IMG/VR virus record: IMGVR_UViG_3300009155_000035
Reading direction: 5' to 3' (one strand)
DNA length: 64,000 nucleotides
Origin: a virus
Taxonomy: Duplodnaviria; Caudoviricetes
The first letter of the stretch is position 1, and every line of letters starts with the position of its first letter. The translations under genes and the position numbers were made by a program. Below, piece after piece: positions 1 through 64,000 of the stretch. The notes beneath the pieces were generated by a model, which was given only the letters and a program-made list of their open reading frames with translations, was not told the origin of the DNA and ran no database searches.

Positions 1-2
1 CT

Positions 3-3000
3 TGGAAAACTGTGAGCGGGTTAACAGTGGCAACCACATCACCACCTGATCCGGCCACAGGAGATCTTTGGTTTAATCCCACAACATCTCGTATCAAGGT
101 ATACGGCCCAACCAGTACAGGCCTAGGATGGGTGCCAGTGAATGCAGTCACAGTGGCCACAACTGCGCCAAGTGCTGTGATCGCAGGCGAAATATATTTT
201 AACAGCAACACCAGTCAATTTTTTGTGTACAATGGGACTGGGTGGAGCCTGATTGGCCCCGATGGAGTCAGTGGTTTTGCTACTACACGCTGGGTGAGTG
301 CTTCTTTGAATGATGTGGGCAATGTTGCCCATGCAGTGATTGAATGCACAGTTGACGGAAACATTGTTGCCATTTCCAGCGCAGACAATTTCACAATACT
401 GCCATCCCAGGCACCCACTGGGTTCACCAGTCTGGTTGAAGGTATCAATCTCAGCAGTACAGCCGTGTTAAATGGGGTCGCAACCCGGGCCACAAAGCTT
501 GAAACTGCACGTGGAATCAATGGTGTACCATTTGATGGTACTGCCAATATCACTGTTGTCAATCTTGGTGAACTAATTGCCGGCAGCTACTTGACTGGTA
601 CAAATTACAGTGGGGCTGTCAATCAAACCTGGGCAGTTGATGCAACTTCAATCAACACTGCCAGCAAGGTTGTGGCACGTGATGCCAGCGGCGATTTTTC
701 AGCTAGAACAATAGCTGCCAACCTGATTGGTAACGTATCGGGAATTGCAACCAATGTGTCAGGAGTTGTTGCCTATCAAAACGGTGGCACTGGCTACAGT
801 AGCTATTCTGCTGGTCAGATCCTGGTTGGTAACGGATCTGGTTTGGTTCGAGCATTTGTGTCCGGCACTTCACCAATTGTGGTCAACAGCACTGCCAACG
901 GTATTGCTATTTCCTACACAGGCGGTACCGGCATTGGTAATGTAACATCAGTTGGCATCACAGCAGGACCTGGCATTGGTGTGTCCGGCAGTCCAATCAC
1001 TGGTGCTGGCAATATCCTTGTTACCAACACCGGAGTAACTCAGCTAAATGCCGGGGAGGGTGTAAGCGTCAACAACGTTAACGGCGATGTCACCGTGACC
1101 AACACTGGCGTTAAAAATATTCAAGCAGGTACCGGTATATCGTTATCGGGCACCAATGCCAACCTTACTATTACTAATTCCGGGGTTACCAGGCTAGTTG
1201 CTGGTACAAATATCTCGCTGTCTAGCTCTAATGGTGTGGTTACTATTACTTCCACTGCCAGCGGAGGCGGCTCAAGCTATACACTACCAACTGCCAGTAG
1301 TACAACGCTGGGCGGGGTCAAGATTGGTCCCGGACTTGGTATCAATACTGGCGTGCTTACCAATACTGGGGTAACATCAATCATTGCTGGCAACAACATC
1401 ATTGTCAACGAAAACAATGGTTCTGTGACCATCTCGTCCACTGGCGGGGGTGGCGGCGGCACGATTGTCAGCGTAGAACTGGCAGGATCAATAAAAATCT
1501 GGGGTGGGTTAACTCCACCGGACAACTGGGCAATATGTGATGGTTCGGCTGTGAGTCGTGTTACCTATGCCACACTGTTTCAACGTATAGGCACCACATT
1601 TGGTGCAGGTGATGGTTCTACCTCATTTAACCTACCAGACTTCCGGGGAAAATTTGGGATTGGTACCAGTGCTGGTTATCCTGCAGGCAGCACTGGAGGT
1701 GCCGCAGATGCCAAATTGATTGCTCACCGACACGACTTTGTTGATCCCGCTACCGGGGCAAGATTTTTTGTCAGCAATGATAATTTAAACAGAGGTACCC
1801 CAGGCATTCCGGCCAGCTGGAATACCAACAACCAAGGCGATACGGAACCACGAATAAATAGTCCACGGCTGCAAAATGTCAATTTACCGTTTATAGGCGA
1901 GGGCCCCGAAGATCATGGGGATGCCAGTTACTATTCCTGGACCAGTACCGTGGGTGAACCTGCAACCAATAGCAACTTGCCGCCTTATTTGTCTGCCAAT
2001 TGGATCATCAAGCTCAACGATGCTCCGGTTCCTGGTGGTGGTGGCGGTGGTGGGGGTGGTAGTGGAACTGTTTATGCAGTCACAGCCGGCGATGGTCTAC
2101 TGGGCGGACAAATTACCACAGCTGGAACTATTACTGTTGACTCAACAGTGGCTAGATTAACTGTTCCCCAAACATTTACTTCTTTAAAGAGATTCACCAA
2201 CGGCATAATCAGTCAAGCCTACAATTTTACAACAGCAGGCGCAAGTATTTTTTATGCAGATCCAACATTGCCAGGATTTCAAGAACCAGTAGTGCAGATC
2301 GCAGTTAATGAAGCTTCGGCGACGCCATACGATTATGCTCACCAGTTTTACAATCAAAGATTCGTAGTAGAAGGCAGTGCAGACCCCACAACTCCAGGTA
2401 GTAATAGACCAGCAGGTGGCGCAATTATTGGCATTGACTACGGTAATACTGGCGGCGGCGGAGTGTTTGGATGGCATACCAACAACATACCGGGGCTTGG
2501 TATAGGCACCGGTGGTTACGCCACTAACATGACTTTTACTGGTGCTGTGTTTCAGGGAGTAACAGCTAGACCATCATCAGGAGACTTTGTACAAATTAGA
2601 AGCTACAGTCAAAACGATGTAGTGTTTGAAGTGCGTGGCAATGGCAATGTGTTTTATGCTGGCAGTGTAACTGCACCTGGTGCTGACTATGCTGAATATT
2701 TTGAGTGGGCAGACGGCAACCCCAACAGCGAAGATCGTGTCGGTATCTCTGTAGCACTAGATGGCAACCGTGTACGTCCAGCTGTTCAAGGAGACACGGT
2801 GTTGGGAGTGGTATCTGCTAATCCATCAATAGTGGGTGACGGCGCTGAACTGGCCTGGGCAGGTCAATACTTACACGATGATTGGGGGCGTGTGCTCACT
2901 GAAGAATATCATGCCTACAACTGGACTGATGAGAAAGGTAAACATCACTCGGTGGCCAGCTTTGAAGACACCAGTGGTGTTCCAGATTCTGCTGTAATGA

Positions 3001-3215
3001 CCACAGTAGATGGATTAGGCAACAAACTTGTGCGTCCAGTTTTGAATCCTGCCTACAACCCAGATATCAAGTATGTTCCACGAAGCAAACGTCCTGAGTG
3101 GGCGCCAGTGGGACTCATGGGCAAGTTGCGTTTGCGCAAAGGACAAGTTACAGGAGCTGGTTGGATCAAACTGCGTGACATCAGTGACACAGTAGAAGAG
3201 TGGTTGGTCAAGTAA
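3..3215 (+). CDS. Tail fibre protein (5'-truncated by window edge) with tail-collar domain and C-terminal peptidase G2-like intramolecular chaperone
   Basis: Frame is open from the window start. Repeated NTGVTxLxAGxGIS units; tail-collar motif GSIKIWGG..WAICDGSAVSRVTYATLFQRIGTTFGAGDGSTSFNLPDFRG; C-terminal GADYAEYFEWADGN...RPEWAPVGLMGKL. Confidence 0.88.
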   Translation, partial: WKTVSGLTVATTSPPDPATGDLWFNPTTSRIKVYGPTSTGLGWVPVNAVTVATTAPSAVIAGEIYFNSNTSQFFVYNGTGWSLIGPDGVSGFATTRWVSASLNDVGNVAHAVIECTVDGNIVAISSADNFTILPSQAPTGFTSLVEGINLSSTAVLNGVATRATKLETARGINGVPFDGTANITVVNLGELIAGSYLTGTNYSGAVNQTWAVDATSINTASKVVARDASGDFSARTIAANLIGNVSGIATNVSGVVAYQNGGTGYSSYSAGQILVGNGSGLVRAFVSGTSPIVVNSTANGIAISYTGGTGIGNVTSVGITAGPGIGVSGSPITGAGNILVTNTGVTQLNAGEGVSVNNVNGDVTVTNTGVKNIQAGTGISLSGTNANLTITNSGVTRLVAGTNISLSSSNGVVTITSTASGGGSSYTLPTASSTTLGGVKIGPGLGINTGVLTNTGVTSIIAGNNIIVNENNGSVTISSTGGGGGGTIVSVELAGSIKIWGGLTPPDNWAICDGSAVSRVTYATLFQRIGTTFGAGDGSTSFNLPDFRGKFGIGTSAGYPAGSTGGAADAKLIAHRHDFVDPATGARFFVSNDNLNRGTPGIPASWNTNNQGDTEPRINSPRLQNVNLPFIGEGPEDHGDASYYSWTSTVGEPATNSNLPPYLSANWIIKLNDAPVPGGGGGGGGGSGTVYAVTAGDGLLGGQITTAGTITVDSTVARLTVPQTFTSLKRFTNGIISQAYNFTTAGASIFYADPTLPGFQEPVVQIAVNEASATPYDYAHQFYNQRFVVEGSADPTTPGSNRPAGGAIIGIDYGNTGGGGVFGWHTNNIPGLGIGTGGYATNMTFTGAVFQGVTARPSSGDFVQIRSYSQNDVVFEVRGNGNVFYAGSVTAPGADYAEYFEWADGNPNSEDRVGISVALDGNRVRPAVQGDTVLGVVSANPSIVGDGAELAWAGQYLHDDWGRVLTEEYHAYNWTDEKGKHHSVASFEDTSGVPDSAVMTTVDGLGNKLVRPVLNPAYNPDIKYVPRSKRPEWAPVGLMGKLRLRKGQVTGAGWIKLRDISDTVEEWLVK

Positions 3216-3228
3216 ATTGCCAATATCC

Positions 3229-3258
3229 TTGACAAGGTATAAATAGATACTCTATAAT
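3229..3258 (+). promoter_or_regulatory. sigma70 promoter with a nested T4-late-like TATAAATA box
   Basis: TTGACA(3229)-18 nt-TATAAT(3253); TATAAATA at 3238-3245 lies in the spacer. Confidence 0.8.
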
Positions 3259-3269
3259 ATAACACAATC

Positions 3270-3383
3270 ATGAACTTATTCAGATCAATGATATCACCAC
3301 AAGGGTTACAAAAACCTTGTGGTTCATCGCCTGTTGAATCCTTCAATACATCATATATTGATCGTGACGCGGGGTCCAAGTAG
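3270..3383 (+). CDS. Putative 37-aa leader peptide (MNLFRSMISPQGLQKPCGSSPVESFNTSYIDRDAGSK)
   Basis: ATG directly after the promoter; stop codon lies inside an alternative hairpin upstream of a terminator. Confidence 0.5.
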   Translation: MNLFRSMISPQGLQKPCGSSPVESFNTSYIDRDAGSK

Positions 3384-3407
3384 AATTCGCTAGTACTATT
3401 CTACAAA

Positions 3408-3446
3408 GACCCTAGACTCGAAAGATTCTAGGGTTTTTTATTTTTT
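3408..3446 (+). terminator. Intrinsic terminator (attenuator terminator)
   Basis: GACCCTAGA / TCTAGGGTT stem followed by TTTTTTATTTTTT. Confidence 0.8.
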
Positions 3447-3450
3447 AACT

Positions 3451-3615
3451 ATGGAAACAACCAAAGAACAACGCAAACAACAACAAGAAAAGTACACACG
3501 TGAGCATACTTTGAGCCAAGATCAGCTCAAGAAACTGATCAAAGACAAGTTTGAACGTGCCAGTGCAATGTACTATTCGATAGCAAAGCGCGAATCTGTC
3601 CAGAATGACAGATGA
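3451..3615 (+). CDS. Hypothetical 54-aa Lys/Gln-rich protein
   Basis: ORF METTKEQRKQQQEKYTREHTLSQDQLKKLIKDKFERASAMYYSIAKRESVQNDR, read by hand. Confidence 0.55.
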   Translation: METTKEQRKQQQEKYTREHTLSQDQLKKLIKDKFERASAMYYSIAKRESVQNDR

Positions 3616-3790
3616 TGACCGCAAGTGTTAAACATGGTAACGAGGACCATACTGCGCACTATAAACATGCAGTGAACGGGCGGAGTCTCGGATTGAAACT
3701 GTGGCGGAAACGCAGGAGTAAAATGAGCAGTCAGGGGACGGCCCTGGCTATATTAAAGCATTTTGTAATCAGAATTCTTTAATATGGTTA
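3616..3790 (+). ncRNA. Candidate structured ncRNA, family unknown
   Basis: GC-rich non-coding island with several hairpins (ATGGT/ACCAT, GCG-GAAA-CGC, CAGGG/CCCTG) ending in a 15-bp stem 3748-3787. Confidence 0.4.
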
Positions 3791-3808
3791 AATAAAATTT
3801 GTGGATTC

Positions 3809-3837
3809 TTGACAAAACTCAGTAGAAACCATATAAT
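3809..3837 (+). promoter_or_regulatory. Consensus sigma70 promoter
   Basis: TTGACA-17-TATAAT; AAGGA RBS before ATG 3861. Confidence 0.88.
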
Positions 3838-3860
3838 ATATCATTTAACAAGGAAACTTT

Positions 3861-4760
3861 ATGACTACAACAATTACTATCAAAGACAAAGCAGTTAACA
3901 CTACATACCAAAATGTTACAGGTATCACTGGTGGTGCCGGCGCCGATGCCGCATTTGATGTTACAAAAACTAACGGAGTTTATTCCGTTGTATTAGATTC
4001 ACTAGCAGCCAGCGCAGGACATGGCTATGTTGCCGGCGATACAATTACTCTTGCTGGTACAGCATTGGGTGGCACAAGTGCTAACAACTTGATCATTACA
4101 GTTGCCACAGTTGGTACAGCAGGTAAGATTGCTACATTTGGTGTAGTAGGCACAGGCCGCATCGGTGATGGTACAGTTGATGTTGTTGTGGATGTAACAG
4201 GTACCACAGGTGTTGACACTTACACCATGGGTGGTGCTAGCACAGAATACACTCTTACTAAAACTGCCGACAATGTAAAGTTAGCCAGCACTTTGGTTAG
4301 CAACATGGAATTTAACCTTGCTGACCACGAGCGTGTTGTGTTCACAGACAAAGCCATTGCTTATGATGCCGCTGGTCGTGCTGGTGATGTATACGCATTG
4401 CTAGCAGCCGCATTAGGTACAGCAGATGTTACTAAAGCCTATGAAGGTGTCGGTATCTATCTTGCTGACGCAGGTTGGACCAACAAACAACTAGCAACAG
4501 CATTGTTGGCCACAGACACTTACAAAACTGACGCCGGTGGTGTAAGCGATGAAACATTCATCAAGCACGTTTATAAAAATGTTTTTGGTACTGATGCTAC
4601 ATTTTCTCAAGTTACAGCATACACAACATGGATGCACAATAGCAATTTAAGTCAAGCAGATGTTTTGGTGGCCGCAAGCGAATTGCCAGCGTTTGAAACC
4701 ACTATTGGCCTGGTTGGTCTTGCTACTACTGGGATCGAGTACACACCATACGTTGCTTAA
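3861..4760 (+). CDS. S-layer/RTX-like protein with DUF4214-like C-terminal domain
   Basis: Thr/Ala/Gly-rich N-terminus; ERVVFTDKAIAYD..AGDVYALLAAALG..SDETFIKHVYKNVFG resembles DUF4214. Confidence 0.6.
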   Translation: MTTTITIKDKAVNTTYQNVTGITGGAGADAAFDVTKTNGVYSVVLDSLAASAGHGYVAGDTITLAGTALGGTSANNLIITVATVGTAGKIATFGVVGTGRIGDGTVDVVVDVTGTTGVDTYTMGGASTEYTLTKTADNVKLASTLVSNMEFNLADHERVVFTDKAIAYDAAGRAGDVYALLAAALGTADVTKAYEGVGIYLADAGWTNKQLATALLATDTYKTDAGGVSDETFIKHVYKNVFGTDATFSQVTAYTTWMHNSNLSQADVLVAASELPAFETTIGLVGLATTGIEYTPYVA

Positions 4761-4783
4761 ACTTAGTTTAAACAAAGTGTCTG

Positions 4784-4808
4784 AAAGGTTGCAGTGCAAC
4801 CTTTTTTT
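4784..4808 (+). terminator. Intrinsic terminator
   Basis: AAAGGTTG/CAACCTTT stem followed by a T-run. Confidence 0.75.
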
Positions 4809-4824
4809 GCGTTAAATACACAAT

Positions 4825-6501
4825 ATGTTTGACAATTCTAAACCCAATATTATAATGCTCACTGACATAACTGATCCCATCTTGTTATCTAAGATGTTTG
4901 GGGTGAGTAAAGTTGCATGTGAATTACGCAACGCTGGATTTGAGGTTGCAGTAATAAATCACTTGCACGTTTTTAGTATTGACGAACTCAAAAACATGTT
5001 GTCGCAAATGGTGAATGAAAATACCTTGTTCATTGGGACAAGTCCATTTGTGTACAAGAATATCAGTTCCACTGTTGACTTGGGTTTTACCCACAACAAA
5101 GGTGGTGTCAGCTATGGACCCAAGGAGTGGGGATCGTTTTTGCCACATGGGTTGCATTACAATGCTGAGATCAAATCACTGGTCAAGGGTATCAATCCCA
5201 AGTGCAAATTTGTGCTTGGTGGCCCAGATGCCCAGGACCGTGAGTACGCTCGAGATTATGATTATGTAGTAATTGGTTATTCTGATAATTCAGTTATTGA
5301 TCTAGCACGTCACTTGGCATACAATGTGCCACTCTCAAACACTCGCAAAAGTTTGTTTGGTCCTGTTATCGTTGATGATCGTGAAGCCATTGGTTATGAT
5401 TTTGCCAACAGCATCATGCGTTATGAAAGCCACGATGTGATCATGCCTGGCGAAACACTAATGACTGAGATTGCACGTGGATGCATTTTCCAATGTGGAT
5501 TTTGTAGCTACCCATTGAACGGCAAGAAGAAACTGGATTTTATCAAGAGTGAAGAAGCATTGTACACCGAGTTCATGGACAACTATGAGCGGTGGGGTGT
5601 AACTCGTTATTTGTTTGTTGATGACACATACAATGACAGTGAACAAAAAGTTGAGATGATGCATCGTCTCAGCAAACGACTACCATTTAATCTTGAATAC
5701 TGGGCCACAATGCGTGTTGACTTGCTGGCAGCTCATCCTCATCACATTGACTTGCTGTATGAGAGTGGCTGTCGTGGTTACATGTTTGGTGTTGAAACAC
5801 TAAACGAAGAAACTGGAAAAATAATTGGCAAGGGCGGCAATCGAGAACGTATTGTCAAAGCCATCAACACTATAAAAGAACGCTATGGCAACAAGGTAAT
5901 GTTGCATGGAGGTTTTATCTTTGGTTTGCCCAAGGAATCCATTGATAGCATGCGTGAAACTGCCAATCGTTGTATCAGTGGCGACATCAAATTGGACAGC
6001 TATGTTTTTCATGCGTTTAGACTCATGCAACCTGGCAATAGCTATACCAGCAAATTTGACAAAGATCCTGGCAAGTATGGCTATCGTTTGCTAGGTGATA
6101 CTAAAACAGTTGACAGCAATGTTAGTGGATTTGATGCCAAAGCAGGTAATAGACTTGTCTGGGAAAACGACTACACCAACTACTATGAATGCGAAGCGTT
6201 GACCAAAGAGTTTATGGAGCTCAGTGCTTACAAAACCATGAGCAACAAGATCAATGGAACGTCAACATTTTGGTTTGCTGGCATGGGATTTAATCTAGAC
6301 TTCACTGCCAACAAAAATGTAAGTGAAGTAAATTGGCAAGTGGTTGATATACGCAAAAAACAACTAGCCAAACGATACAAAAATCAATTGTACAAAGAGT
6401 TGCAAATTTCTCCTATGCCTGTTACAATACCAACAAGCACCAAGGACAATGCTCAAATTATTGAACAAATACGCGATTTAGACTTAATGGTAAAACCCTA
6501 A
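4825..6501 (+). CDS. Cobalamin-binding (class B-like) radical SAM protein
   Basis: EIARGCIFQCGFC (CxxxCxxC); N-terminal FVLGGP B12-domain-like segment; FVDDTYN and FGVETLN motifs. Confidence 0.85.
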   Translation: MFDNSKPNIIMLTDITDPILLSKMFGVSKVACELRNAGFEVAVINHLHVFSIDELKNMLSQMVNENTLFIGTSPFVYKNISSTVDLGFTHNKGGVSYGPKEWGSFLPHGLHYNAEIKSLVKGINPKCKFVLGGPDAQDREYARDYDYVVIGYSDNSVIDLARHLAYNVPLSNTRKSLFGPVIVDDREAIGYDFANSIMRYESHDVIMPGETLMTEIARGCIFQCGFCSYPLNGKKKLDFIKSEEALYTEFMDNYERWGVTRYLFVDDTYNDSEQKVEMMHRLSKRLPFNLEYWATMRVDLLAAHPHHIDLLYESGCRGYMFGVETLNEETGKIIGKGGNRERIVKAINTIKERYGNKVMLHGGFIFGLPKESIDSMRETANRCISGDIKLDSYVFHAFRLMQPGNSYTSKFDKDPGKYGYRLLGDTKTVDSNVSGFDAKAGNRLVWENDYTNYYECEALTKEFMELSAYKTMSNKINGTSTFWFAGMGFNLDFTANKNVSEVNWQVVDIRKKQLAKRYKNQLYKELQISPMPVTIPTSTKDNAQIIEQIRDLDLMVKP

Positions 6502-6617
6502 TGCTTATAGTTAAGGCTGTGAAAGAAAGATGTCTAGCCAACTTCCCTAACTGCCAAGGGACGTACACTACCCCAATCCTCTGCAACCAATGGTTGAACT
6601 GGGTGGCACCCAGATGA
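6501..6617 (+). CDS. Putative 38-aa Cys/Trp-rich peptide (MLIVKAVKERCLANFPNCQGTYTTPILCNQWLNWVAPR)
   Basis: ATG overlaps the radical SAM stop codon (TAATG); too short for the ORF track. Confidence 0.4.
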   Translation: MLIVKAVKERCLANFPNCQGTYTTPILCNQWLNWVAPR

Positions 6618-6706
6618 GCATGATCAAGGGAAGTCAAACTCTAGGTTGGTACCCTAGGTAACATGGTTTGACTTTTAAACACACGGCAGTAGCCTTAACT
6701 ATAACT

Positions 6707-7252
6707 ATGACAGATACTTTAACATTGACATTTCGCAGTCATGAGTGCAACGGTTATCCAAAAGCACGGATATGCGTCAACGGAAATCTAGTGTGCGATC
6801 ACAGTTTTACACAAGATGTTGAAGATATCACAATTGCAATTGACAGTGTACAAGAATTCAATACACTGACCGTTGAACGCTATGGCAAAGAAAACCATCA
6901 CATGGTGTTTGAAAACAATCAAATCCTCAAGGATCAAGTTTTAGAAATCATAGGTGGCCGGGTGCGTAGCGCACGACTACCTGACTATATTTTCGACAAG
7001 CACTCGTGCTTTGAGTTTCATGGTCAAGTGCATCCAGGGTCGAGATACTTTGGGCCCAATGGCACGTGGACATTTAAATTTGGCTCGCCTGTTGTGACAT
7101 GGGCACTGGATCAAAAGATTTTGCAGGAAGCTGAGTACAATCAAGACTTTCAATATGCATGGTCCACTCAACTCGGGCCCGACAGTGCTGTTAACATATT
7201 AAAAGAGCTTGCCCAGGTCAGAGAAAAACTAGAAAAATCGGACATAAAATAA
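6707..7252 (+). CDS. Hypothetical radical-SAM-associated protein (paralog family, copy 1)
   Basis: CNGYPKARICVNG...YFGPNGTWTFKFGSP; similar to 49452-49955; ATG 6707 preferred over TTG 6668. Confidence 0.7.
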   Translation: MTDTLTLTFRSHECNGYPKARICVNGNLVCDHSFTQDVEDITIAIDSVQEFNTLTVERYGKENHHMVFENNQILKDQVLEIIGGRVRSARLPDYIFDKHSCFEFHGQVHPGSRYFGPNGTWTFKFGSPVVTWALDQKILQEAEYNQDFQYAWSTQLGPDSAVNILKELAQVREKLEKSDIK

Positions 7253-7253
7253 C

Positions 7254-8744
7254 ATGCGAGTATCTTGTTTAGCCATTGATGTTACCAATCCCGACAAGCC
7301 AGCGGCTTCGTTGGCCTTTATGTGCGGAGTATGTGAGCACCTTGACTTGGATTACCAAGCACTGAGCATCAACACCGAAATGCTGTTGCACACACATAGA
7401 GAAGACTACAATCGTGTACACAATGCACTCAAGCTAAACGACTTTGATAGACTACAACAACTATCAGATCCCATCGCAAACATCATACTAAAACAAATAC
7501 AAGACTACGGCCCAGACATAATCATGGTGTCGTTATTTTCTTGGATGCAGTTTCCGCTGGCAAAAATCATTCTTGATAAAATTCGTAGTAGTGGATGCTC
7601 GGCAGAGATCATTGCTGGCGGACCTGGTATTCAGTCCGAGGATACTGCCAAGGTCACAAATGGTAAAAAACTAGCACAGAAAAATCTAATAGACTATTAT
7701 GTACTTGGCGAAGGTGACGAAGTACTGGTTCGATTCTTGCAGGGAGAGAGAACACTGCTGGGACTCAATAGCCGCACTGACCGTTTTGGAGAATCTTGGG
7801 TTCCACAGATTGATGATCTAGATCGTCACTACGTCAAGCCAAGTTATAAAAAAATCAACCTTGATGTTTACCACAACCTTGAATACAAAGAAAAAGCAGT
7901 ACTCAGTGTCAGCACCAGCCGTGGATGTGTTCGGGCATGCAGTTTCTGCGATGTGATCAATGTGTGGCCCAAGTTTAGATACCGAAGTGGTAAATTGGTT
8001 GCCGAAGAGATTTTGCAATTGCACAAAGAAACAGGTGCTGTTAATTTTACCATTGTAGACAGTTTGATCAATGGCAGTTTAAAAAGTTTTAGAGACTTCA
8101 ATGATGAAGTTGTTTGTATAAAAGAAAAAACGCCCAGCCTAGAAAAAATGAGTTACAATGGACTGTTTATTGTACGTCCACGCAACACACACAAAGAAGA
8201 TTTGTTCAAGACCATGGCTGCCGCTGGATGTGAAAGCCTAGCAATTGGCGTTGAAACCGGCAGTGACAATTTGCGCATGCAAATGGCCAAAAAGTTTACA
8301 AACGATGACTTGGACTATCATCTTGAGATGTGTCAAAAGTACGGCATACGAAACACCATGCTGTTGTTTGTGGGTTATCCCACAGAGACACGAGATGACT
8401 TTGAGCAGACCTTGCGCATGCTTGAACGCTATCAACATTACTTAATTGATAACACAATTATATCGTTAAACTTTTCCGGAGTGTTTAGTATGTATACCAA
8501 CACACCAATATACAATGATGCGGCTCACCTGGGTATTGAAATTGTCGAAACTGACAGTCAACAAATGAAAATGTTGAATTGGGTCAACGTCAACAATCCA
8601 GATTTGACTGTTCGAGAACGCATCATGCGAGATCTTACATTTAGACAACGAGCTGCCGAACTAAGATACCCAATCCCAAATTCGGCCAGATACTTGGAAT
8701 ATCTGCAACACATTGATAAAAATTTTATTCCTGTGTCTGATTAG
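7254..8744 (+). CDS. Cobalamin-binding radical SAM protein
   Basis: SRGCVRACSFCD; IIAGGPG; GEGDE; IGVETGSD; paralog of 47996-49465. Confidence 0.88.
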   Translation: MRVSCLAIDVTNPDKPAASLAFMCGVCEHLDLDYQALSINTEMLLHTHREDYNRVHNALKLNDFDRLQQLSDPIANIILKQIQDYGPDIIMVSLFSWMQFPLAKIILDKIRSSGCSAEIIAGGPGIQSEDTAKVTNGKKLAQKNLIDYYVLGEGDEVLVRFLQGERTLLGLNSRTDRFGESWVPQIDDLDRHYVKPSYKKINLDVYHNLEYKEKAVLSVSTSRGCVRACSFCDVINVWPKFRYRSGKLVAEEILQLHKETGAVNFTIVDSLINGSLKSFRDFNDEVVCIKEKTPSLEKMSYNGLFIVRPRNTHKEDLFKTMAAAGCESLAIGVETGSDNLRMQMAKKFTNDDLDYHLEMCQKYGIRNTMLLFVGYPTETRDDFEQTLRMLERYQHYLIDNTIISLNFSGVFSMYTNTPIYNDAAHLGIEIVETDSQQMKMLNWVNVNNPDLTVRERIMRDLTFRQRAAELRYPIPNSARYLEYLQHIDKNFIPVSD

Positions 8745-8773
8745 TTGACTTTTTACATTTACTCTGTTACAAT
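8745..8773 (+). promoter_or_regulatory. sigma70 promoter with extended -10
   Basis: TTGACT-17-TACAAT with TG at the extended -10 position. Confidence 0.75.
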
Positions 8774-8779
8774 CTATCT

Positions 8780-8971
8780 ATGAAAGATATTATCACTGGT
8801 ATACTATACCTAGCAATGGGTTTGTTTTTTAATTACTACTCACGCAATTATGCGTTTGGTACATCACATTCCATGGGTCCCGGTTACTTTCCTGCTATCC
8901 TTTCAACAGGATTAATGATCCTGGGTATTTTGATTGCAAGCATTGGGGTTTATAAAAAATGGAAATCATAA
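8780..8971 (+). CDS. tctB: Short TctB-like membrane subunit (63 aa, two TM helices)
   Basis: MGPGYFP motif between two hydrophobic segments; stop overlaps the tctA start. Confidence 0.7.
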   Translation: MKDIITGILYLAMGLFFNYYSRNYAFGTSHSMGPGYFPAILSTGLMILGILIASIGVYKKWKS

Positions 8972-10443
8972 ACAATCTTGCACTGGGATTTAGTGTTGCA
9001 TCATCAATGCAGAACATGCTTTGGTGTTTTCTGGGGGTGTTCATTGGGACCATAGTTGGCATGTTGCCCGGAGTTGGTCCGCTGTCAGCCATTGCTATTT
9101 TATTGCCGCTGACCTATACTCTGGGAGATCCTGCCACTGGAATTATTTTCCTAGCTGGTATCTATTATGGTACGCAGTACGGAGGATCAACCACAAGTAT
9201 TCTGTTGAACATGCCCGGGGAGGCAGCGTCGGTGGTTACGACCATTGACGGGTACCAAATGACACGTCGTGGGCGCGGTGGTGCGGCCTTGGCAGTTGCG
9301 GCCCTGGGCTCATTTGTGGCCGGTACTTTGGCCACTGTGTTGGTCGCCTTGGTAGGCGAGCCATTGGCCAAAGTTGCATATATTTTTGGCCCAACGGAAT
9401 TTACAGCACTAATGACTCTGGGGCTAGTATCTGCTGTGGCACTCAGCAATGGTTCATTACTCAAAGGCCTAGGTGTGGTTATCATAGGATTTTTGCTGGG
9501 CATGGTTGGCGCCGACGTAAATTCTGGTGTTGTGCGATTTGACTTTGGCATTCCTGAATTATATGATGGGTTGCCTTTTCCAATCTTGGCCATGGGGGTA
9601 TTTGGACTCAGCGAAATTTTGTACAGCATGTTGCATGACAAGACTCCAAAAAAAGTAGAAATTCCCAAGATTTCAGACTTGTATCCAACAAGAGAAGAAC
9701 TCAACAAATCAGTGAAGCCTATTTTGCGTGGCACAGCCTTGGGATCATTTTTGGGATTGATTCCCGGGTCTGGTGGTATTGTAAGTTCATTTGCCAGCTA
9801 CGCAATCGAAAAGAAAATGTCAAAGACTCCCTGGGAGTTTGGCAAGGGTGCAATTGAAGGTGTTGCTGGTCCTGAAAGTGCCAACAATGCCAGCGCACAA
9901 ACAGGCTTTATTCCCATGTTGAGCTTGGGTATTCCCACTACCAGTAGCATGAGCTTGATGATGGCGGCACTGATGTCGTTTAACATACAACCAGGGCCCA
10001 TGGCAATTTCTAGCAACCCAACATTGTTCTGGGGATTGATTGTGTCTATGTGGATTGGTAACATCATGTTGGTGATTTTAAACTATCCCATGGTGGGTCT
10101 GTGGGTGCGCTTGTTGCAAATTCCAAGATGGGTTTTGTTTCCCACGGTGATTGTGATTTGCGTTGCCGGGACATACTATATCAACAATCAATGGTTCTCA
10201 GTACTGCTGTTGATACCGTTTACTATAATTGGATATCTACTCAAAGCACTGGAATGTGAACCGGCTCCAATGGCCATGGGTTTTGTAGTTGGCGCACTTT
10301 TTGAGGAATACTTGAAACGAGCCCTGTCAATCTCCGAAGGATCTTGGATGATATTCTTAAATAGTAATATTTCATTATCTTTGCTGAGTCTCACTGCGAT
10401 CTTGACAGCTTATGGGATTTATGCTAAACTACGTAAAAATTAA
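8959..10443 (+). CDS. tctA: Tripartite tricarboxylate transporter permease TctA
   Basis: GTIVGMLPGVG, GIYYGTQYGGSTTSILLNMPGE, GVAGPESANNA, LSLGIP; very hydrophobic 494 aa. Confidence 0.93.
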   Translation: MEIINNLALGFSVASSMQNMLWCFLGVFIGTIVGMLPGVGPLSAIAILLPLTYTLGDPATGIIFLAGIYYGTQYGGSTTSILLNMPGEAASVVTTIDGYQMTRRGRGGAALAVAALGSFVAGTLATVLVALVGEPLAKVAYIFGPTEFTALMTLGLVSAVALSNGSLLKGLGVVIIGFLLGMVGADVNSGVVRFDFGIPELYDGLPFPILAMGVFGLSEILYSMLHDKTPKKVEIPKISDLYPTREELNKSVKPILRGTALGSFLGLIPGSGGIVSSFASYAIEKKMSKTPWEFGKGAIEGVAGPESANNASAQTGFIPMLSLGIPTTSSMSLMMAALMSFNIQPGPMAISSNPTLFWGLIVSMWIGNIMLVILNYPMVGLWVRLLQIPRWVLFPTVIVICVAGTYYINNQWFSVLLLIPFTIIGYLLKALECEPAPMAMGFVVGALFEEYLKRALSISEGSWMIFLNSNISLSLLSLTAILTAYGIYAKLRKN

Positions 10444-10457
10444 GAAAGGAGGGCACT

Positions 10458-11045
10458 ATGCCAGCAGTATTTTTGGTCAGCGACACGCACTTTGGTCACG
10501 CTGGTGTGTGCCGCTTCACTCATCCCAACGATCCTGAAGTAAAATTACGTCCATGGACTGATCCAGATGAAATGGATGAGGAGATGGTTCGACGTTGGAA
10601 CGACCGTGTGCGTCCCAATGACAAAGTTTACCATTTGGGAGATGTTGTTATTAATCGCCGAGCATTAAAGACAGTGGGTCGGTTGAACGGGGACAAGGTG
10701 TTGATCCGTGGCAATCATGACATCTTCCGCGACAATGAGTATCGTGAGTACTTTCGTGAGTTGCGAGCATACCATGTCATGAACGGAATGATTCTTTCAC
10801 ATATTCCTATTCACACAGCAAGTTTGGGTAGGTTTGGTGTTAACATTCACGGACACTTGCACGCCACTCGTGTGATGTATGAAGATCCGTTTGACGCATT
10901 TGAGTCCAAGATTGATACACGCTATCATTGTGTATGTGTGGAACAAACTGATTTTGCACCTATCTTGTTTGAAGATGTGATCAAGCGCATCGAAGCAGAA
11001 GGTGGTAGTGTGGGTTTTAGGAACGGCAACGGTCCTACAATGTGA
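10458..11045 (+). CDS. Calcineurin-like metallophosphoesterase
   Basis: SDTHFGH, HLGDV, RGNHD, HGHLH motifs. Confidence 0.88.
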   Translation: MPAVFLVSDTHFGHAGVCRFTHPNDPEVKLRPWTDPDEMDEEMVRRWNDRVRPNDKVYHLGDVVINRRALKTVGRLNGDKVLIRGNHDIFRDNEYREYFRELRAYHVMNGMILSHIPIHTASLGRFGVNIHGHLHATRVMYEDPFDAFESKIDTRYHCVCVEQTDFAPILFEDVIKRIEAEGGSVGFRNGNGPTM

Positions 11046-11049
11046 CAAT

Positions 11050-11124
11050 CTGGCCATAGTATAATGGATAATACAGTAGCCTTCTAAGCTATCAATCTAG
11101 GTTCGATTCCTAGTGGCCGGGCCA
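11050..11124 (+). tRNA. tRNA-Arg(TCT)
   Basis: Cloverleaf by hand; loop CT-TCT-AA; encoded CCA. Confidence 0.92.
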
Positions 11125-11214
11125 AGTTATTCAGAATGTGTCAACTAAACTTGATACTAAAGCGTTATATATGTGTAGGATATAAATTCTACGTAACATA
11201 GAAGGAAACTTATC

Positions 11215-11430
11215 ATGAAATTAGTCGCAACATTGATCGCTACTGCATTTGCAGTTACCGCTTTCGCCGCAGAACCTGCCAAGAAAGAAGAAAAGAAAGC
11301 TGATGCCAAGCCTGCTGTTACAGCACCGGCCCCTGCCGCTACTGCGCCAGCAACGCCTGCTAAAAGTGAGTCTGCTAAGAAAGACGCACCTAAAGCAGAC
11401 GCCAAGGCCGCTACTCCGGCTGCGAAGTGA
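11215..11430 (+). CDS. Small secreted Ala/Lys/Pro-rich protein
   Basis: Signal peptide MKLVATLIATAFAVTAFA followed by a low-complexity tail; GAAGGA RBS. Confidence 0.7.
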   Translation: MKLVATLIATAFAVTAFAAEPAKKEEKKADAKPAVTAPAPAATAPATPAKSESAKKDAPKADAKAATPAAK

Positions 11431-11591
11431 TCTAGATGAAGGTGACTTTGTTATCGATGACGAAGTCGCCCTTGGTCGTAATCTAAGAGCACGTAATTTT
11501 GGTAAAATAGTTCATGAAAATATTGTTTTATCAGATTATGTAAATTTTAGATTATGGCTAGCTAGACAATTAGCAATGAAAAAGTATGATG

Positions 11592-11619
11592 AAGTCTGGG
11601 GGTAAAATCCCAGACTTTT
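11592..11619 (+). terminator. Intrinsic terminator
   Basis: AAGTCTGGG/CCCAGACTT stem followed by TT. Confidence 0.6.
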
Positions 11620-11626
11620 CTAATTT

Positions 11627-11716
11627 GGAAGTGTGGCTGAGCCTGGTTTAAGGCAGCAGTCTTGAAAACTGTCGCTCCGAAAGGAGCCGTGAGTTCGAAT
11701 CTCACCACTTCCGCCA
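11627..11716 (+). tRNA. tRNA-Ser(TGA)
   Basis: Loop CT-TGA-AA, long variable arm, G73, CCA. Confidence 0.93.
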
Positions 11717-11733
11717 ACTTATAAGGATTGTTA

Positions 11734-12294
11734 ATGAAGATTTCCATCACTGGACACACACAAGGAATTGGTCAAGCATTATACCAAGGTTGGGTCAAAC
11801 AAGGTCATGATGTACGTGGCTTTAGCCGAAGCAACGGATATGATATTTCCACTGACCAGGGAATTGACCAAATTGTCAACGAGTGTGTGGACTGTGATGT
11901 GTTTGTTAACAATGCATATGATGCCAGCAAGAGAGATAGCCTTGCTGGATTTGCGCAAACTGTTCTACTGTATAAATTATGGGTTGCCTGGCAAGGACAA
12001 GACCGGACCATTATTGCTGTTGGTAGTAGAATGGTAGATGCTGTTCAGCCAAGAGTGTATCCATATCTCGCACACAAGACAGCATTGGATACTGCTGTTC
12101 ATCAACTTAGACTAGTGCAACAAACTAGTCCCAAAATTTTGTATGTCAAGCCCGGCTTGATTGACACCAACATGGTTGCAAATGTCACAGGATATAGCAA
12201 GTTGGATCCACAAGAAATCTTTAACGCATGTGATTGGGCACTCAACAACCCGTCGCAAATACTTGACCTAAGCATAGGGTCTTTAGGAATCTAG
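11734..12294 (+). CDS. Short-chain dehydrogenase/reductase
   Basis: TGHTQGIG, FVNNA, YLAHK (YxxxK). Confidence 0.8.
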   Translation: MKISITGHTQGIGQALYQGWVKQGHDVRGFSRSNGYDISTDQGIDQIVNECVDCDVFVNNAYDASKRDSLAGFAQTVLLYKLWVAWQGQDRTIIAVGSRMVDAVQPRVYPYLAHKTALDTAVHQLRLVQQTSPKILYVKPGLIDTNMVANVTGYSKLDPQEIFNACDWALNNPSQILDLSIGSLGI

Positions 12295-12323
12295 TTGACT
12301 GTAAGTGACAATGGTGTTATACT
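12295..12323 (+). promoter_or_regulatory. sigma70 promoter P1 of the tRNA/ncRNA operon
   Basis: TTGACT-17-TATACT. Confidence 0.75.
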
Positions 12324-12396
12324 AGAGTTAAGTTAGAAGCATAAGTGTTCCTAATGTGCAACTGGAAAATGTTGTAAAAATACAACAAAAAAACAG

Positions 12397-12425
12397 TTGA
12401 CACAAAAAAACAAGTGTCGTACAAT
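12397..12425 (+). promoter_or_regulatory. sigma70 promoter P2 of the tRNA/ncRNA operon
   Basis: TTGACA-17-TACAAT preceded by an A-rich UP-element-like tract. Confidence 0.85.
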
Positions 12426-12435
12426 TGATACTTGC

Positions 12436-12463
12436 GCTGATAACTCAGCAATGTTCTTTAAAA
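12436..12463 (+). promoter_or_regulatory. boxB-like hairpin plus boxA-like antitermination site
   Basis: GCTGA-TAAC-TCAGC, then TGTTCTTTAAAA (rrn boxA consensus TGCTCTTTAACA). Confidence 0.6.
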
Positions 12464-12500
12464 ATTTGCATTTCATGTAGTGATCCCGGGCTTGCTCGGG

Positions 12501-12765
12501 CACTATATGTAAACACACTAAGGTTACCTACACTGTTAGGGGTGAACGAAGGGCGATTGCGTAGAAGAAATTCTCGGCCTTGATACCCATGAAGCAGGAA
12601 GCCCGAAATAGATACCTGAGCCGATACCAAAGGCAACGAGTGGTTGAAATAGGGAACAACTTCCGGGAATGCGACAGGCTAAACAGTAGGCAGTAATGAG
12701 AAAAAACGTAGGTCGCCAGGTGGTGCTGAGATTTATATCCTTCCTTAATGTGTTTTCATATAGTG
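12501..12765 (+). ncRNA. Candidate ~220-nt structured RNA enclosed by a 23-bp stem
   Basis: CACTATATGTAAACACACTAAGG (12501-12523) pairs with CCTTAATGTGTTTTCATATAGTG (12743-12765) with 2 mismatches; no convincing ORF. Confidence 0.55.
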
Positions 12766-12770
12766 AATAT

Positions 12771-12846
12771 GGTCTTAAAGTGTTCATGGACGCACGACGG
12801 CTTGTCACGCCGTAAGAGTGGGGATCGTTACCCCCTAAGACCGCCA
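12771..12846 (+). tRNA. tRNA-Asp(GTC)
   Basis: Loop TT-GTC-AC; atypical T-loop ATCGTTA; CCA. Confidence 0.85.
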
Positions 12847-12925
12847 AGTTTTGAGAGTCACATCGCCTGGACACTTCCCTCGGTGACGAAGCACTAGGTC
12901 CTGCAACCGTGACTCTCCTTTATTT

Positions 12926-13000
12926 GCTCGATTCGTCTATCGGTTAGGACATCTGGTTTTCATCCAGGCAAGAGCGGTTCGACTCCGCTATCGAGTACCA
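12926..13000 (+). tRNA. tRNA-Glu(TTC)
   Basis: Loop TT-TTC-AT; CCA. Confidence 0.92.
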
Positions 13001-13005
13001 AACAT

Positions 13006-13091
13006 GGAGATGTGGCAGAGCGGTTGATTGCACCAGACTGTAAATCTGGCCCCTAAAAAGCACGGTGGTTCAAATCCATCCATCTCCACCA
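13006..13091 (+). tRNA. tRNA-Tyr(GTA)
   Basis: Loop CT-GTA-AA, long variable region, CCA. Confidence 0.92.
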
Positions 13092-13094
13092 AGA

Positions 13095-13292
13095 ACGTTC
13101 CGGGTGTCTCCGGATAGTGTGACCCACACGATGAGAAGTAGTGTGACAACTACGGGTGGTAGTCTTCGAACCCAAAGGCCGCTGGCAATGCGAGAACGGT
13201 CCCTGTCGGGAAGCGGGTGGAAGGAGTGTGTGATGGGTATGATAGCGTCATATCTTGATACTCTATAATTACCGCCGGGGGATGCAGAGCAT
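13095..13292 (+). ncRNA. Candidate ~200-nt multi-hairpin RNA
   Basis: GC-rich run of hairpins (TCCGG/CCGGA, GTGTG/CACAC, GTAGT/ACTAC, TATGA/TCATA) directly after tRNA-Tyr. Confidence 0.45.
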
Positions 13293-13297
13293 TTTTG

Positions 13298-13455
13298 TTT
13301 TTATAGTCAAGCATCGATACAGGTATCGTTGTGGGACGCCACAACTATGCGGGCCTAACTGTGCGAGGAACAGGTCCTGACATAACTGCTATTCGCTTGT
13401 CAGAGGAAGCACCTTTGTTGACAAATCGGCATCTCTCGATGCTTGACTATAAAAA
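13298..13455 (+). ncRNA. Candidate RNA enclosed by a perfect 20-bp inverted repeat
   Basis: TTTTTATAGTCAAGCATCGA / TCGATGCTTGACTATAAAAA flanking ~118 nt with internal hairpins. Confidence 0.55.
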
Positions 13456-13458
13456 TAT

Positions 13459-13536
13459 GTAGGGATGGCAGAGTGGTCAAATGCAACGGACTGCAAATCC
13501 GTAAAGCCGTGAGTTCAAATCTCACTCCCTACTCCA
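13459..13536 (+). tRNA. tRNA-Cys(GCA)
   Basis: Loop CT-GCA-AA; U73; CCA. Confidence 0.92.
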
Positions 13537-13544
13537 ATCAACAC

Positions 13545-13645
13545 GGGAGAGTTGCTAATATTGGCCTTAGGGCGAGCCTTATAAACTCGTAAGCACTGTC
13601 TAGATAAGGCAGCGAATGTGGGTTCGATTCCCACCTCTCCTACCA
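13545..13645 (+). tRNA. Atypical tRNA with TAT anticodon (nominally Ile/AUA) and a long variable arm
   Basis: 7-bp acceptor GGGAGAG/CTCTCCT, canonical T-arm, loop CT-TAT-AA, extra arm CTGTCT..AGGCAG, A73, CCA; 101 nt. Confidence 0.75.
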
Positions 13646-13661
13646 TTAAGTAAGTTTTAAC

Positions 13662-13736
13662 CGCGGGGTACGTCAGCGGTAGACTAGCGGGCTCATAACC
13701 CGAAAGACGGAGGTTCGATTCCTTCCCCCGCAACCA
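13662..13736 (+). tRNA. Initiator tRNA-fMet(CAT)
   Basis: C1:A72 mismatch and three G:C pairs next to the anticodon loop. Confidence 0.92.
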
Positions 13737-13741
13737 TTTGT

Positions 13742-13815
13742 GTATCCCTGGTGTAATGGCAGCATCGCAGTCTCCAAAACTGTTGGTCGGGGTTCGAGTC
13801 CCTGGGGGTACGCCA
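13742..13815 (+). tRNA. tRNA-Trp(CCA)
   Basis: Loop CT-CCA-AA; CCA. Confidence 0.92.
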
Positions 13816-13820
13816 TGTTT

Positions 13821-13894
13821 GGGCTGGTAGTTAAATGGGATAACGGTGGCTTTGCAAGCCTCAGTTGGGAGTTCGATTCTCCCTCGGTCCACCA
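13821..13894 (+). tRNA. tRNA-Ala(TGC)
   Basis: Loop TT-TGC-AA; G3:U70 identity pair; CCA. Confidence 0.9.
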
Positions 13895-13917
13895 AACATA
13901 TGATATATAAGGATATT

Positions 13918-14352
13918 ATGTTGCACTTAATCAAATCTGTTTCTGATTCGTTCGTTGAGTGTCTTAAGCAAGATCCTGTGCGCCCGCATATTCCTGAATC
14001 ATTGAGAGTTGGTAACAACCGCGATATCTTTGTGTCGCGAAAGGAAGATGCAGGTGCTCGAGCAGTTACTTGTGTAAGTTACCAACAACGCATCCCGGAA
14101 AGTGAAAATGAACTTTTCGAGGATACTGACACCCCCGAGGTTGTAGTTTTCTATACTATATGGAGCTATGAACCCGGTGCCGGTCGTGATTTAATCTTTG
14201 AGGCTCGAGACTGGATTCTAAAAAATCGCCCCGAGATCAAAAGATTTATAACCTTGAGTCCACCAACTGAAATGGCTCGAAGGTTTCACCTAAAGAATGG
14301 TGCTATAGTACATCGTGTCAATCAGAGCACAGTGAACTACGAGTACCTTTGA
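13918..14352 (+). CDS. Hypothetical protein, possibly GNAT-like fold
   Basis: ATG 13918 after AAGGA; VFYTIWSYEPGAGRDLI...TLSPPTEMARRFHLKNGA. Confidence 0.65.
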   Translation: MLHLIKSVSDSFVECLKQDPVRPHIPESLRVGNNRDIFVSRKEDAGARAVTCVSYQQRIPESENELFEDTDTPEVVVFYTIWSYEPGAGRDLIFEARDWILKNRPEIKRFITLSPPTEMARRFHLKNGAIVHRVNQSTVNYEYL

Positions 14353-14358
14353 CATTAT

Positions 14359-14434
14359 TGGGGGTTCGCCAAGTTGGTAAGGCATCGGATTTTGATTCCG
14401 ACATGCGGTGGTTCGAATCCATCACCCTCAGCCA
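14359..14434 (+). tRNA. tRNA-Gln(TTG)
   Basis: Loop TT-TTG-AT; CCA. Confidence 0.92.
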
Positions 14435-14455
14435 AATTTTACAATGGAGAATGAC

Positions 14456-14476
14456 ATGAAACGTACCAAACGTTAG
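14456..14476 (+). other. Mini-ORF MKRTKR* with RBS, followed by a hairpin
   Basis: GGAG RBS, ATG AAA CGT ACC AAA CGT TAG, then GTCATAGAC/GTCTATGAT stem. Confidence 0.35.
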
Positions 14477-14536
14477 TGTCGTCATAGACTTCCGTAGGTC
14501 TATGATTGGCACGTAAAATCAATTAATACGACTTAT

Positions 14537-14612
14537 GGGACTATAGCTCAGCCGGTAGAGCAGTGGACTTTTAATCCATTGGTCGCGAGTTCGAATCTCG
14601 CTGGTCCTACCA
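14537..14612 (+). tRNA. tRNA-Lys(TTT)
   Basis: Loop CT-TTT-AA; CCA. Confidence 0.93.
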
Positions 14613-14697
14613 TATAAAAACACATTACCAACGGTATCGCTTGTAGCAAAGCCCGTGCCAAAGTAGTCAGTCTAGGATAGTGTGTTTCTATATGGTA
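14608..14697 (+). ncRNA. Long-stem element closing a 52-nt loop
   Basis: TACCATATAAAAACACATT / AGTGTGTTTCTATATGGTA. Confidence 0.4.
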
Positions 14698-14724
14698 TTT
14701 TAGAAATAAGTATTAATGAGTTTT

Positions 14725-14799
14725 GCCCTTGTAGCTCACTGGTAGAGCACTCGCCTTGTAAGCGATAGGTAGTTAGTTCGATTCTAACCTGGGGCACCA
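14725..14799 (+). tRNA. tRNA-Thr(TGT)
   Basis: Loop CT-TGT-AA; CCA. Confidence 0.92.
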
Positions 14800-14805
14800 A
14801 AATTT

Positions 14806-14879
14806 GCGGGGTTCGTATAGTGGTAATACCTCAGCCTTCCAAGCTGATGCGGAGAGTTCGATTCTCTTACCCCGCTCCA
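14806..14879 (+). tRNA. tRNA-Gly(TCC)
   Basis: Loop CT-TCC-AA; U73; CCA. Confidence 0.93.
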
Positions 14880-14887
14880 TAGTTTAT

Positions 14888-14963
14888 TCCCTAGTAGCTC
14901 AGAGGTAGTAGCAACGGACTGTTAATCCGTGTGTCGGTGGTTCGATCCCACCCTGGGGAGCCA
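14888..14963 (+). tRNA. tRNA-Asn(GTT)
   Basis: Loop CT-GTT-AA; CCA. Confidence 0.93.
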
Positions 14964-14969
14964 AGTTTT

Positions 14970-15046
<77 letters not shown>

Positions 15047-15056
15047 GTTTTAGTAT

Positions 15057-15134
15057 ACCGCCTTAGCTCAATTGGATCAGAGCACTGTGCTACGAACGCA
15101 GGGGTTAGGAGTTCAAATCTCTTAGGTGGTACCA
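15057..15134 (+). tRNA. tRNA-Arg(ACG)
   Basis: Loop CT-ACG-AA; CCA. Confidence 0.92.
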
Positions 15135-15144
15135 AAGTTTACAA

Positions 15145-15234
15145 GGTGCGGTCCCATAATGGTATTGGAGCGGATTGCTAATCCGTCGAGTGGTGAAAGC
15201 CGCTTTCTGAGTTCGAGTCTCAGTCGCACCGCCA
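15145..15234 (+). tRNA. tRNA-Ser(GCT)
   Basis: Loop TT-GCT-AA; long variable arm; G73; CCA. Confidence 0.92.
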
Positions 15235-15240
15235 GTGTTT

Positions 15241-15315
15241 CGGTCTTTGGTGAAATGGATATCATGCTTGGCTTCGAACCAAGCGGTGTGGGTTCGATTC
15301 CTGCAGGACCGGCCA
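15241..15315 (+). tRNA. tRNA-Arg(TCG)
   Basis: Loop CT-TCG-AA; CCA. Confidence 0.9.
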
Positions 15316-15354
15316 AGTTTTATGTATATAAGTATATACACTCAAGGGGAAATC

Positions 15355-15654
15355 ATGTCACATGACGCAGACAAGTTTAAAAACAGCAAACGTAGACTCA
15401 AAGACGATAACGCTGTAAAAAAACAAGTTAAAATTGCCAAAGCGCATGGGTTAACTGACAATGATATTGCAGTAAAAGAGCCGCATCGCATGGTCAAACA
15501 TCATGCCATGGATTGCGGTCAACCCGGCTGCATGCTGTGCGGGAATCCGCGCAAGACATTTAACGAGCTTACTGCTCAAGAAAAACGTTTGTTTCAAGAC
15601 TTGGAAAAAGTCACAGACAAGCATTCAAATGGCACTATTCCCCCAGAAGAATAA
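15355..15654 (+). CDS. Hypothetical basic protein with a His/Cys cluster (possible Zn ligand set)
   Basis: ATG 15355 after AAGGGG; HHAMDCGQPGCMLCGNPRK. Confidence 0.7.
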   Translation: MSHDADKFKNSKRRLKDDNAVKKQVKIAKAHGLTDNDIAVKEPHRMVKHHAMDCGQPGCMLCGNPRKTFNELTAQEKRLFQDLEKVTDKHSNGTIPPEE

Positions 15655-15659
15655 ATCAT

Positions 15660-15735
15660 GGTGTTAGTAGTGTAGTGGTCTGCACATTGCTCTGTGAAAG
15701 CGAAGGTATGGGATCGTTCCCCATCTAACACCCCA
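15660..15735 (+). tRNA. tRNA-His(GTG)
   Basis: G-1:C73 pair; loop CT-GTG-AA; T-loop ATCGTTC; CCA. Confidence 0.88.
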
Positions 15736-15741
15736 AAATTT

Positions 15742-15817
15742 AGGAAGTTAGCTCAGTTGGTAGAGCATCTGCCTTACAAGCAGAATGTCATCGGTTCGAT
15801 CCCGGTACTTCCTACCA
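15742..15817 (+). tRNA. tRNA-Val(TAC)
   Basis: Loop CT-TAC-AA; CCA. Confidence 0.93.
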
Positions 15818-15829
15818 TTAATATAGTTT

Positions 15830-15905
15830 GGCGACGTAGCTCATCAGGTAGAGCGACAGACTGAAAATCTGTGCGTGGCTGGTTCGAGTCCAGCCGTTGC
15901 CACCA
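15830..15905 (+). tRNA. tRNA-Phe(GAA)
   Basis: Loop CT-GAA-AA; CCA. Confidence 0.93.
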
Positions 15906-15911
15906 GGTCAT

Positions 15912-15985
15912 AGCCGGTTAGCTCAAAGGTAGAGCACTCGACTGATAATCGAGAGACACAGGATCGATACCTGTACTGGCTACCA
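15912..15985 (+). tRNA. tRNA-Ile(GAT)
   Basis: Loop CT-GAT-AA; T-loop ATCGATA; CCA. Confidence 0.9.
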
Positions 15986-16136
15986 AAATTTTTTCTGGAA
16001 CAAAGTTAGCTCTAGGCCGATTTAACACTGGGTCTGGCACAAACTTTTGACTAGTGGTATAGGATGTTCTAGGAGTATACGGTAGCCTTGCCGATTTCGT
16101 ATACAAGATATCTGTATATGTGTTATAATCAGTCAT
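15918..16136 (-). CDS. Possible 72-aa antisense ORF under a late-type promoter
   Basis: TAAATA at 16146-16141 lies 4 nt before the ATG; the ORF fills the non-tRNA gap and runs antisense into tRNA-Ile. Confidence 0.3.
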   Translation of the reverse strand: MTDYNTYTDILYTKSARLPYTPRTSYTTSQKFVPDPVLNRPRANFVPEKILVASTGIDPVSLDYQSSALPLS

Positions 16137-16147
16137 AATGTATTTAA

Positions 16148-16230
16148 GCGGACGTGGCGTAATTGGTAGCCGCGCTGGTCTTAGAAGCCAGTCTTTCGGG
16201 GTGTGAGTTCGAGTCTCACCGTCCGCACCA
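16148..16230 (+). tRNA. tRNA-Leu(TAG)
   Basis: Loop CT-TAG-AA; variable arm; CCA. Confidence 0.92.
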
Positions 16231-16236
16231 AAATTT

Positions 16237-16323
16237 GCGAGTGTGGTGAAATAGGTAGACACAAGAGACTTAAAATCTCTCGCCCGAAAGGGCGTGCCGG
16301 TTCGATTCCGGCCACTCGTACCA
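16237..16323 (+). tRNA. tRNA-Leu(TAA)
   Basis: Loop CT-TAA-AA; variable arm GCCC-GAAA-GGGC; CCA. Confidence 0.93.
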
Positions 16324-16330
16324 TTGTTTT

Positions 16331-16496
16331 GCAAACAAAAAAACGTGTAGGGGTTTCCCCCGGCTGGCACTGTGCAGTGATGCACATCTAGCGGATCAGG
16401 TGTTTGGGTGTGAGGCCCAAAGTTGTTGCCGGTGATAAGTCAATCTATCGTCGATTGGTGTTCAGCCACACGCCCTAGCGAAACCGGTTTGTTTGC
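16331..16496 (+). ncRNA. Candidate multi-branched structured RNA
   Basis: Closed by GCAAACAAA/TTTGTTTGC; internal stems GTGCA/TGCAC, TTTGGG/CCCAAA, CAATC/GATTG, GGCTG/CAGCC. Confidence 0.5.
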
Positions 16497-16514
16497 TTTT
16501 TTTGTAAATACTGC

Positions 16515-16709
16515 ATGATTGTTGAATCAATATATGCGGTAGTTGACACAGTAGATCAACGACAACGTGTTAGGCATGTTACTAGCTTAGTGGACCAACA
16601 AGGTAGAACGTACACCGAAATTGAGCAGTATTTTTATACGTTATACAACAACAAGGGTACGCTTGAAGTAGAAAATGTCAAAGGCACGAATGTAGACCAC
16701 CAAGCATAA
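16515..16709 (+). CDS. Hypothetical protein (64 aa)
   Basis: ORF preceded by TAAATA at 16505. Confidence 0.6.
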   Translation: MIVESIYAVVDTVDQRQRVRHVTSLVDQQGRTYTEIEQYFYTLYNNKGTLEVENVKGTNVDHQA

Positions 16710-16710
16710 C

Positions 16711-16787
16711 GCCCTTGTGATGGAATTGGTATACGTGTCGGATTCAAAATCCGAATTTTGCGGGTTCGAGTCCCGCTGAGGGCACCA
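16711..16787 (+). tRNA. tRNA-Leu(CAA) lacking the long variable arm
   Basis: Loop TT-CAA-AA; Leu-type D-loop GGAATTGGTATAC; only 5-nt variable loop; CCA. Confidence 0.85.
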
Positions 16788-16792
16788 AATTT

Positions 16793-16942
16793 ATGAAATT
16801 ATTTGAAGCAACAATTAGAATAAACGGCAAAGAATTCAAAGATCGTGTTGGCGCAGAAAATGCACAAGAAGCAATGAAGCTTCTGCAACAACGGCATGGT
16901 CCAAGAGCTGTTCCGTACTTGCCTCACATGATTCCAAGTTAA
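16793..16942 (+). CDS. Hypothetical 49-aa protein (MKLFEATIRINGKEFKDRVGAENAQEAMKLLQQRHGPRAVPYLPHMIPS)
   Basis: Fills the gap between two tRNAs exactly. Confidence 0.6.
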   Translation: MKLFEATIRINGKEFKDRVGAENAQEAMKLLQQRHGPRAVPYLPHMIPS

Positions 16943-16943
16943 T

Positions 16944-17017
16944 GCGGGTATGATGTAATGGTAGCCTGTGACCTTGCCAAGGTTAGAGTGCGAGTTCGAT
17001 TCTCGCTACCCGCTCCA
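16944..17017 (+). tRNA. tRNA-Gly(GCC)
   Basis: Loop TT-GCC-AA; U73; CCA. Confidence 0.92.
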
Positions 17018-17022
17018 AATCT

Positions 17023-17097
17023 GGTGATATGACGTAGATGGATGCGTAGCGGTTTCATAAGCCGACGAGGAAGGATCGATACCTTCTATCACCACCA
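17023..17097 (+). tRNA. tRNA(CAT), probably elongator Met (Ile2 not excluded)
   Basis: Loop TT-CAT-AA; G1:C72 paired; T-loop ATCGATA; CCA. Confidence 0.85.
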
Positions 17098-17108
17098 TAA
17101 ATAAAATC

Positions 17109-18275
17109 ATGCTTATTGATGCCGATACACATTATGCACACCCTGATCTGTTTGATCATCTATCTTTTCAACATACTCCCTGGTTAGAGTTTCGCAAAAA
17201 AACACAAAACACCAATTTTGCAATCATCGACCGTATATGGAAAAGTGTATATGCAAACATTTGTGACGACTCCTGGCCCACTGTGCCAAACGCAGATCGT
17301 TTTCATGTGTTGCCCAAACACATTAGACAAGAAATTGCCGAGCATGATCTAGGCGATATATTTGTTGCCAAGGACTTGTCAAAAATAAAATACAAATTCC
17401 CGGATCCAAGTTCTACATTACCTGACATTGATGAGCTTGTTGACATTTGTCAAAACAGGCTTGGGGTTGACCGTGCGTTGATAAATGTGCAACCGTATCA
17501 GCAAGGCATTGGTTATTATGTGTCGCCTGCAGAAGCAGTGGAATTAATGACCACATACAATCGAGGCATGCTTGATGTTGTTAAGCCCTACAACAAATTT
17601 GATTTAACTGCTTGGTTGGCACTGCAAGATATTCAAGCCAGTGAACAAGAACTTGACTGGATCATTGATAACGACTTCTTTGCTGTATTTTTAAGCTTTC
17701 ATCCTGCATGGGGATTCATTCCTAGAGCAAAAAACATTTTTGCCAAGTGTAACAAAGCTGGTATGCCAATATACTTGCATCCTACTGCTGGCAGAGATAC
17801 CCCGTTTGATTACAACACTGACTGGACTGTTAACTGTGAATTATATCAAAAAATGAAACAAAGATGGCCCAGTGACGGACAGTCTTGGAAGATCACAGTT
17901 GCCAGTATCATTACCGAATACATCATGAAAGGCATGCCCGATCTTAAAATATTGGTTATTGAGCGTGGGATCAATTGGATCAAAGAGATAGAAGAATTTT
18001 TTGCTGAACAAGGTTTGCCTAATCCACTACCTATACTAAAAAACAATTTTTGGTACAGCACAGAGGTGGAGCACCCAACATTTTTAAGAGATGCAGAGTA
18101 CATTGGATGGGATCGTGTTATGTTTTCTACAGACTACCCCCACAATGAGGATGCTGGCTTGAACAAATACAAAGACGCCATCATGCTTGAGCAATATGTC
18201 AACAGTGGTAAAATTAACTCACATGACTATGAGTTGTTTTCACACAAAAATTACCTAAAACTAAAACAACGATAG
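17109..18275 (+). CDS. Amidohydrolase-2 family metal-dependent hydrolase
   Basis: MLIDADTHY (DxDxH), IYLHP, VIERG, FSTDYPH. Confidence 0.8.
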   Translation: MLIDADTHYAHPDLFDHLSFQHTPWLEFRKKTQNTNFAIIDRIWKSVYANICDDSWPTVPNADRFHVLPKHIRQEIAEHDLGDIFVAKDLSKIKYKFPDPSSTLPDIDELVDICQNRLGVDRALINVQPYQQGIGYYVSPAEAVELMTTYNRGMLDVVKPYNKFDLTAWLALQDIQASEQELDWIIDNDFFAVFLSFHPAWGFIPRAKNIFAKCNKAGMPIYLHPTAGRDTPFDYNTDWTVNCELYQKMKQRWPSDGQSWKITVASIITEYIMKGMPDLKILVIERGINWIKEIEEFFAEQGLPNPLPILKNNFWYSTEVEHPTFLRDAEYIGWDRVMFSTDYPHNEDAGLNKYKDAIMLEQYVNSGKINSHDYELFSHKNYLKLKQR

Positions 18276-18304
18276 TTGACTTTATATTGCTCCTATAGTA
18301 TAAT
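18276..18304 (+). promoter_or_regulatory. Consensus sigma70 promoter overlapping tRNA-Thr
   Basis: TTGACT-17-TATAAT; the -10 box is the tRNA D-arm sequence. Confidence 0.5.
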
Positions 18305-18362
18305 GGCAATACACGCCCTTGGTAAGGGCGAGCTACAAGTTCAATTCTTGTTAGGAGCACCA
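18289..18362 (+). tRNA. tRNA-Thr(GGT)
   Basis: GCTCCTA/TAGGAGC acceptor; loop TT-GGT-AA; CCA. Confidence 0.9.
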
Positions 18363-18379
18363 CCAAATTGGAATATAAT

Positions 18380-18559
18380 ATGAGCAAAGGTTCAAGACCA
18401 AGACCGTTCAGTGTTAGCCAAAAAGATTTTGGAAACAACTTTGATGCAATCTTTAGGAAACCCAATCCTAAAGATGTTGACGATGCCAGAGCTGAAGACG
18501 AAGCTTTTAAGTCAGTTGAGGAAAAGTTTAACCAACACAAACAACATGGCTCTAATTGA
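18380..18559 (+). CDS. Hypothetical small phage protein
   Basis: MSKGSRPRPFSVSQKDFGNNFDAIFRK. Confidence 0.7.
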   Translation: MSKGSRPRPFSVSQKDFGNNFDAIFRKPNPKDVDDARAEDEAFKSVEEKFNQHKQHGSN

Positions 18560-18965
18560 ATCAACATTTACTAACTCTCCCGGGCTAGTGCCCTTGAAGG
18601 TACAGTGTTTGATCAACAATGCAGTAGTATGGGAATATGTACTTGATTCAACACCTGTGACTATGAAAGTCAACCTTGACGACCATGTTGCATCAACTCA
18701 TCAAGTGGCAATTACTTTTGCAGGCAAAACTGGGATTGAGAATGATGATGCCAGTAGCACTGTTGTGCAAATCAGCAATATTCAAATAGAATCTATCAAC
18801 ATTGAGCCTGTGTTACAACGTATAGCTCAATATCATCACAACACAAACGGCTACAGTGATCCGCTGGTCAGTGAATACAGTAATTGCATAGGATTTGATG
18901 GTAGTTTACAATTTGAACTGGAAACTCCGGTCAGCAACTGGTTTTACAAAAATTATCCTTGGTGA
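18546..18965 (+). CDS. Hypothetical radical-SAM-associated protein (paralog family, copy 2)
   Basis: LKVQCLINN...ITFAGK...CIGFDGSLQFELETP echoes 6707 and 49452; ATG 18546. Confidence 0.65.
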   Translation: MALIESTFTNSPGLVPLKVQCLINNAVVWEYVLDSTPVTMKVNLDDHVASTHQVAITFAGKTGIENDDASSTVVQISNIQIESINIEPVLQRIAQYHHNTNGYSDPLVSEYSNCIGFDGSLQFELETPVSNWFYKNYPW

Positions 18966-19813
18966 CCAAGCACTCGTGTATTCAACAATTGGTTTTTAAA
19001 TTTTGATTGATTAGTCTCATAAACCAAATTGGTTGGACAAAATTTACATTGTGGGATCGCACTAGATGAAAACAAGTCCAAATCGTCTTGTGTGATTGCT
19101 CCGGGTTCAAGTGGTTGATATTGATCATACAGTTCTGGCACTGGCTGCCCAACTTGATTGAAATATTCTGGCAACAGATACACTACTCCGCATTTATAAA
19201 GTTTTCCATCAATAAAATGGTGGCAACGTTTCATTGTACACACACGATGTGCTTCAGTTGGATCTGAATCATGCAATTGATATTGGCCATCCTGAAAAAT
19301 GTTGTTGTGGAAATTTTCTCCACTTTTGATGTTGATCGTAATGCCCTGGGCCGTTTCGAACGCAATGCCATTGACAACTAAATTATTGTGTTGTATAATT
19401 TGTTTAATTCGGCAGTGACCAAAAGCTTGATTAATTTCACCAAGAACATAACTTCTCATTAGAGGATTGTGAACACAGATGTCTAATGTCCAACCAGTAT
19501 TTGCCAGCGCATCGGCTAGGCCAGATAGCTTAGTTAATCGAGTTCCATTTGAAACCACTTTGCCAACAGCATTGGGCCAACATTGGTGTATTCCTCGAAT
19601 CCAATCTGGAAGATCAGAATTCAAAGTTGGTTCGCCGCCAAGTATATTACAACTTTCTAAGTGTATGCACTCGGCCCAGCGTTGATAAGTACCTAAATTG
19701 AATTTATAATGTCCTTTGAATTTGCGATTGTTGAACCTATTACATTGCGGACAATCTAAATTACAAACATTGGTAACATAAAATTCTGCATATTTTAGAG
19801 TTGGTTTGGTCAT
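18953..19813 (-). CDS. Radical SAM protein with a C-terminal Cys cluster
   Basis: NVCNLDCPQC; ILGGEP; CTMKRC...LYKC...CKFC. Confidence 0.85.
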   Translation of the reverse strand: MTKPTLKYAEFYVTNVCNLDCPQCNRFNNRKFKGHYKFNLGTYQRWAECIHLESCNILGGEPTLNSDLPDWIRGIHQCWPNAVGKVVSNGTRLTKLSGLADALANTGWTLDICVHNPLMRSYVLGEINQAFGHCRIKQIIQHNNLVVNGIAFETAQGITINIKSGENFHNNIFQDGQYQLHDSDPTEAHRVCTMKRCHHFIDGKLYKCGVVYLLPEYFNQVGQPVPELYDQYQPLEPGAITQDDLDLFSSSAIPQCKFCPTNLVYETNQSKFKNQLLNTRVLGHQG

Positions 19814-19863
19814 AGTGATATTTACATTTAAAAGTTGAGATAGTTTTTTATTAAGGTAATACC

Positions 19864-20337
19864 ATGAAAATAAATGTAGAAGAAGTTGTTAGATTTATTC
19901 AGGCGCAAGGCCTGGGCACACGGGTATACCTTGGAGCTGATTCTGACCGCTACAAAGTAGATGGCACCTGGTGGGCCGAATACACAGTGGCCGTTGTTGT
20001 ACACATCAATGGCAAAAACGGTTGTAAAATTTTTGGGGAAGTATCTAGAGAACGAGACTATGATCAAAAGGCAAGTCGTCCAAGCATGCGTCTTATGAAC
20101 GAAGTATATCGTGTAAGCGATATGTTTCAAAGGCTTGCGCCTGCGCTGGAAGATCTCGAAGTTGAAGTTCACTTGGATATTAACCCAAATGAAATGTACG
20201 GCAGTTCATGTGCTGTACAACAGGCAATTGGATACATTCGCGGTACTTGCAATGTTATTCCAATGGTCAAACCAAATGCATTTGCCGCAAGCTATGCAGC
20301 CGATAGACTGAAAAGTCTCAAAATATCTAATGGATAA
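19864..20337 (+). CDS. RNase H-like protein (YkuK/DUF458-like)
   Basis: YLGADS...RLMNEV...EVHLDIN...FAASYAADR. Confidence 0.75.
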   Translation: MKINVEEVVRFIQAQGLGTRVYLGADSDRYKVDGTWWAEYTVAVVVHINGKNGCKIFGEVSRERDYDQKASRPSMRLMNEVYRVSDMFQRLAPALEDLEVEVHLDINPNEMYGSSCAVQQAIGYIRGTCNVIPMVKPNAFAASYAADRLKSLKISNG

Positions 20338-20347
20338 AGGAACAATC

Positions 20348-20578
20348 ATGAATGGTCTCACAAGTGAAGGTGCAGTTAATGCAGTTGGCAATCGATACGA
20401 TTTGGTTCTTATTGGTTCCCGAAGAGTGCGAGAATTGAACGCAGGGTGGCACTCGACAATCAAAAATCCCAAAGGTCCGATTACAACTGCATTGCAGGAA
20501 ATTGAAGAAGGTCTAGTTGGGATTGATTACTTAAAACGCCCTCAAGAGGTACGTCGAGAGCGCAAGTACAGCAAATAA
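20348..20578 (+). CDS. rpoZ: RNA polymerase omega subunit-like protein
   Basis: AVNAVGNRYDLVLIGSRRVREL...PITTALQEIEEG. Confidence 0.82.
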   Translation: MNGLTSEGAVNAVGNRYDLVLIGSRRVRELNAGWHSTIKNPKGPITTALQEIEEGLVGIDYLKRPQEVRRERKYSK

Positions 20579-20590
20579 GAGGAATAACAC

Positions 20591-20665
20591 ATGGACGACG
20601 ATCTGGTAAGATTTGTAGTAGGTGTAGTGATTGTTGTTGCAGTAGGTGCGGTAGTACTTCTATAG
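20591..20665 (+). CDS. 24-aa single-TM peptide (MDDDLVRFVVGVVIVVAVGAVVLL)
   Basis: GAGGA RBS; fully hydrophobic stretch. Confidence 0.45.
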   Translation: MDDDLVRFVVGVVIVVAVGAVVLL

Positions 20666-20696
20666 AAATATGTCAAAAGCACAAGTGTAGTAAATA

Positions 20697-21095
20697 AGAG
20701 CTATTGCTGTATGAAGCAATGCAAAAGGTGTTCTGGACGGGGGTTCGATTCCCCCCGGCTCCACCAAAAGGGAATTCAATGATAGTGTGTGTATGCAGAA
20801 AGATCAGTGATCGTGATTATGATTCCGAAGAGCAACTCCGAGATCGTATCATGCAACCTGATTTTCATTGTGGTTTTTGTCAACAACGCTATGAACTAGA
20901 GTTTTCTTCTGAAGGGGTCGATCGGTTTCGACAGGGCAAGGAGTAGCAGAGTGGACAGCTCGGCAAAGCAGAAGCCGTTAGGATTGGGGTAACCCGGTCG
21001 TAGAAGCAAAAAACGTAAACGCAAACGACGAACAGTTCGCATTGGCCGCCTAAACGCAGCCTAGGGTAAGACATACCTCGTAACAGAAACTCAAA
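20697..21095 (+). ncRNA. ssrA: Circularly permuted (two-piece) tmRNA
   Basis: T-arm plus CGGCTCCACCA (ends 20766) comes BEFORE the 5' strand GGGGTCG (20914); G3:U70 pair; tag ANDEQFALAA* at 21021-21053; no tRNA-like 3' end after the tag. Outer boundaries are approximate. Confidence 0.9.
20779..20946 (+). CDS. Bfd-like [2Fe-2S] ferredoxin-type peptide (55 aa) in the tmRNA intervening segment
   Basis: MIVCVCRKISD...HCGFC (C-x-C-x24-C-x2-C); AAGGGA RBS right after the CCA. Confidence 0.65.
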   Translation: MIVCVCRKISDRDYDSEEQLRDRIMQPDFHCGFCQQRYELEFSSEGVDRFRQGKE

Positions 21096-21117
21096 AGCCC
21101 ACTTCGGTGGGCTTTTT
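21093..21117 (+). terminator. Intrinsic terminator after tmRNA
   Basis: AAAAGCCCAC-TTCG-GTGGGCTTTTT. Confidence 0.9.
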
Positions 21118-21148
21118 CTTGACCACTTAATCTGTGATATAAATAATA

Positions 21149-21260
21149 TTGCAACGCCGGCAGGGCCGACGTCGGATCAATATTGACGCTTGAAGTAGCA
21201 AAACTTCTTTACTGTTGTGATACAACAGAACGCCGACCGTGAACAGAATTCTTCTGCAAG
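21149..21260 (+). ncRNA. Candidate structured ncRNA under a TATAAATA promoter
   Basis: TATAAATA at 21138; ends TTGCA/TGCAA; hairpins CGGC/GCCG, GAAGT/ACTTC, CTGTTG/CAACAG; GTCGG/CCGAC long-range pair. Confidence 0.45.
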
Positions 21261-21313
21261 CTTACCAAAATAATTGATTTATTTTCACAACAAGTATATA
21301 CTTGTACTTAATA

Positions 21314-22450
21314 ATGCTCTATTATCAATTTGGCGTAAGCGACAAGTTTGGCTATTACGAAGTCGGACAAAAAAAATTTTACAGCAAGGTGGAAGCCATT
21401 GCCGAGATGACTCGTACTGGAATTCATCTTGAATATCGTTTTCATGACGATGCATTTAACCGCCATGACTGGACTGTGGAGCCCATTGAAAGTTTGGAAG
21501 AGCTATATCGGCAAAGATGCCAGCAACTTCGAGATCGGTATGAATATCTTGTAGTAACATACAGTGGTGGCTCAGACAGTCACAACGTGTTAGACATGTT
21601 TATCGACAATGAAATTTGGCCCGATGAGATCATGATCTATCATAACTGGAGTGTCAACAGTGACGAGCTTATGACCAACGGTGAAGTCAAGCACGTTGCC
21701 TATCCTTATGCCAAAAAAATTGTAGAAAAGTATCCCTGGATCAAACTGCGCATGATTGATATTGCGCCACGTACATATGAACTGTTTAGCTCCAGCCCCG
21801 ATCGAGACATGATTGTACACACTAACTGGGCAACATTTAGCCCCGGATCTTGTGCGATTCACTTGACACATGAACTTGACAAAGACTATCTTGACATGAT
21901 TGGCCGCGGCGTTAATTTAGGATTTGTCATGGGATTTGATAAACCTAGGGTATGGCAAATCAATGGCAAGTACTGTCATAGATTCATGGATATCAGTAAC
22001 GGAGTTGCAGTGATTGGTAGCAACATGCCCACGGAGATGTTTTATTTTCATCCCGATGCTGCCAAATTGGTAATCAAACAATGTCATGTTATTAAACGTT
22101 ACATGGAACAGGCCACTCCTGATTCTCCGTTTATTACTACTGAGCACACTGCAAGGGCCTGCAAGGATTACATGGGTAAGAAGTTGTGGCTAACTGAGGA
22201 CGGGTGCCACACACTGCTATACCCAACATGGAATATTAAGACGTTTACTGTGGGTAAAGATCCAAGTAAAATTCTTAGTAGGCGGGATCGATGGTTCTTA
22301 AAAAACCCAAACGATCCCGCACGTATTGCATGGCATAATTTGGTCATGCACTGGTGGAAGCAAATTCCAGAATATTGGCAAAATCGGCCTGGCTATATTG
22401 CTGGTGGCGCCAAGATGAGTTTTACTCAACCATATTTTTTAGAAAGGTAA
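21314..22450 (+). CDS. PP-loop (adenine nucleotide alpha-hydrolase-like) protein
   Basis: VVTYSGGSDSHNVL (SGGxDS); GFDKP. Confidence 0.7.
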   Translation: MLYYQFGVSDKFGYYEVGQKKFYSKVEAIAEMTRTGIHLEYRFHDDAFNRHDWTVEPIESLEELYRQRCQQLRDRYEYLVVTYSGGSDSHNVLDMFIDNEIWPDEIMIYHNWSVNSDELMTNGEVKHVAYPYAKKIVEKYPWIKLRMIDIAPRTYELFSSSPDRDMIVHTNWATFSPGSCAIHLTHELDKDYLDMIGRGVNLGFVMGFDKPRVWQINGKYCHRFMDISNGVAVIGSNMPTEMFYFHPDAAKLVIKQCHVIKRYMEQATPDSPFITTEHTARACKDYMGKKLWLTEDGCHTLLYPTWNIKTFTVGKDPSKILSRRDRWFLKNPNDPARIAWHNLVMHWWKQIPEYWQNRPGYIAGGAKMSFTQPYFLER

Positions 22451-22455
22451 ATTAA

Positions 22456-23340
22456 ATGAAAAAGCTGTTTGCAATTTTTGCAATGATGTGCGCTGTAACA
22501 TCTGTTATGGCACAGGATATTCGTGTAGTACTACCCAACCCAAGTGGTGGGACGTTCGACAAAGTTGGTCGTGCCTGGGCCAAGGCTTTGGAAAATGCTC
22601 TTGGTAAACCGGTCACAGTTGAAAATCAACCTGGCGCCAATGGTGCAATCGGCACAAGGTTTGTGGCCAACTATGCTGGCTCAGACATCGTATTGCTTGG
22701 ATCTGGTACTACTTTGTTTATTAACAACGATCAAGTTGATGGTATTAATGACGTTGAACCAATTTACTACTTGGGGTATGTACCAGAAGCTATTGTCGCT
22801 CGCCCCGACTTTAAATACAACACAGTTGCAGAGTTTGTAAAGAACAGCAACGAGCGTGTTACGCTTGCTAACTTGTCCAATGCCGATGCATCAACAATTT
22901 TTAAAAGTGTTGTTAAGAAATCCAATATTAGTTTAATAACCTATAAAGGATCTGCACAGAGCATGACCGATGTAATTGGTGGGCATGTTGATTTGAGTTC
23001 GGCTGGCCTAGCCAATGTTAAACAACTATACGATACCGGTAAAATTAAAATACTTGGTTACTCAGGAAGCCAACGAAGCCCGCTTATTCCCAACGTTCCC
23101 ACGTTTGCTGAACAAGGTATTGCAATGCCAGCAACATTGAAGTTTTATGTTTATGCCAGCAAGAATGCCAACAAAGATCAAATTGCACAGATTGTCAGAG
23201 CACTAGACAAAGCTGTAGCCAGCCCAGAGTTCCAAGAGTCACGCAACCAACTAAACTTGATTGCCGAGCCAGTCAAAGGTAGTGCTAGACAACATTTTAT
23301 TGATTCTACGAAAGAAATTTACGATATTTTGAAGAATTAA
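22456..23340 (+). CDS. tctC: Bug/TctC periplasmic substrate-binding protein
   Basis: Signal peptide; PSGGTFD..GRAWAKALENALGKPVTVENQPGANGAIG; YKGSAQSMTDVIGGHVD. Confidence 0.88.
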   Translation: MKKLFAIFAMMCAVTSVMAQDIRVVLPNPSGGTFDKVGRAWAKALENALGKPVTVENQPGANGAIGTRFVANYAGSDIVLLGSGTTLFINNDQVDGINDVEPIYYLGYVPEAIVARPDFKYNTVAEFVKNSNERVTLANLSNADASTIFKSVVKKSNISLITYKGSAQSMTDVIGGHVDLSSAGLANVKQLYDTGKIKILGYSGSQRSPLIPNVPTFAEQGIAMPATLKFYVYASKNANKDQIAQIVRALDKAVASPEFQESRNQLNLIAEPVKGSARQHFIDSTKEIYDILKN

Positions 23341-23365
23341 TACTGTTGTATTGAAACAACACCCT

Positions 23366-23393
23366 AAAACCCTTGCGCAAGCAGGGGTTTTTT
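23366..23393 (+). terminator. Intrinsic terminator
   Basis: AAAACCCTTGC-GCAA-GCAGGGGTTTTTT. Confidence 0.85.
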
Positions 23394-23398
23394 ATTGG

Positions 23399-23427
23399 TT
23401 GACCTAAAATTCACCATTTGCTATAAT
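23399..23427 (+). promoter_or_regulatory. sigma70 promoter with extended -10
   Basis: TTGACC-17-TATAAT with TGn. Confidence 0.85.
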
Positions 23428-23452
23428 AGAGTTATAGTAATTAGGAGCAACG

Positions 23453-23710
23453 ATGAAACACTTAAAAGCTTATGTAGATCAAAAAAACCAGTGGTCTGCT
23501 GTTTTTGGTAAGGCGCCATTGGTTATTGGACAAGATAATCAAAAGATTGCCAATGCACTGGATTCTGACTTGAGTCCAGAAAATCTCACTTGCGATGGTG
23601 AACTACCACGTGCTCAAGTCAATGCTCGATATCGTTTGCTTACATCTGCGGCACGTGAATTGATTGCTGTTGACCCCAGTGTCAAGATGTGGGAATTTGT
23701 GACTGTTTAA
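23453..23710 (+). CDS. Hypothetical early phage protein
   Basis: AGGAG RBS; DSDLSPENLTCDGEL. Confidence 0.75.
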   Translation: MKHLKAYVDQKNQWSAVFGKAPLVIGQDNQKIANALDSDLSPENLTCDGELPRAQVNARYRLLTSAARELIAVDPSVKMWEFVTV

Positions 23711-23713
23711 CAG

Positions 23714-23742
23714 TTGACACATAATTCACATAGTCGTACAAT
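23714..23742 (+). promoter_or_regulatory. sigma70 promoter
   Basis: TTGACA-17-TACAAT. Confidence 0.85.
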
Positions 23743-23780
23743 ACTAGCACTGAAACAATTTTTAACAAGGAAGCAACCTT

Positions 23781-24869
23781 ATGTCACATGAAAGTCGCAC
23801 CGTAACCGCAGTCGGCGCTCGCAAAGCTGTTATGAAATGCTTTGCAAAGAAACGTCCCATGTTTTTGTGGGGTCCTCCTGGCATCGGCAAGAGCGAAGTA
23901 GTTGCTGACATTACCAAAGAACTTGGTGGTTACATGATTGACTTGCGCTTAGGTCAAATGGATCCCACTGACATTCGTGGTATCCCGTTCTTTAACAAAG
24001 AAGCAGGCAAGATGGATTGGGCTCCCCCGATTGATTTACCAGACGAAGATCTGGCCAGCCAGTATCCTGTGGTTGTGTTGTTCATGGATGAAATGAACTC
24101 TGCGGCTCCGGCAGTACAGGCAGCGGCATATCAGCTAGTACTAAACCGTCGTATTGGCAAATATCGACTGCCAGACAATGTTGTTATGATTGCCGCAGGC
24201 AATCGTGAAAGCGATAAAGGTGTTACTTTCCGTATGCCTACTCCGCTGGCAAATCGTTTTATTCACGTTGAGATGAAACCCGACTTCCCTACATGGCAAG
24301 AATGGGCTGTTAAGAATCAAATCCACAAGGACGTGGTTGGTTACTTGAGTTTTGCCAAGCAAGACTTGTACGACTTTGATGCCAAGTCTAGTTCACGTGC
24401 ATTTGCTACACCACGCTCTTGGAGTTTTGTTAGCGAGTTGTTGGAAGACGAAGACATGGACGAGACCACTGCTACTGACTTGATTGCAGGTACAGTTGGT
24501 GAAGGTCTTGCTGTTAAGTTTATGGCTCACCGCAAGATTTCAGGTAAACTGCCCAAGCCAGAAGAAATTCTCAGTGGCAAGGCCAAAGAACTCAAGGTAA
24601 AAGAAGTGTCGGCAATGTACAGTCTTGTTATCAGCTTGTGCTACGAACTCAAGAATGCTGTTGAGAACAAAGTCTCCGACAAAGAGTTTCATGAGATGAG
24701 CGACAACTTCTTTGCTTACATGATGAAGAACTTTGAAACCGAGCTTGTGATTATGGGTGCTCGCATCGCGCTTACCACTTACAATCTTCCGTTCCAACCT
24801 ACCAAGCTCAAGAATTTTGACGAGTTCCACAGCAAATATGGCAAGTATATCTTGCAAGGCAACTCTTAA
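23781..24869 (+). CDS. MoxR-like AAA+ ATPase
   Basis: Walker A GPPGIGKS; Walker B LFMDEMN; AGNRESD. Confidence 0.9.
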   Translation: MSHESRTVTAVGARKAVMKCFAKKRPMFLWGPPGIGKSEVVADITKELGGYMIDLRLGQMDPTDIRGIPFFNKEAGKMDWAPPIDLPDEDLASQYPVVVLFMDEMNSAAPAVQAAAYQLVLNRRIGKYRLPDNVVMIAAGNRESDKGVTFRMPTPLANRFIHVEMKPDFPTWQEWAVKNQIHKDVVGYLSFAKQDLYDFDAKSSSRAFATPRSWSFVSELLEDEDMDETTATDLIAGTVGEGLAVKFMAHRKISGKLPKPEEILSGKAKELKVKEVSAMYSLVISLCYELKNAVENKVSDKEFHEMSDNFFAYMMKNFETELVIMGARIALTTYNLPFQPTKLKNFDEFHSKYGKYILQGNS

Positions 24870-25110
24870 TCAAGTTGGGGCTCCGGCCCCAACTTATGCC
24901 ACTGTAAGGATCAGTTTTGCTCCTTACAGCCATGATGAAGTACAAGACCTGCTACGCAAGGTTTACCAAGATTTTGGTCGTGATCGATCACGCTGGTACT
25001 ACCAGAGTCCGTTACTTGACCTAGACAATTTGGTTAATACATGGACCGTGGACTTTTGTTTTCGTGATCCCCATGATGCCACCATATTTGGACTTAAATA
25101 CCTAAGATGA
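24838..25110 (+). CDS. Hypothetical protein (start uncertain)
   Basis: C-terminal DFCFRDPHDATIFGLKY; stop overlaps the next ATG. Confidence 0.5.
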   Translation: MASISCKATLNQVGAPAPTYATVRISFAPYSHDEVQDLLRKVYQDFGRDRSRWYYQSPLLDLDNLVNTWTVDFCFRDPHDATIFGLKYLR

Positions 25111-25487
25111 AATACAGTGTACAACGACTTGATGGCAGACACAGCTACCAAAAATGGTTTCAATATTATGTTGGATTTTCATCTAATATGTCCTTTAACA
25201 AAGGGCCACTACACTTCACTCGAGCCCAAAAATGGTGTTTTCAAACTTGGGGCTGGAGTGCCGAAGTTAGGCAATGGAATGAGATTTATCGTTGGAGTAC
25301 TAATTCTGTACCATTGATGCGAGTGGGTGGTGGTTTTGTGCGTCAGACGCCAAGCAATCTTCCCGAGGAATGTAATCCTTGTTGGAGTTGGACCAATGGT
25401 GCTAATACTGGCAGTGAGTTACGAATCTACTTTAAAAGTGATGCAGAACTAGCATTCTTCCAGCTGGCACATCCACTTGACCAATAA
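25107..25487 (+). CDS. Hypothetical Trp-rich protein
   Basis: ATGA overlap; RIYFKSDAELAFFQL C-terminus. Confidence 0.7.
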   Translation: MKYSVQRLDGRHSYQKWFQYYVGFSSNMSFNKGPLHFTRAQKWCFQTWGWSAEVRQWNEIYRWSTNSVPLMRVGGGFVRQTPSNLPEECNPCWSWTNGANTGSELRIYFKSDAELAFFQLAHPLDQ

Positions 25488-25505
25488 TTGATTTTTTAGT
25501 ATAAT
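25477..25505 (+). promoter_or_regulatory. sigma70 promoter
   Basis: TTGACC-17-TATAAT. Confidence 0.82.
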
Positions 25506-25530
25506 ATTACTATAACGTAAAGGAACACAC

Positions 25531-26817
25531 ATGTCAGCATCTACTACAGAAAACAAAAAAGAACTAGCAAAAAAGTTTGCTAATCTCATTGGTGAGACTG
25601 ATCCAAAAGTGGACCGCGAAGTTCGAGAAAAACTGATAACTGCCCGGGTTGGTATGTTGCTTCGTGCCAGCTTTTTTGGTAATCTTGCTACTCGGTTGAA
25701 ACTGGTTAATGCCGATGCTTGGTGCTCTACTGCGGCCACAGACGGCAGAAACTTTTATTATAATTCTCGCTTCATTAAACTGCTCAAGCCCAAAGAAATT
25801 GAGTTCTTGTTTGGGCACGAGGTGTTGCATTGTGTTTACGATCACTTTGGTCGTCGTGGTGAGCGTGATCCACAAATTTGGAACGTGGCCAATGATTATT
25901 GTGTCAACGCAGACTTGAAGAAACACAAGGTTGGTGAGTTTATTACATCAGTGCCTTGCTTGTACGATTCCAAGTATGACGGCATGAGCTCCGAAGAAGT
26001 CTATGACAAGATCATGGAAAATGCACAAAAAATTGACATTGGCAAATTGCTAGATCAATTGATTGACGAACACTTGGATGGTGAAGGTGACGAAGATGGC
26101 GAGGGTGACAGCGACGGCAACCAAGATGGCAAAGGTAAGCGTCCAAAACTCAGCGACGAGGATCGTGCCAAGATCCGAGACGAGATCAAAGAAGCTGTAC
26201 TAAGTGCCGCACAAACTTGTGATGCTGGTAACTTGCCAGCAGGCGTTAAACGCATGATCAAGGATTTAACTGATCCACAAATGAACTGGCGTGAACTGTT
26301 GCGCATGCAATTGGAGTCAACTATCAAGAGTGACTACAGTTGGATGCGGGCAAGCCGCAAAGGTTGGCACATGGATGCTGTGATGCCAGGTATGAAAACT
26401 ACAGATGCAATTGATATTGCAGTGGCCATTGATACTTCCGGCTCTATTAGTTCTGACCAGTGCAAAGACTTCTTGAGTGAAATCAAGGGTATCATGGAAT
26501 CGTTTGATTCTTATCGTATTCATGTGTTTACATTTGACACCGAAACTTATAATCCTCAACAATACGACAGCGAGAATCTTGACGACATTGCCGAGTATGA
26601 CATCCAGGGTGGTGGTGGTACTGACTTTGACTCTATCTTCCGCTATCTTAAGAGTGCCGAAATTGAGCCCAAGAAGCTGGTAGTGTTCACAGACGGTTAT
26701 CCGTTTGGTAGCTGGGGCGATGCCAACTACTGTGATACATGCTGGATCATTCATGGTGACCGAAATCCAGAACCACCATTTGGTACCTGGGCCTTGTACG
26801 GCGAAGGCGACGACTAA
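25531..26817 (+). CDS. DUF2201-like metallopeptidase plus vWA domain protein (MoxR partner)
   Basis: HEVLH (HExxH); acidic linker; MIDAS DTSGS; GGGGTDF; FTDGY. Confidence 0.88.
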   Translation: MSASTTENKKELAKKFANLIGETDPKVDREVREKLITARVGMLLRASFFGNLATRLKLVNADAWCSTAATDGRNFYYNSRFIKLLKPKEIEFLFGHEVLHCVYDHFGRRGERDPQIWNVANDYCVNADLKKHKVGEFITSVPCLYDSKYDGMSSEEVYDKIMENAQKIDIGKLLDQLIDEHLDGEGDEDGEGDSDGNQDGKGKRPKLSDEDRAKIRDEIKEAVLSAAQTCDAGNLPAGVKRMIKDLTDPQMNWRELLRMQLESTIKSDYSWMRASRKGWHMDAVMPGMKTTDAIDIAVAIDTSGSISSDQCKDFLSEIKGIMESFDSYRIHVFTFDTETYNPQQYDSENLDDIAEYDIQGGGGTDFDSIFRYLKSAEIEPKKLVVFTDGYPFGSWGDANYCDTCWIIHGDRNPEPPFGTWALYGEGDD

Positions 26818-26886
26818 TTTCTCCAGAATTGCTTTTAAACCTGGGGATTTTTTAATTCCTGGGTTTTAATTTTATTAAATATTAAC

Positions 26887-27102
26887 ATGGAAAATCCTGC
26901 ACAACTTACAGTCGTAGACTTAGACAGTCTCAAAGACATCATCAATATTGCATGCCAACGCGGCGCCTTTCAAGCCAATGAAATGAAATCCATTGGCGAG
27001 GTATACGAACGCCTTGATTCGTTTTTAACTGCAATCAAAACTCAAGCACAAGCTCAAGTCGAAGCTCAATCGGCCACCCAACAAGGAGAAACAAATGATT
27101 AA
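26887..27102 (+). CDS. Hypothetical protein
   Basis: ORF after TAAATA 26876; IACQRGAFQANEM. Confidence 0.7.
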   Translation: MENPAQLTVVDLDSLKDIINIACQRGAFQANEMKSIGEVYERLDSFLTAIKTQAQAQVEAQSATQQGETND

Positions 27103-27799
27103 ACATATCGGTAAACACGGTGATCGAAAGGTTGCTATTGTATTTCGGGAGGTGCCCGGCGAAGAGCACATGGCGTTGGTGGTTTACACTGAAACTCTAC
27201 CGGTTTCAATGCATGACTCGTTGATGTCAACTATTGAGAGTCCCACTGCACAAACTGCTGAGAATCTCGGAGATGCGTTATTCCGTAGCTTGTTTCCAGA
27301 CGGACGTCCGATGCTACAAACATTCCACTCCGAAGGAATGTTAAAGAAAGTACAAGCCAAACAAATTGTTGTTACACCAAATCCATCAAGTCATGTAAAT
27401 CTTGATGAAATGAATCGTATCATCCGTGAGATGAAAACTGGCGAAGATGCTATTCGACGCATGGCCGATTTAGACAACAACCGCGGCATCACTGGCAAGG
27501 TACGTCAACGTGATGATTACGGTCGTGAGATTGGTGCGCCAATTGATCAAGTACGTCAGGGATCTAATGCAGTGGCCGGCTCTGATGCCGCAAGAGCTCT
27601 AGACGACGTAGCTCTTGCCAATAACTTCCGAGCACAAGCAGAACGCATGGCTGCCGAGGCAAAGGGCCTATTGGCCGAGAGTGCCAGATTGATGAAGGAA
27701 GCCGCAATAATGAGCGGAACCCCAGCTCCAAGACCCGAAGGTGCACCACGTCGTGGTCGTCCTCCCAAGGCACAGGTGGCTGCGGATGCAGTTAACTGA
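27095..27799 (+). CDS. Hypothetical protein with C-terminal AT-hook
   Basis: PRRGRPPK near the C-terminus; AAGGAG RBS. Confidence 0.7.
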   Translation: MIKHIGKHGDRKVAIVFREVPGEEHMALVVYTETLPVSMHDSLMSTIESPTAQTAENLGDALFRSLFPDGRPMLQTFHSEGMLKKVQAKQIVVTPNPSSHVNLDEMNRIIREMKTGEDAIRRMADLDNNRGITGKVRQRDDYGREIGAPIDQVRQGSNAVAGSDAARALDDVALANNFRAQAERMAAEAKGLLAESARLMKEAAIMSGTPAPRPEGAPRRGRPPKAQVAADAVN

Positions 27800-28088
27800 A
27801 GACTGGCTAAAACGATGGGAAGAGGTCATTGAACAAGTTGACAAAGACCATGTTCCCCTCGAGTGCGTTAAAAAAGTTATTTTCCGCATCACTGGCGGGA
27901 AACAAAAAACTATAAATCTGCGTAGGCTAAAAGAACAAGGCCTAGACGGAGATGCTGTTCATGATCTAGTTGATAAATTTGTTCAAGAAAATTCTGAATT
28001 TATCACCAACATGGAATTTGTGTTAGACATTGAGGCAGTTGCTCAACTGCTACAGCCCGAAACTGATAACCTTTTAAAGAATCTATGA
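27786..28088 (+). CDS. Hypothetical protein
   Basis: MQLTEDWLKRWEEVIEQVDK; ATGA overlap with thyX. Confidence 0.65.
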   Translation: MQLTEDWLKRWEEVIEQVDKDHVPLECVKKVIFRITGGKQKTINLRRLKEQGLDGDAVHDLVDKFVQENSEFITNMEFVLDIEAVAQLLQPETDNLLKNL

Positions 28089-28777
28089 ATGTCAAACTTC
28101 TCTCTTTTAGCCAACCTACACACGAGTTTGCAGACATGGGAATTGACAATGCTCAAGAGCTTATTGCATACTGTGCCCGGGTCTCTAATCCCGCGAATCA
28201 ATTCAACACCGAAACAAGCGAACGACTCATTCGGTACCTTGTCACCCACCAGCACTGGAGCCCGCTAGAAATGGTATCAGCCTGTTGCGAAATTGTCACC
28301 ACAAGGGATATTGCTAGACAAATACTACGTCACCGAAGCTTTTCCTTTCAAGAGTTCTCCCAGCGATATGCTGATCCAACTGCCGAGCTTGACGATGCGT
28401 TTGTGATAAGAGAAGCTAGGTTCCAGGACACCAAGAATCGACAAAACAGCATAGAGTTTGATCAAACCGATGAACAACAACGTCTATTAGCCATTGAGTG
28501 GGAACGAGCTCAAAAACGTGTGTTGTTTTCAGTTAAACAAGAATACTCTTGGGCTATCAAAAACGGTATCGCCAAGGAGCAAGCTCGTGCTGTGTTACCC
28601 GAAGGGCTCACAGTGAGTCGTATGTACATGAATGGCACATTGCGTAGTTGGATTCACTTTATTCAATTGCGCAGTGGTAATGGTACACAAAAAGAGCATC
28701 AACAAATCGCTCTTGCATGTGCCAAAGTTATTGCCGCAATTTTCCCAATGGCAACAGACTTGGTTGCCCAAGACTAA
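28085..28777 (+). CDS. thyX: FAD-dependent thymidylate synthase
   Basis: RHRSFSFQEFSQRY signature; HWSPLEM; ARAVLP. Confidence 0.95.
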   Translation: MNVKLLSFSQPTHEFADMGIDNAQELIAYCARVSNPANQFNTETSERLIRYLVTHQHWSPLEMVSACCEIVTTRDIARQILRHRSFSFQEFSQRYADPTAELDDAFVIREARFQDTKNRQNSIEFDQTDEQQRLLAIEWERAQKRVLFSVKQEYSWAIKNGIAKEQARAVLPEGLTVSRMYMNGTLRSWIHFIQLRSGNGTQKEHQQIALACAKVIAAIFPMATDLVAQD

Positions 28778-28797
28778 TCCTTGTGCTAAACTAGCGT

Positions 28798-29145
28798 ATG
28801 GCAATAACACATCTAGATCAATCAAAGCACTGGCGAGCCGAAGAGGTAAAAATCATCGGCGATCGTGCTGTGAGGTTTAGCGATGTATGCGTACATGAAT
28901 TCTCAGTAGGCGATGTTGAAGATCATGAATTCTCTATAGGTGATGTCGAAGGTCCTGAAATCTATGCCGCTGGTCCATTATGGGATTGGCAAGAGTCTGA
29001 CGCAGGCAAGTGGATTATGGAGAACGCTGTTGAAAAACCGTACTACATAAAGACATTAGATTATAATTCCCGGAGGCATCGATACAAAATCATGGCTCGA
29101 CTCAACGAGCAAGATCAAACTTATTGGAAGTTGAAATACGAATGA
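28798..29145 (+). CDS. Hypothetical protein
   Basis: ORF with an internal HEFS(V/I)GDVE tandem duplication; ATGA overlap downstream. Confidence 0.65.
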   Translation: MAITHLDQSKHWRAEEVKIIGDRAVRFSDVCVHEFSVGDVEDHEFSIGDVEGPEIYAAGPLWDWQESDAGKWIMENAVEKPYYIKTLDYNSRRHRYKIMARLNEQDQTYWKLKYE

Positions 29146-30122
29146 ATATACTAGTAACAGGTGGATTAGGTCTTATTGGACACAATGTAGTTAAACGTTT
29201 GCAAGATGCTGGACATCTTGTTTCTATTATGGATACTAAAACAAACTATGGTATCATCCCTCAAGATGAAATTGATTACTTGATGGCCGAACGTAGAAAG
29301 AAAATCGCAGTAGCTAGCTATATCTATGATAGAGACATCTGTGATGCACAATCAGTTGACCATGTGTTCAACGTAGAGCAACCAGAGATTGTGATTCACA
29401 TGGCCAGCTTTCCAAGACAAAAAGTAGTTAATGCAAATCCTGCATGGGGAAGTCGTGTTATGAGTGAAGGCTTGCTCAATTTGCTAGAAGCCAGCGACAA
29501 ATACGATGTGCGTAAGTTTATCTACATCAGTAGTTCAATGGTGTACGGTGACTTCACCGATGATGTAACAGAAGATTACGACTGCAAACCACAAGGTCAA
29601 TATGGTATTATGAAACTTGCCGGCGAGTGGCTAGTTAAAGACTATACACGTAGAACTAATCTTGTTCATACTATTATTCGTCCCAGTGCTGTATACGGTG
29701 AACTAGACGTTGAAGATAGGGTTATTGCCAAATTCATGCTTACTGCTATGCGAGGAGGTACATTGAATGTCAATGGTGCCAACGAAACACTAGACTTTAC
29801 CTACGTTGAAGATGCTGCCGATGGTATTGTTGGCGCCGCATTAAGCGACAATACAGAAAACAAAACTTACAATATCACTAAGTCACATAGCAGAACATTG
29901 CTTGATGCCGCACAATTAGCAGTAAAATACGCAGGCAAAGGCTCAATCAATGTGCGTGACAAAGACGCAGACTTCCCAAGTCGTGGCGCATTAAACATTG
30001 ATGCCGCTCGTAGAGACTTTGGCTACGATCCTAAGGTAGACGTAGAAGAAGGCTTTCAAAAGTATTATGCATGGCTTAGCAAGTCAGCATTTTGGTCAAC
30101 TACATTAAAGGAAAAATTATGA
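29142..30122 (+). CDS. NAD-dependent sugar-nucleotide epimerase/dehydratase
   Basis: VTGGLGLIG; SSSMVYG; YGIMK; DFTYVED. Confidence 0.9.
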   Translation: MNILVTGGLGLIGHNVVKRLQDAGHLVSIMDTKTNYGIIPQDEIDYLMAERRKKIAVASYIYDRDICDAQSVDHVFNVEQPEIVIHMASFPRQKVVNANPAWGSRVMSEGLLNLLEASDKYDVRKFIYISSSMVYGDFTDDVTEDYDCKPQGQYGIMKLAGEWLVKDYTRRTNLVHTIIRPSAVYGELDVEDRVIAKFMLTAMRGGTLNVNGANETLDFTYVEDAADGIVGAALSDNTENKTYNITKSHSRTLLDAAQLAVKYAGKGSINVRDKDADFPSRGALNIDAARRDFGYDPKVDVEEGFQKYYAWLSKSAFWSTTLKEKL

Positions 30123-31090
30123 ACGTATTAGTAACAGGCGGTCTCGGCCTTATCGGACATCGTGTGGTACACTCGTTAGAGAAGCGTGGTCACCAGGTGA
30201 CCATTATTGATAACAAAACCAACTACTTTGATTTTGTTTCTCAAAAAGAATTAGACATATTGCATCAAGAGCGACTGTCTACAATTAAAACTCGTGATAT
30301 TCACTATGTTGATGTTCGCAACACACAACAAATCAATCCAATCATAGAACTGGTCAAGCCTGAAATTGTATTTGACTTAGGCACAAACGGTCGCCAACAC
30401 CAACTGCGTGAACAGCCAGTGGATGGCACCGCCACTATGACCATTGGTCCGGTCAATGTTCTTGAAGCCTGCGTTAAACACAAAGTTCGTCGATATGTGT
30501 TTGCCAGTTCTCCTCTGGTGTATGGACGTTATGAAGCCAATGTCAAGGAAGATGCTCCCAAAGATCCGTACAGTATTTTTGGGGTATGGAAGCTGGCCAA
30601 TGAATACTTGGCAAAAGATTATGCTCGACGCTTTGGACTAGAGTACACTATTTGTCGATTCAGTCAAATATATGGTCCCATGGACATGGACAATCGTAAC
30701 ATGAGCAGACTTTGTACAGCGGCCCTCAAAGGTGGAGTGTTGCGTGTAAAAGGCAATGATGTTATCGATCATACCTATGTTGATGATGCTGCCGAAGGCA
30801 TGGTAATGGCTGCCCTAAGTGAGATTGGCCGAAATAAAATTTATAATATCACTGCCAGCGAGCCGTCTACGTATCGTGAAGCTGCCGAGCTGGTTGTTAA
30901 AATTGCTGGCCAAGGCACAATTGAAATGGTGCCGCCAGATCCTGAATTCGCTGGCCCACGTGGTCCGGTTAACTGCGACCTTGTGCGTTCAGAACTGGGC
31001 TGGGAACCAAAGACCACACTTGAACAAGGTATAAAAAATATGTTTACCTGGTTAAATAACTCTCCTTACTGGTCTCAAGTAATACGATAA
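30119..31090 (+). CDS. Second NAD-dependent epimerase/dehydratase paralog (FxxxK)
   Basis: VTGGLGLIG; ASSPLVYG; FGVWK; DHTYVDD. Confidence 0.88.
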   Translation: MNVLVTGGLGLIGHRVVHSLEKRGHQVTIIDNKTNYFDFVSQKELDILHQERLSTIKTRDIHYVDVRNTQQINPIIELVKPEIVFDLGTNGRQHQLREQPVDGTATMTIGPVNVLEACVKHKVRRYVFASSPLVYGRYEANVKEDAPKDPYSIFGVWKLANEYLAKDYARRFGLEYTICRFSQIYGPMDMDNRNMSRLCTAALKGGVLRVKGNDVIDHTYVDDAAEGMVMAALSEIGRNKIYNITASEPSTYREAAELVVKIAGQGTIEMVPPDPEFAGPRGPVNCDLVRSELGWEPKTTLEQGIKNMFTWLNNSPYWSQVIR

Positions 31091-31099
31091 CAACGTTAT

Positions 31100-32200
31100 A
31101 TGACCGTACTTACTATACCGTTTACTGGTCTTCGAAAACAATACAACAATCTACGAACTGAGATATTGGCTGCTACTGACAAGGTGTTGCGTAGCGGCCA
31201 ACTCATGAATGGTAACTGTACTGCTGAATTCGAAAACTGGCTAGCAAATAAAAACGGCGTCAAATATGCTGTAACTTGTCACTCAGGTACAGGCGCATTA
31301 GAAGTACTAGCCGAGTATCACTATCAAAGATTGAGCACCAACACTGCTCAACCAACTGTACTCATACCCACGTTTACCTATGCAGCCACAGCCAATGCAT
31401 TTATAAGAGCTGGCTGGAATGTTATTTTAGTTGATACTGATTCATACGGTGTGCTAGATGTAACAAAAATTCCCGATGTTGAATACCATGTTGTTTGCCT
31501 GGTTGGATTGTATGGCCTAGCAGTCACTCATCATGGTACAGCTAAGATTTGGGAAGAATGGCTGTACAAGAATGTCACAGTAATTGAAGATGCCGCACAA
31601 CATTGGCTATCAGCTGATTGCAAGCGTGTTGGCAATGCAGCCGCTATCAGTTTTGATCCAATGAAAAATTTACCTTGTTACGGCAATGGTGGTGCTATAG
31701 TTACTGATAGCAACGAATTGTTGCATTTTGCTCGCGCCTGGCGAGACAACGGAAAGTCTACTCATATCAACACAGGCACAAATAGTCGTATGAGTGAGCT
31801 TGATTGCGCACATATGATGGTAAAAGCACAATACATTGATCAGTGGCAAGAGCGCAGAAAGAAGATTGCAACACACTGGATTGATCGGTTAAAGCCCCAC
31901 AGTGACATTTGGACATTGATTGATGTACATAATTCTCACAATCATGCATTTCATAAATTTGTAATATACGTTTCAAGTAGAGATACATTGCAACGCAACC
32001 TTGCATTGCGCAAAATTGAAACCAAGATACACTATGCACAGCCCTTGCACGAAGTAGGTGTATTTAGAAATTTACAAGGTCCTGACATACTATCTAGTGC
32101 CAGCTCGTTGGCACGTGGTGTGTTGAGTTTACCTATCTATCCAGAACTAACAGATCTAGAAGTTGAATATATTATAGATCAAGTTATTGACTGTGCTTAA
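31100..32200 (+). CDS. DegT/DnrJ/EryC1/StrS PLP aminotransferase
   Basis: CHSGTGAL; IEDAAQ; SFDPMKNL..GNGGA; NSRMSE; LSLPIYP. Confidence 0.92.
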   Translation: MTVLTIPFTGLRKQYNNLRTEILAATDKVLRSGQLMNGNCTAEFENWLANKNGVKYAVTCHSGTGALEVLAEYHYQRLSTNTAQPTVLIPTFTYAATANAFIRAGWNVILVDTDSYGVLDVTKIPDVEYHVVCLVGLYGLAVTHHGTAKIWEEWLYKNVTVIEDAAQHWLSADCKRVGNAAAISFDPMKNLPCYGNGGAIVTDSNELLHFARAWRDNGKSTHINTGTNSRMSELDCAHMMVKAQYIDQWQERRKKIATHWIDRLKPHSDIWTLIDVHNSHNHAFHKFVIYVSSRDTLQRNLALRKIETKIHYAQPLHEVGVFRNLQGPDILSSASSLARGVLSLPIYPELTDLEVEYIIDQVIDCA

Positions 32201-33063
32201 TAATCTTTAGACTTCCATTCAAACACCGCATCAGCTAGTTCTTTGGTGTTTGTTGGAAATTGGTCTTGAATCAATATTGGTAAATCGTAACATCTAAAAA
32301 TGTTTACTAATTGATGTGCAATCCAAGCTTCTTCTATGATGTTCAGTTTAATAGGAGTATTCTTGCCTGCTAGAATATCTTCGAGTACTTGATTGCATTT
32401 AATTTGCGAGTGGTATCCTTGATTTACTTTCAAGAATTCTTGATGCAATTTACTAAGATGTACTGTTGGATAAAAATTAAGATTCTGGAAGTTGGCAATT
32501 TTGTTTAGTTCAAGATAAAATTGTGTCCAATCAAAGAACGCACTGAATGGAAATACATGTATATCATTTGGTGTAGCAGGATCAAACTCCGAGTACATAT
32601 CATACCCATACTCAGTATTCTCAAACATTGAATAAAAGTAATTTCTCATTTGAGATCTTGGGTACACTGACCTTTCACCAAACTCTTTGAGTATCATGTC
32701 TAGAAAAGGTTGCGCCTTGGGCAATTGTTTAAGCTTGTTAATTGTGTCAATTTCAAACTCTTCTAAGTCAACTGTTTGATCTCCTGCTCGTAAAAAGCTA
32801 TTAGATACTGCAATTAGCATATCCTTTTGTGAAGGTACAATGCGTACCACACGGTCATTGTGATCAAAAGGAACATTGTAATACGACCAATGATATGCCT
32901 TTACTATAGAACGATAACCACTACAAGAATTTTTAACATGGCAAGCACCTGTATCCGTAAACATAGGCCTGTTGACATCAAACCCATTTTGCCAAATAAA
33001 AACATTGACCACTAGCTCAAGATAGTGCCCGTGCAGTCCCCCAAAGAAATCAATTTTGTCCAT
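32197..33063 (-). CDS. Hypothetical protein
   Basis: IDFFGGLHGHYL N-terminus; 288-aa ORF. Confidence 0.65.
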   Translation of the reverse strand: MDKIDFFGGLHGHYLELVVNVFIWQNGFDVNRPMFTDTGACHVKNSCSGYRSIVKAYHWSYYNVPFDHNDRVVRIVPSQKDMLIAVSNSFLRAGDQTVDLEEFEIDTINKLKQLPKAQPFLDMILKEFGERSVYPRSQMRNYFYSMFENTEYGYDMYSEFDPATPNDIHVFPFSAFFDWTQFYLELNKIANFQNLNFYPTVHLSKLHQEFLKVNQGYHSQIKCNQVLEDILAGKNTPIKLNIIEEAWIAHQLVNIFRCYDLPILIQDQFPTNTKELADAVFEWKSKDY

Positions 33064-34681
33064 CGGGTATTAATTTTCTTTTTATAAATGCATAGCTAGC
33101 CAGCCACTCCCACTCGTAGCTCTTTTTCAGTGCATCAAAGTCACCACCTACTTCTTTGTAATACTCTAGAGCATCTTCTGCACCCCAGCGACTCCACTCC
33201 TCATTGACAATCTGCATACTACCGGGATTGGTGTTTAGCCACTGAGACAATCTATATTCGTTTTCAACGTCTGGCAAACTGGCTCGTAGTTTAAGTGCTT
33301 CTCGGAACGCTGTTCTCCAAGCTATCCAAGGCGATGTATTATATATCGCAGTGCCACTTGATATGGGTACTACTTCGTGTGCGCTGTCTAGTGTAAAGTC
33401 CAGTCCTCGACCAGTGTTGGTCAACACTAGTTGTTTGTTGTAGGCAATCATGGCCTGATGTCCGTACTCTAGTCCGTTAACAGGATTGTGAGCATGAAAA
33501 ATATAGTGCTTGGGTTCTTGCATGCGATCTGGTTGCCAAGTCCAATCAAATTTTTCATTTACAAATAGCTTGGCAAACACTGCAAAGAACCATGGTGTTG
33601 TACTAGATTCGGCAGCGGCATGGTACGCTGCCACACGACCGTTGACGTTTTGCACACGGTTGATTCTGTATCCGCTGTTACTTAAAACATTACCTCCCAC
33701 ACAGTTAACCAAGTGTTGGTACGTGTCTTCGGCCATGGTCTCGCCGTTGCTGATGAACACAATGTCTAGGGGCCGGGCTTTGAGATAAATTTTACTTTTA
33801 TCTATGTAAGGATAATCGTACACTTGGTTCTTGATATAATTTTTACATTCTCTGGGCACCACTGCTGTACCGTGGCCGTTACTCAATGGCACAACTGTTT
33901 TGGTGCGCTCTTGCCACAGGCTTACTGTAGGAGACTGTATGCTCATACCAATTCCTTGATGAAACTGTACCAGGGGTGTTGTAAATTCGTGTTTCCAAAT
34001 AGCTGTGGCCAAACTATCATGTGCATATTCAACTTCGGGCATGGGCGATCGAGGAACCGATATGTCTTCAACAAAGTGCAAAGTTTCAAACCATTCTAGA
34101 ACTTTTAAATTTTCAATCTTGTTTAAAAAGCTAGGCACATGTACATAAAAAGTATCCCCAAATTTTTGTTCGTTACTGGCAAACACATGCAACATATCTA
34201 GTTGCCACTCGCTTGGATGCCAAGTAAAATCAAAATTGTTGTAATCACACACATCACTGGTAACCCAGCAATATTCCCAATCAAGTTTGCTCAATGCTCT
34301 ACGCATAGTGCCCAAGTAGTCACTAATATAACGTGCATTTACATCGCCAACATCCGGGCTTGTGGGAGTATGTTTGATATGTAGTCTAGGAGCAGATTTC
34401 CTAGGTACAGTATGATGGTTGCGGTTGACGTCGGTGTATGTGCCCTGTGGCAGTAACCAAGTGCCACCATTTTCTTGATGTTGGCTGGGCCAAACATGTG
34501 CCTGTTGTGCTTCCCAAGGTTTGGGTTCCCAAAGGAAATCAAAGTCTGTGTAGTCCGATAAGTAATCAACAACCCAACAAAACCTTGTGCGACTACGAGC
34601 ACATGCATCATTAATACTGTCAGCTGGCTGTTCGTGTGGAACCAATCCAGTGGGACGATTTATATAGAATACATCAAACAT
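33050..34681 (-). CDS. Putative glycosyltransferase-like protein (two domains)
   Basis: C-terminal DIVFISNGE...AYHAAAESSTTPWFFAV...WRTAFRE resembles 54057-54989. Confidence 0.55.
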   Translation of the reverse strand: MFDVFYINRPTGLVPHEQPADSINDACARSRTRFCWVVDYLSDYTDFDFLWEPKPWEAQQAHVWPSQHQENGGTWLLPQGTYTDVNRNHHTVPRKSAPRLHIKHTPTSPDVGDVNARYISDYLGTMRRALSKLDWEYCWVTSDVCDYNNFDFTWHPSEWQLDMLHVFASNEQKFGDTFYVHVPSFLNKIENLKVLEWFETLHFVEDISVPRSPMPEVEYAHDSLATAIWKHEFTTPLVQFHQGIGMSIQSPTVSLWQERTKTVVPLSNGHGTAVVPRECKNYIKNQVYDYPYIDKSKIYLKARPLDIVFISNGETMAEDTYQHLVNCVGGNVLSNSGYRINRVQNVNGRVAAYHAAAESSTTPWFFAVFAKLFVNEKFDWTWQPDRMQEPKHYIFHAHNPVNGLEYGHQAMIAYNKQLVLTNTGRGLDFTLDSAHEVVPISSGTAIYNTSPWIAWRTAFREALKLRASLPDVENEYRLSQWLNTNPGSMQIVNEEWSRWGAEDALEYYKEVGGDFDALKKSYEWEWLASYAFIKRKLIPDGQN

Positions 34682-35789
34682 GATAAGAATAGACGAGATT
34701 TATAATAATACTTTCCTACCTTTTATTAAAAAAAACATTGGACATACTCGAATGTTTAACTGCGATCCACCAGGTAAAACTGACCCTGATAGTTTGTGTA
34801 ACATTGGTAGTGACAAGCAACAACTTAATTATATATTCTTTCATGACCAAGAGCCAATTCATTTGGACGTACATGCACCGTTATTTGACAGTGTAGTTGA
34901 ACGAAATTTGGATTTAAATTATGGTCAAGGTCCAGCTAAGAAAGCCATTGTTACCAGTGAGTACCGTAGTGAGTTTGTTGACAAAGCATGTGAGCAATAT
35001 GGATGGAAACCTTACTATTACTTCTTCCACGGCTGGGCGGCGCTGGACTGGTATAGAGGATACAATCGAACGTATCTAATGCCTTTGCCGCACGAACGTA
35101 CTATTACCAAAACATTTGTTGCTCCCAATCGAATTGTAGCAGGTGCAAGACAACACAGATTGTTGATGTTGTATCATATTTTTAAACGTGGACTTACTGA
35201 TAACTGGATTAGTTGTCCCGAAGTTTGTCCGGCAGAGAATATTTCAGTAGTAGAAGCTGCCGCACAGTTGAAGAGAGTATACCCAGATATTGAATCCGTG
35301 TTTGCTCAGCAGACCCTGCCCATTAACTTCCCTGGTGAACATAATTCGCCTATGCACAGTAATTGGTTGAGTTTGTTTGACGAATCAGCTGAAAGTTTGT
35401 TGTATCTTGTTACTGAAACTGTAGCATCGGGACGCAGACAGCACCTAACCGAAAAGTCATTTAAACCAATATGCCTGGGTATGCCATTTGTTATTGTGGG
35501 CCCACAAGGTAGTTTGCAATATCTACGCCAGTATGGGTTTAAAACCTTTGGTGACTTTTGGGATGAACGATACGATACCGAAGTTGATGAAGCACGGCGA
35601 ATAGAAAAAATTGCCGACTTACTCACACAGTTAAACTCGTACACTCAAAAACAAAAACAAGACTTGTTTTTAAGCATGCTACCAATTATCAAGCACAATT
35701 ATGACCATTTTTACAATGGTAGGTTTGAAATATTGTTATGGCATGAACTTTCTAGAATGCTTGACCAATTAAAAACAGATTTCACATGA
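34680..35789 (+). CDS. Putative glycosyltransferase (TEKxxKP family, copy 1)
   Basis: LVTETV...LTEKSFKPICLGMPFVIVG...GFKTFGDFWDERYD. Confidence 0.55.
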   Translation: MIRIDEIYNNTFLPFIKKNIGHTRMFNCDPPGKTDPDSLCNIGSDKQQLNYIFFHDQEPIHLDVHAPLFDSVVERNLDLNYGQGPAKKAIVTSEYRSEFVDKACEQYGWKPYYYFFHGWAALDWYRGYNRTYLMPLPHERTITKTFVAPNRIVAGARQHRLLMLYHIFKRGLTDNWISCPEVCPAENISVVEAAAQLKRVYPDIESVFAQQTLPINFPGEHNSPMHSNWLSLFDESAESLLYLVTETVASGRRQHLTEKSFKPICLGMPFVIVGPQGSLQYLRQYGFKTFGDFWDERYDTEVDEARRIEKIADLLTQLNSYTQKQKQDLFLSMLPIIKHNYDHFYNGRFEILLWHELSRMLDQLKTDFT

Positions 35790-36910
35790 TATTTTGTTTT
35801 GATCAAATGGGTCAACCCAATCTTGCACAAGTAGACGACAATTATGACCACCATTGGCCCAGGGTTGTGCCTTTGAGATTATTGATGTACACTGACAATT
35901 ACCAAACAATACTAACCACTGCGTCATTTGATCATGCATGGTATCCAATTGGCATAGGTTGGTTTGATTTTTCGGTAGATTATTTTGCATTGATGAGTGC
36001 CATGGCCCAAGAAAAATTACGCACTGGCAAATTAACTGTGTTATTTTATTATCACGAAGGTGACAATCCTACTGTTATTAAACAGCGCATTGATAGTTTG
36101 GTTATGCAACATCAGTTATCTGCACATTGCTACAAATTTATCAGTGCCAATTCAAGTGCGCGACATCTTGATAACTTTTTGTATTTTCCCGATCATGAAT
36201 TTTTCTTTAGAGTTACCAACCAAACTCAGTTGCCAGTAACAGTCAGTCCCACTCGCCCTTATAGATTCACTGCTATAAATCGATTACACAAGGTATGGCG
36301 TGCCGCATGCATGAGCGACTTGTATCACCGTGGTATATTAGATCAAAGCTTGTGGAGTTACAACACTGCTAATCAATCCTGTTTAGACGAACACGCCGAC
36401 AATCCTTTGGAACTAGACGCTGTTCCAAATTGGGATATTAGAATGGCACAGTTTCTTGAACTTACTCCGCACTATTGCGATAACCTTACCACAGCACAAC
36501 ACAACAATCACAACTGGGTCAACACTGATTTGTACACACAGTCCTATTGTCATATTGTGTTTGAGACACTGTATGATGTAGATCGCAGTGGTGGTGCATT
36601 TATCACTGAAAAAACTTGGAAGGCCATAAAATACGGGCAGCCGTTTGTGATAGTATCTGGTGCAGGCACACTAAGAGCTCTAAGAGATCTAGGGTATCGT
36701 ACATTTGATTCAGTAATCAACAACACATATGACAGTATAGAAAACAATACTGATCGGTGGCTGGCCATTGTTGATACATTAAAGGCTCTACGTCTTGATG
36801 CTTCGTGGCTGGCAAAGTGCCAATCCGATATAGACCACAATCAAAAACATTTTGACAGCAGGAGTATCGACCCTGTAAATAGACTACTCGAGGAAATCCA
36901 ATGTCATTAG
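35786..36910 (+). CDS. Putative glycosyltransferase (TEKxxK family, copy 2)
   Basis: IVFETL...FITEKTWKAIKYGQPFVIV...GYRTFDSVINNTYD. Confidence 0.55.
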   Translation: MIFCFDQMGQPNLAQVDDNYDHHWPRVVPLRLLMYTDNYQTILTTASFDHAWYPIGIGWFDFSVDYFALMSAMAQEKLRTGKLTVLFYYHEGDNPTVIKQRIDSLVMQHQLSAHCYKFISANSSARHLDNFLYFPDHEFFFRVTNQTQLPVTVSPTRPYRFTAINRLHKVWRAACMSDLYHRGILDQSLWSYNTANQSCLDEHADNPLELDAVPNWDIRMAQFLELTPHYCDNLTTAQHNNHNWVNTDLYTQSYCHIVFETLYDVDRSGGAFITEKTWKAIKYGQPFVIVSGAGTLRALRDLGYRTFDSVINNTYDSIENNTDRWLAIVDTLKALRLDASWLAKCQSDIDHNQKHFDSRSIDPVNRLLEEIQCH

Positions 36911-37938
36911 TGCAAAGTTATACCAGCTGGCAACCATTAGAAGAAGTTATTGTGGGTCGTGTACACACCCCAGATTATTTTGACTTTATCGAAAACGCAG
37001 AAGTCCGTGAACAACTGGGTCAAATACTCAACGAAACTGCAGAAGACCTTGAAAACCTACAAAAAACAATCGAACAATACGGTGCCACAGTGCGTAGACC
37101 AAATCTGCCAGATATCGACTTGTTCAAACGTGGACAAATGAATCAACAATGGGCTCCGGTGCCTCCCTTGGTTCCCAGGGATTGGCAAATTACCCTAGGT
37201 GAAAAATTACTTAGAGTTTTACACGTGGGCGAAATGGATGAAATCTGCAATGACTACGAACAGCACAATCCAGGCACTGTAATTGATCCACACCAGTACG
37301 GTTACGTAGACAATCATGTCATGACCAATGCAGTGGCCAGTTGCATTGTGCGTGTGGGTACCGATGTGTTCTTTGATCGCAGTGAGTGGCTCACTGAAGA
37401 ACAAATGCATTGGATTAGAGACAATGTGCTTGATCATCGCTATCGTGTGCATCGTGCTCAGACCAACGGTCACGGTGATAGTGTGTTTGCCATACTTAAA
37501 CCCGGTGTTATTTTAAGTAGCTTGCACGACCATGACATTGACTATGGTACTAGCTTTCCTAGCTGGGAAGTCAAACGTATCTGGGATCCAAGCATTGTAG
37601 CTGCCATGGAAGTGGGCAAGTTCAAATACGAAAACTTTAACGAACGTTGGTATGTACATGGCAGAGAACCCACTGCTGAATTTGCCGCATTTGTGGACAC
37701 TTATCTCAACAAGTGGACTGGCTTTGTAGCCGAAACTGTGTTTGATGTTAACTGTTTGGTACTAGACGAACAGCATGTTATCTTCAGTGCCTACAACAAA
37801 ACTGTTTTTGATTTTTGCAAGCAACACCATATTGAACCCATTATATGTGACATGCGGCACAAGTACTTCTTTGATTCAGGTATCAGTTGTTGCACACAAG
37901 ACATTCGACGTCGTGGGCCGCTGGAAACTTATCTTTAA
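36901..37938 (+). CDS. Amidinotransferase (glycine / inosamine-phosphate amidinotransferase family)
   Basis: SYTSWQPLEEVIVG; PRD; HGD..F..LKPG; GISCCTQDIRR. Confidence 0.85.
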   Translation: MSLVQSYTSWQPLEEVIVGRVHTPDYFDFIENAEVREQLGQILNETAEDLENLQKTIEQYGATVRRPNLPDIDLFKRGQMNQQWAPVPPLVPRDWQITLGEKLLRVLHVGEMDEICNDYEQHNPGTVIDPHQYGYVDNHVMTNAVASCIVRVGTDVFFDRSEWLTEEQMHWIRDNVLDHRYRVHRAQTNGHGDSVFAILKPGVILSSLHDHDIDYGTSFPSWEVKRIWDPSIVAAMEVGKFKYENFNERWYVHGREPTAEFAAFVDTYLNKWTGFVAETVFDVNCLVLDEQHVIFSAYNKTVFDFCKQHHIEPIICDMRHKYFFDSGISCCTQDIRRRGPLETYL

Positions 37939-38684
37939 GATAGTTCACGCACGATGCGGTTAACTGTGGCTGCACGTTGATTTTTGTTTTTCTCACCCAG
38001 AACAACTACCACAAACTCGTGTCCCTGACGGTTTAATATCAATCCCATGCAAAATCCTGCAGGGTTTGTAAAACCTGTCTTGCTGACCACGATGTCCTTG
38101 AACTGTGAAAGTATGTTGTAGTTGGTGTTGATAAAACTCACAATGCGTTTCTTCTTTTGTGCTTCTAATCGTACTTCTTTCAGTGTGCTGATATTGCGTA
38201 TGAGTTCGTATTGATTGGCTGCTCTAAGCATCACCCCAACTTCGTATGCAGTGCTGATATTGAACACACTCAGTCCTGATGGGTCCACAAAATGTGTATT
38301 GGTCAAGTTGAGTTCGTGAGCCTTGGAATTCATCATGAACATAAAGACACTGCGTCCGCCTGGATGATTTTCTGCCAGGGTTTCGGTAGCGGCATTATCG
38401 CTCTTGACCAGCATGGCATGCAACAATTCAAGCCTTGAGTACTCGCGCTGTGGCAATTGTGTGCCTGCTCGTCGATTAATAGTTAACAGTTCACTCATGG
38501 ACACCGAGCTGTCTAATACCACCATTGCTGTCATTAATTTGCTCAAACTGGCAATGGGGCGTTGTACGTCGTCGCCCTGTTGACTTATAATGCGATCATT
38601 AGACAAGTCGTAAACTAACGTAGCAGGCATGGCTTGAGCTGATAATGAAATCGCAGCCAGTAGTGCAATAACAAACTGTTTCAT
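37935..38684 (-). CDS. D-alanyl-D-alanine carboxy/endopeptidase (peptidase S11, PBP7-like)
   Basis: Signal peptide; SxxK (ASLSKLM), SxN (KSDN), KTG. Confidence 0.9.
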   Translation of the reverse strand: MKQFVIALLAAISLSAQAMPATLVYDLSNDRIISQQGDDVQRPIASLSKLMTAMVVLDSSVSMSELLTINRRAGTQLPQREYSRLELLHAMLVKSDNAATETLAENHPGGRSVFMFMMNSKAHELNLTNTHFVDPSGLSVFNISTAYEVGVMLRAANQYELIRNISTLKEVRLEAQKKKRIVSFINTNYNILSQFKDIVVSKTGFTNPAGFCMGLILNRQGHEFVVVVLGEKNKNQRAATVNRIVRELS

Positions 38685-40177
38685 GATACCACTGTGACTC
38701 CGTATAATTCTTCAAATCTGTCTGCATCAGCACGATCATTTACCATGGGTTCACCACGTATGTTTAAACTTGTATTAAGCAACATAGGACAGCCTGTTTC
38801 AGCGTACCATGCTTCTAGTAGTTGTCTTATACCCGATCCGTCTGCAGGTACAGTTTGTACACGACTAGTTCCGTCGTGATGAATGATAGCAGGATATAGG
38901 TCGGGATGCCGGCAACGGGCGATAACCTGCATATATCTACTGCTAGGAAAACCGCGAGGCATATCAAAATAATTGTCAACGTGCTCTTCCAAAATGACCG
39001 GGGCAAAGGGTCTAAACCGTTGTCTGCGTTTGATTTCGTTTACGCGATCCTTGATGTCTATGCCACGTGGGTCAGCAAGTAAACTACGGTTACCCAATGC
39101 GCGGGGTCCAAATTCGGCTCGTCCGCTAGCAACCCCAACAATTCCAGTATCCAGTAAATGCTCCATTGCATCATGGACAGGATAAGGGCCAGCAATGTGG
39201 CGACCCAAAAAAGCACTGTGCCAATGAACACGGCCACCGTGGGCAAGAGCGGCGGCGCCAAGACTAGAACCAGCATCACCAGGATTAGGTAGTATCCAAA
39301 TTTTTTCAAAATAATCTCCAAGATGTCGATTGGCCAAGCAGTTTAACGCAACCCCGCCCATGTACACAAGATTTGTGCTCCAGTTGAACTCTCGAGCCCG
39401 GTGCATGACACTATTAATTAGCTGTTCTGTCAAGGCCTGGGCTGATGCCGCAAGATGTTCATTGTGAGTAAAACACAACTCATGTTCGTCAAAACCAAGA
39501 TGGAGATTCTTTCTAAACTTTAGTTCGTTGACGTCTGCTACAAATTGTTCTTGCAGCCAGGCTGCGCCAAGATTGGATCCATATGCTGCCATGCCCATGG
39601 TGATGTATTCTTCATCCATGGGTTTTAGTCCCACAGCTTTGGTAATAGCTGAATAAAACAGTCCAATGCTGTGCGGATAATATTGTCGCCAAAGACGTCG
39701 GTAGCAGGCTTTTCCGTCTATGTATTCTGCACCCCAAATGCTGATAGTGTCCCATTCGCCAATGGCATCAATAACCACAACAGTGGCACGGTCATACGGT
39801 GATGTTTGAAATCCTGCGGCAGCATGACTAAGGTGATGATTGTAGTTTTTAACAGTGACATCACTCAAATTGAATGCGGGTATTTGGGCAGACAAGATAC
39901 TTTTAACTGACAGTTTGTCCCATTCAATCCCTTGACCACTATAAAACTGCCTTAGTTGCTTATACACAGGCCGCTCGTAATAGGCCACTGTGGAAATGCC
40001 GTGATCAAGGTGCGCTGTTGATGCCACAGCATCATTGATTAGATCTGGGCAAATGTCAGCATCGTTTTTCTTTTTACTGTAGCGTTCACTGTGCCCGGCA
40101 AAAAGTATTTCGCCCCGAGAACTAATCACGGTGGCGCTGGCATCATGAAACCCAGCCGAGATTCCTAATATGTTCAT
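38681..40177 (-). CDS. Carbamoyltransferase (NodU/CmcH/TobZ family)
   Basis: GFHDASA; HHLSHA; DAIGE; GGVALNC; EFGPRALGNRS; RPFAP; LNTSLN. Confidence 0.93.
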   Translation of the reverse strand: MNILGISAGFHDASATVISSRGEILFAGHSERYSKKKNDADICPDLINDAVASTAHLDHGISTVAYYERPVYKQLRQFYSGQGIEWDKLSVKSILSAQIPAFNLSDVTVKNYNHHLSHAAAGFQTSPYDRATVVVIDAIGEWDTISIWGAEYIDGKACYRRLWRQYYPHSIGLFYSAITKAVGLKPMDEEYITMGMAAYGSNLGAAWLQEQFVADVNELKFRKNLHLGFDEHELCFTHNEHLAASAQALTEQLINSVMHRAREFNWSTNLVYMGGVALNCLANRHLGDYFEKIWILPNPGDAGSSLGAAALAHGGRVHWHSAFLGRHIAGPYPVHDAMEHLLDTGIVGVASGRAEFGPRALGNRSLLADPRGIDIKDRVNEIKRRQRFRPFAPVILEEHVDNYFDMPRGFPSSRYMQVIARCRHPDLYPAIIHHDGTSRVQTVPADGSGIRQLLEAWYAETGCPMLLNTSLNIRGEPMVNDRADADRFEELYGVTVVS

Positions 40178-40700
40178 TGATTTTGCTCGCTATTCTTTTG
40201 TGTCCTTGTTCCAATGGATGTCCGCCGGGCCCTTTATCACAGTCCCCCATCCACTCAATTATGCCCTGGTCAGGCCAACCTAGATAGTTGTCTGGTGCAG
40301 GTCCGGATAACTGTGTTTGCAGATCAAATGTGCTTAAAAACACATAAGGAATATTTTTAGATTTTAAATATCCCCCAAGCAAATGCACTTGATTGCAAAA
40401 CTTATTCAACGCCCACTCTTGATTCCATTGTTGAAATACTTCTTTAATTATAGCACCATGCTCGGCATGACTACTAGCAGTTAGGTGATATCCGTTTATT
40501 TCAATTCTAGCCGGAGTGGTCCAAGCAATTATGGCATGAGTAATTGTACCCCGATCTTCGATATAGTCCACAGTACTACGAACAATATAATCATTAGAGG
40601 CAGCTGCACGTGCCAAATTTATTGTGTTTGCAATCAAAGTTGGCCAGGCCACAGTACTCTCTGCGCCGGCTGTAAAGCTATCACCGTTCACCAAAATCAT
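40143..40700 (-). CDS. SGNH/GDSL-like protein
   Basis: VNGDSFTAG; NLARAAASND; GHPLEQGH. Confidence 0.7.
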   Translation of the reverse strand: MILVNGDSFTAGAESTVAWPTLIANTINLARAAASNDYIVRSTVDYIEDRGTITHAIIAWTTPARIEINGYHLTASSHAEHGAIIKEVFQQWNQEWALNKFCNQVHLLGGYLKSKNIPYVFLSTFDLQTQLSGPAPDNYLGWPDQGIIEWMGDCDKGPGGHPLEQGHKRIASKINEHIRNLGWVS

Positions 40701-40798
40701 TTGTAGATAAATGGATCACGTTTTCTAAGCTCTTTGAGCTTGCGACGATATTGTACTTCTAGTCGAATTCTGTTTATAATGTTAATTAACCATTTCAT
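40697..40798 (-). CDS. 33-aa basic peptide (MKWLINIINRIRLEVQYRRKLKELRKRDPFIYK)
   Basis: Fills the gap with ATGA overlaps at both ends. Confidence 0.65.
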   Translation of the reverse strand: MKWLINIINRIRLEVQYRRKLKELRKRDPFIYK

Positions 40799-41883
40799 TG
40801 TGTGTTCCTTGTTTGATAGTCATATCCCGGACGCATCAAATTGATTTGTTGCTGTTCGTAATCTGAATCATTCCAGCAGTAGTCATACACTGCTTGAACT
40901 CCGTCAACTTCTATGGAGTATATATCTAAATGTTCACCCAGTATACTCCATATCTTGGCATGATCTGTTGTGCCAAAACTTTGTTCTAGATTGACTTGTC
41001 CCACGGGCAAATAACCTAGACTGAGCTTGGGGTCCCGGGGGTCTAGACCATTTTCAATCAACCATTCCCGGAATGCACCAATTGTTTTATTGTGCCAAGT
41101 ATGTGCGCCGCCCAGCGTGATGTTGTTGCCCCACTCAATATCAAACTCGCCCGAGTAGTATTCTAAATGCGTTATTGCTTCGCACACAGCGGCAGTTAAC
41201 TCTGGTGCACCTTCGTCTCTGAACACTTCCATCAGTGTTTTTCCAATCTGTGCCCAGTGCATGTATACCCCACCCAGCACACGATCATAACCATTAGTGA
41301 CAAAGCCCTCGCGATGTTGATCCTGCAACGGGTAGCGTGGTGCATTGATCCATGTGGTAATTTGACTGGGACGTAACCAATAAAAGTTAGTGGCTGCTTT
41401 ACGTAATCCCAGTATGAGATTTTCCATTTCATGACAGATCAAATTCAGCTGTCTTATGGCATACTTTGTTTGATAGTCGGCGCCACGGTACCAGGCGCTT
41501 AGATTGTTCACTGTGCCTTGTAACACTTCAAAATGATTGTGTAACTGATTAAACAATTCGTGATTTACACCCATGGGACTGTGATCTGTGGCAAACACAT
41601 TCTCCGGGGTAAAGTGTTCAGCTATGTGATATCCGGGCAAATTGTTGTTGACCACAGCAATGTGTCTATTAACCTGCTCGCACAAATAAGGTATGTCACG
41701 AGCTGTTGTGGGGAAACCCATGAAACAAAAATTCTTTTCCAACAAACAAGAACTTTGTAATAATGATTTTAATGCCTGCACCCAGGCCCAGGCCAAGGCA
41801 TGATCTTGCACATCAATATAGTATGCATGCAGCCGAGACTTGTCTACTGGATTTCTCAGTGTTACTTTAACTTGGGATGTCAT
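40795..41883 (-). CDS. Hypothetical protein
   Basis: 362-aa ORF overlapping its neighbours. Confidence 0.7.
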   Translation of the reverse strand: MTSQVKVTLRNPVDKSRLHAYYIDVQDHALAWAWVQALKSLLQSSCLLEKNFCFMGFPTTARDIPYLCEQVNRHIAVVNNNLPGYHIAEHFTPENVFATDHSPMGVNHELFNQLHNHFEVLQGTVNNLSAWYRGADYQTKYAIRQLNLICHEMENLILGLRKAATNFYWLRPSQITTWINAPRYPLQDQHREGFVTNGYDRVLGGVYMHWAQIGKTLMEVFRDEGAPELTAAVCEAITHLEYYSGEFDIEWGNNITLGGAHTWHNKTIGAFREWLIENGLDPRDPKLSLGYLPVGQVNLEQSFGTTDHAKIWSILGEHLDIYSIEVDGVQAVYDYCWNDSDYEQQQINLMRPGYDYQTRNTQ

Positions 41884-43159
41884 TCCACCATTTTCCTATG
41901 TCTGCACGTTGTGATAAGATTTGTGCCATGTCAGTATCAGCTGATCTTATGCTTTCTAAACGCAGTACTCTACGCTTGCCACGAATCACAGCGTCTTGAT
42001 ATTGATCCGGCCACTGTTCCGCAAACGTGGGTCGATTCTTTAACTGTAACAGCACATCACGCATGGCTCCCGAACTCTTGGCAGCCAGTTCATCCGCCCA
42101 GGGTGTCAACAACTCACGTGGCAATGCCAAGGGACTCATTACAATGTCCGGGCTAAAGCTAAAGATTACCTTGGCCAATACGTCCACGCCTAATTGCTGT
42201 GCCAACTGATTGATATTTTCAACTTCAAACATGCCTGGAAGAGTAAGTGTAAAGTCCAGTCTCATTTGTCTAGGGTGCTTTGCGTACTGTGTTCCGAGTT
42301 CAAAGTTTTGTTTGAATTTCGAGTAGTCAAGCCCTGTTCTAATGTACTCACCGATTGATCCAGTGCCGTCAATGCTTGCGCAAATTTGCCAATCTCGTAC
42401 GTGAGCCAAAATATCGCTATAAAGATTACACCCCCGATAATCAACTCTGCTGAGATTGGTGTTGTATCTAGCGTAAACACGTGGTCCATCTCCTAATTCA
42501 ATGATCCTGCGCATGTAGCGCCAGTGCTGTTCATACATGAGAGGCTCTCCTCCTACCCAGTATATTTCTTCCACACGATGTTGTTCCACAGCTTCGGCAA
42601 ACTCTGCTTCAATTTGACTGTCTTGAAACTGGCTTATTTGTTCACGTACCGCAGGTTTCATCCAGTTGTTTTTGGCGTCGGCCCAGTTGATCATGTCATG
42701 CTGTCGCTGTTCACTTTCCCATGAACTGCTCAACATGTCCCCACAGGTTCTGCATTTAAAATTACAGAGATTTGAAAAACGATAGTCCCAGGATACAGGC
42801 TGCATTGTGGTCGAACCTGTTGCGTCTGTTGTACGTGCTATGTCATCGTACTTGTGTCGGAACAAATGCCAGAAATAAGTTCTATATACGTCGGTGTTTA
42901 ACAGTTTTGAATTGCACACATCACATTCAGGAAGCGTTTCCCCGGCCATCATGCGTCTGCGCACACTTCGCATGTGTTCCGAATTCCAGTGTTGCTCCAG
43001 CGTGACGGGCATGTATTTGCCTGTGCCCTGTGCTGTGTCTATGTACTGTGTAAAGCTCTGTGCAGGTTCCCGCGACGCACAACACATGCGTCGTTCTGTT
43101 TGTGGACTTAGGTACGTGTGCGTCCACGGTGCCATGCACAATGTATCAGGTTTTGTCAT
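41867..43159 (-). CDS. Radical SAM protein with N-terminal twitch/SPASM-like Cys cluster
   Basis: CMAPW..MCC..CDVC; NLCNFKCRTC; VGGEP. Confidence 0.88.
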   Translation of the reverse strand: MTKPDTLCMAPWTHTYLSPQTERRMCCASREPAQSFTQYIDTAQGTGKYMPVTLEQHWNSEHMRSVRRRMMAGETLPECDVCNSKLLNTDVYRTYFWHLFRHKYDDIARTTDATGSTTMQPVSWDYRFSNLCNFKCRTCGDMLSSSWESEQRQHDMINWADAKNNWMKPAVREQISQFQDSQIEAEFAEAVEQHRVEEIYWVGGEPLMYEQHWRYMRRIIELGDGPRVYARYNTNLSRVDYRGCNLYSDILAHVRDWQICASIDGTGSIGEYIRTGLDYSKFKQNFELGTQYAKHPRQMRLDFTLTLPGMFEVENINQLAQQLGVDVLAKVIFSFSPDIVMSPLALPRELLTPWADELAAKSSGAMRDVLLQLKNRPTFAEQWPDQYQDAVIRGKRRVLRLESIRSADTDMAQILSQRADIGKWWNDIPS

Positions 43160-44357
43160 AATCAATTAAAAAGGCCAATTCAGGGGCAACATCACATAGG
43201 TTTTGATTTCTACGTTGATCCACTAGACGAATGTTGTCTCTTAACACACGCCCACTGTCGGTTGCACCATTTGTCATGAAATCAACAATGCGGTCAAATT
43301 CCTCACGATATTGATCGGGAATCTGTGCATTGCGTAAATGATATCTAATACCTTGCTTGGCCTTTTCAGGCAAGGAAGCAATAGAGAAATACCAAGCATC
43401 GTGCATCATGTTCCAGTACACAAAGTCAAAATCCTGTGTCACAATCCAACGAGCCACTTGATCCAAGTAGCATATATTAAACACATTCACAGTGGTACAG
43501 CATTGCAGTCTAAGTCCGGGTATGCTGTGTTTCAAGTCTTGGAAACGACGAATGTTGTGTTCAACTTCGTGCCAACGAGCGTTTGTACGTTGATATTCAA
43601 ACCGTGCGCCTAGATCATCTATGCTAAATGCCACTTCCACTGTGCGAAAATGACGCCAAATTTCTGCAGCCTGTTCAGGAAACACAGTGCCATTTGTATT
43701 GTAATGTATTTCTACATTTTGTGCAATACCACGATTTACAATGCCCTGTAACATCGCAAAGTGTTCGGCAATTAAAAATGGCTCGCCGCCAGTGAATTCA
43801 ATATAGCGTATGTCTGACAGATTGTTTTCAATTTCCTGCCAAAACTGCGGACTGGATCTGGGCCAGGCGCCTGCACGTAGCATGTTGTGATGAAAGGTGC
43901 CACGACGTTGATCCGATGGCAATGCTTGTAGTTCCTCTGTGGCATATTGACTTGAACTCCAGGATCCGCAAATGCGGCATTTTAAATTGCAGATATTGCC
44001 CAACTTGAGATCCAAAAACATCAAAGGTCGTGCATCTACTGTCCAAGGTTGATCTTGCACAATATGCTTGAGTCGCTCCAAGGTGTGCATGCGTTTGCTG
44101 GTACGCCCACTATCTTCTTCGGCCCAACAGCGTCTACAGGTTTCTGGCTGTACACCATCAAGAAACTGCTGTCGCAAAGTTTGCATGTCACTGCTGTGTC
44201 TTATGGTGTCAAAACTGGCGGTGGCCAGTTCAAACTTGTTGCCGGCATCATCACACAGCTCATGATCAGCCAGACAGCAGGGGCGTACAGTGCCAATAGG
44301 TGAAGCTTCCATGCTGATCCAGGGCAAAACACAGAATTTAGAGTGTGGTAATTTCAT
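43146..44357 (-). CDS. Radical SAM protein with N-terminal twitch/SPASM-like Cys cluster
   Basis: CVLPW..PCC..CRRC; NICNLKCRIC; TGGEP. Confidence 0.88.
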   Translation of the reverse strand: MKLPHSKFCVLPWISMEASPIGTVRPCCLADHELCDDAGNKFELATASFDTIRHSSDMQTLRQQFLDGVQPETCRRCWAEEDSGRTSKRMHTLERLKHIVQDQPWTVDARPLMFLDLKLGNICNLKCRICGSWSSSQYATEELQALPSDQRRGTFHHNMLRAGAWPRSSPQFWQEIENNLSDIRYIEFTGGEPFLIAEHFAMLQGIVNRGIAQNVEIHYNTNGTVFPEQAAEIWRHFRTVEVAFSIDDLGARFEYQRTNARWHEVEHNIRRFQDLKHSIPGLRLQCCTTVNVFNICYLDQVARWIVTQDFDFVYWNMMHDAWYFSIASLPEKAKQGIRYHLRNAQIPDQYREEFDRIVDFMTNGATDSGRVLRDNIRLVDQRRNQNLCDVAPELAFLIDYDKT

Positions 44358-45619
44358 AAAAGAGCCTGTAATTCCGGCAGTGCATTTTGCCAATGCTCAT
44401 TTCGAATCGAATCCAACTCATGTGTTTTACGCCAGAATGAATCAATTAAATGAGTATTGTCTGTGGCATTCATAAACGTGATAGCTGATTCAAACCCCAC
44501 TGTGGCACGATTTAGAGGATCACGACCAGACAACCAATTGTCTATATGATCTCGATAACGTGCAGTTAGCCGAGCTTTGTATTCTGCAGGTGCTATATCT
44601 ATTCTATAGTATGCAGGGTCTTGCAGAATGTTTACATTTAGATCCTGCGCACGTATTAATCCAGCAGCCGTCCACTCACGGTGAAAGCTGGGCAGGTGCC
44701 AGGCGTTTAATATGCTCAGTGTGGGGCTGATATAAAAGTCCACACCTGGACAAATTCTCAGCATGTCATGACGATTTTTTACAACATCAGCCCACCGAGT
44801 ACCTTTGCGTATGTATTCAGCAGGATGACCCATGCCATCTAGACTGGCTCCCACAGCAACACTTTTGAATTCACGCCAGTACTCAAACACACTTTGACCT
44901 TTTAAATCGGTGTGTGTAAAGTTTGTATTGTATATCAGTCTGACGTCATCACGTCCTCGGCTCAATAACTCTTTGAGAATACGATAGTGCTCTTCCATCA
45001 ACAATGGCTCACCGCCAGCAAAATAGATTTGCTCTACATAGTCCAAATGGGGTTCTAGCTGTTCCCACATGTCTGTTTCTGTACGGCCAGCATAGTTTAG
45101 CACAGTGTTACGGTCCTTCCAGTCACCGCCGGCCAATTTGGCTTGATCTTGATACCATTGGCTACTGAAAATATGCCCACAACTGCGACATTTCAGGTTG
45201 CAAAGATTGCTGAAACGAATATCCCAGTATGTCATTTCAAAAGGATTTGTTTCTAGTTTTTTGATATGGTGCCCGTGATGCTTGTTGGCTGATTTTCGTC
45301 CACTAAAGAATCCTGACTGTTCCTGTTCATAGCAACGTGTGCAGGCCGGATGTGGTGTTTCACTCAGCATATCTTCTCGTAGCTGTTGCATGGGTTCGCC
45401 ACGCCATATTTGTTCCAGCGTGTGTGTGCGACAATTGCCCACAACGCCAGGTTTCATTTCGGCGTGACAGCAGGGATATGCTTCGCCTGTGGGGTAAGCA
45501 TGTAGGTGTATCCAGGGATAGATGCAAAAGGTTTTGGAATCTCGTAATAAAAATTCCTCACGTTCAGTCAGTTCAATTGGACGAACTAGATCTGCTGAAT
45601 TATAATTGTATTGAGTCAT
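44354..45619 (-). CDS. Radical SAM protein with N-terminal twitch/SPASM-like Cys cluster
   Basis: CIYPW..PCC..CTRC; NLCNLKCRSC; AGGEP. Confidence 0.88.
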   Translation of the reverse strand: MTQYNYNSADLVRPIELTEREEFLLRDSKTFCIYPWIHLHAYPTGEAYPCCHAEMKPGVVGNCRTHTLEQIWRGEPMQQLREDMLSETPHPACTRCYEQEQSGFFSGRKSANKHHGHHIKKLETNPFEMTYWDIRFSNLCNLKCRSCGHIFSSQWYQDQAKLAGGDWKDRNTVLNYAGRTETDMWEQLEPHLDYVEQIYFAGGEPLLMEEHYRILKELLSRGRDDVRLIYNTNFTHTDLKGQSVFEYWREFKSVAVGASLDGMGHPAEYIRKGTRWADVVKNRHDMLRICPGVDFYISPTLSILNAWHLPSFHREWTAAGLIRAQDLNVNILQDPAYYRIDIAPAEYKARLTARYRDHIDNWLSGRDPLNRATVGFESAITFMNATDNTHLIDSFWRKTHELDSIRNEHWQNALPELQALL

Positions 45620-46970
45620 ACCATTCTGCCAAGTCTGTAAATGTCATTTTAAAGTTTTTGTTTCTACGTTGATCATACTGTGAATAAAAACTTTTAAAAT
45701 CTCTGCGTAGTTCATCTGCTTGTGCAGGATCCACAAAATTTGATTCAGTGTTGTTCAAGAACTCCACCAAGCGTTCAATGTGTCCAATTTCCATGTCGTT
45801 TAATGCATCACGACGTGAACTGGTGAGCCAGGTCTGCAGTCGTTCAGCGGCTGCATGGCGCAGATCATCGGGTAGCACCAAGGGGCTTTGAAAGTGTGGG
45901 AAACGCAGGATGTTTAGTGTAAAGTAAAATCTATCCTGGCCATGACGCTGTTTGATATCCACACACCAGTCTAGATAATCAGTTAGATTCAACACGCTCA
46001 CTGCATTGATTGTACACATGCTATGCACACCTTGTGGCACACCGGACTCCAGTAGTTTTTCCACGTTTGCGGTCCATTTGTTCCAGTCCAGGCCATCACG
46101 TAGGTATTCAGCCTGTGCACCGATGTTTTCACAACTGGAATAAACGTGAAATTCTTTTAATCCTCGGCAGCTTTCAATCAATCGATCAATCAATTCGTCC
46201 TTGGCCATTAGATTGGTATTGACTGCAAAGTAAAGATCTTGATTTATTGTTTTGGTACGGAACCAGTCCAGCAGTTTCCATGTGTGGCGACTCATCAATG
46301 GCTCGCCACCGGTTAGTCGCAAATGTGTCAGTGTACGATGTAAGTCAGCTTCCCACCATTTAAAAAAGGCCTGCACATAGGGATTGTCTTCGGCTTCGTC
46401 GTAGCGTCCTGCGTGTTCGTGTGCATGCCCATAATGATTTTGTCCGTCACGGCCCAGTTGTATGTAACGACCATTTTGTTTGATATCTCTAGCCCAGGCA
46501 GTGCTAAATGCAGGATTACAGTAACTACAGGCTAGATTACAAGTGCGGTCAAAGCTGATTTCCAAATAGCGTAGATCAAAGTCACGATCAGTGTCGCTGT
46601 TGACAGCATCAGCCAGGAGTTCATCTGTGTACAGCACACTCTTGTACACACGATCACTCACAGACTCTTCTCCAAGATCTTCAATGCGCCAACAGTAATC
46701 ACACCCCGAACAGCGCACACCGTCTTTCATTTCCTGGCGCTCTTGTTTTTTTCTAGGTGTGTTGCTGAGAGCCTTGTAGTTGTCCTGTACTTCTTGTTCA
46801 CTCACAAAGTGAGGCAACGGGTGATGACAGCTGGTGGTCATGCCCGAGTTCAACCATATGGTGGCATAGTACCATTTTGCGCCGCAGAATGTTGAACTCT
46901 TGGGGTCAAGTACTCGTCGACGATAGTTTAGAAAACTCTCACCGGGTTTTAGGTGTTGGTCAGAACTCAT
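45600..46970 (-). CDS. Radical SAM protein (AKW..SCxH subtype)
   Basis: CGAKW..SCHH..CDYC; TCNLACSYC; TGGEP. Confidence 0.88.
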   Translation of the reverse strand: MSSDQHLKPGESFLNYRRRVLDPKSSTFCGAKWYYATIWLNSGMTTSCHHPLPHFVSEQEVQDNYKALSNTPRKKQERQEMKDGVRCSGCDYCWRIEDLGEESVSDRVYKSVLYTDELLADAVNSDTDRDFDLRYLEISFDRTCNLACSYCNPAFSTAWARDIKQNGRYIQLGRDGQNHYGHAHEHAGRYDEAEDNPYVQAFFKWWEADLHRTLTHLRLTGGEPLMSRHTWKLLDWFRTKTINQDLYFAVNTNLMAKDELIDRLIESCRGLKEFHVYSSCENIGAQAEYLRDGLDWNKWTANVEKLLESGVPQGVHSMCTINAVSVLNLTDYLDWCVDIKQRHGQDRFYFTLNILRFPHFQSPLVLPDDLRHAAAERLQTWLTSSRRDALNDMEIGHIERLVEFLNNTESNFVDPAQADELRRDFKSFYSQYDQRRNKNFKMTFTDLAEWYDSIQL

Positions 46971-47349
46971 TGGATATTCCTAGGTATTGGGATAAAATCT
47001 TAGTAAAAGATGCACTGTTAAATGTCAGGCTCCAGCGGCCATTTAAATTGATATCAGTACAGGGTTGTATTTCGGGGTAGTCGGGGTGATCTGTGGTGTA
47101 CACCCCTTGGTACAACAACGGGGTTATTTCTACATAGTCCAGAAACATGCGAGTCAAACGCACAGTCATATCGGGATATTGCACAGCATCCTTGCCTTCA
47201 AAATCAATTCTTATGATATTTTCCGGCATGAAATTAAATTCACATGTGATATCTTGACCTTGAACTTGTGCCCAAACATCGTTGACCCGGGCCGCGATTT
47301 GCCAGGGATATATGGTGTCAGAAAGTACAATGGTTAATTTGTGGCGCAT
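46960..47349 (-). CDS. Hypothetical radical-SAM-associated protein (paralog family, copy 3)
   Basis: IRIDFEGK...DINLNGRWSLTFNS. Confidence 0.6.
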   Translation of the reverse strand: MRHKLTIVLSDTIYPWQIAARVNDVWAQVQGQDITCEFNFMPENIIRIDFEGKDAVQYPDMTVRLTRMFLDYVEITPLLYQGVYTTDHPDYPEIQPCTDINLNGRWSLTFNSASFTKILSQYLGISNEF

Positions 47350-47981
47350 GTCATTATGATTAAACCAAAACGTCTTTGGTGTCGTGGAAAATAACCCCCG
47401 CAGTGAAAGTTACGACGCGGCCAAGTCACAGCCGCACGGGGCTGCCAGGACAACACAGAGTCAACATGCAGGCCACGCAAACCATCGCGAGACAAATGAC
47501 GCAGGTACTGCTGATAAAACTCATCTGTGATGTGCATTTCACGGTCTGGCAAATATTCCTGCGGATTGGCCTGACGATAATGCACGATTCCAGCATTGTC
47601 CATGCCAGTGTGTGCATTAAATGTTATGGCTTCTTCGTGTGTTTCTTTAAATACTATTGTGTGTTGATCACCATGATAATCCAGTGGGATTAAATATGTA
47701 CGACTGATAATTTCTGGGAAACCCTGTATCCACCCGTCGCTGTGTACTCCCCCGGGCAAGTAATCATCACTGAGATATGCTGTGGATATATCAAAATTTT
47801 GCTCATAAGGATTGATTAATTCTCGCAACTTAGTGTATAATTGTTGAGTCCAGGGCAATCGATGATGCAAGAATGCCCGATATTTTTGTCCAGTGTCAAC
47901 TCGGTCCGGTAAATGATTCCAGTACCAAAGCAACCAGTCCCGAAATTCAGCATCAATAAAATTGGGATAGATATTAGTCAA
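47334..47981 (-). CDS. Putative 2OG-Fe(II) dioxygenase-like protein
   Basis: HxD (VHSDG), distal His (NFHCG) and Arg (RRFG); start codon uncertain. Confidence 0.5.
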   Translation of the reverse strand: MTNIYPNFIDAEFRDWLLWYWNHLPDRVDTGQKYRAFLHHRLPWTQQLYTKLRELINPYEQNFDISTAYLSDDYLPGGVHSDGWIQGFPEIISRTYLIPLDYHGDQHTIVFKETHEEAITFNAHTGMDNAGIVHYRQANPQEYLPDREMHITDEFYQQYLRHLSRDGLRGLHVDSVLSWQPRAAVTWPRRNFHCGGYFPRHQRRFGLIIMTCATN

Positions 47982-47995
47982 TTAAATAAAGTCCA

Positions 47996-49465
47996 ATGTT
48001 AGACATCCTTTTTCTAAATGTTCCCTTAATGAGTCTTGGATACCCTGCGGCTGGTACTGCACTGCTAGCAGGTACATGTAAAAGAAACGGATTTAGTGCC
48101 AATGTCATTGATTTAAATTATACACTTTTTGAACAACATGGTCAAGATGTTTATGACAGTATTGCTGAGTATTTGACCTTGTCCGGCGATATCGCCGGGG
48201 ATGTTGAATATTTATATCGTGCATTCTTGGCAAGCACAGTAAATCAAATTCAAAATTTGCAACCCCGTTATTTAGGCATCAGTGTGTTTACATTTGAATG
48301 CCAAAAGTTCACACAGGATCTATGTCAATCTCTACGTGATACTGGTTACACCGGAGACATTTTTCTAGGAGGAGCAGGTCTAAGTACCACAGGTATTGCC
48401 AACAAAATTGCAGATTTTGGCGAACACATGGTCAGCCAAGGTCTGGTCAATCACTACATACGCGGCGAGGGCGATGAAATCATATTGGACATACTGCGCA
48501 ATGGTTTCCCCGAAGATCGTGGGAAGGTGTACAAGATAACCAACATTGATCGTATTGAGTTGCCGGATTATACCAGTGTGATCAACAACAACTATCACTG
48601 GCCAGGTAATACACCCACCTTGCCCATTACTGGCAGTCGTGGATGCGTGCGAGCATGTACCTTTTGTGACATTCACAAATTCTGGCCCAGATTTGAATAT
48701 CGGCGTGGCGCCAGTGTAGCACAAGAAATGATTGAAATGCATGCTGCCACAGGTGTGCGTAATTTTATCTTTATGGACAGCTTGATCAATGGCAGCATAA
48801 AAAGCTTTAGAGAAATGTGTCGTCATTTGGTAGACCATTATAGAATGAACAATTTGCCCGATGCGTATTTTACCTGGGGTGGGCAGTTTATATGCCGTGG
48901 CAGTCGGCAGTTTAAAGAGTCTGACTTTGAGCTTGCGGCACAGGCCGGAATGACTGGTGTGGCAATTGGTGTTGAAACCGGCAGTGACAGTGTGCGGGCT
49001 CACATGCGCAAGGGCTTTACAAACGAGGATCTAGACTTTACTCTGCGTTGTTTGAGTCGTTATCGTCTCAACTGTTACTTTTTGATGATTGTGGGCTACC
49101 CCACTGAGACCTGGCAGGATTTCCTAGACACTGTTCACATGTTTGAACGCTATGAGCCTTACTGCCGAGATGGCACAATACTGGGCGTGAATCTAGGCGG
49201 CACCTTGAGTCTAGATGCTGGCACTGACCTGGTGGAACGTGCCAATGAACTTGCCTTGCACAATGTGTCACACACGCACGAAGCTGTGTTTGGTATTGAT
49301 TGGATTTCAGATAAAAATCCCGACCTTGACTTGCATGAACGCATCACACGCAGAATACTACTACAGGAAAGATTAATGGATTTAAATTACAGCATCTGGA
49401 ACGGTGATCATCAATTGAAAAGACTGATTGCAGCCTGGGAACGAGTACAAAATGGAAAATATTAA
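47996..49465 (+). CDS. Cobalamin-binding radical SAM protein
   Basis: FLGGAG; GEGDE; SRGCVRACTFCD; IGVETGSD. Confidence 0.88.
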   Translation: MLDILFLNVPLMSLGYPAAGTALLAGTCKRNGFSANVIDLNYTLFEQHGQDVYDSIAEYLTLSGDIAGDVEYLYRAFLASTVNQIQNLQPRYLGISVFTFECQKFTQDLCQSLRDTGYTGDIFLGGAGLSTTGIANKIADFGEHMVSQGLVNHYIRGEGDEIILDILRNGFPEDRGKVYKITNIDRIELPDYTSVINNNYHWPGNTPTLPITGSRGCVRACTFCDIHKFWPRFEYRRGASVAQEMIEMHAATGVRNFIFMDSLINGSIKSFREMCRHLVDHYRMNNLPDAYFTWGGQFICRGSRQFKESDFELAAQAGMTGVAIGVETGSDSVRAHMRKGFTNEDLDFTLRCLSRYRLNCYFLMIVGYPTETWQDFLDTVHMFERYEPYCRDGTILGVNLGGTLSLDAGTDLVERANELALHNVSHTHEAVFGIDWISDKNPDLDLHERITRRILLQERLMDLNYSIWNGDHQLKRLIAAWERVQNGKY

Positions 49466-49955
49466 ACTAACACTGGGCTACACAGCTGGATACTGCAATG
49501 GCTGGCCCTTGATCAATGTATATGTGAACAATCAGTGGGTGGATGCTTTTGAAGCCAACGGCAGCGAACATGTTGTTGACCTGTGCCTGGATCCTGGGCC
49601 AGTGCAGTTGACCATAGAGCACTGGGGCAAAAATCCCATCACAGACAGTGAACCCACTGACAAGTTTTTTGCACTAGAACATGTGGAACTAGCACATGTG
49701 GTATGTGACTTTTTGTTGCCCAATACAACCAAAACAATCAAACCCGATCCTTGGAGCAAACAATACCAAGTGACACAGGGCGATAACTATCTAGGACACA
49801 ATGGCACACTGAGTTTTAGATTTGATAGTCCATTGGCCGACTGGCTCAAGACTCGTCAACAAGGCAACGATCAGCCCATGAGTGGTCAAGAAACCACTCG
49901 ACACATGTTGGAACATGCTCGTCGTGTGTTCAAGATCGAACGTTCTTTGAAATAA
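49452..49955 (+). CDS. Hypothetical radical-SAM-associated protein (paralog family, copy 4)
   Basis: CNGWPLINVYVNN...YLGHNGTLSFRFDSP. Confidence 0.7.
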   Translation: MENIKLTLGYTAGYCNGWPLINVYVNNQWVDAFEANGSEHVVDLCLDPGPVQLTIEHWGKNPITDSEPTDKFFALEHVELAHVVCDFLLPNTTKTIKPDPWSKQYQVTQGDNYLGHNGTLSFRFDSPLADWLKTRQQGNDQPMSGQETTRHMLEHARRVFKIERSLK

Positions 49956-51093
49956 AGTTCATGAACTCTTGAGGAAATTCGCGAGATACCTGTTGTCCGT
50001 ATTCCAGCAGCCGTTGCTGATTGTGCTCACATATTGACCTTGACGCTGACAAAAAGCTTGCAAGATCCTGACAACATAAGTCTTCTATTACCTGTGCTTG
50101 GCGTACAAATCGAGTGTATGGACTAGGTATTTCATCAAAGCTTTCATCAATCAAGCTGTCAAATGTTTTAAATCCTAGATTTCGTATGTCTTGATAAAAG
50201 CCATGATTGGCCACAGCGATCCAAGGATGTCCCATCATGATAGGCTTCCATATTTTTTCTGTAAAGAACGAGTGTCGAGACTCGTACACAGTTTCTGTTA
50301 CTAGACTAAAGTAAGTGTCAATATAGGGTTCGGGCTTTAAATAAATTTCGCCCCATTCATTATTGAACAAATCATATTTGACAAAATTATCGTTTTCCAA
50401 TGACAAATTTTTCTGTGTACGATGTGCGTAACGATCAAATTCATAATATGGGTCGAGTACTTTGATTACCTCTTCTTTTTGCATTAAATCAACACCATCC
50501 ACTGTCAATGGCAACCGTGTGGGTCCAACCACGCCCATGGTACTCAAACAAGTGTACAGACTTTGTTCCAGCAAGCCAGTCTGGCGCATGCGAGCCAACA
50601 TCCACTTACGATGTTGTCTATGCCGACCGTTGAGAAACAAAAATTTATAGGGCTTTTTAGTCTTTTCGAATATCTCAGGTGTTCGTTTTATTGCTTCAAA
50701 GTTTTCAGAAAATTGCAATATATCGTGTGCAAAGCGATCAAACTTATGATAGCGGAAATACGGCTCCATGTCGCCGCCGGTGAGCAAGAGTATCTTTCCA
50801 GACTCTGCTAGATCTTGTATGTTGTGTCTAATTAACTGCCCGTGCATGGTACTTGATCCTTCCCAAGGGTTGGAAAATACCACAGTTATATTGTGCTGAT
50901 CAATAAGCTCTCGTACTCGTTGATTGTTCTTTTCCATCCAGGGTCTACCTATTAGGTACACTGCACCCGGATGTACAATATCTCGTTCGATGTCATCAAA
51001 CTCACCGTCAGCATAGGGTTTGACTAGGTCATACACTTCGCATGCACGATTTACAATCAATTTAAAGCTTTTTTGCATATTGTTCACATTCAT
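49930..51093 (-). CDS. Putative glycosyltransferase (TEKxxKP family, copy 3)
   Basis: LVTETV...FFTEKIWKPIMMGHPW...GFKTFDSLIDESFD. Confidence 0.55.
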   Translation of the reverse strand: MNVNNMQKSFKLIVNRACEVYDLVKPYADGEFDDIERDIVHPGAVYLIGRPWMEKNNQRVRELIDQHNITVVFSNPWEGSSTMHGQLIRHNIQDLAESGKILLLTGGDMEPYFRYHKFDRFAHDILQFSENFEAIKRTPEIFEKTKKPYKFLFLNGRHRQHRKWMLARMRQTGLLEQSLYTCLSTMGVVGPTRLPLTVDGVDLMQKEEVIKVLDPYYEFDRYAHRTQKNLSLENDNFVKYDLFNNEWGEIYLKPEPYIDTYFSLVTETVYESRHSFFTEKIWKPIMMGHPWIAVANHGFYQDIRNLGFKTFDSLIDESFDEIPSPYTRFVRQAQVIEDLCCQDLASFLSASRSICEHNQQRLLEYGQQVSREFPQEFMNFISKNVRS

Positions 51094-52441
51094 TCCACCA
51101 CGCAGTCATTTCAGGGAATGTCTCTAGGAAGTTGGTGTTTCTACGTCGGTCATGCTCGCTAAAAAAACGATAAAAGTCGGCTTTGGCCACCGAGTTGTCT
51201 TGCCGTTGCCCTTCACGCATCCAGGCAATATCCCTGCGTAGGCGTTGTACTTCGTAGTCTTTGAATCCTTGAAATGGATTGTCAGCAGTTTCTAAGTTTT
51301 GTTCCATCCAGTCTGCTGTGCGTTCTAAGACCGATGCATAGCTTTCGGGCAGTATTTGCAGACTCTGCCAGGCTGGGGTCCTAAGCACAGGTGTATCAAA
51401 CCACACACGTTGGTATGTTTTACTGTGTTCCTTGCGCAACATCAAGATCCATTCCATGAGATTCTGGAACCCAATAACGCTTAGATTATTCATTGTAACA
51501 ATAAATGTCAAACTGTTGCGATATGGAATTTCTGAGAGATATCGTGTTACATAGTTATAGAAACGAGGCCAAGAAAGCCCGTGTCTAATGTATTCAGCTT
51601 GCAGTATGCGTCCGGTGTCCAAGCTAACGTACTGCATGAAATGCTCAATGCGCCCGTCACATAGCTGTTTTACTTTGCCAAGGTATGATTCAAACAATTC
51701 AGGTTCTACACTGAAGTTACTGGTTACATTCAAATGCAGTTTGCTACTGGGGTTATTTAACACATAGTCAAACACACGGTGGGTGTTGCGATCCATGAGT
51801 GGTTCGCCGCCGGTCATTCTAAAATGCTCAAGCTGGGGATACAATGTGGGCCACCACTGCCAAAATGCTTCTACATAGGGGTTGTGTTCTCTGTTGAGAA
51901 TGGGTCGTCTATCCCCAACAAAATAATCCGGGTTATTGTGTGGCACTGCGGTAGGATACGCACCTTGACTCTTGGCCTCATACATCCAGGTACTGCTGAA
52001 CTGTGGGCTACAGTAGCTACATGCTAGATTGCAGGCATGATTAAAATTTACTTCCACATAACTGGGCACAACTCCGGTTTCGTCGCCAGTGGAATTGCGT
52101 ATCTGTTCAAAGTCCTGTGCGGCCCAGGGCTCACCTGACCTATAGTGTCGGTCACTCATTTTGCCAAGGTCTTCCATGTTCCAACAGTAGGAACATTCTG
52201 CAGGACGCTCGTTGCGCAACATAATTCGTCGCTGTTGTTTCTTGTGTGGCGTATTGTGCAGTTGGTCAGGGTGTTGTTCAAGACCTTCTACAGGTATTTT
52301 GTGCAAGGGTGGATGATAGCATGAGTTGTTCATGCCTGTGGTTAGATGTAGGCTAACCTGTTTCCACTTTGCCAAACACAGTGCAGGCCCCAATTGGTCT
52401 TTCATTTCTTCAGCTGACGTTAAAAATTTGCTTTTACTCAT
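51062..52441 (-). CDS. Radical SAM protein (AKW..SCxH subtype)
   Basis: CLAKW..SCYH..CSYC; ACNLACSYC; paralog of 45600-46970. Confidence 0.88.
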   Translation of the reverse strand: MSKSKFLTSAEEMKDQLGPALCLAKWKQVSLHLTTGMNNSCYHPPLHKIPVEGLEQHPDQLHNTPHKKQQRRIMLRNERPAECSYCWNMEDLGKMSDRHYRSGEPWAAQDFEQIRNSTGDETGVVPSYVEVNFNHACNLACSYCSPQFSSTWMYEAKSQGAYPTAVPHNNPDYFVGDRRPILNREHNPYVEAFWQWWPTLYPQLEHFRMTGGEPLMDRNTHRVFDYVLNNPSSKLHLNVTSNFSVEPELFESYLGKVKQLCDGRIEHFMQYVSLDTGRILQAEYIRHGLSWPRFYNYVTRYLSEIPYRNSLTFIVTMNNLSVIGFQNLMEWILMLRKEHSKTYQRVWFDTPVLRTPAWQSLQILPESYASVLERTADWMEQNLETADNPFQGFKDYEVQRLRRDIAWMREGQRQDNSVAKADFYRFFSEHDRRRNTNFLETFPEMTAWWNECEQYAKKL

Positions 52442-53498
52442 TGATCAATTGTAATAGTTTTGAGGCGAAGTTAATACCAGGCAATTGCCTTTTATGTACT
52501 TGTGTTAGCATATTCCGGCATGCTTGATGTTCTGGGTGACTGGGGTTTAATACATCATTGTTTCCAAATGTGCCATTTTTAATTTCCCAGATATCTGGAG
52601 TTGGACTTGGGTTCTGGTTCCATGTGCCCCAGTCATCTAGTTGTGTAAAGTTGCCGTTGAATCCAAAGCGAACACACATTTCAGCAAAGTTTTGCATATC
52701 ACGATAGTTGTTACGTTGTACCACAAAAGACAACAGCACTGCGGCACGGCCACGATTTTCTTTAAGATATTTAAAATTTTCTTGAAGTACTGACCAGGAG
52801 CCACCGCGTCGTACATCATGATATACTTCTGCTGATCCAGCGTCAACACTGATCATGTACAGTGTTATTTGTTTTTGTATTGCTGTTTTACTCAACTGTT
52901 TTTTAATCAGCAAGCCATTTGTAAACAGTGTAAACGTTTGAGTGGGCTTGCCTTGGTATGAGTGTAGCAAAGGCCTGTAGATATGGCTGGCCATTGGATC
53001 GCCACTGGTTGACAATGTTATGTGTATGCGCTCTTCAAATTTATTTAATAAATTCACAGTGTGTTCAACAGCCGCAAGCTTTTGTTCAAACACCGGTCCT
53101 GAACTGTACATTATGGGTTCACGACGACAACTGGGGCAATGTAAATTGCAACTGTCATCGATACCAAAGTTTAATTGATACTTGGTTTCGTTGTAGTTTT
53201 GGTTCAATATGCCGCAATGTTCGACTGCACACCAGGTATACTTTTTTTCAGTTATACTATCCTGTATAGTATGTGCAATAGGGTTATCCCATACTTGTTC
53301 AAGGCTATTAAAGTCAGTTATTTTACCAACTGGCACTGGCAACCAGCCATCACATGTACACAGCAAGCAATTGCTGTCAGAATCAATCGCCACCACTTTC
53401 CAGGGACGATTGCAACTGTTTGGTATTGGTTCAGGGTAGTCGTTGCCGCGTGGCAATACCTGAAGTTTATAGCTATATCGGTCGGACAAATTAAACAT
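52434..53498 (-). CDS. Radical SAM protein with N-terminal Cys cluster
   Basis: CNRPW..CTC..C; SCNLHCPSC; SGDP. Confidence 0.85.
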   Translation of the reverse strand: MFNLSDRYSYKLQVLPRGNDYPEPIPNSCNRPWKVVAIDSDSNCLLCTCDGWLPVPVGKITDFNSLEQVWDNPIAHTIQDSITEKKYTWCAVEHCGILNQNYNETKYQLNFGIDDSCNLHCPSCRREPIMYSSGPVFEQKLAAVEHTVNLLNKFEERIHITLSTSGDPMASHIYRPLLHSYQGKPTQTFTLFTNGLLIKKQLSKTAIQKQITLYMISVDAGSAEVYHDVRRGGSWSVLQENFKYLKENRGRAAVLLSFVVQRNNYRDMQNFAEMCVRFGFNGNFTQLDDWGTWNQNPSPTPDIWEIKNGTFGNNDVLNPSHPEHQACRNMLTQVHKRQLPGINFASKLLQLINE

Positions 53499-54063
53499 CT
53501 ATGGAATTTTGTAAATATTTAAACAAATCATTCATACCATCACGATTCAAGTGTCCGTCGGGCAATCTATAGGAGGCTGGTATGTAAGGGTACAGCAATG
53601 TTTCTGTTGTTTTTCTTTTTTCCCAAGAAAACGCAATAACTTTTTTATTTTGATTTTTTAAAAATGAAAGTAATCCGTCGATTAGCATGTCACTGAGATC
53701 GTCACAGTAGGGAGGACCGTACACTGTGTAAAAATATTTGTGCATTTCTTGATGCGCAGTATCAAGTGCAGATGGTTCAAGTCCAAATCCTCGACCACCG
53801 ATTCCAGGATAAAAATCTAAATTTTGATCATTGTAGCCAATGTAAAAGCGTGAACTAAAAGTAAATCCCAACACTATTACATCAAAGTCTTTGAAGTTCT
53901 TGTATGTGTCCATGACCATGGCAAGATTGCTCTTGCCTAATCGAGACTGGTCCATGACGTTGTAACCACCTTGAACGGAAAACAAACTGCCAAGGGACTG
54001 TTCTCTTGGCAGTCCCTGACCGTACACCATGCTACAGCCATCAAGGTAAAGACTTTTTACCAT
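53491..54063 (-). CDS. SGNH/GDSL-like protein
   Basis: LDGCSMVYG; GKSN; DGHLN. Confidence 0.65.
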   Translation of the reverse strand: MVKSLYLDGCSMVYGQGLPREQSLGSLFSVQGGYNVMDQSRLGKSNLAMVMDTYKNFKDFDVIVLGFTFSSRFYIGYNDQNLDFYPGIGGRGFGLEPSALDTAHQEMHKYFYTVYGPPYCDDLSDMLIDGLLSFLKNQNKKVIAFSWEKRKTTETLLYPYIPASYRLPDGHLNRDGMNDLFKYLQNSIDV

Positions 54064-54989
54064 CCTTCTTGTGCCCGAATTACATCAATTTCACGAACCA
54101 TGACACCACGGTTGTGCCAGTTGGATCTGTAGTGTTGTTTAAAGAAACGGCTTTGTTCAACTTCAAACATCATGATTGGTAAGTCTAATTGTGTGCGCAG
54201 TTCTTCGCTGACTCTAAATGCCAGTCGTTCAGGATCTGAGTCCTGCACACTTGCCCATAGGTCTTCTAGTGCATCAAAGTTTTGTACTAGCCGATAGTCC
54301 CAGTCTGTGAGCATGGTCATGTATGTGCCCATTCTTGCTCCGGCAATAGACCAGGCACCGTGTTCAACATCAAGGCCAATATTGTGCCAAATAGTCAAGT
54401 GATCTAAATTGCGTTGATGTACACGGTCTCTAAATTCAGCTACAGTGGGCCGGGCCCCACGGTTCAAGCACATCTTAACACCTTCACGGAATCCAGCACG
54501 CCAGGCGTGAAACTCGTCACCATTGGGATATGTTGTGGAGTAGCAGTCGTGCATGGGCCAATACAGTGGATCAAAACAAAACTCTACTTCGGTTTCTGTG
54601 CGTCCGTCGGTGTTTTCATGTGTACGCATGCGGTTTACAAACTCACGTGTCCATGAGCTGATTCCGCCGTTGCCGTACCGGAGTCCGTTGATGTGATTAC
54701 GTGCTCGCCAACGAAAAACAGCACGTTCGTAATCAGCGTTTTCAAACACCAGTGTTTGATTAAAAAAATCAGCGTCGGGCATGTTATCGCCATCAATCAA
54801 GATAAAGCGTTCAGTTTCGCTAGCGGCAGCGGCTGCTTTGTGTGCGGCATCACTGCCTTTAACTCCGTCAACTCGTTGTGCCCAAGGCACAAGATTTTTA
54901 ATTTTGATCCAAAATTCTTCTCGTTGTGGTTCGTCGTAGCTTAGATAAATGCAGTCTAAGTCTGCTACATCAATTTGTTTCTGTGACAT
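54057..54989 (-). CDS. Putative GT-A-fold glycosyltransferase
   Basis: DCIYLSYDEP...AAHKAAA...FILIDGDN (DxD); WRAGFREG. Confidence 0.6.
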   Translation of the reverse strand: MSQKQIDVADLDCIYLSYDEPQREEFWIKIKNLVPWAQRVDGVKGSDAAHKAAAAASETERFILIDGDNMPDADFFNQTLVFENADYERAVFRWRARNHINGLRYGNGGISSWTREFVNRMRTHENTDGRTETEVEFCFDPLYWPMHDCYSTTYPNGDEFHAWRAGFREGVKMCLNRGARPTVAEFRDRVHQRNLDHLTIWHNIGLDVEHGAWSIAGARMGTYMTMLTDWDYRLVQNFDALEDLWASVQDSDPERLAFRVSEELRTQLDLPIMMFEVEQSRFFKQHYRSNWHNRGVMVREIDVIRAQEGW

Positions 54990-55308
54990 AATTTTTTTTA
55001 CTCCAATATACTGCAGGTTCTGAATTGACCACAATACAAATATCTTGTGGATGGCACATTGTGCCAGTGCTTCCGGGTGTTAGTTTTGAGCTAACTGTGA
55101 CTTTTGTTTCGATTAACTTTCCGTTGCGAACTCGCACATTGCTGGGACTTTTGGCAAAAGTTTCTTGATCAATGTCAATGTATGTACCTGGCAGGTCTTC
55201 CATGCTGTAAAATAGTGGTAGACCATTTTCGTCATGATACAATCTAAAAAATATAGGCGCAGGCGCGGGTGCTCCAAGCAGTATAGCCCAAAACTCATCA
55301 GATGTCAT
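54970..55308 (-). CDS. Hypothetical protein
   Basis: MTSDEFWAIL...FFRLYHDENG. Confidence 0.65.
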   Translation of the reverse strand: MTSDEFWAILLGAPAPAPIFFRLYHDENGLPLFYSMEDLPGTYIDIDQETFAKSPSNVRVRNGKLIETKVTVSSKLTPGSTGTMCHPQDICIVVNSEPAVYWSKKNYVTETN

Positions 55309-56080
55309 CGATCCAGCGTTTGTCATGATAATGAAATGCTCCGTGTTGTGCTATGGTGTTGATGCGTAGTTCATGGTTGTTGTGTTCCCATACTAATTCT
55401 TTGTGCCAGGGGTCTTGCAATGTACCAACAATGTGCCGCTTCATATGTGTGATTGTTGGATATGTACTAAACGGCATGGTGCATCTTTCTGGGCCAATGA
55501 TGTTTGCTGCCATGGCATACACCACATCTGTGCTGGGCACTTCTTCGGGGAATTTTAGCAATTTTTTAAAGTCGTCCCAGTTGGCAAATATAGATTGCAC
55601 TGTGTTGAAAAACTCCATGGCGGTTTGACTCAAGCGCCAATATGTAACAGCGTTGTACACATCGGGCAAATTGTTTTTGTCAAATATCTGTCTGTAATAT
55701 CTGTTGGTAGATACAATATTGCGCCAGTCTCTACAGCCAGTACTGATTACAACATCACGGTGTCTAAACATGGTCCACCAGTGGCCGATCTCACTGGTAA
55801 TTAACATATCAGCTTCAAGTTTGATTGTTTCCCTAAAAGGACTAGCATGAAACACTTGCCAGTCATTAGCAAACCCATTGGTGCTGGTCGGATAAGGATA
55901 CGGATGCACATAGTCAAACACTGTGTCCACTGCTACATCTGCATTGGTCAACAAACATACTTCGGCGTCAGGATGCCAGTGTTTGATACTTTGAGCTAAC
56001 TTACGAGCGCATTGAACATAGTCAATATCGTTGTTTTGAAACGCTGGAATAATATAACCTTGCTCAGAAATCGGCTTCAA
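55298..56080 (-). CDS. Putative nucleotide-diphospho-sugar transferase (GT8-like)
   Basis: YVQCARKLAQSIK; SPFRETIKLEADM. Confidence 0.6.
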   Translation of the reverse strand: MKPISEQGYIIPAFQNNDIDYVQCARKLAQSIKHWHPDAEVCLLTNADVAVDTVFDYVHPYPYPTSTNGFANDWQVFHASPFRETIKLEADMLITSEIGHWWTMFRHRDVVISTGCRDWRNIVSTNRYYRQIFDKNNLPDVYNAVTYWRLSQTAMEFFNTVQSIFANWDDFKKLLKFPEEVPSTDVVYAMAANIIGPERCTMPFSTYPTITHMKRHIVGTLQDPWHKELVWEHNNHELRINTIAQHGAFHYHDKRWIDDI

Positions 56081-56882
56081 TTAACTCTCCCAGGTGTCGT
56101 TTGCCCATGGCATGAAAGTCTGTGTTGGAAAATGTTAGATGTTTAGAGCGGTTATCTGTGTCAATGTACTCTATTGCGTAACATCTAATATCATTATCCA
56201 TTGGCATTTTTGTTAATCGTGCTTCTGGCAGCACAGTCAGCAGAGGCCAGGGTATTTCATCCACAGACAAGGTATGCCCACTTACAATTCCAAGTGCAAT
56301 GCTCAAGGCATAGTCATTGCGGTAGTTAGAGTTAGTAAATCCATACAAGTTTTGGTAGTGCGGCCAGTTGTTACGCACCATGTTCATGCAATCAAATATG
56401 TATTGAGCCATGTTGCTTTTACGAAACATCATGACTGTGGCCCACCACATGGGAAAGTTATAACGCCCAAACACATTTAATTGGTCAAGCCGTTGCCCAC
56501 GACTTAGATCAAAGCTTTCGCGATGACACATAAAGTCTTTGTCTGCATGTAATATCACAGACAAATCGTTGCCATTAACCACGTAGTCGGCATCCAACAC
56601 CAGTGTTCTATCATATGGTGTTAAACTATATGCATCAGTTCTATTGCGATTATACCAAGGAACATTGTGTCCTATGTCAGCAAAGTGTCTAACACCTCCT
56701 TGTTCTCGGCCAGCAACAATTACATGTTCAAAATTATATTTGTCTGCAAATTCTGCGTTATCAGTTACAAGGGTAGTACCTATACCAAGATGTGTGGCAA
56801 TATTACGGGCACTCCAGGCTGCCATTCTAACATAATCTATGTCATCGTTGTTATAGGCAAATATCAGTGCACCGGTACTCAT
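56064..56882 (-). CDS. Putative nucleotide-diphospho-sugar transferase (GT8-like)
   Basis: TPYDRTLVLDADY (DxD); YRNDYALSIA; paralog of 55298-56080. Confidence 0.62.
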   Translation of the reverse strand: MSTGALIFAYNNDDIDYVRMAAWSARNIATHLGIGTTLVTDNAEFADKYNFEHVIVAGREQGGVRHFADIGHNVPWYNRNRTDAYSLTPYDRTLVLDADYVVNGNDLSVILHADKDFMCHRESFDLSRGQRLDQLNVFGRYNFPMWWATVMMFRKSNMAQYIFDCMNMVRNNWPHYQNLYGFTNSNYRNDYALSIALGIVSGHTLSVDEIPWPLLTVLPEARLTKMPMDNDIRCYAIEYIDTDNRSKHLTFSNTDFHAMGKRHLGELIEADF

Positions 56883-57187
56883 CGTTTTTTTTGCAATGCT
56901 TGATGTTCAACCAGCCAGGCATTCATTTGCTCTTGCCATCGGCCCAGTACAAGGTATTGTAGTTCAACAGGGTCAACCTCAATAGGGGTTTCGTAAAGGT
57001 CTAGCAATACCACTTTGTCTTTGACTGGTATTGCCTGTAGCAGTGTCAGCAACTTGGGTCCGGCTCGCCACATTCCTCCGGTATAAGGAAATAACATTTT
57101 GGCTTCGTATTTTTCTTTGAGCATGCGTTTTGCCGAAACATGGTCAAATCTAGCTCGAGCGTGTGAAATTATAGAATCAGTATCCAT
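56879..57187 (-). CDS. Hypothetical protein
   Basis: 102-aa ORF with ATGA overlap. Confidence 0.7.
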   Translation of the reverse strand: MDTDSIISHARARFDHVSAKRMLKEKYEAKMLFPYTGGMWRAGPKLLTLLQAIPVKDKVVLLDLYETPIEVDPVELQYLVLGRWQEQMNAWLVEHQALQKKR

Positions 57188-57213
57188 GATAACAGTTTAC
57201 ATTAATTTTAGAT

Positions 57214-57243
57214 AAAAGTAAAGGGCTTCAAAGCCCTTTACTG
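57214..57243 (-). terminator. Intrinsic terminator after the structural genes
   Basis: GTAAAGGGC/GCCCTTTAC stem; T-run on the minus strand. Confidence 0.7.
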
Positions 57244-57264
57244 TGTTTTTGGATGACCTGACAA

Positions 57265-58251
57265 TTAGGCCACTGAAGCTGCCACAGTTGGTGTCCCCCA
57301 ACTTGCGCTTGTTAGATATGTTGTGCTTGGTGGGAAGTATGTGACCACTGTGGCTGGTGCAGTTCCAAATGTAATTCCTGATGTAGCAGTGCCACCACTG
57401 ATTTGGTCAATGGAATATGGATTTGGGTAACCAGGATCAAACCAGGTAGTTGTAAGGACCAATTGTGTTCCGGATCCAGCAGTCTTAGCCTGGAGTTGAA
57501 TGTATTGTCCAGTGTATGGCGCTGTGTCAGCAAATTGCTTGTATAATATTGTATCAGTGGTAGTTAACTGATACCAACCAGTTCCAGTGGTCAACGTAGT
57601 TGGTGTGCCGGTACCACCAGATTTTGTTGTGCCAGTGTAGCTAGTTCCAGCAATGGTTTGTGTTGTTCCGCCAGCAGTGATAAAAATATCACCAACCAAG
57701 GTGTTGGCCAGGTCATTCCACTCAGGGTCAGCTGTGGTGCCAGTAGAAGTTTTGTTTGTTTCCCACTTGATACGTCCACCACCATTAAAGAAATACCGTG
57801 CGGCATCTGCACTGGCCCAGGTAATTGTATGGGTAAATGTTATGGTCCAGGCATTGGTGCCCGAACCAGTAGCAGTGGTCTTTGAACTGGTACCAGTCCA
57901 GGATGTGTACTGAGATCCAGTGCCCACTGCATTGAGTCTGTTGGTTGTGACGTTTGTGAGGTCAGTATTTAAGTTGCTTAGAATAGAAATTGTAGAACCA
58001 GCAGTGGGTACGGTGCGAGTTGTAATTGATGTACTAGTCTGATTGGCCATTGATGTAATGGTGTTCACTAGGCTGGCCCATTGAGTAGCTGTAACTGTAC
58101 CAGCAACGCTGGCAGTGCTTAATGCAGTTTGCCCCCATCCTTTGTTGCTACTACCGGTCGCCCAAACATCATTGACGTTTGCACCCGAGTTGGTGCTTAC
58201 AAAGCCATTGTAATCTGTAGCTTGTATTAATCCGCCCGATGAATAAGTCAT
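57265..58251 (-). CDS. Putative virion structural protein (Thr/Gly/Ser-rich)
   Basis: MTYSSGGLIQATDYN; RYFFNGGG; composition and context. Confidence 0.65.
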   Translation of the reverse strand: MTYSSGGLIQATDYNGFVSTNSGANVNDVWATGSSNKGWGQTALSTASVAGTVTATQWASLVNTITSMANQTSTSITTRTVPTAGSTISILSNLNTDLTNVTTNRLNAVGTGSQYTSWTGTSSKTTATGSGTNAWTITFTHTITWASADAARYFFNGGGRIKWETNKTSTGTTADPEWNDLANTLVGDIFITAGGTTQTIAGTSYTGTTKSGGTGTPTTLTTGTGWYQLTTTDTILYKQFADTAPYTGQYIQLQAKTAGSGTQLVLTTTWFDPGYPNPYSIDQISGGTATSGITFGTAPATVVTYFPPSTTYLTSASWGTPTVAASVA

Positions 58252-58267
58252 AATCTAGTCCTAATTA

Positions 58268-59761
58268 TTATTTTGTAGCAACAATGGCTTCTACTAATCC
58301 CTCAGTTGCTTCTAGTTTGTTTTCTAGAGCACGACCAAGAACGTTGAACGCAGTAGCTTCCCCTAGCAATGCGGCCCTTGCAAGGCCATTACCAGCTGAC
58401 ACTAAACGATCACCCTTTTTAACCATACCAACAGCTCGAACTGGAACACGTCCGGTCATAGCAATTGGTGGATGCGTAGCGTCAGTTCCTGCGCCCGAGT
58501 TCATCAAATATGCTGCTCTTGTACTTACCACGCCGAACACATTTTCGCTTAGATCGTACACAGACATGGTGATTTCTGCGTCGCCGCCAAGTTCAACAAC
58601 TGTGCCTGGGGGCAGATATGCGTCGGCTGCAAAACGTTCTGCAACGTCGGCGTACAGTGCTGTGGTTGCTGTAGCAAAAACTGTGTTATAGTAACCGGTA
58701 GAACTGCCAATGTTACCAACACCGTTGGCATTGGTGTTAACAATGTTACCGACTGCTACTTGGCCTGTTGAAACACTTAGGTTACCTGCTGTTACGTTAC
58801 CAGTGATGCTGATTGTTGTACCAGTGTGGGCCGCGGCATTGATATTTCCAGCTGTTACGTTTCCTGTGACACTCAGAGTAGTGGGAATAGAAACTGCACT
58901 AGTTGCGCCATTAACACTTAGTACAGTTGTTACTACGCCGCCGTCATTGACTTTGATAGACAAATTGGCATCTTGTGTTTGATTTTGTAATGTAACTTCA
59001 CTTGTTGCGGTGTTGACAGAAATTTTAGCGTCTTGATCAAGACCAACTGTGAGTCCTGAATCATTTAAAATTCCCAATGTTCCGCTAGTGGTATCATTTG
59101 CATCACTGCGCAAGAATTGTGTGCTGTCAAGACCGTCAAGTAATTGAGTATCAGTTGATGTTCCACGGAACAATGCGCTAGATACTGTGGTACTTAATTG
59201 GATTCCTGGACTAATTGTAGAGAAGCCAGAAATACTCGGGACTGGAGTAAAGGTGGCGTCCTTGGAAACAATGCCAACAATAGTATTGCTTACGTACAAT
59301 TGAATCACAACGTGATCAACGGACAAGTTGTCTGTTAAAGTTGTAACCACTGCACCAGAAGTACCTTCACCAGCTGTAGATGCAGGGCCAACTAATATCC
59401 AGGCGCTACCGTTGTAAACTTTAAGCTGTTGGTTAGTGGTATCAAACCATAAATCACCGGCAACGTTACTGCTTGGTGCAGTAGATGCCGCTGTAGACGC
59501 ACTGATAACTTTGAAAGTTGTACCATTGTACACCTTCATCACGTTATTTGTTTTGTCCCACCAAAGCTGCCCAGTAAGTGGTGCGCTGGGTGCTGAAGTG
59601 TTTGAACCGTTTTCTAATAAGTGAATGAAGTTTTCGTCTAAAAACTCACCGTAGCCGGCATAGTTTTTGCCGACTAAAATCATGCTAGAACTAGTGTTGA
59701 TGGTGCCATCTGCAATAGTTGCAAAAATGCTGCCATCTGTTAAGTTAATCGTATATGCCAT
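58268..59761 (-). CDS. Putative virion/tail-fibre-type structural protein
   Basis: LVGKNYAGYGEFLDENFIHLLENG; GQLWWD/GDLWFD repeats shared with gene 1; C-terminal YADVAERF..PGTVV..FGVVST..GRVPV. Confidence 0.72.
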   Translation of the reverse strand: MAYTINLTDGSIFATIADGTINTSSSMILVGKNYAGYGEFLDENFIHLLENGSNTSAPSAPLTGQLWWDKTNNVMKVYNGTTFKVISASTAASTAPSSNVAGDLWFDTTNQQLKVYNGSAWILVGPASTAGEGTSGAVVTTLTDNLSVDHVVIQLYVSNTIVGIVSKDATFTPVPSISGFSTISPGIQLSTTVSSALFRGTSTDTQLLDGLDSTQFLRSDANDTTSGTLGILNDSGLTVGLDQDAKISVNTATSEVTLQNQTQDANLSIKVNDGGVVTTVLSVNGATSAVSIPTTLSVTGNVTAGNINAAAHTGTTISITGNVTAGNLSVSTGQVAVGNIVNTNANGVGNIGSSTGYYNTVFATATTALYADVAERFAADAYLPPGTVVELGGDAEITMSVYDLSENVFGVVSTRAAYLMNSGAGTDATHPPIAMTGRVPVRAVGMVKKGDRLVSAGNGLARAALLGEATAFNVLGRALENKLEATEGLVEAIVATK

Positions 59762-59812
59762 GTATGGTTACTCCGTCCTGTTTGTATTTATCGCCGTTTT
59801 TTGTACGTATAT

Positions 59813-60418
59813 TTATGTTGAACTCAAATTGGTTAGAGTTTGAATTCTAACTGTATAATCAATTTGAATCTGACGGTTCAAACTCTTTTGAACCGGGTGA
59901 AATATAACGTGAGTTAACAGCATTAACTCTGTTGCTGATCCTTCCCAGGCTTTTAACCCCAGTTCATCAAATACATATTCTCCGCTGAAATTTGTGGAAT
60001 TATCAAATGCTTGTTGGCCAGGCGGCTCGCCGTAGTCCAACAAACAACTTACCAGTACATCAGTATACACCTGTCCAGAAGTATGTAACACTGTGAGTTT
60101 GTTACGACTTGGGTCTGTGTTGGCTGCTGAGTTATCATCAACTACTTTGATGTAGGTTTGATTATACAAGTCGGCGTTTGCCCCGGTTGTGTTTGGAGGC
60201 AAATAGGTAATAACTCCTGTGGGGTCAACACTGGATCCGCCATTGCCAAATGCCATTGCATAGATAAAACCTAGATTTTTATCTGCCAAGGACTGGGCAA
60301 GTGCAATACTCATATTTTCATAGTGAATGGCGTTCTTTTTATCTATAAAAACTTCCCCATCATTTGGGTCGTATATTTTCAAGAAGCCTTGAACTGCAAC
60401 TGGAATTGATGTCATCAT
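59813..60418 (-). CDS. Conserved phage structural (baseplate/tail-associated) protein, putative
   Basis: MAFGNGG; YVFDELGL; THVIFHPVQKSLNRQIQIDYTVRI; ATGA overlap at 60418. Confidence 0.65.
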   Translation of the reverse strand: MMTSIPVAVQGFLKIYDPNDGEVFIDKKNAIHYENMSIALAQSLADKNLGFIYAMAFGNGGSSVDPTGVITYLPPNTTGANADLYNQTYIKVVDDNSAANTDPSRNKLTVLHTSGQVYTDVLVSCLLDYGEPPGQQAFDNSTNFSGEYVFDELGLKAWEGSATELMLLTHVIFHPVQKSLNRQIQIDYTVRIQTLTNLSST

Positions 60419-60567
60419 GCCCGAGTCTCCACTATTATTTGTTTGGTATTTGGGTCGTAGATCTTTACATGACAATCAATCTGAATATTGCCTTTGTCAT
60501 CGGGCTTTTTAGCCTGTGATGCTTGTGGTTGATTTTCCTGCATTTTTTGATCTTTAAAATTCATCAT
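60415..60567 (-). CDS. Hypothetical ~50-aa protein (start uncertain)
   Basis: ...KKPDDKGNIQIDCHVKIYDPNTKQIIVETRA; TAAATA just upstream. Confidence 0.6.
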   Translation of the reverse strand: MMNFKDQKMQENQPQASQAKKPDDKGNIQIDCHVKIYDPNTKQIIVETRA

Positions 60568-60579
60568 ATATTTATTCAT

Positions 60580-63500
60580 TTAGTTACCACGTATAAACCT
60601 TGCAGCCTCGGTATATGTTTCTTGCAAAGGAACACCGTTGCTTGCAGTTCCCGAACCTGGTTCATACCAACTCTTGCCACGCATTACACGTATAGAAACC
60701 TGGTATCCCGCTGTTGGTGCTTCATCAAACTCAATTTCTACGGTATCGAGCTGTGTAACAGTGTAACCTGTGGTTTGTAGCAACCCGCCAACATAAACTT
60801 CCACAGCATCTGCAGTTGATACAACTATGCTGTCTGTGGTATATGTTGTATTGATACCGTTTGCCAGGTAGTTTTGGTATTGCACATAGTTTTGGTATTC
60901 AGCAGTTAGCATATTGCCCTTGCCAATATCATATACCGGTGTGTCAACTTCATGACTTGCGGCTGCTGTACCCGAAGTACCACGACGTAGACTGCTAATT
61001 GTGTTTGCCACAATATCACGTTCACGATAAGCAATGCGTTCACCGTTGATAGTGATCAATCCAAAAATACCTTCTGCAAGATTTGGCTCGCTCAAGTTGC
61101 TGGCATTATCAACATAAATGGTGTCGTCGTCTGCTGATAATGCTTGTGCCAATGCTGTGGTAGAATTTGTTGTAATTCTATAAGTTGTTTGAATTCCGCG
61201 CATGTCTTGGAATATACGGAATGCAATTGCGCCTGGAACAACTCTATCAGTCATACTTGTAATTACCACAACTTGGCTGTTGTTAATTGTTGGTCCAAGG
61301 ATAATAACGTTGGTTCCATCAGCAACCCAATCTACTTCTGGGAACAAATAAAATCCATCAAGAGTAACAATCAATCGATTAGTGTCAACAATTGTTCTTC
61401 CAGTATCAAATCGATTGGATTCAATCAATGTTCCTTCAGAGTAATCGTATGTGCCTGGGTCGTCGACAATATTTCCCTCATCATACGGTGTACTATCATA
61501 TGCTTCGCTAATCACCAATCCACGAGTACTTGGCCCAACAAATACCTGTGTCACTAGGTTTTGTTCAGAAGTGTTATTCCACGTTGTTACAGAAATAATG
61601 TCACCGCTGATTGGAACAAGACCTTGTCCTGCCTGGAATGCCAGTGTTGTGCCCATGGCCCAGTATTGTGCTTTTGTTCTAACAGAAATTAAAACCTGTG
61701 CATTAATAGCAGGAGGTGTAGTAAGTGTCACTGTTCTATAAGATCCATCAACTGGGTTAACAACAAACCCAACCCCTAGCACCAACGGAACATTATTAAC
61801 ATAAACTGATACATCGTTGTCAGATACCAAACTTAAACTATATCCACCATTGCTCGGTAAGTCATAATCAACTGTTGATCCGTCACCAATGTATTCAACA
61901 CCTTCACTTGGGCGAGCTCGCACTCCGTTTTTGTTTACAATAATATTAGCTGGATTAGTGCCCGATAAGCTATTGGACAATGTATAGCTCAAGCTGCCAG
62001 TTGACAAGAAGTATTGCGTAATTGGAATGCTCCATCCGTCGCTGACCCCCGCTGTGGTATTGCCAAGCGCAGTTAATGTGATACGATCATTGCTGGTAAA
62101 CACAGTACCAAATGTGATAACTGTATTACCTGATCCAACTGCATCATATGTGTAATCAGTGTTTTGTACACCATTGACAAAAATTGCAAACGAGTTAATT
62201 AACGATGTTTCAATTGGTATTACAATTGTATCTTCAACAACAGATCCAATGTATGTATTAGTGTACATTTGGTTGCCGCCGCCCAATGCATAAACGTTCA
62301 CGCTGATAACATTGCCGGCAACTGCATGTTGTGTAACTGAAATAGTATAATTGACCCAATCAACAGTGAAGTCTACTCCTACGTCTAGTTCTAGGCCTTG
62401 AGTTTGGTTATAAACTTGCACAACAACCGGGTAATCTAATGCACCAGCAAAGCTCATGTTACCGTCGCCCATGACAAAATTACGGGTTGCAATTGGGAAT
62501 CCGTGTCCGTTGCCTTCCCAGTCTGAACCCGGGGTTGTAAACACACGCATGTCTAGTGTATCATATGTGATACCGGGTACTAATTCTTCTGGGGCATGAC
62601 TTTCGTATGTGTCAACAAAGGCGCCACCGTTGACACTGATAGCGTTAGCAGGCCCTGTTGTGGGCGGGGCGCCGTCATATGCAGGCGCTGGTAAAATTCC
62701 TAGATACGGATCTGTAAATTCGCTTGAATAAATTGCATCTAGAATTGCTGGATCGTATGTTGGGGTTCCATCTGGTGCATAAGAAATGTTATCAAACGGT
62801 GTTATGTCAAATCCCCCGACATCGAAACCAGTGTCTTGTGCAAATGATGGTGCCATTACTTGCACACCCGGGTAATCAATACCTGTCATTAACAGTGCAA
62901 GATCAAGGCCTGGCTGGTTTGGCGTAGGAACATAGTATCCCCAGGTGCGGTTAACACCACTTAGATCACCCGCGGGCACCAGTGTCCAGTTACTGGGATC
63001 AAATTCTGCTGTTTGTACTTCGGTATTTGCCTCCCACACACGATCGTCATACCGCACCAGGGAGCCACTTGGGTATGTAGTATCAGATTCCCAAATTGAA
63101 ACATCAGATGTGTATTGATATCGATCATATCGAATCACAGTCAACAGATTTCTAACCTTGGCATTGCCAAGTACTGCAACTGCAACTGCGCCTGACCCAT
63201 TACCGCCTGTGAATGTAATGGTTGCTGTGGTCGAATACCCTTCGCCGGGATCCACTACAACTATGCTGTTAACTTGTCCAGCACTGTTGATGGTAGCAGT
63301 AACAACAGCTTGTCTAATACAATCACCAGTCACTGTTACTTCTGGGGGAGTAGAATACCCTGACCCACCATCAATAATAGTCACACCATCAAGACTCAAC
63401 AAATAGTTTTGATACCATTGATTCCATGGGAATGTGGTCCACACTGGAGACGTACTTGGTAAACTACTTGTGGTACTCAATGTGCCAGTGTTGTCAAGCA

Positions 63501-64000
63501 CCGGGCTAATAAACAAGTCCTGTGCCGAGTCCCAATATGCAGGCAAATCAAAGTCTGTCAAGGTACCATTAAATGTGTCAAGACCTTGATATTTCAAATT
63601 AAACTCACGAATTTGTACGTGGTATGGTTTAACTTCTTGTATGTAATTTAAAACAAAGTCTTGATTATCTCGACGGTAGATTTGATATGGTACTAGGTCA
63701 CGAATAACATGGTCAACATCAATCAAACTTGTTTTGGTTAACCAATCAGGTGCTTCCTGTTCACTCATGATGTAATTAAACAATAACATCAATAAATTGT
63801 TGCGTTCAATCAGCAGATCATCAACAAATAGTTCTTCATTGATGGCTTGTATAATTTTTCTTGTTTCAATAGTGGGTGCTTGGTCAAAGTATTGAGCGTC
63901 AAACACTTCACTATCAAATCCAAATCGTCCCACAGAGTAATCCCACAGAGAAGTTGAGAAACTAATAGTTCCGTCTTGCAATGCCACACGAGTCCAGGCA
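60580..64000 (-). CDS. Large baseplate-wedge-like structural protein (truncated by window edge)
   Basis: VKPYHVQIREF; IIDGGSGYSTPPEVTV..DPGEGY repeats; frame continues to the window end. Confidence 0.7.
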   Translation of the reverse strand, partial: AWTRVALQDGTISFSTSLWDYSVGRFGFDSEVFDAQYFDQAPTIETRKIIQAINEELFVDDLLIERNNLLMLLFNYIMSEQEAPDWLTKTSLIDVDHVIRDLVPYQIYRRDNQDFVLNYIQEVKPYHVQIREFNLKYQGLDTFNGTLTDFDLPAYWDSAQDLFISPVLDNTGTLSTTSSLPSTSPVWTTFPWNQWYQNYLLSLDGVTIIDGGSGYSTPPEVTVTGDCIRQAVVTATINSAGQVNSIVVVDPGEGYSTTATITFTGGNGSGAVAVAVLGNAKVRNLLTVIRYDRYQYTSDVSIWESDTTYPSGSLVRYDDRVWEANTEVQTAEFDPSNWTLVPAGDLSGVNRTWGYYVPTPNQPGLDLALLMTGIDYPGVQVMAPSFAQDTGFDVGGFDITPFDNISYAPDGTPTYDPAILDAIYSSEFTDPYLGILPAPAYDGAPPTTGPANAISVNGGAFVDTYESHAPEELVPGITYDTLDMRVFTTPGSDWEGNGHGFPIATRNFVMGDGNMSFAGALDYPVVVQVYNQTQGLELDVGVDFTVDWVNYTISVTQHAVAGNVISVNVYALGGGNQMYTNTYIGSVVEDTIVIPIETSLINSFAIFVNGVQNTDYTYDAVGSGNTVITFGTVFTSNDRITLTALGNTTAGVSDGWSIPITQYFLSTGSLSYTLSNSLSGTNPANIIVNKNGVRARPSEGVEYIGDGSTVDYDLPSNGGYSLSLVSDNDVSVYVNNVPLVLGVGFVVNPVDGSYRTVTLTTPPAINAQVLISVRTKAQYWAMGTTLAFQAGQGLVPISGDIISVTTWNNTSEQNLVTQVFVGPSTRGLVISEAYDSTPYDEGNIVDDPGTYDYSEGTLIESNRFDTGRTIVDTNRLIVTLDGFYLFPEVDWVADGTNVIILGPTINNSQVVVITSMTDRVVPGAIAFRIFQDMRGIQTTYRITTNSTTALAQALSADDDTIYVDNASNLSEPNLAEGIFGLITINGERIAYRERDIVANTISSLRRGTSGTAAASHEVDTPVYDIGKGNMLTAEYQNYVQYQNYLANGINTTYTTDSIVVSTADAVEVYVGGLLQTTGYTVTQLDTVEIEFDEAPTAGYQVSIRVMRGKSWYEPGSGTASNGVPLQETYTEAARFIRGN

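Follow-up and report, generated by a model that had tools for sequence, protein, structure and literature searches.

A four-cysteine mini-protein gene nested in the spacer of a permuted phage tmRNA, with its stop codon in the coding piece

A stretch of 64,000 nt from the IMG/VR virus record IMGVR_UViG_3300009155_000035 (Duplodnaviria; Caudoviricetes), here called the window, was analysed around its tmRNA gene. The window comes from an uncultured jumbo phage of freshwater, and contigs of up to 242 kb carry the same product of the open reading frame (ORF) described below. The window contains 27 tRNA genes (11050-18362). A permuted tmRNA (tmRNA*) with the tag ANDEQFALAA was called by ARAGORN at 20674-21144, and the gene passed the thresholds of two Rfam models, beta_tmRNA with 131.2 bits (threshold 84) and tmRNA_permuted with 121.7 bits (threshold 47). 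The features of the locus are as follows, with the evidence for each in brackets.

20705-20766, + strand: tmRNA acceptor piece (Rfam tmRNA_permuted match begins at 20705; sequence; computed acceptor pairing)
20707-20716, + strand: stretch of the P2 5' strand, within the acceptor piece; counterpart of the stretch coding for ..KELLYEVE in relatives
20739-20743 and 20751-20755, + strand: T-arm stem, with its loop at 20744-20750
20756-20762, + strand: acceptor 3' strand CGGCUCC, followed by the discriminator A (20763) and the CCA (20764-20766)
20767-20913, + strand: intervening segment (spacer) of 147 nt, between the CCA and G1
20768-20777, + strand: closing stem 5' strand AAGGGAAUUC, containing the Shine-Dalgarno (SD) stretch (MFE folds, RNAalifold)
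20779-20946, + strand: gene of a 55-aa four-cysteine (Cys4) mini-protein, P0001 (ORF, homologues, codon signature, AlphaFold model)
20899-20908, + strand: closing stem 3' strand GAGUUUUCUU, codons 41-44, anti-SD (MFE folds, RNAalifold)
20914-21119, + strand: tmRNA coding piece (ARAGORN, Rfam alignment, acceptor pairing)
20914-20920, + strand: acceptor 5' strand in the coding piece, beginning with G1 (20914)
21021-21053, + strand: tag reading frame ANDEQFALAA and its stop (ARAGORN)
21093-21120, + strand: terminator-like hairpin and T run, end of the tmRNA gene (sequence; last Rfam beta_tmRNA helix here)

The order of acceptor piece, CCA, spacer and coding piece is that of the permuted tmRNAs of Alpha- and Betaproteobacteria, Cyanobacteria and phages (RF04321, RF01850; PMC11915505). 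For such genes, tRNA-processing enzymes divide the transcript into two pieces, which remain base-paired after the spacer has been lost (PMC11915505). At this locus CGGCUCC (20756-20762) pairs with GGGGUCG (from 20914) at 7 of 7 positions, including G3:U70. As the CCA ends at 20766 and the complementary 5' strand begins at 20914, the spacer was delimited to 20767-20913. Cleavage by RNase P at exactly G1 was assumed from the rules for tRNAs and tmRNAs, and is complicated by U(-1), for which the discriminator A is a potential pairing partner in most relatives. The palindrome of the terminator-like hairpin was also found on the minus strand by scan, and no sigma-70 promoter for the tmRNA was found by consensus scan. 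A 24-codon hydrophobic ORF with a strong SD (MDDDLVRFVVGVVIVVAVGAVVLL; 20591-20665, + strand) ends 9 nt before the tmRNA start given by ARAGORN, and a similar-looking 24-aa hydrophobic ORF lies in the tmRNA spacer of another locus (L117). Contigs from freshwater metagenomes and metatranscriptomes carry abundant tmRNAs that are 85-95% like 20932-21093 and lack the spacer ORF, and by its sequence this body of the phage tmRNA looks host-like. From a list of 24 runs, the RNA and DNA runs compared with the region contain pieces of related tmRNAs only, and depth over 20770-20904 was zero, which speaks neither for nor against expression.

The P0001 ORF starts with an ATG at 20779, has 55 codons and ends with TAG (20944-20946), and AAGGGA (20768-20773) stands right behind the CCA. 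Its cysteines follow the pattern C4-x-C6-x24-C31-x2-C34. Codon 46 (GGG) starts at G1, and the last base of the stop is the 33rd of the coding piece; residues 1-45 are encoded by the spacer and residues 46-55 by the 5' end of the tmRNA. The original prediction, made from the sequence, had described a ribosome-binding site directly after the CCA, a 55-codon ORF with this cysteine spacing, a codon 46 beginning at the 5' G of the tmRNA and a stop inside the tmRNA, and every coordinate it gave agrees with the sequence and the ORF.

An exhaustive HMMER protein search returned 72 cluster representatives homologous to P0001 at E <= 1e-3. With few exceptions they are 46-98 aa long, and the match always spans residues 1 to about 43. 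The alignment of 70 sequences has C4, C6, R7, C31 and C34 invariant, and I9, L20, R23, D28 and G32 near-invariant. Among 92 distinct DNA sequences, entropy was 0.94, 0.71 and 1.40 bits at codon positions 1, 2 and 3, and the synonymous share of differing codons was 36% in frame, against 7-9% in shifted frames. AlphaFold2 run with the family alignment gave a pLDDT >90 for residues 1-43 and <65, disordered, for the tail 44-55; by this split at residue 43, the spacer contains the whole of a small domain, and the tail is the translation of a tmRNA piece. Judged by these signatures, the P0001 ORF is a genuine gene, beyond chance, and the homologues, the invariant residues and the codon signature uphold the earlier view of the spacer as a protein-coding message. 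Three large repetitive 'homologues' (P0020, P0031 and P0052) were rejected as low-complexity artefacts. Peptide patterns found no close relatives of P0001 in IMG/VR. Against isolate phages, blastn of the region gave T-arm matches only, and tblastn of P0001 gave no match at E <= 0.01. P0001 has no PHROG family, and no match in Pfam at E <= 10 or in NCBIfam at E <= 1.

From its four invariant cysteines and the confidently modelled small fold, the domain of about 43 residues is most likely a metal- or Fe-S-binding mini-protein. The original prediction had called it a Bfd-like Fe-S peptide. The CxC...CxxC cysteine order of Bfd is present in the 70 sequences, as C4, C6, C31 and C34, and three members carry the name Bfd in the JGI annotation. 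An N-terminal M-[IY]-V-C-x-C-x-x-[IV]-[ST]-D and a later C-G-x-C are shared with Bfd/Fer2_BFD (PF04324, NF007803), as in MIVCVCRKISD compared with MYVCLCNAVTD. Fer2_BFD (Pfam) and NCBIfam Bfd were the commonest weak matches among the 70 members (10/70 and 6/70, respectively), all of them sub-threshold, with a best E of 0.0036, and PF04324 missed the family gene in two genomes known to have it. With hhalign, the family alignment matched genuine Bfd ORFs over 14 residues (probability 12%; L184) and 12 residues (probability 7.5%; L186). The cysteine spacing of 24 residues compares with 31 in the Bfd of L184. No Bfd chain turned up at E <= 10 when the PDB was searched by profile, fold searches (Foldseek against the PDB, VIA-align wide, AFDB clusters and the ESM Atlas by shape) gave no meaningful match, and the ESM Atlas searched by features returned unannotated clusters only. 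As no member reaches the cut-off, the hhalign matches are short, the spacing differs and the fold searches are empty, membership of the Bfd family is unsupported. What stands of the earlier assignment is the CxC...CxxC motif, and 'Bfd-like' is a motif resemblance only; the missed family thresholds and the 14-residue match at 12% speak against more than that. An ArfA-like (PF03889) rescue factor was rejected as a candidate on account of the acidic charge (net charge -3 for the window protein, family median -2) and the absence of homology (no Pfam match), and the acidity of the family likewise argues against an analogue of ArfA or BrfA.

The original prediction had put the radical SAM genes of the genome at 10. 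Within the window alone, six ORFs have the radical-SAM motif CxxxCxxC; ORFs with this motif lie at 18953-19813, at 41867-45619, where three are tandem paralogues, and at 51062-53498 (- strand). At L183, a 466-aa NifU_N (Fe-S scaffold) protein is encoded at 67-1467, directly upstream of a tmRNA with the Cys4 gene in its spacer. At L137 (445-999), a single case, a Cys4 ORF without a stop of its own continues in frame into a gene for rubrerythrin (PF02915, E 1.4e-25), in which the usual start MELKGS is preserved; this fusion was set aside as a functional clue, the longer rubrerythrin matches being internal duplications and not Cys4 fusions. The six CxxxCxxC ORFs, the NifU_N protein and the rubrerythrin are compatible with a redox or iron role and are no proof of one, and a link to iron status is speculation.

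Family loci were retrieved with two degenerate DNA patterns from IMG/VR, JGI metagenomes and GTDB MAGs, on partial contigs, and the 154 loci fell into 35 clusters at 80% identity. In six clusters (the window with L001, the L018 clade with 17 loci, L179, L181, L182 and L183) the gene lies inside a tmRNA spacer, each confirmed by Rfam or ARAGORN. The tags differ across these clusters (ANDEQFALAA, ATANDAEFAIAA, ANDNVAFALAA, ANDELFQLAA, a 22-residue tag and AATRAVALA), with two different tags within the L018 clade, and some score best with an alpha-type full-length Rfam model, others with a beta-type one. The start codon stands 9-12 nt after the CCA except in L179, which has 29 extra N-terminal codons, and the spacer measures 239 nt in L179 and 132-147 nt in the others. 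A GGG codon (codon 42-48), which follows GAU, GAA or GAG, has G1 as its first base, and the stop is reached 27-66 nt into the coding piece. Conservation of the cysteine pattern and of the stop-inside-tmRNA layout in related phages had been named in the original prediction as a check, and both were found in 6/6 in-spacer clusters.

The two ends of the spacer pair with each other. In MFE folds of 10/10 distinct in-spacer sequences, spacer positions +2 to +11 pair in the same register with positions -6 to -15 before G1, the SD stretch AAGGRAAnuu lying opposite pyrimidine-rich last codons such as GAGUUUUCUU. UG at 20910-20911 (-3/-4 before G1) pairs with the CA of the CCA, so that the stem continues the acceptor stem. 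The RNAalifold consensus contains the same closing stem with 9 pairs, of which 3 have changes on both sides and most others wobble-compatible changes on one side; the acceptor stem has many compensatory changes. Covariation of the closing stem is modest, with few fully compensatory changes, and its purine and pyrimidine strands are under the added constraint of SD function and coding. The stem would also account for the residues F, L, S and D or E that are encoded ahead of G1. RNAalifold further pairs AUGAUA, which includes the start codon (20779-20784), with UAUCAU of the R-I-M codons (20847-20852; columns 110-115/178-183 of alignment A4), a pairing that may reflect coding constraint only.

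Folding of the tRNA-like domain with this extension would mask the SD, and a ribosome finishing the ORF would have to melt both. Because the SD is paired with the last codons before G1, translation and tmRNA folding are predicted to be mutually exclusive. The proposal that translation of the precursor blocks folding of the acceptor stem is thus strengthened by the conserved SD/anti-SD stem. Taken together, the constant start distance, G1 frame and stem register across otherwise different tmRNAs point to a selected architecture and not to random insertion.

The gene was also found outside spacers. In four clusters, including the largest (44 loci), it lies directly upstream of a permuted tmRNA and its stop is about 20 nt into the acceptor piece, about 19 nt before the T-loop. 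The conserved tail of these products, ..KELLYEVE, is the translated P2 5' strand of the tmRNA, a stretch that the window also has (20707-20716). In four clusters the gene's own stop comes 6-850 nt before the tmRNA. In six clusters within tRNA arrays the gene lies 9-16 nt past the 3' end of a tRNA (tRNA-Asn, tRNA-Ile, tRNA-Trp or tRNA-Glu). One cluster, L063 (3585-3878) and L086 (2148-2441), has the Cys4 gene filling the 140-nt spacer between tRNA-Glu and tRNA-Cys; the start is 14 nt after the CCA of tRNA-Glu, the stop is 54 nt inside tRNA-Cys, and the first base of tRNA-Cys is again at codon position 1. At L126 the stop of the gene abuts tRNA-Glu. About 15 of the 35 clusters have no tmRNA or tRNA in the DNA searched, often short stretches; these clusters and the four with a stop of their own make the nested design one of several.

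Some phage tmRNAs that have the Cys4 gene upstream contain other SD-led small ORFs in their spacers (L019, L014, L092, L075, L090 and L117). L014 and L092 have a conserved 70-aa spacer ORF in common, which crosses G1 in a different frame; the spacer ORF of L019 is 61 aa long, and the peptide WDDYFPPLNLWNY in the L075 spacer is the N-terminal extension of the Cys4 ORF of L179.

Between the window and L001, the spacer ORF is 95% identical and the T-arm with the acceptor 95%, against 38-46% for the rest of the tmRNA; the two loci have different tags and unrelated flanking genes. This contrast in identity, with unlike flanks and tags and with tmRNAs in the runs that match the body and not the ORF, indicates that a module of T-arm, ORF and 5' acceptor strand has been exchanged between differing tmRNA genes. 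The cassette therefore appears to move between tmRNA genes, and it also sits beside tmRNAs and tRNAs.

The reading we favour, and which we hold to be somewhat probable, is that the spacer is a nested gene cassette whose protein is made on the precursor until stem closure and the RNase P cut end the output. Synthesis of the protein would take place while the precursor is nascent or unprocessed, either ahead of anti-SD transcription or for as long as ribosomes hold the stem open. As the SD is transcribed about 120 nt ahead of its masking partner, ribosomes would have some time to load. A ribosome reading past G1 to the stop 33 nt further on would keep the acceptor stem open. Once ribosomes are gone, the stem would close, the SD would be masked and the tRNA-like domain would form. 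RNase P would then cut at G1 and sever the ORF from its stop codon, and this separation would limit protein output to a burst per tmRNA transcript. Any ribosomes stuck on the spacer after cleavage would turn into non-stop complexes, with tagging of their 45-residue product. In our view this self-tagging would be a by-product or a shut-off and not the main route, because the excised spacer, with its SD locked in a 10-bp stem, would be a poor mRNA.

tmRNA tags the products of stop-less mRNAs. In line with the circuit of the original prediction, the excised stop-less spacer could itself be a working mRNA, with a product that is always tagged (…SSE-AANDEQFALAA) and degraded and that accumulates only if trans-translation or proteolysis is saturated, which would place an ArfA-like sensor logic on the Cys4 protein. 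We regard this as unlikely. The stop does lie past the RNase P site, in the same frame, in every in-spacer lineage, and stops placed within the stable RNA that follows are seen again in the acceptor piece and in tRNA-Cys. However, the folded domain ends only 3-8 codons ahead of G1, and in so short a stretch the lack of a stop is expected by chance, at about 0.8 per lineage. The masking of the SD in the excised spacer and the acidity of the family, unlike ArfA and BrfA, also weigh against it. Many relatives have ordinary stops or no nearby tmRNA, and for this reason the self-tagging circuit cannot be the general purpose of the family. A precedent is arfA of E. coli, which has a non-stop mRNA and whose product is repressed by trans-translation (PMC10107115).

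In the fullest form of this idea, which we likewise think doubtful, the Cys4 product reports tmRNA maturation and trans-translation capacity. It would be stable only if it came from a precursor not yet processed, or if tagging and proteolysis were at saturation, and the stop would have been placed deliberately inside the next RNase-P-processed RNA, a device reused at the coding piece, the acceptor piece and a tRNA. If true, the logic would resemble that of ArfA, with the tmRNA precursor itself serving as mRNA and nuclease target at once.

Alternatively, spacers next to tRNA-like 3' ends may be no more than safe, co-transcribed slots for a small mobile gene, the overlap and the stem having no regulatory role and the protein acting elsewhere, e.g. 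as a redox partner of radical-SAM enzymes. The presence of the gene after four kinds of tRNA and alone, the unrelated small ORFs that fill other phage tmRNA spacers, the six CxxxCxxC ORFs of the window, the NifU_N gene that adjoins the tmRNA in L183 and the in-frame run of the L137 ORF into a rubrerythrin gene would all fit. We nevertheless judge it improbable, since start distance, G1 frame and stem register stay constant across differing tmRNAs, and since any translated ORF at this place must physically disturb formation of the acceptor stem. That the ORF is untranslated and the spacer is kept as an RNA structure only is very unlikely: compared with shuffled sequences the spacer has a somewhat better fold (z = -1.9), and its ends pair, but third-position variability and the synonymous excess are specific to the ORF frame, the Cys and Arg residues are invariant in 70 sequences, and the same protein occurs outside tmRNAs in other contexts.

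Compared with known permuted tmRNAs, the nested cassette proposed here differs in that a conserved protein gene occupies nearly all of the spacer and crosses the maturation site. The 2025 tmRNA database paper names only a tRNA-Ala or a repeat as spacer content (PMC11915505), and the full-text literature searched contained no protein genes in tmRNA spacers, such spacers being described as discarded RNA. The nearest published analogues are the S23p ORF in the intervening sequence (IVS) of 23S rRNA (Coxiella burnetii, PMC4990558) and arfA. Like the spacer gene, S23p is a mobile ORF in a stem-closed spacer of a stable RNA precursor, excision being predicted in the present case. The S23p ORF lies wholly inside the IVS and reportedly appears to give no protein (PMC4990558), whereas the ORF described here is under strong coding selection and has its stop 33 nt outside the spacer, in the mature RNA. 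No homology to S23p was found for P0001 or its family (no Pfam match). As with arfA, RNA processing would remove the stop and create a substrate for tmRNA tagging (PMC10107115), which is here predicted from the geometry of the locus. ArfA is a basic rescue factor, whereas the present family is acidic and cysteine-rich, and the RNA predicted to cut off the stop is in this case the tmRNA precursor itself. Specific to the present system are the Cys4 family, the fixed-frame read-through of the maturation site, the SD/anti-SD stem and the reuse beside tmRNAs and tRNAs.

The gene belongs to a phage protein family that is uncatalogued in Pfam and PHROGs and is tied to tmRNA and tRNA genes. A tmRNA spacer, usually treated as disposable, is here a selected coding message wired into the structure of the precursor, so that a stable RNA and an mRNA would compete for one molecule. 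The locus thereby offers a testable case of translation-versus-processing control and a possible natural non-stop substrate of the phage's own tmRNA, and it bears on the question of what phage-encoded tmRNAs are for.

Follow-up and report, generated by a model that had tools for sequence, protein, structure and literature searches.

A conserved gene cluster beside fiber genes of uncultured jumbo phages may assemble a decorated glycan for virion proteins

Introduction

The genomic islands for O-antigen and flagellin glycosylation combine a constant core with tailoring genes that are exchanged. Here, we describe 28 kb of genes for enzymes that build and decorate sugars in a giant freshwater phage; compared across relatives, this block likewise has a constant core and exchanged tailoring genes. 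No such system was found in cultured phages, and cyanophage S-SCSM2R is the only cultured phage with a homolog of the amidinotransferase encoded here; in S-SCSM2R, this gene has Kdo (KdsA/KdsB), glycosyltransferase and 2OG-oxygenase genes as neighbors, and its product was found in purified virions (PMC12801897). For the radical SAM enzymes that dominate the core, which belong to the N_Twi family, a literature search found no characterized member; bacterial members are single genes, the 121 neighbors of which include 12 radical SAM, 8 SPASM, 7 PhyH and 4 GT2 matches.

Results

The cluster is a conserved module beside fiber genes in many uncultured jumbo phages. As stated in a first-pass annotation of the 64-kb stretch analyzed here (the window), it abuts virion genes, which occupy 57265-63999 on the minus strand; at the other end of the window lies the tail-fiber gene 3-3215. 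It thus sits between two fiber-like genes, 3-3215 and 58268-59761, the products of which have a common N-terminal domain (37% identity over 171 aa). Tight packing and 40-80% protein identity to their syntenic counterparts in 80 IMG/VR contigs, retrieved for comparison from 88 related stretches, indicate that the cluster genes are real. A lack of synteny in relatives had been named as grounds for rejecting the original reading, and synteny is clearly present: gene order is kept in relatives' contigs of 320-352 kb, and a core of five N_Twi radical SAM enzymes, the 362-aa protein and the carbamoyltransferase is present in all 46 fully flanked jumbo-phage loci from IMG/VR, on which our conservation counts are based. 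To this core, the versions in relatives add PfkB and GHMP sugar kinases, a cytidylyltransferase-like enzyme, a GFO/IDH/MocA oxidoreductase, a hexapeptide acyltransferase, FkbM and O-methyltransferases, an APS kinase and a GT25; the broader classes represented among these accessory genes include a nucleotidyltransferase and acetyltransferases. Within the window, no sugar-1-phosphate nucleotidyltransferase was found, so NDP-sugars of the host must be the starting material. Except for the signal peptide of the S11 peptidase, no transmembrane segments were found in the cluster proteins. The gene for a protein with 34% Ser/Thr adjoins the cluster in 12 of 12 related loci reaching far enough; this protein, which has no homologs in GenBank phages, is a candidate glycan acceptor. 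Because a strong terminator-like hairpin (57217-57242) lies between the two sets of genes, just upstream of the first ORF of the minus-strand unit, co-transcription of cluster and virion genes is not obvious. On the other side, a ThyX gene (28085-28777) lies 350 bp upstream of the cluster, a position kept in relatives L054 and L055.

Table 1 Features of the cluster and of the adjoining virion genes.
Feature	Position	Strand	Evidence and remarks
Extended SDR, epimerase/reductase type	29124-30122	+	Pfam Epimerase E 5.8e-41; SSS...YGIMK
Second extended SDR, paralog	30092-31090	+	Pfam Epimerase E 3.3e-41; FxxxK replaces catalytic YxxxK
DegT/DnrJ/EryC1/StrS sugar aminotransferase	31100-32200	+	Pfam E 1.7e-59; SFDPMK lysine present
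288-aa ORF, specific to this phage	32197-33063	-	No family
543-aa protein, three W-x-P repeats	33050-34681	-	C-terminal part homologous to 54057-55034 (blastp E 3e-4)
TEK-family GT-B glycosyltransferase-like protein, GT10-like motif	34680-35789	+	Paralog of 35786 and 49930 ORFs
TEK-family GT-B glycosyltransferase-like protein, modeled	35786-36910	+	AF2, Foldseek, VIA
AGAT/StrB1-type amidinotransferase	36901-37938	+	phmmer vs PDB
Secreted S11 DD-carboxypeptidase	37935-38684	-	Pfam Peptidase_S11 E 3.8e-41; SxxK, SDN, KTG; signal peptide
NodU/CmcH/TobZ-type carbamoyltransferase	38681-40177	-	Pfam Carbam_trans_C 6.3e-47, Carbam_trans_N 1.6e-33; 46/46 loci
SGNH-like small protein, GDS...SN...GH	40143-40700	-	DUF6071 28 bits vs cut-off 27
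Core 362-aa protein of no known family	40795-41883	-	46/46 loci; ~70 invariant residues
Four tandem N-terminal-twitch radical SAMs	41867-43165, 43146-44393, 44354-45619, 45600-46970	-	NF033640 283, 334, 390, 305 bits
Phage-specific insertion	46960-49955	mixed	129-aa ORF (-), 2OG-like (-), B12 radical SAM (+), small partner (+)
2OG-oxygenase-like 215-aa ORF (lead)	47334-47981	-	HxD...H seen by eye
B12-type radical SAM	47996-49465	+	PhpK-family and other B12-radical-SAM matches
Small partner ORF of B12 radical SAM	49428-49955	+	Paralog of 6668-7252
Third TEK-family GT-B glycosyltransferase-like protein	49930-51093	-	Paralogy and alignment; 42/46 loci; flanked by radical SAM genes
Fifth N-terminal-twitch radical SAM, SC(H/Y)H subtype	51062-52441	-	NF033640 305 bits; 31% identical to 45600-46970 paralog
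Sixth radical SAM, N-terminal SPASM-like domain	52434-53498	-	Pfam SPASM residues 29-95, Radical_SAM 116-274
Second SGNH-like small protein, GCS variant of block I	53491-54063	-	Alignment and PDB profile matches
Conserved protein, IDGDN (DxD-like) motif, possible GT-A	54057-55034	-	42/46 loci, 71-78% identity
Conserved 118-aa ORF	54970-55326	-	36/46 loci
GT-A/GT8-like paralogous pair, LDAD/EAD motif	55298-56080, 56064-56882	-	Weak profile matches
Conserved 102-aa ORF, first gene of minus-strand unit	56879-57187	-	24/46 loci
Ser/Thr-rich (34%) Cys-free protein, candidate acceptor	57265-58251	-	Composition
Fiber-like virion structural protein	58268-59761	-	PHROG virion structural and tail-fiber matches

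Pfam bears out the assignment of two genes to the epimerase/dehydratase-type SDRs and of a third to the DegT aminotransferases (Table 1). The SDRs are paralogous (41% identical); the NCBIfam matches of the first all lie below curated cut-offs, as do those of the aminotransferase to its closest models, PseC and WecE-like. By motif reading, the TDE signature of 4,6-dehydratases is absent from both SDRs. Because of this absence, and because the catalytic Tyr is missing in the second SDR, the keto-sugar for the aminotransferase is not pinned to either SDR. The original reading of the locus as carbohydrate tailoring stands on the enzyme families and on the accessory sugar genes of relatives, and is weaker on the SDR motifs.

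Among the roughly seven glycosyltransferase-like ORFs proposed, three are solid, two are weak and two are leads, and statistical support is missing for four of the seven. The solid ones are the TEK-family paralogs, which have an invariant R, E and E-K across their alignment. In Foldseek searches of the PDB with an AF2 model of 35786-36910 (pLDDT 72.6, pTM 0.77), nearly all of the top 50 matches were GT-B glycosyltransferases, and VIA gave Z scores of 12.8 to the DNA glucosyltransferase T4 BGT, 11.7 to H. pylori alpha1,3-FucT and 10.9 to T4 alpha-glucosyltransferase, so that BGT is the top structural match with GT10 tied within ~1 Z. Modeling of this one paralog supports a predicted GT-B fold for all three proteins. 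GT10 is also the nearest named Atlas cluster for 35786-36910 (0.80), which is a lead only. In addition, the E...TEK motif and the invariant R172, E275 and K276 recall Arg195, Glu249 and Lys250 of the H. pylori GT10 fucosyltransferase, residues reportedly treated by Sun and coworkers in 2007. The GT8-like pair gave profile matches to glycogenin only (E 0.9-1.9), hhalign to WaaO/WaaJ aligned the DxD region alone (probability 0.4), and both members match phrog_1903, a PHROG of unknown function. For 54057-55034, which has no match in the PDB or Pfam, GT2 is suggested by an automatic Atlas cluster name alone; its partial homolog 33050-34681 is without the DGD/DxD motif, matches no family and is present in 19 of the 46 full loci, a count limited by flank reach. 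From their sequences, we regard the pair and these two GT2-like proteins as possible glycosyltransferases and as leads only. All of the glycosyltransferase-like proteins are acidic (pI 5.4-6.2).

The six twitch-type radical SAM enzymes listed previously comprise five N_Twi members, scoring 283-390 bits against the NCBIfam model N_Twi_rSAM (NF033640; cut-off 170 bits), and a sixth with an N-terminal SPASM domain that falls outside this family (25 bits) and occurs in 8 of 46 loci. The tandem N_Twi genes encode the Cys layout C...CC/SCH...CxxC followed by CxxxCxxC and GGEP. Their N-terminal region matches the auxiliary-cluster (twitch) domain of BtrN (E 1e-4), and the suggested connection to BtrN and GenK holds as an analogy rather than as functional homology; for the radical SAM core, the nearest solved structures are the RiPP maturases TvgB (8VPO, E 9e-9) and SkfB. 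Given a family without a characterized member and the mixed bacterial contexts, sugar chemistry for these enzymes is an assumption. Profile matches also confirm the annotation of one B12-type radical SAM in the cluster and two upstream (4825-6501 and 7254-8744); the former, together with its small partner, is paralogous to 7254-8744 and 6668-7252.

The amidinotransferase, which has no match in Pfam, retrieved human AGAT (E 7e-15), SxtG and StrB1 (2.5e-11) and HsvA (4.5e-9) from the PDB by phmmer; its catalytic Cys (ISCCT vs FHCWT) and His-x-Asp align with these relatives, which also have the C-terminal D-x-RRRG-x-L-x-x-YL in common with it. This assignment was as expected, as was that of the carbamoyltransferase, in which both Carbam_trans domains are found. 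In the alignment of 40143-40700, the S, G, N and H blocks are conserved, and every profile match in the PDB is an SGNH/GDSL hydrolase (best E 0.003); sequence comparison supports that this protein and 53491-54063 are SGNH-like, as had been proposed.

Several genes are specific to this phage or match no family. The four ORFs of the insertion have no homolog in the 80 IMG/VR loci, and homologs of 47334-47981, 47996-49465 and 49428-49955 lie together in locus L083. The 2OG-Fe-like identity proposed for 47334-47981 was not upheld by Pfam or the PDB, neither of which gave a match, and stays a lead only. The S11 DD-carboxypeptidase has a hydrophobic N-terminus, is an insertion absent from all 80 related loci and is probably outside the sugar pathway. 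The AF2 model of the core 362-aa protein (pLDDT 81.4) is a cyclophilin-like beta-barrel with a helical insertion; Foldseek gave no match in the PDB, VIA gave Z scores of 8-9 to cyclophilins and McbB/KslB-type barrels, and matches in AFDB are uncharacterized proteins only. Both of these genes were missing from the first-pass inventory. Finally, 32197-33063 has no Pfam, PHROG or meaningful PDB match and no homolog in the 80 related loci.

Discussion

Our analysis partly confirms the gene content reported in the first-pass annotation and partly supports its interpretation. We tentatively favor, with slightly less than even confidence, a model whereby a phage-encoded cytoplasmic pathway turns activated amino sugars into a decorated oligosaccharide, the acceptor of which would most likely be the neighboring Ser/Thr-rich fiber-like virion proteins. 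In this model, the SDRs and the DegT aminotransferase would convert an NDP-hexose to an NDP-amino sugar by way of a keto intermediate coming from an SDR or from BtrN-like radical SAM oxidation, and a guanidino sugar would arise as the amidinotransferase transfers an amidino group from arginine to a sugar amine. Successive sugars would be added by three GT-B transferases of the GT10-like type and by two to four GT-A-like proteins, while the five N_Twi enzymes, the genes of which are interleaved with those of the transferases, may abstract hydrogen at unactivated sugar carbons, leaving the sugar oxidized, epimerized, dehydrated or C-C-linked. The carbamoyltransferase would O-carbamoylate a hydroxyl, and the SGNH proteins may add or remove O-acyl groups. 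A cytoplasmic acceptor is favored because the cluster encodes no membrane protein and, among such acceptors, we favor the adjacent Ser/Thr-rich fiber-like proteins. The link to the virion derives from the location between fiber-like genes, the constant Ser/Thr-rich neighbor, the acidic glycosyltransferase-like proteins and the S-SCSM2R amidinotransferase in virions. Several results speak against the model: the hairpin between cluster and virion genes, the SDR motifs, the missing nucleotidyltransferase, the mixed bacterial contexts of the N_Twi family, BGT as the top structural match, and the four statistically unsupported glycosyltransferase candidates.

The resemblance of the TEK model to both T4 glucosyltransferases would also fit DNA hypermodification, in which the GT-B enzymes glycosylate 5-hmC or 5-hmU and the others decorate the DNA-linked sugar or base by carbamoylation, amination and amidination as protection against restriction and CRISPR. 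According to the first-pass annotation, phage NodU-like enzymes can carbamoylate 5hmC; the nearby ThyX gene keeps its position in two relatives, and accessory genes differ between close relatives, as an arms race predicts. However, the GT10 fucosyltransferase is tied with BGT, and the motif of the TEK proteins resembles that of GT10; in the window, neither a ThyA-like hydroxymethylase nor a TET/JBP enzyme was identified, and the sole 2OG-like ORF, which is particular to this phage, lacks confirmation. Moreover, known sugar modifications of DNA call for far fewer enzymes than seven transferase-like proteins and five radical SAM enzymes, and in all examined relatives the module lies by fiber genes rather than replication or nucleotide genes. 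Acidic proteins are unusual as DNA-binding transferases, although this argument is weak. We consider DNA as the target unlikely.

The adjacency to fiber genes similarly disfavors remodeling of the host envelope at its LPS, capsule or other surface glycans, which would, for instance, block superinfection or keep progeny from re-adsorbing to lysing cells. Genes for LPS and capsule are common on phages, the cyanophage amidinotransferase homolog adjoins KdsA/KdsB, a secreted DD-carboxypeptidase is inserted into the cluster, and relatives carry carbohydrate accessory genes. Yet an initiating phosphoglycosyltransferase, flippase, polymerase, ligase, ABC exporter or membrane protein was not found in the cluster, and the lytic cycle of a giant phage leaves little time for the envelope to turn over, so that we give this reading only a small chance.

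We see a slim chance that the product is a diffusible aminoglycoside-like pseudo-oligosaccharide made during infection, which might stop translation in the host, keep out competing phages or be toxic to neighboring cells. All enzymes are soluble, the DegT/StrS, StrB1-type, TobZ-type, BtrN-like twitch and GenK-like B12 families match aminoglycoside tailoring, and homologous cyanophage genes were labeled "antibiotic synthesis genes" (PMC12801897). Against this, neither of the cyclitol-forming enzymes 2-deoxy-scyllo-inosose synthase and myo-inositol-phosphate synthase was found, the cluster is without an exporter or self-resistance gene, the five to seven genes of transferase-like type point to a longer chain than in typical aminoglycosides, and the constant adjacency to fiber genes would be unexplained. 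Sugar-free, RiPP-like modification, with the N_Twi enzymes crosslinking or epimerizing residues of phage proteins and the glycosyltransferase-like proteins as accessories, would fit the likeness to TvgB and SkfB but is very improbable, since this likeness is confined to the generic core of radical SAM enzymes, the match of the N-terminal domain is to BtrN, neither an RRE domain nor a conserved precursor peptide was found, and the conserved partners are sugar enzymes.

If the pathway does modify the fiber-like proteins as we propose, the virus particle would probably be coated with an exotic glycan.

A syntenic cluster between virion genes

The 28-kb sugar-tailoring cluster of this giant phage from a freshwater metagenome represents a widespread, uncharacterised system that no cultured phage carries. 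Between the bracketing fibre and virion genes (see table), the window holds accessory genes only, namely B12 radical SAM genes, TctA/TctC, an amidohydrolase, MoxR/VWA, ThyX and then the 28-kb block. No match to 24 kb of the window was found by megablast among 50,697 GenBank phages, tblastn against GenBank phages found none for a protein of the GT-B-like TEK family or for the Ser/Thr-rich protein that adjoins the cluster, and a literature search for comparable phage clusters returned nothing relevant.

Coordinates of the cluster genes, the bracketing virion genes and other features of the window
Feature	Coordinates	Strand	Remark
Tail-fibre or collar-fibre protein	3-3215	+	Bracketing fibre/virion gene
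B12-type radical SAM and small ORF, upstream pair	6668-8744	+	Radical SAM gene at 7254-8744
TctA	8959-10443	+	E 9e-148
TctC/Bug-type periplasmic receptor	22456-23340	+
Sugar-tailoring cluster	29142-57187
SDR1	29124-30122
SDR2	30092-31090	+
DegT/DnrJ/EryC1/StrS aminotransferase	31100-32200
ORF 32197	32197-33063
ORF 33050	33050-34681	-	543 aa
TEK family	34680-35789	+
TEK family	35786-36910	+	Modelled
Amidinotransferase	36901-37938
S11 (PBP5-like) DD-carboxypeptidase	37935-38684	-	Signal peptide
Carbamoyltransferase	38681-40177
SGNH-like	40143-40700
ORF 40795	40795-41883
N-terminal-twitch radical SAM	41867-43165
N-terminal-twitch radical SAM	43146-44393
N-terminal-twitch radical SAM	44354-45619
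N-terminal-twitch radical SAM	45600-46970
Block of four genes	46960-49955		Small ORF, 2OG-like, B12 radical SAM, small partner
2OG-like	47334-47981
B12-type radical SAM	47996-49465
B12-type radical SAM and small ORF, cluster pair	47996-49955	+
TEK family	49930-51093	-
N-terminal-twitch radical SAM	51062-52441
Sixth radical SAM	52434-53498		SPASM-like N-terminal domain
SGNH-like	53491-54063
ORF 54057	54057-55034
GT8-like	55298-56080
GT8-like	56064-56882
Terminator-like hairpin	57217-57242
Ser/Thr-rich protein	57265-58251	-	Candidate acceptor
Fibre-like virion protein	58268-59761	-	Bracketing gene; N-terminal domain common with 3-3215
Baseplate-hub-like and head-closure-like segments	60580-63999	-	Bracketing virion region

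The first-pass annotation had read a carbohydrate pathway with aminoglycoside-like logic from the sequence, and this interpretation is supported, and strengthened, by synteny in relatives. Scanning IMG/VR with one radical SAM enzyme yielded 88 related stretches, 80 of which were fetched with flanks of up to 10 kb on contigs of up to 352 kb, and tblastn with all window proteins recovered the same gene order in relatives. It runs from the Ser/Thr-rich protein through a small ORF, two GT8-like genes, a small ORF, the homologue of 54057 (ORFs are named by start coordinate), a radical SAM gene, a TEK gene, three to four radical SAM genes and the homologue of 40795 to the carbamoyltransferase gene, and continues on the opposite strand with the amidinotransferase gene, two TEK genes, the homologue of 33050 and the DegT gene. 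Gene presence was counted in the 46 loci whose flanks are complete on both sides, with genes close to flank ends undercounted. The five N-terminal-twitch radical SAM genes, 40795 and the carbamoyltransferase gene are present in all 46, the TEK genes and 54057 in 42 and the amidinotransferase gene in 37, with 5 to 10 radical SAM copies per locus. Because one orthologous radical SAM enzyme has more than 7,900 relatives among 8,000 candidates scored in a metagenome protein collection, the phage clade is abundant.

Around this core the gene content varies. The 46960-49955 block, the S11 DD-carboxypeptidase and 32197-33063 occur in none of the 80 related loci and are additions specific to this phage; the block and the carboxypeptidase were rejected as members of the conserved pathway on the same ground. 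Conversely, 189 ORFs of the related loci have no window counterpart and fall into 61 clusters. Among their representatives FkbM is the commonest family (18 loci), accompanied by other methyltransferases, PfkB and GHMP sugar kinases, a cytidylyltransferase-like family, a GFO/IDH/MocA oxidoreductase, a hexapeptide acyltransferase, an AMP-binding enzyme, an APS kinase and GT25; four window ORFs of no assigned family scanned beside them gave a DUF6071 match only. As judged from family matches, the variable genes read as a vocabulary of sugar activation and glycan tailoring, and the combination of an invariant core with exchangeable tailoring genes is the pattern of surface-glycan islands.

Several related contigs merit separate mention. 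Two contigs of 148 and 183 kb from a Haliscomenobacter sp. MAG (NZ_JBBAKG010000003.1 and NZ_JBBAKG010000001.1) encode radical SAM enzymes 79-84% identical to those of the window together with TEK, 40795, carbamoyltransferase and 54057 homologues, and are almost certainly jumbo-phage contigs that were binned with a bacterium, or else point to the host. A contig assigned to a Legionellales MAG, PBLX01000002.1, carries at 11667-12761 of its locus L083 a homologue of 40795-41883 with 50% identity and two in-frame stops (table 11), and also homologues of the carbamoyltransferase, the B12 radical SAM enzyme, 54057, 47334 and 49428. This contig, too, is probably from a phage and misbinned, and it may have recoded stop codons or pseudogenes. 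The 7,955-bp, single-cell-derived MH319727.1 (Marine virus AG-345-D19) has homologues of both an N-terminal-twitch radical SAM enzyme and the amidinotransferase, so this pairing also exists in marine viruses. In the window itself, TctA and the TctC/Bug-type receptor are parts of a tripartite tricarboxylate transporter, and a TctC-like gene also lies inside one relative's version of the cluster; as a guess, these genes hint at a betaproteobacterial host, perhaps among freshwater Burkholderiales, and at uptake of substrate while the phage infects.

Enzymes that would form and tailor sugars

Five radical SAM enzymes belong to NCBIfam NF033640, with scores of 283, 334, 390, 305 and 305 bits against a curated cut-off of 170; 44354-45619 is the best conserved of them. 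Their Cys layout places C32, C(C)51, C93 and C96 ahead of C140xxxC144xxC147, the N-terminal four-Cys motif occurs in two subtypes, CC and SC(H/Y)H, and Pfam assigns SPASM to approximately residues 10-97, followed by Radical_SAM. This N-terminal part is matched by the twitch domain at the C-terminus of BtrN (E 1e-4). The nearest solved cores are those of RiPP maturases, MoaA and BlsE, a likeness that reflects the shared core only. Six twitch-type enzymes and one B12 enzyme had been proposed for the cluster. Five twitch enzymes stand; the sixth radical SAM enzyme has an N-terminal SPASM-like domain but lies outside NF033640 (25 bits); and 47996-49465 is putatively of B12 type in that its best NCBIfam matches are all B12 radical SAM families (PhpK, 4.6e-25; all under their cut-offs) and Radical_SAM is matched at E 2e-14, yet it has no Pfam B12-binding match. 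Its paralogue 7254-8744 has a weak one (E 4.6e-4). The two belong to paralogous pairs in which a B12-type radical SAM gene (32% identical) accompanies a small ORF of 175-194 aa (28% identical) in reversed order, and the Legionellales-binned contig retains the small ORF beside the 2OG-like gene.

Bacterial NF033640 members share the four-Cys twitch and the CxxxCxxC core with the phage enzymes, but are mostly single genes, whereas the phages carry 5-10 tandem copies interleaved with GT-B genes. These bacterial homologues are widespread (33-42% identity; for example in Bacteroidota, Bdellovibrionota and Elusimicrobiota) and have mixed neighbourhoods that give no consistent functional signal (121 neighbouring ORFs: 12 Radical_SAM, 8 SPASM, 7 PhyH, 4 GT2). 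In the literature we found no paper assigning a function to N-terminal-twitch radical SAM enzymes and no characterised member. From the conserved partners in the phage loci, we infer that they act on sugars.

At the start of the block, HMM searches identified SDR1 and SDR2 as paralogous extended SDRs. The earlier reading of two epimerase/dehydratases holds at the level of the superfamily, to which both belong, but not as NDP-hexose 4,6-dehydratases: the T-D-E of these enzymes is absent from both, SDR1 has SSS...YGIMK and SDR2 SSP...FGVWK, and the dTDP-glucose dehydratase equivalog is matched with 119 bits against a cut-off of 365. With FGVWK at the YxxxK site and a Tyr three residues before, SDR2 is either an atypical or a non-redox SDR. 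The DegT aminotransferase that follows (Pfam, 202 bits; profile positions 3-359 of 360) retains the PLP-binding lysine in SFDPMK. Because the TDE motif is missing, SDR2 has FxxxK and the window lacks a nucleotidyltransferase, the early steps, in which the products of 29124-32200 would act on NDP-sugars, may need host-made substrates or oxidation by a radical SAM enzyme.

The aminotransferase, amidinotransferase and carbamoyltransferase named at first pass were all borne out. The amidinotransferase matched AGAT (E 7e-15), SxtG (2.5e-11), StrB1 (2.6e-11) and HsvA (4.5e-9) in phmmer searches of the PDB, in three collinear stretches spanning residues 4-345; the catalytic Cys of ISCCT pairs with that of FHCWT, the triad His and Asp are kept (GHGDS versus MHIDA) and the C-terminal RRRG-x-L-x-x-YL is common to the solved enzymes. 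It matches no Pfam family even at E<5 and is thus a divergent member of the AGAT/StrB1 family. The carbamoyltransferase matches Carbam_trans_N (117 bits; cut-off 24) and Carbam_trans_C (160 bits; cut-off 27). It reaches 126 bits with the NodU equivalog, whose cut-off is 1000, and so is not NodU itself. The S11 DD-carboxypeptidase within the cluster has intact SxxK, SDN and KTG motifs and may remodel host peptidoglycan.

Transferase-like and less certain ORFs

The TEK proteins share an E...TEK motif, and E260, E275, K276, K279 and R172 are invariant in 16 sequences; we take these residues to be counterparts of those in HpFucT, the H. pylori GT10 fucosyltransferase. An AlphaFold2 model of 35786-36910 (pLDDT 72.6) retrieved GT-B enzymes almost exclusively among the top 50 Foldseek matches in the PDB (probability up to 0.99). 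VIA alignments over ~270 residues gave Z scores of 12.8 for T4 beta-glucosyltransferase (rmsd 5.2; 272 aligned residues; 9% sequence identity), 11.7 for the GT10 fucosyltransferase and 10-11 for many others. Pfam Glyco_transf_10 was not matched even at E<5 and the family profile (alignment A1) found nothing in the PDB, while an Atlas feature score of 0.80 against GT10 clusters provides a lead. The TEK proteins are GT-B transferase-like proteins with a GT10-like motif that lie outside the Pfam GT10 model.

Seven or so GT-like ORFs had been counted in the first-pass annotation; the three TEK ORFs have the GT-B fold, but the GT8-like pair and the 54057/33050 pair are unconfirmed. Profile matches of the GT8-like pair are to glycogenin only and weak (E 0.9-1.9), its alignment (A3) with E. 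coli WaaO/WaaJ by hhalign is not significant (probability 0.4; only LDAD aligned), and hhalign of the two GT-A-like families with each other is likewise not significant. Neither 54057 nor 33050 matched Pfam, PHROG or the PDB, including PDB searches with 54057-family profiles A2 and A11, and the GT2 suggestion for the pair is an automatic Atlas cluster name only. ORF 33050 contains three repeats of C/F-W-V...(Y/F)-x-(D/N)-FD(F/W)-x-W-x-P followed by a region homologous to 54057. It lacks the DGD motif that is present in 54057, and could be a relative of that family built from several modules. The two proposed SGNH proteins fare better: blocks I, II, III and V, with their Ser, Gly, Asn and His, line up between the two and with relatives (S8, G12 and N36 invariant and the GH block near-invariant in 10 sequences), and 11 of 11 PDB profile matches are to SGNH/GDSL proteins, at weak E values of 0.003-1.2. 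The 2OG-Fe-like ORF, by contrast, found no match in Pfam or the PDB; a blastp alignment with a cyanophage 2OG oxygenase reaches E 0.075 over the HxD region, and HSD and FH are kept in the homologue on the Legionellales-binned contig. The initial observation was therefore largely correct, with the GT8-like pair, the 54057/33050 pair and the 2OG-like ORF as its unconfirmed parts.

ORF 40795, with ~70 invariant residues, is conserved as widely as any module gene. Its AlphaFold2 model is confident (pLDDT 81.4), the ESM Atlas model being too poor for use (pLDDT 0.45). Neither Foldseek against the PDB nor a PDB profile search (A4) gave a match; the model has a middling resemblance to cyclophilin-like barrels (Z 8-9), including the Pictet-Spenglerases McbB and KslB, and its look-alikes in the AlphaFold DB are uncharacterised proteins only. 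In total, 17 ORFs match no Pfam family even at E<5 and almost none has a PHROG match; a PDB match of 32197-33063 to Plasmodium enoyl-ACP reductase was rejected as a low-complexity artefact.

Relation to known systems and the candidate acceptor

With aminoglycoside tailoring in streptomycin (StrS/StrB1), butirosin (BtrN/BtrR), tobramycin (TobZ) and gentamicin (GenK/GenD1), the cluster has in common the DegT/StrS, AGAT/StrB1-type and TobZ/NodU-type families and putative B12 radical SAM enzymes, and its N-terminal-twitch enzymes match the twitch-type auxiliary-cluster domain of BtrN. Unlike those clusters, it has no cyclitol synthase, contains five paralogous radical SAM enzymes whose twitch is N-terminal rather than C-terminal, uses GT10-like transferases instead of the GT1 or GT4 enzymes of antibiotics, and is carried by a virus, where it neighbours fibre genes and lacks genes for resistance or export. 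All scores against NCBIfam equivalogs are far under the cut-offs, and no orthology to any named aminoglycoside enzyme was found; the likeness is one of functional analogy only.

Another parallel is virus-encoded virion glycosylation. In Mimivirus/Megavirus fibril glycans, chlorovirus capsid glycans and mycobacteriophage capsid/tail O-glycosylation, the virus carries NDP-sugar SDRs, a DegT-type aminotransferase and soluble GTs. Working in the cytoplasm and without host membrane machinery, these assemble an uncommon glycan of amino sugars on surface fibres or capsid. Such genes are shared with the present cluster, for which virion proteins are candidate acceptors. In mycobacteriophages the GTs number just one or two, and we know of no radical SAM array, amidinotransferase or carbamoyltransferase in the Mimivirus, chlorovirus or mycobacteriophage systems.

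Among the 50,697 GenBank records, the marine T4-like cyanophage S-SCSM2R is the only cultured phage with an amidinotransferase homologue (30% identity), placed among KdsA/B, GT and 2OG-oxygenase genes. Its amidinotransferase, DegT-like and radical SAM genes form a far smaller, scattered set, and it has no TEK-family homologue. The amidinotransferase protein was detected in purified S-SCSM2R virions (PMC12801897), and the authors called these genes antibiotic synthesis genes of unclear role (PMC12801897).

The cluster proteins lack transmembrane segments, the signal peptide of the S11 peptidase excepted, and the cluster contains no initiating transferase, flippase, polymerase or exporter, which speaks for an acceptor in the cytoplasm. 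Without exception, the transferase-like proteins are acidic. Fibre-like genes always lie beside the module, one of them encoding a Cys-free protein with 34% Ser+Thr, and the gene for the Ser/Thr-rich protein adjoins the cluster in all 12 loci that reach far enough. Because of the missing membrane proteins, the acidic transferases, the adjacency of fibre genes and the amidinotransferase in S-SCSM2R virions, we favour glycosylation of virion fibre proteins, though only moderately. Against a virion acceptor, a strong, bidirectional terminator-like hairpin with a perfect 11-bp stem parts the Ser/Thr-rich structural gene from the first cluster gene. A less favoured alternative is DNA hypermodification, with phage DNA as the glycan target. 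T4 glucosylates hmC with alpha- and beta-glucosyltransferases that have the GT-B fold in common with the TEK proteins and are among their best structural matches, and ThyX lies just upstream of the cluster; however, GT10 and other GT-B families match equally well, the window yielded no hydroxymethylase, the TEK proteins are acidic and the pathway greatly exceeds that of T4 in size.

As in aminoglycoside tailoring, the enzyme set makes available a chemical logic leading from OH through C=O and NH2 to guanidino. It is tempting to speculate, as a tentative picture that we hold to be unlikely in its entirety, that the fibres of uncultured jumbo phages in fresh water are covered by a 'radical-tailored' glycan. 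In its synthesis, GT10-like transferases would take turns with N-terminal-twitch radical SAM enzymes, a new functional class that remodels sugar carbons each time a unit is added, and guanidino and carbamoyl groups would finish the chain. The outcome would be a viral glycocalyx with chemistry like that of aminoglycosides, and its variable tailoring genes would adjust host range or protect the virion. To our knowledge, guanidino and carbamoyl groups occur in no protein-linked glycan.

Under the rival explanations, the cluster would instead reveal that phages either make a compound resembling aminoglycosides or hypermodify DNA in a new way. If fibre glycosylation holds, the cluster points to the adjoining Ser/Thr-rich fibre-like proteins as candidate acceptors, would provide the first functional context for the N-terminal-twitch radical SAM family and would be a source of new enzymes for changing sugars at unactivated carbons. 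Virus-encoded glycosylation, which has been investigated chiefly in mycobacteriophages and giant viruses of eukaryotes, would be extended to radical chemistry, amidination and carbamoylation, and very abundant uncultured freshwater giant phages would spend ~10% of their genome on an autonomous glycan factory.
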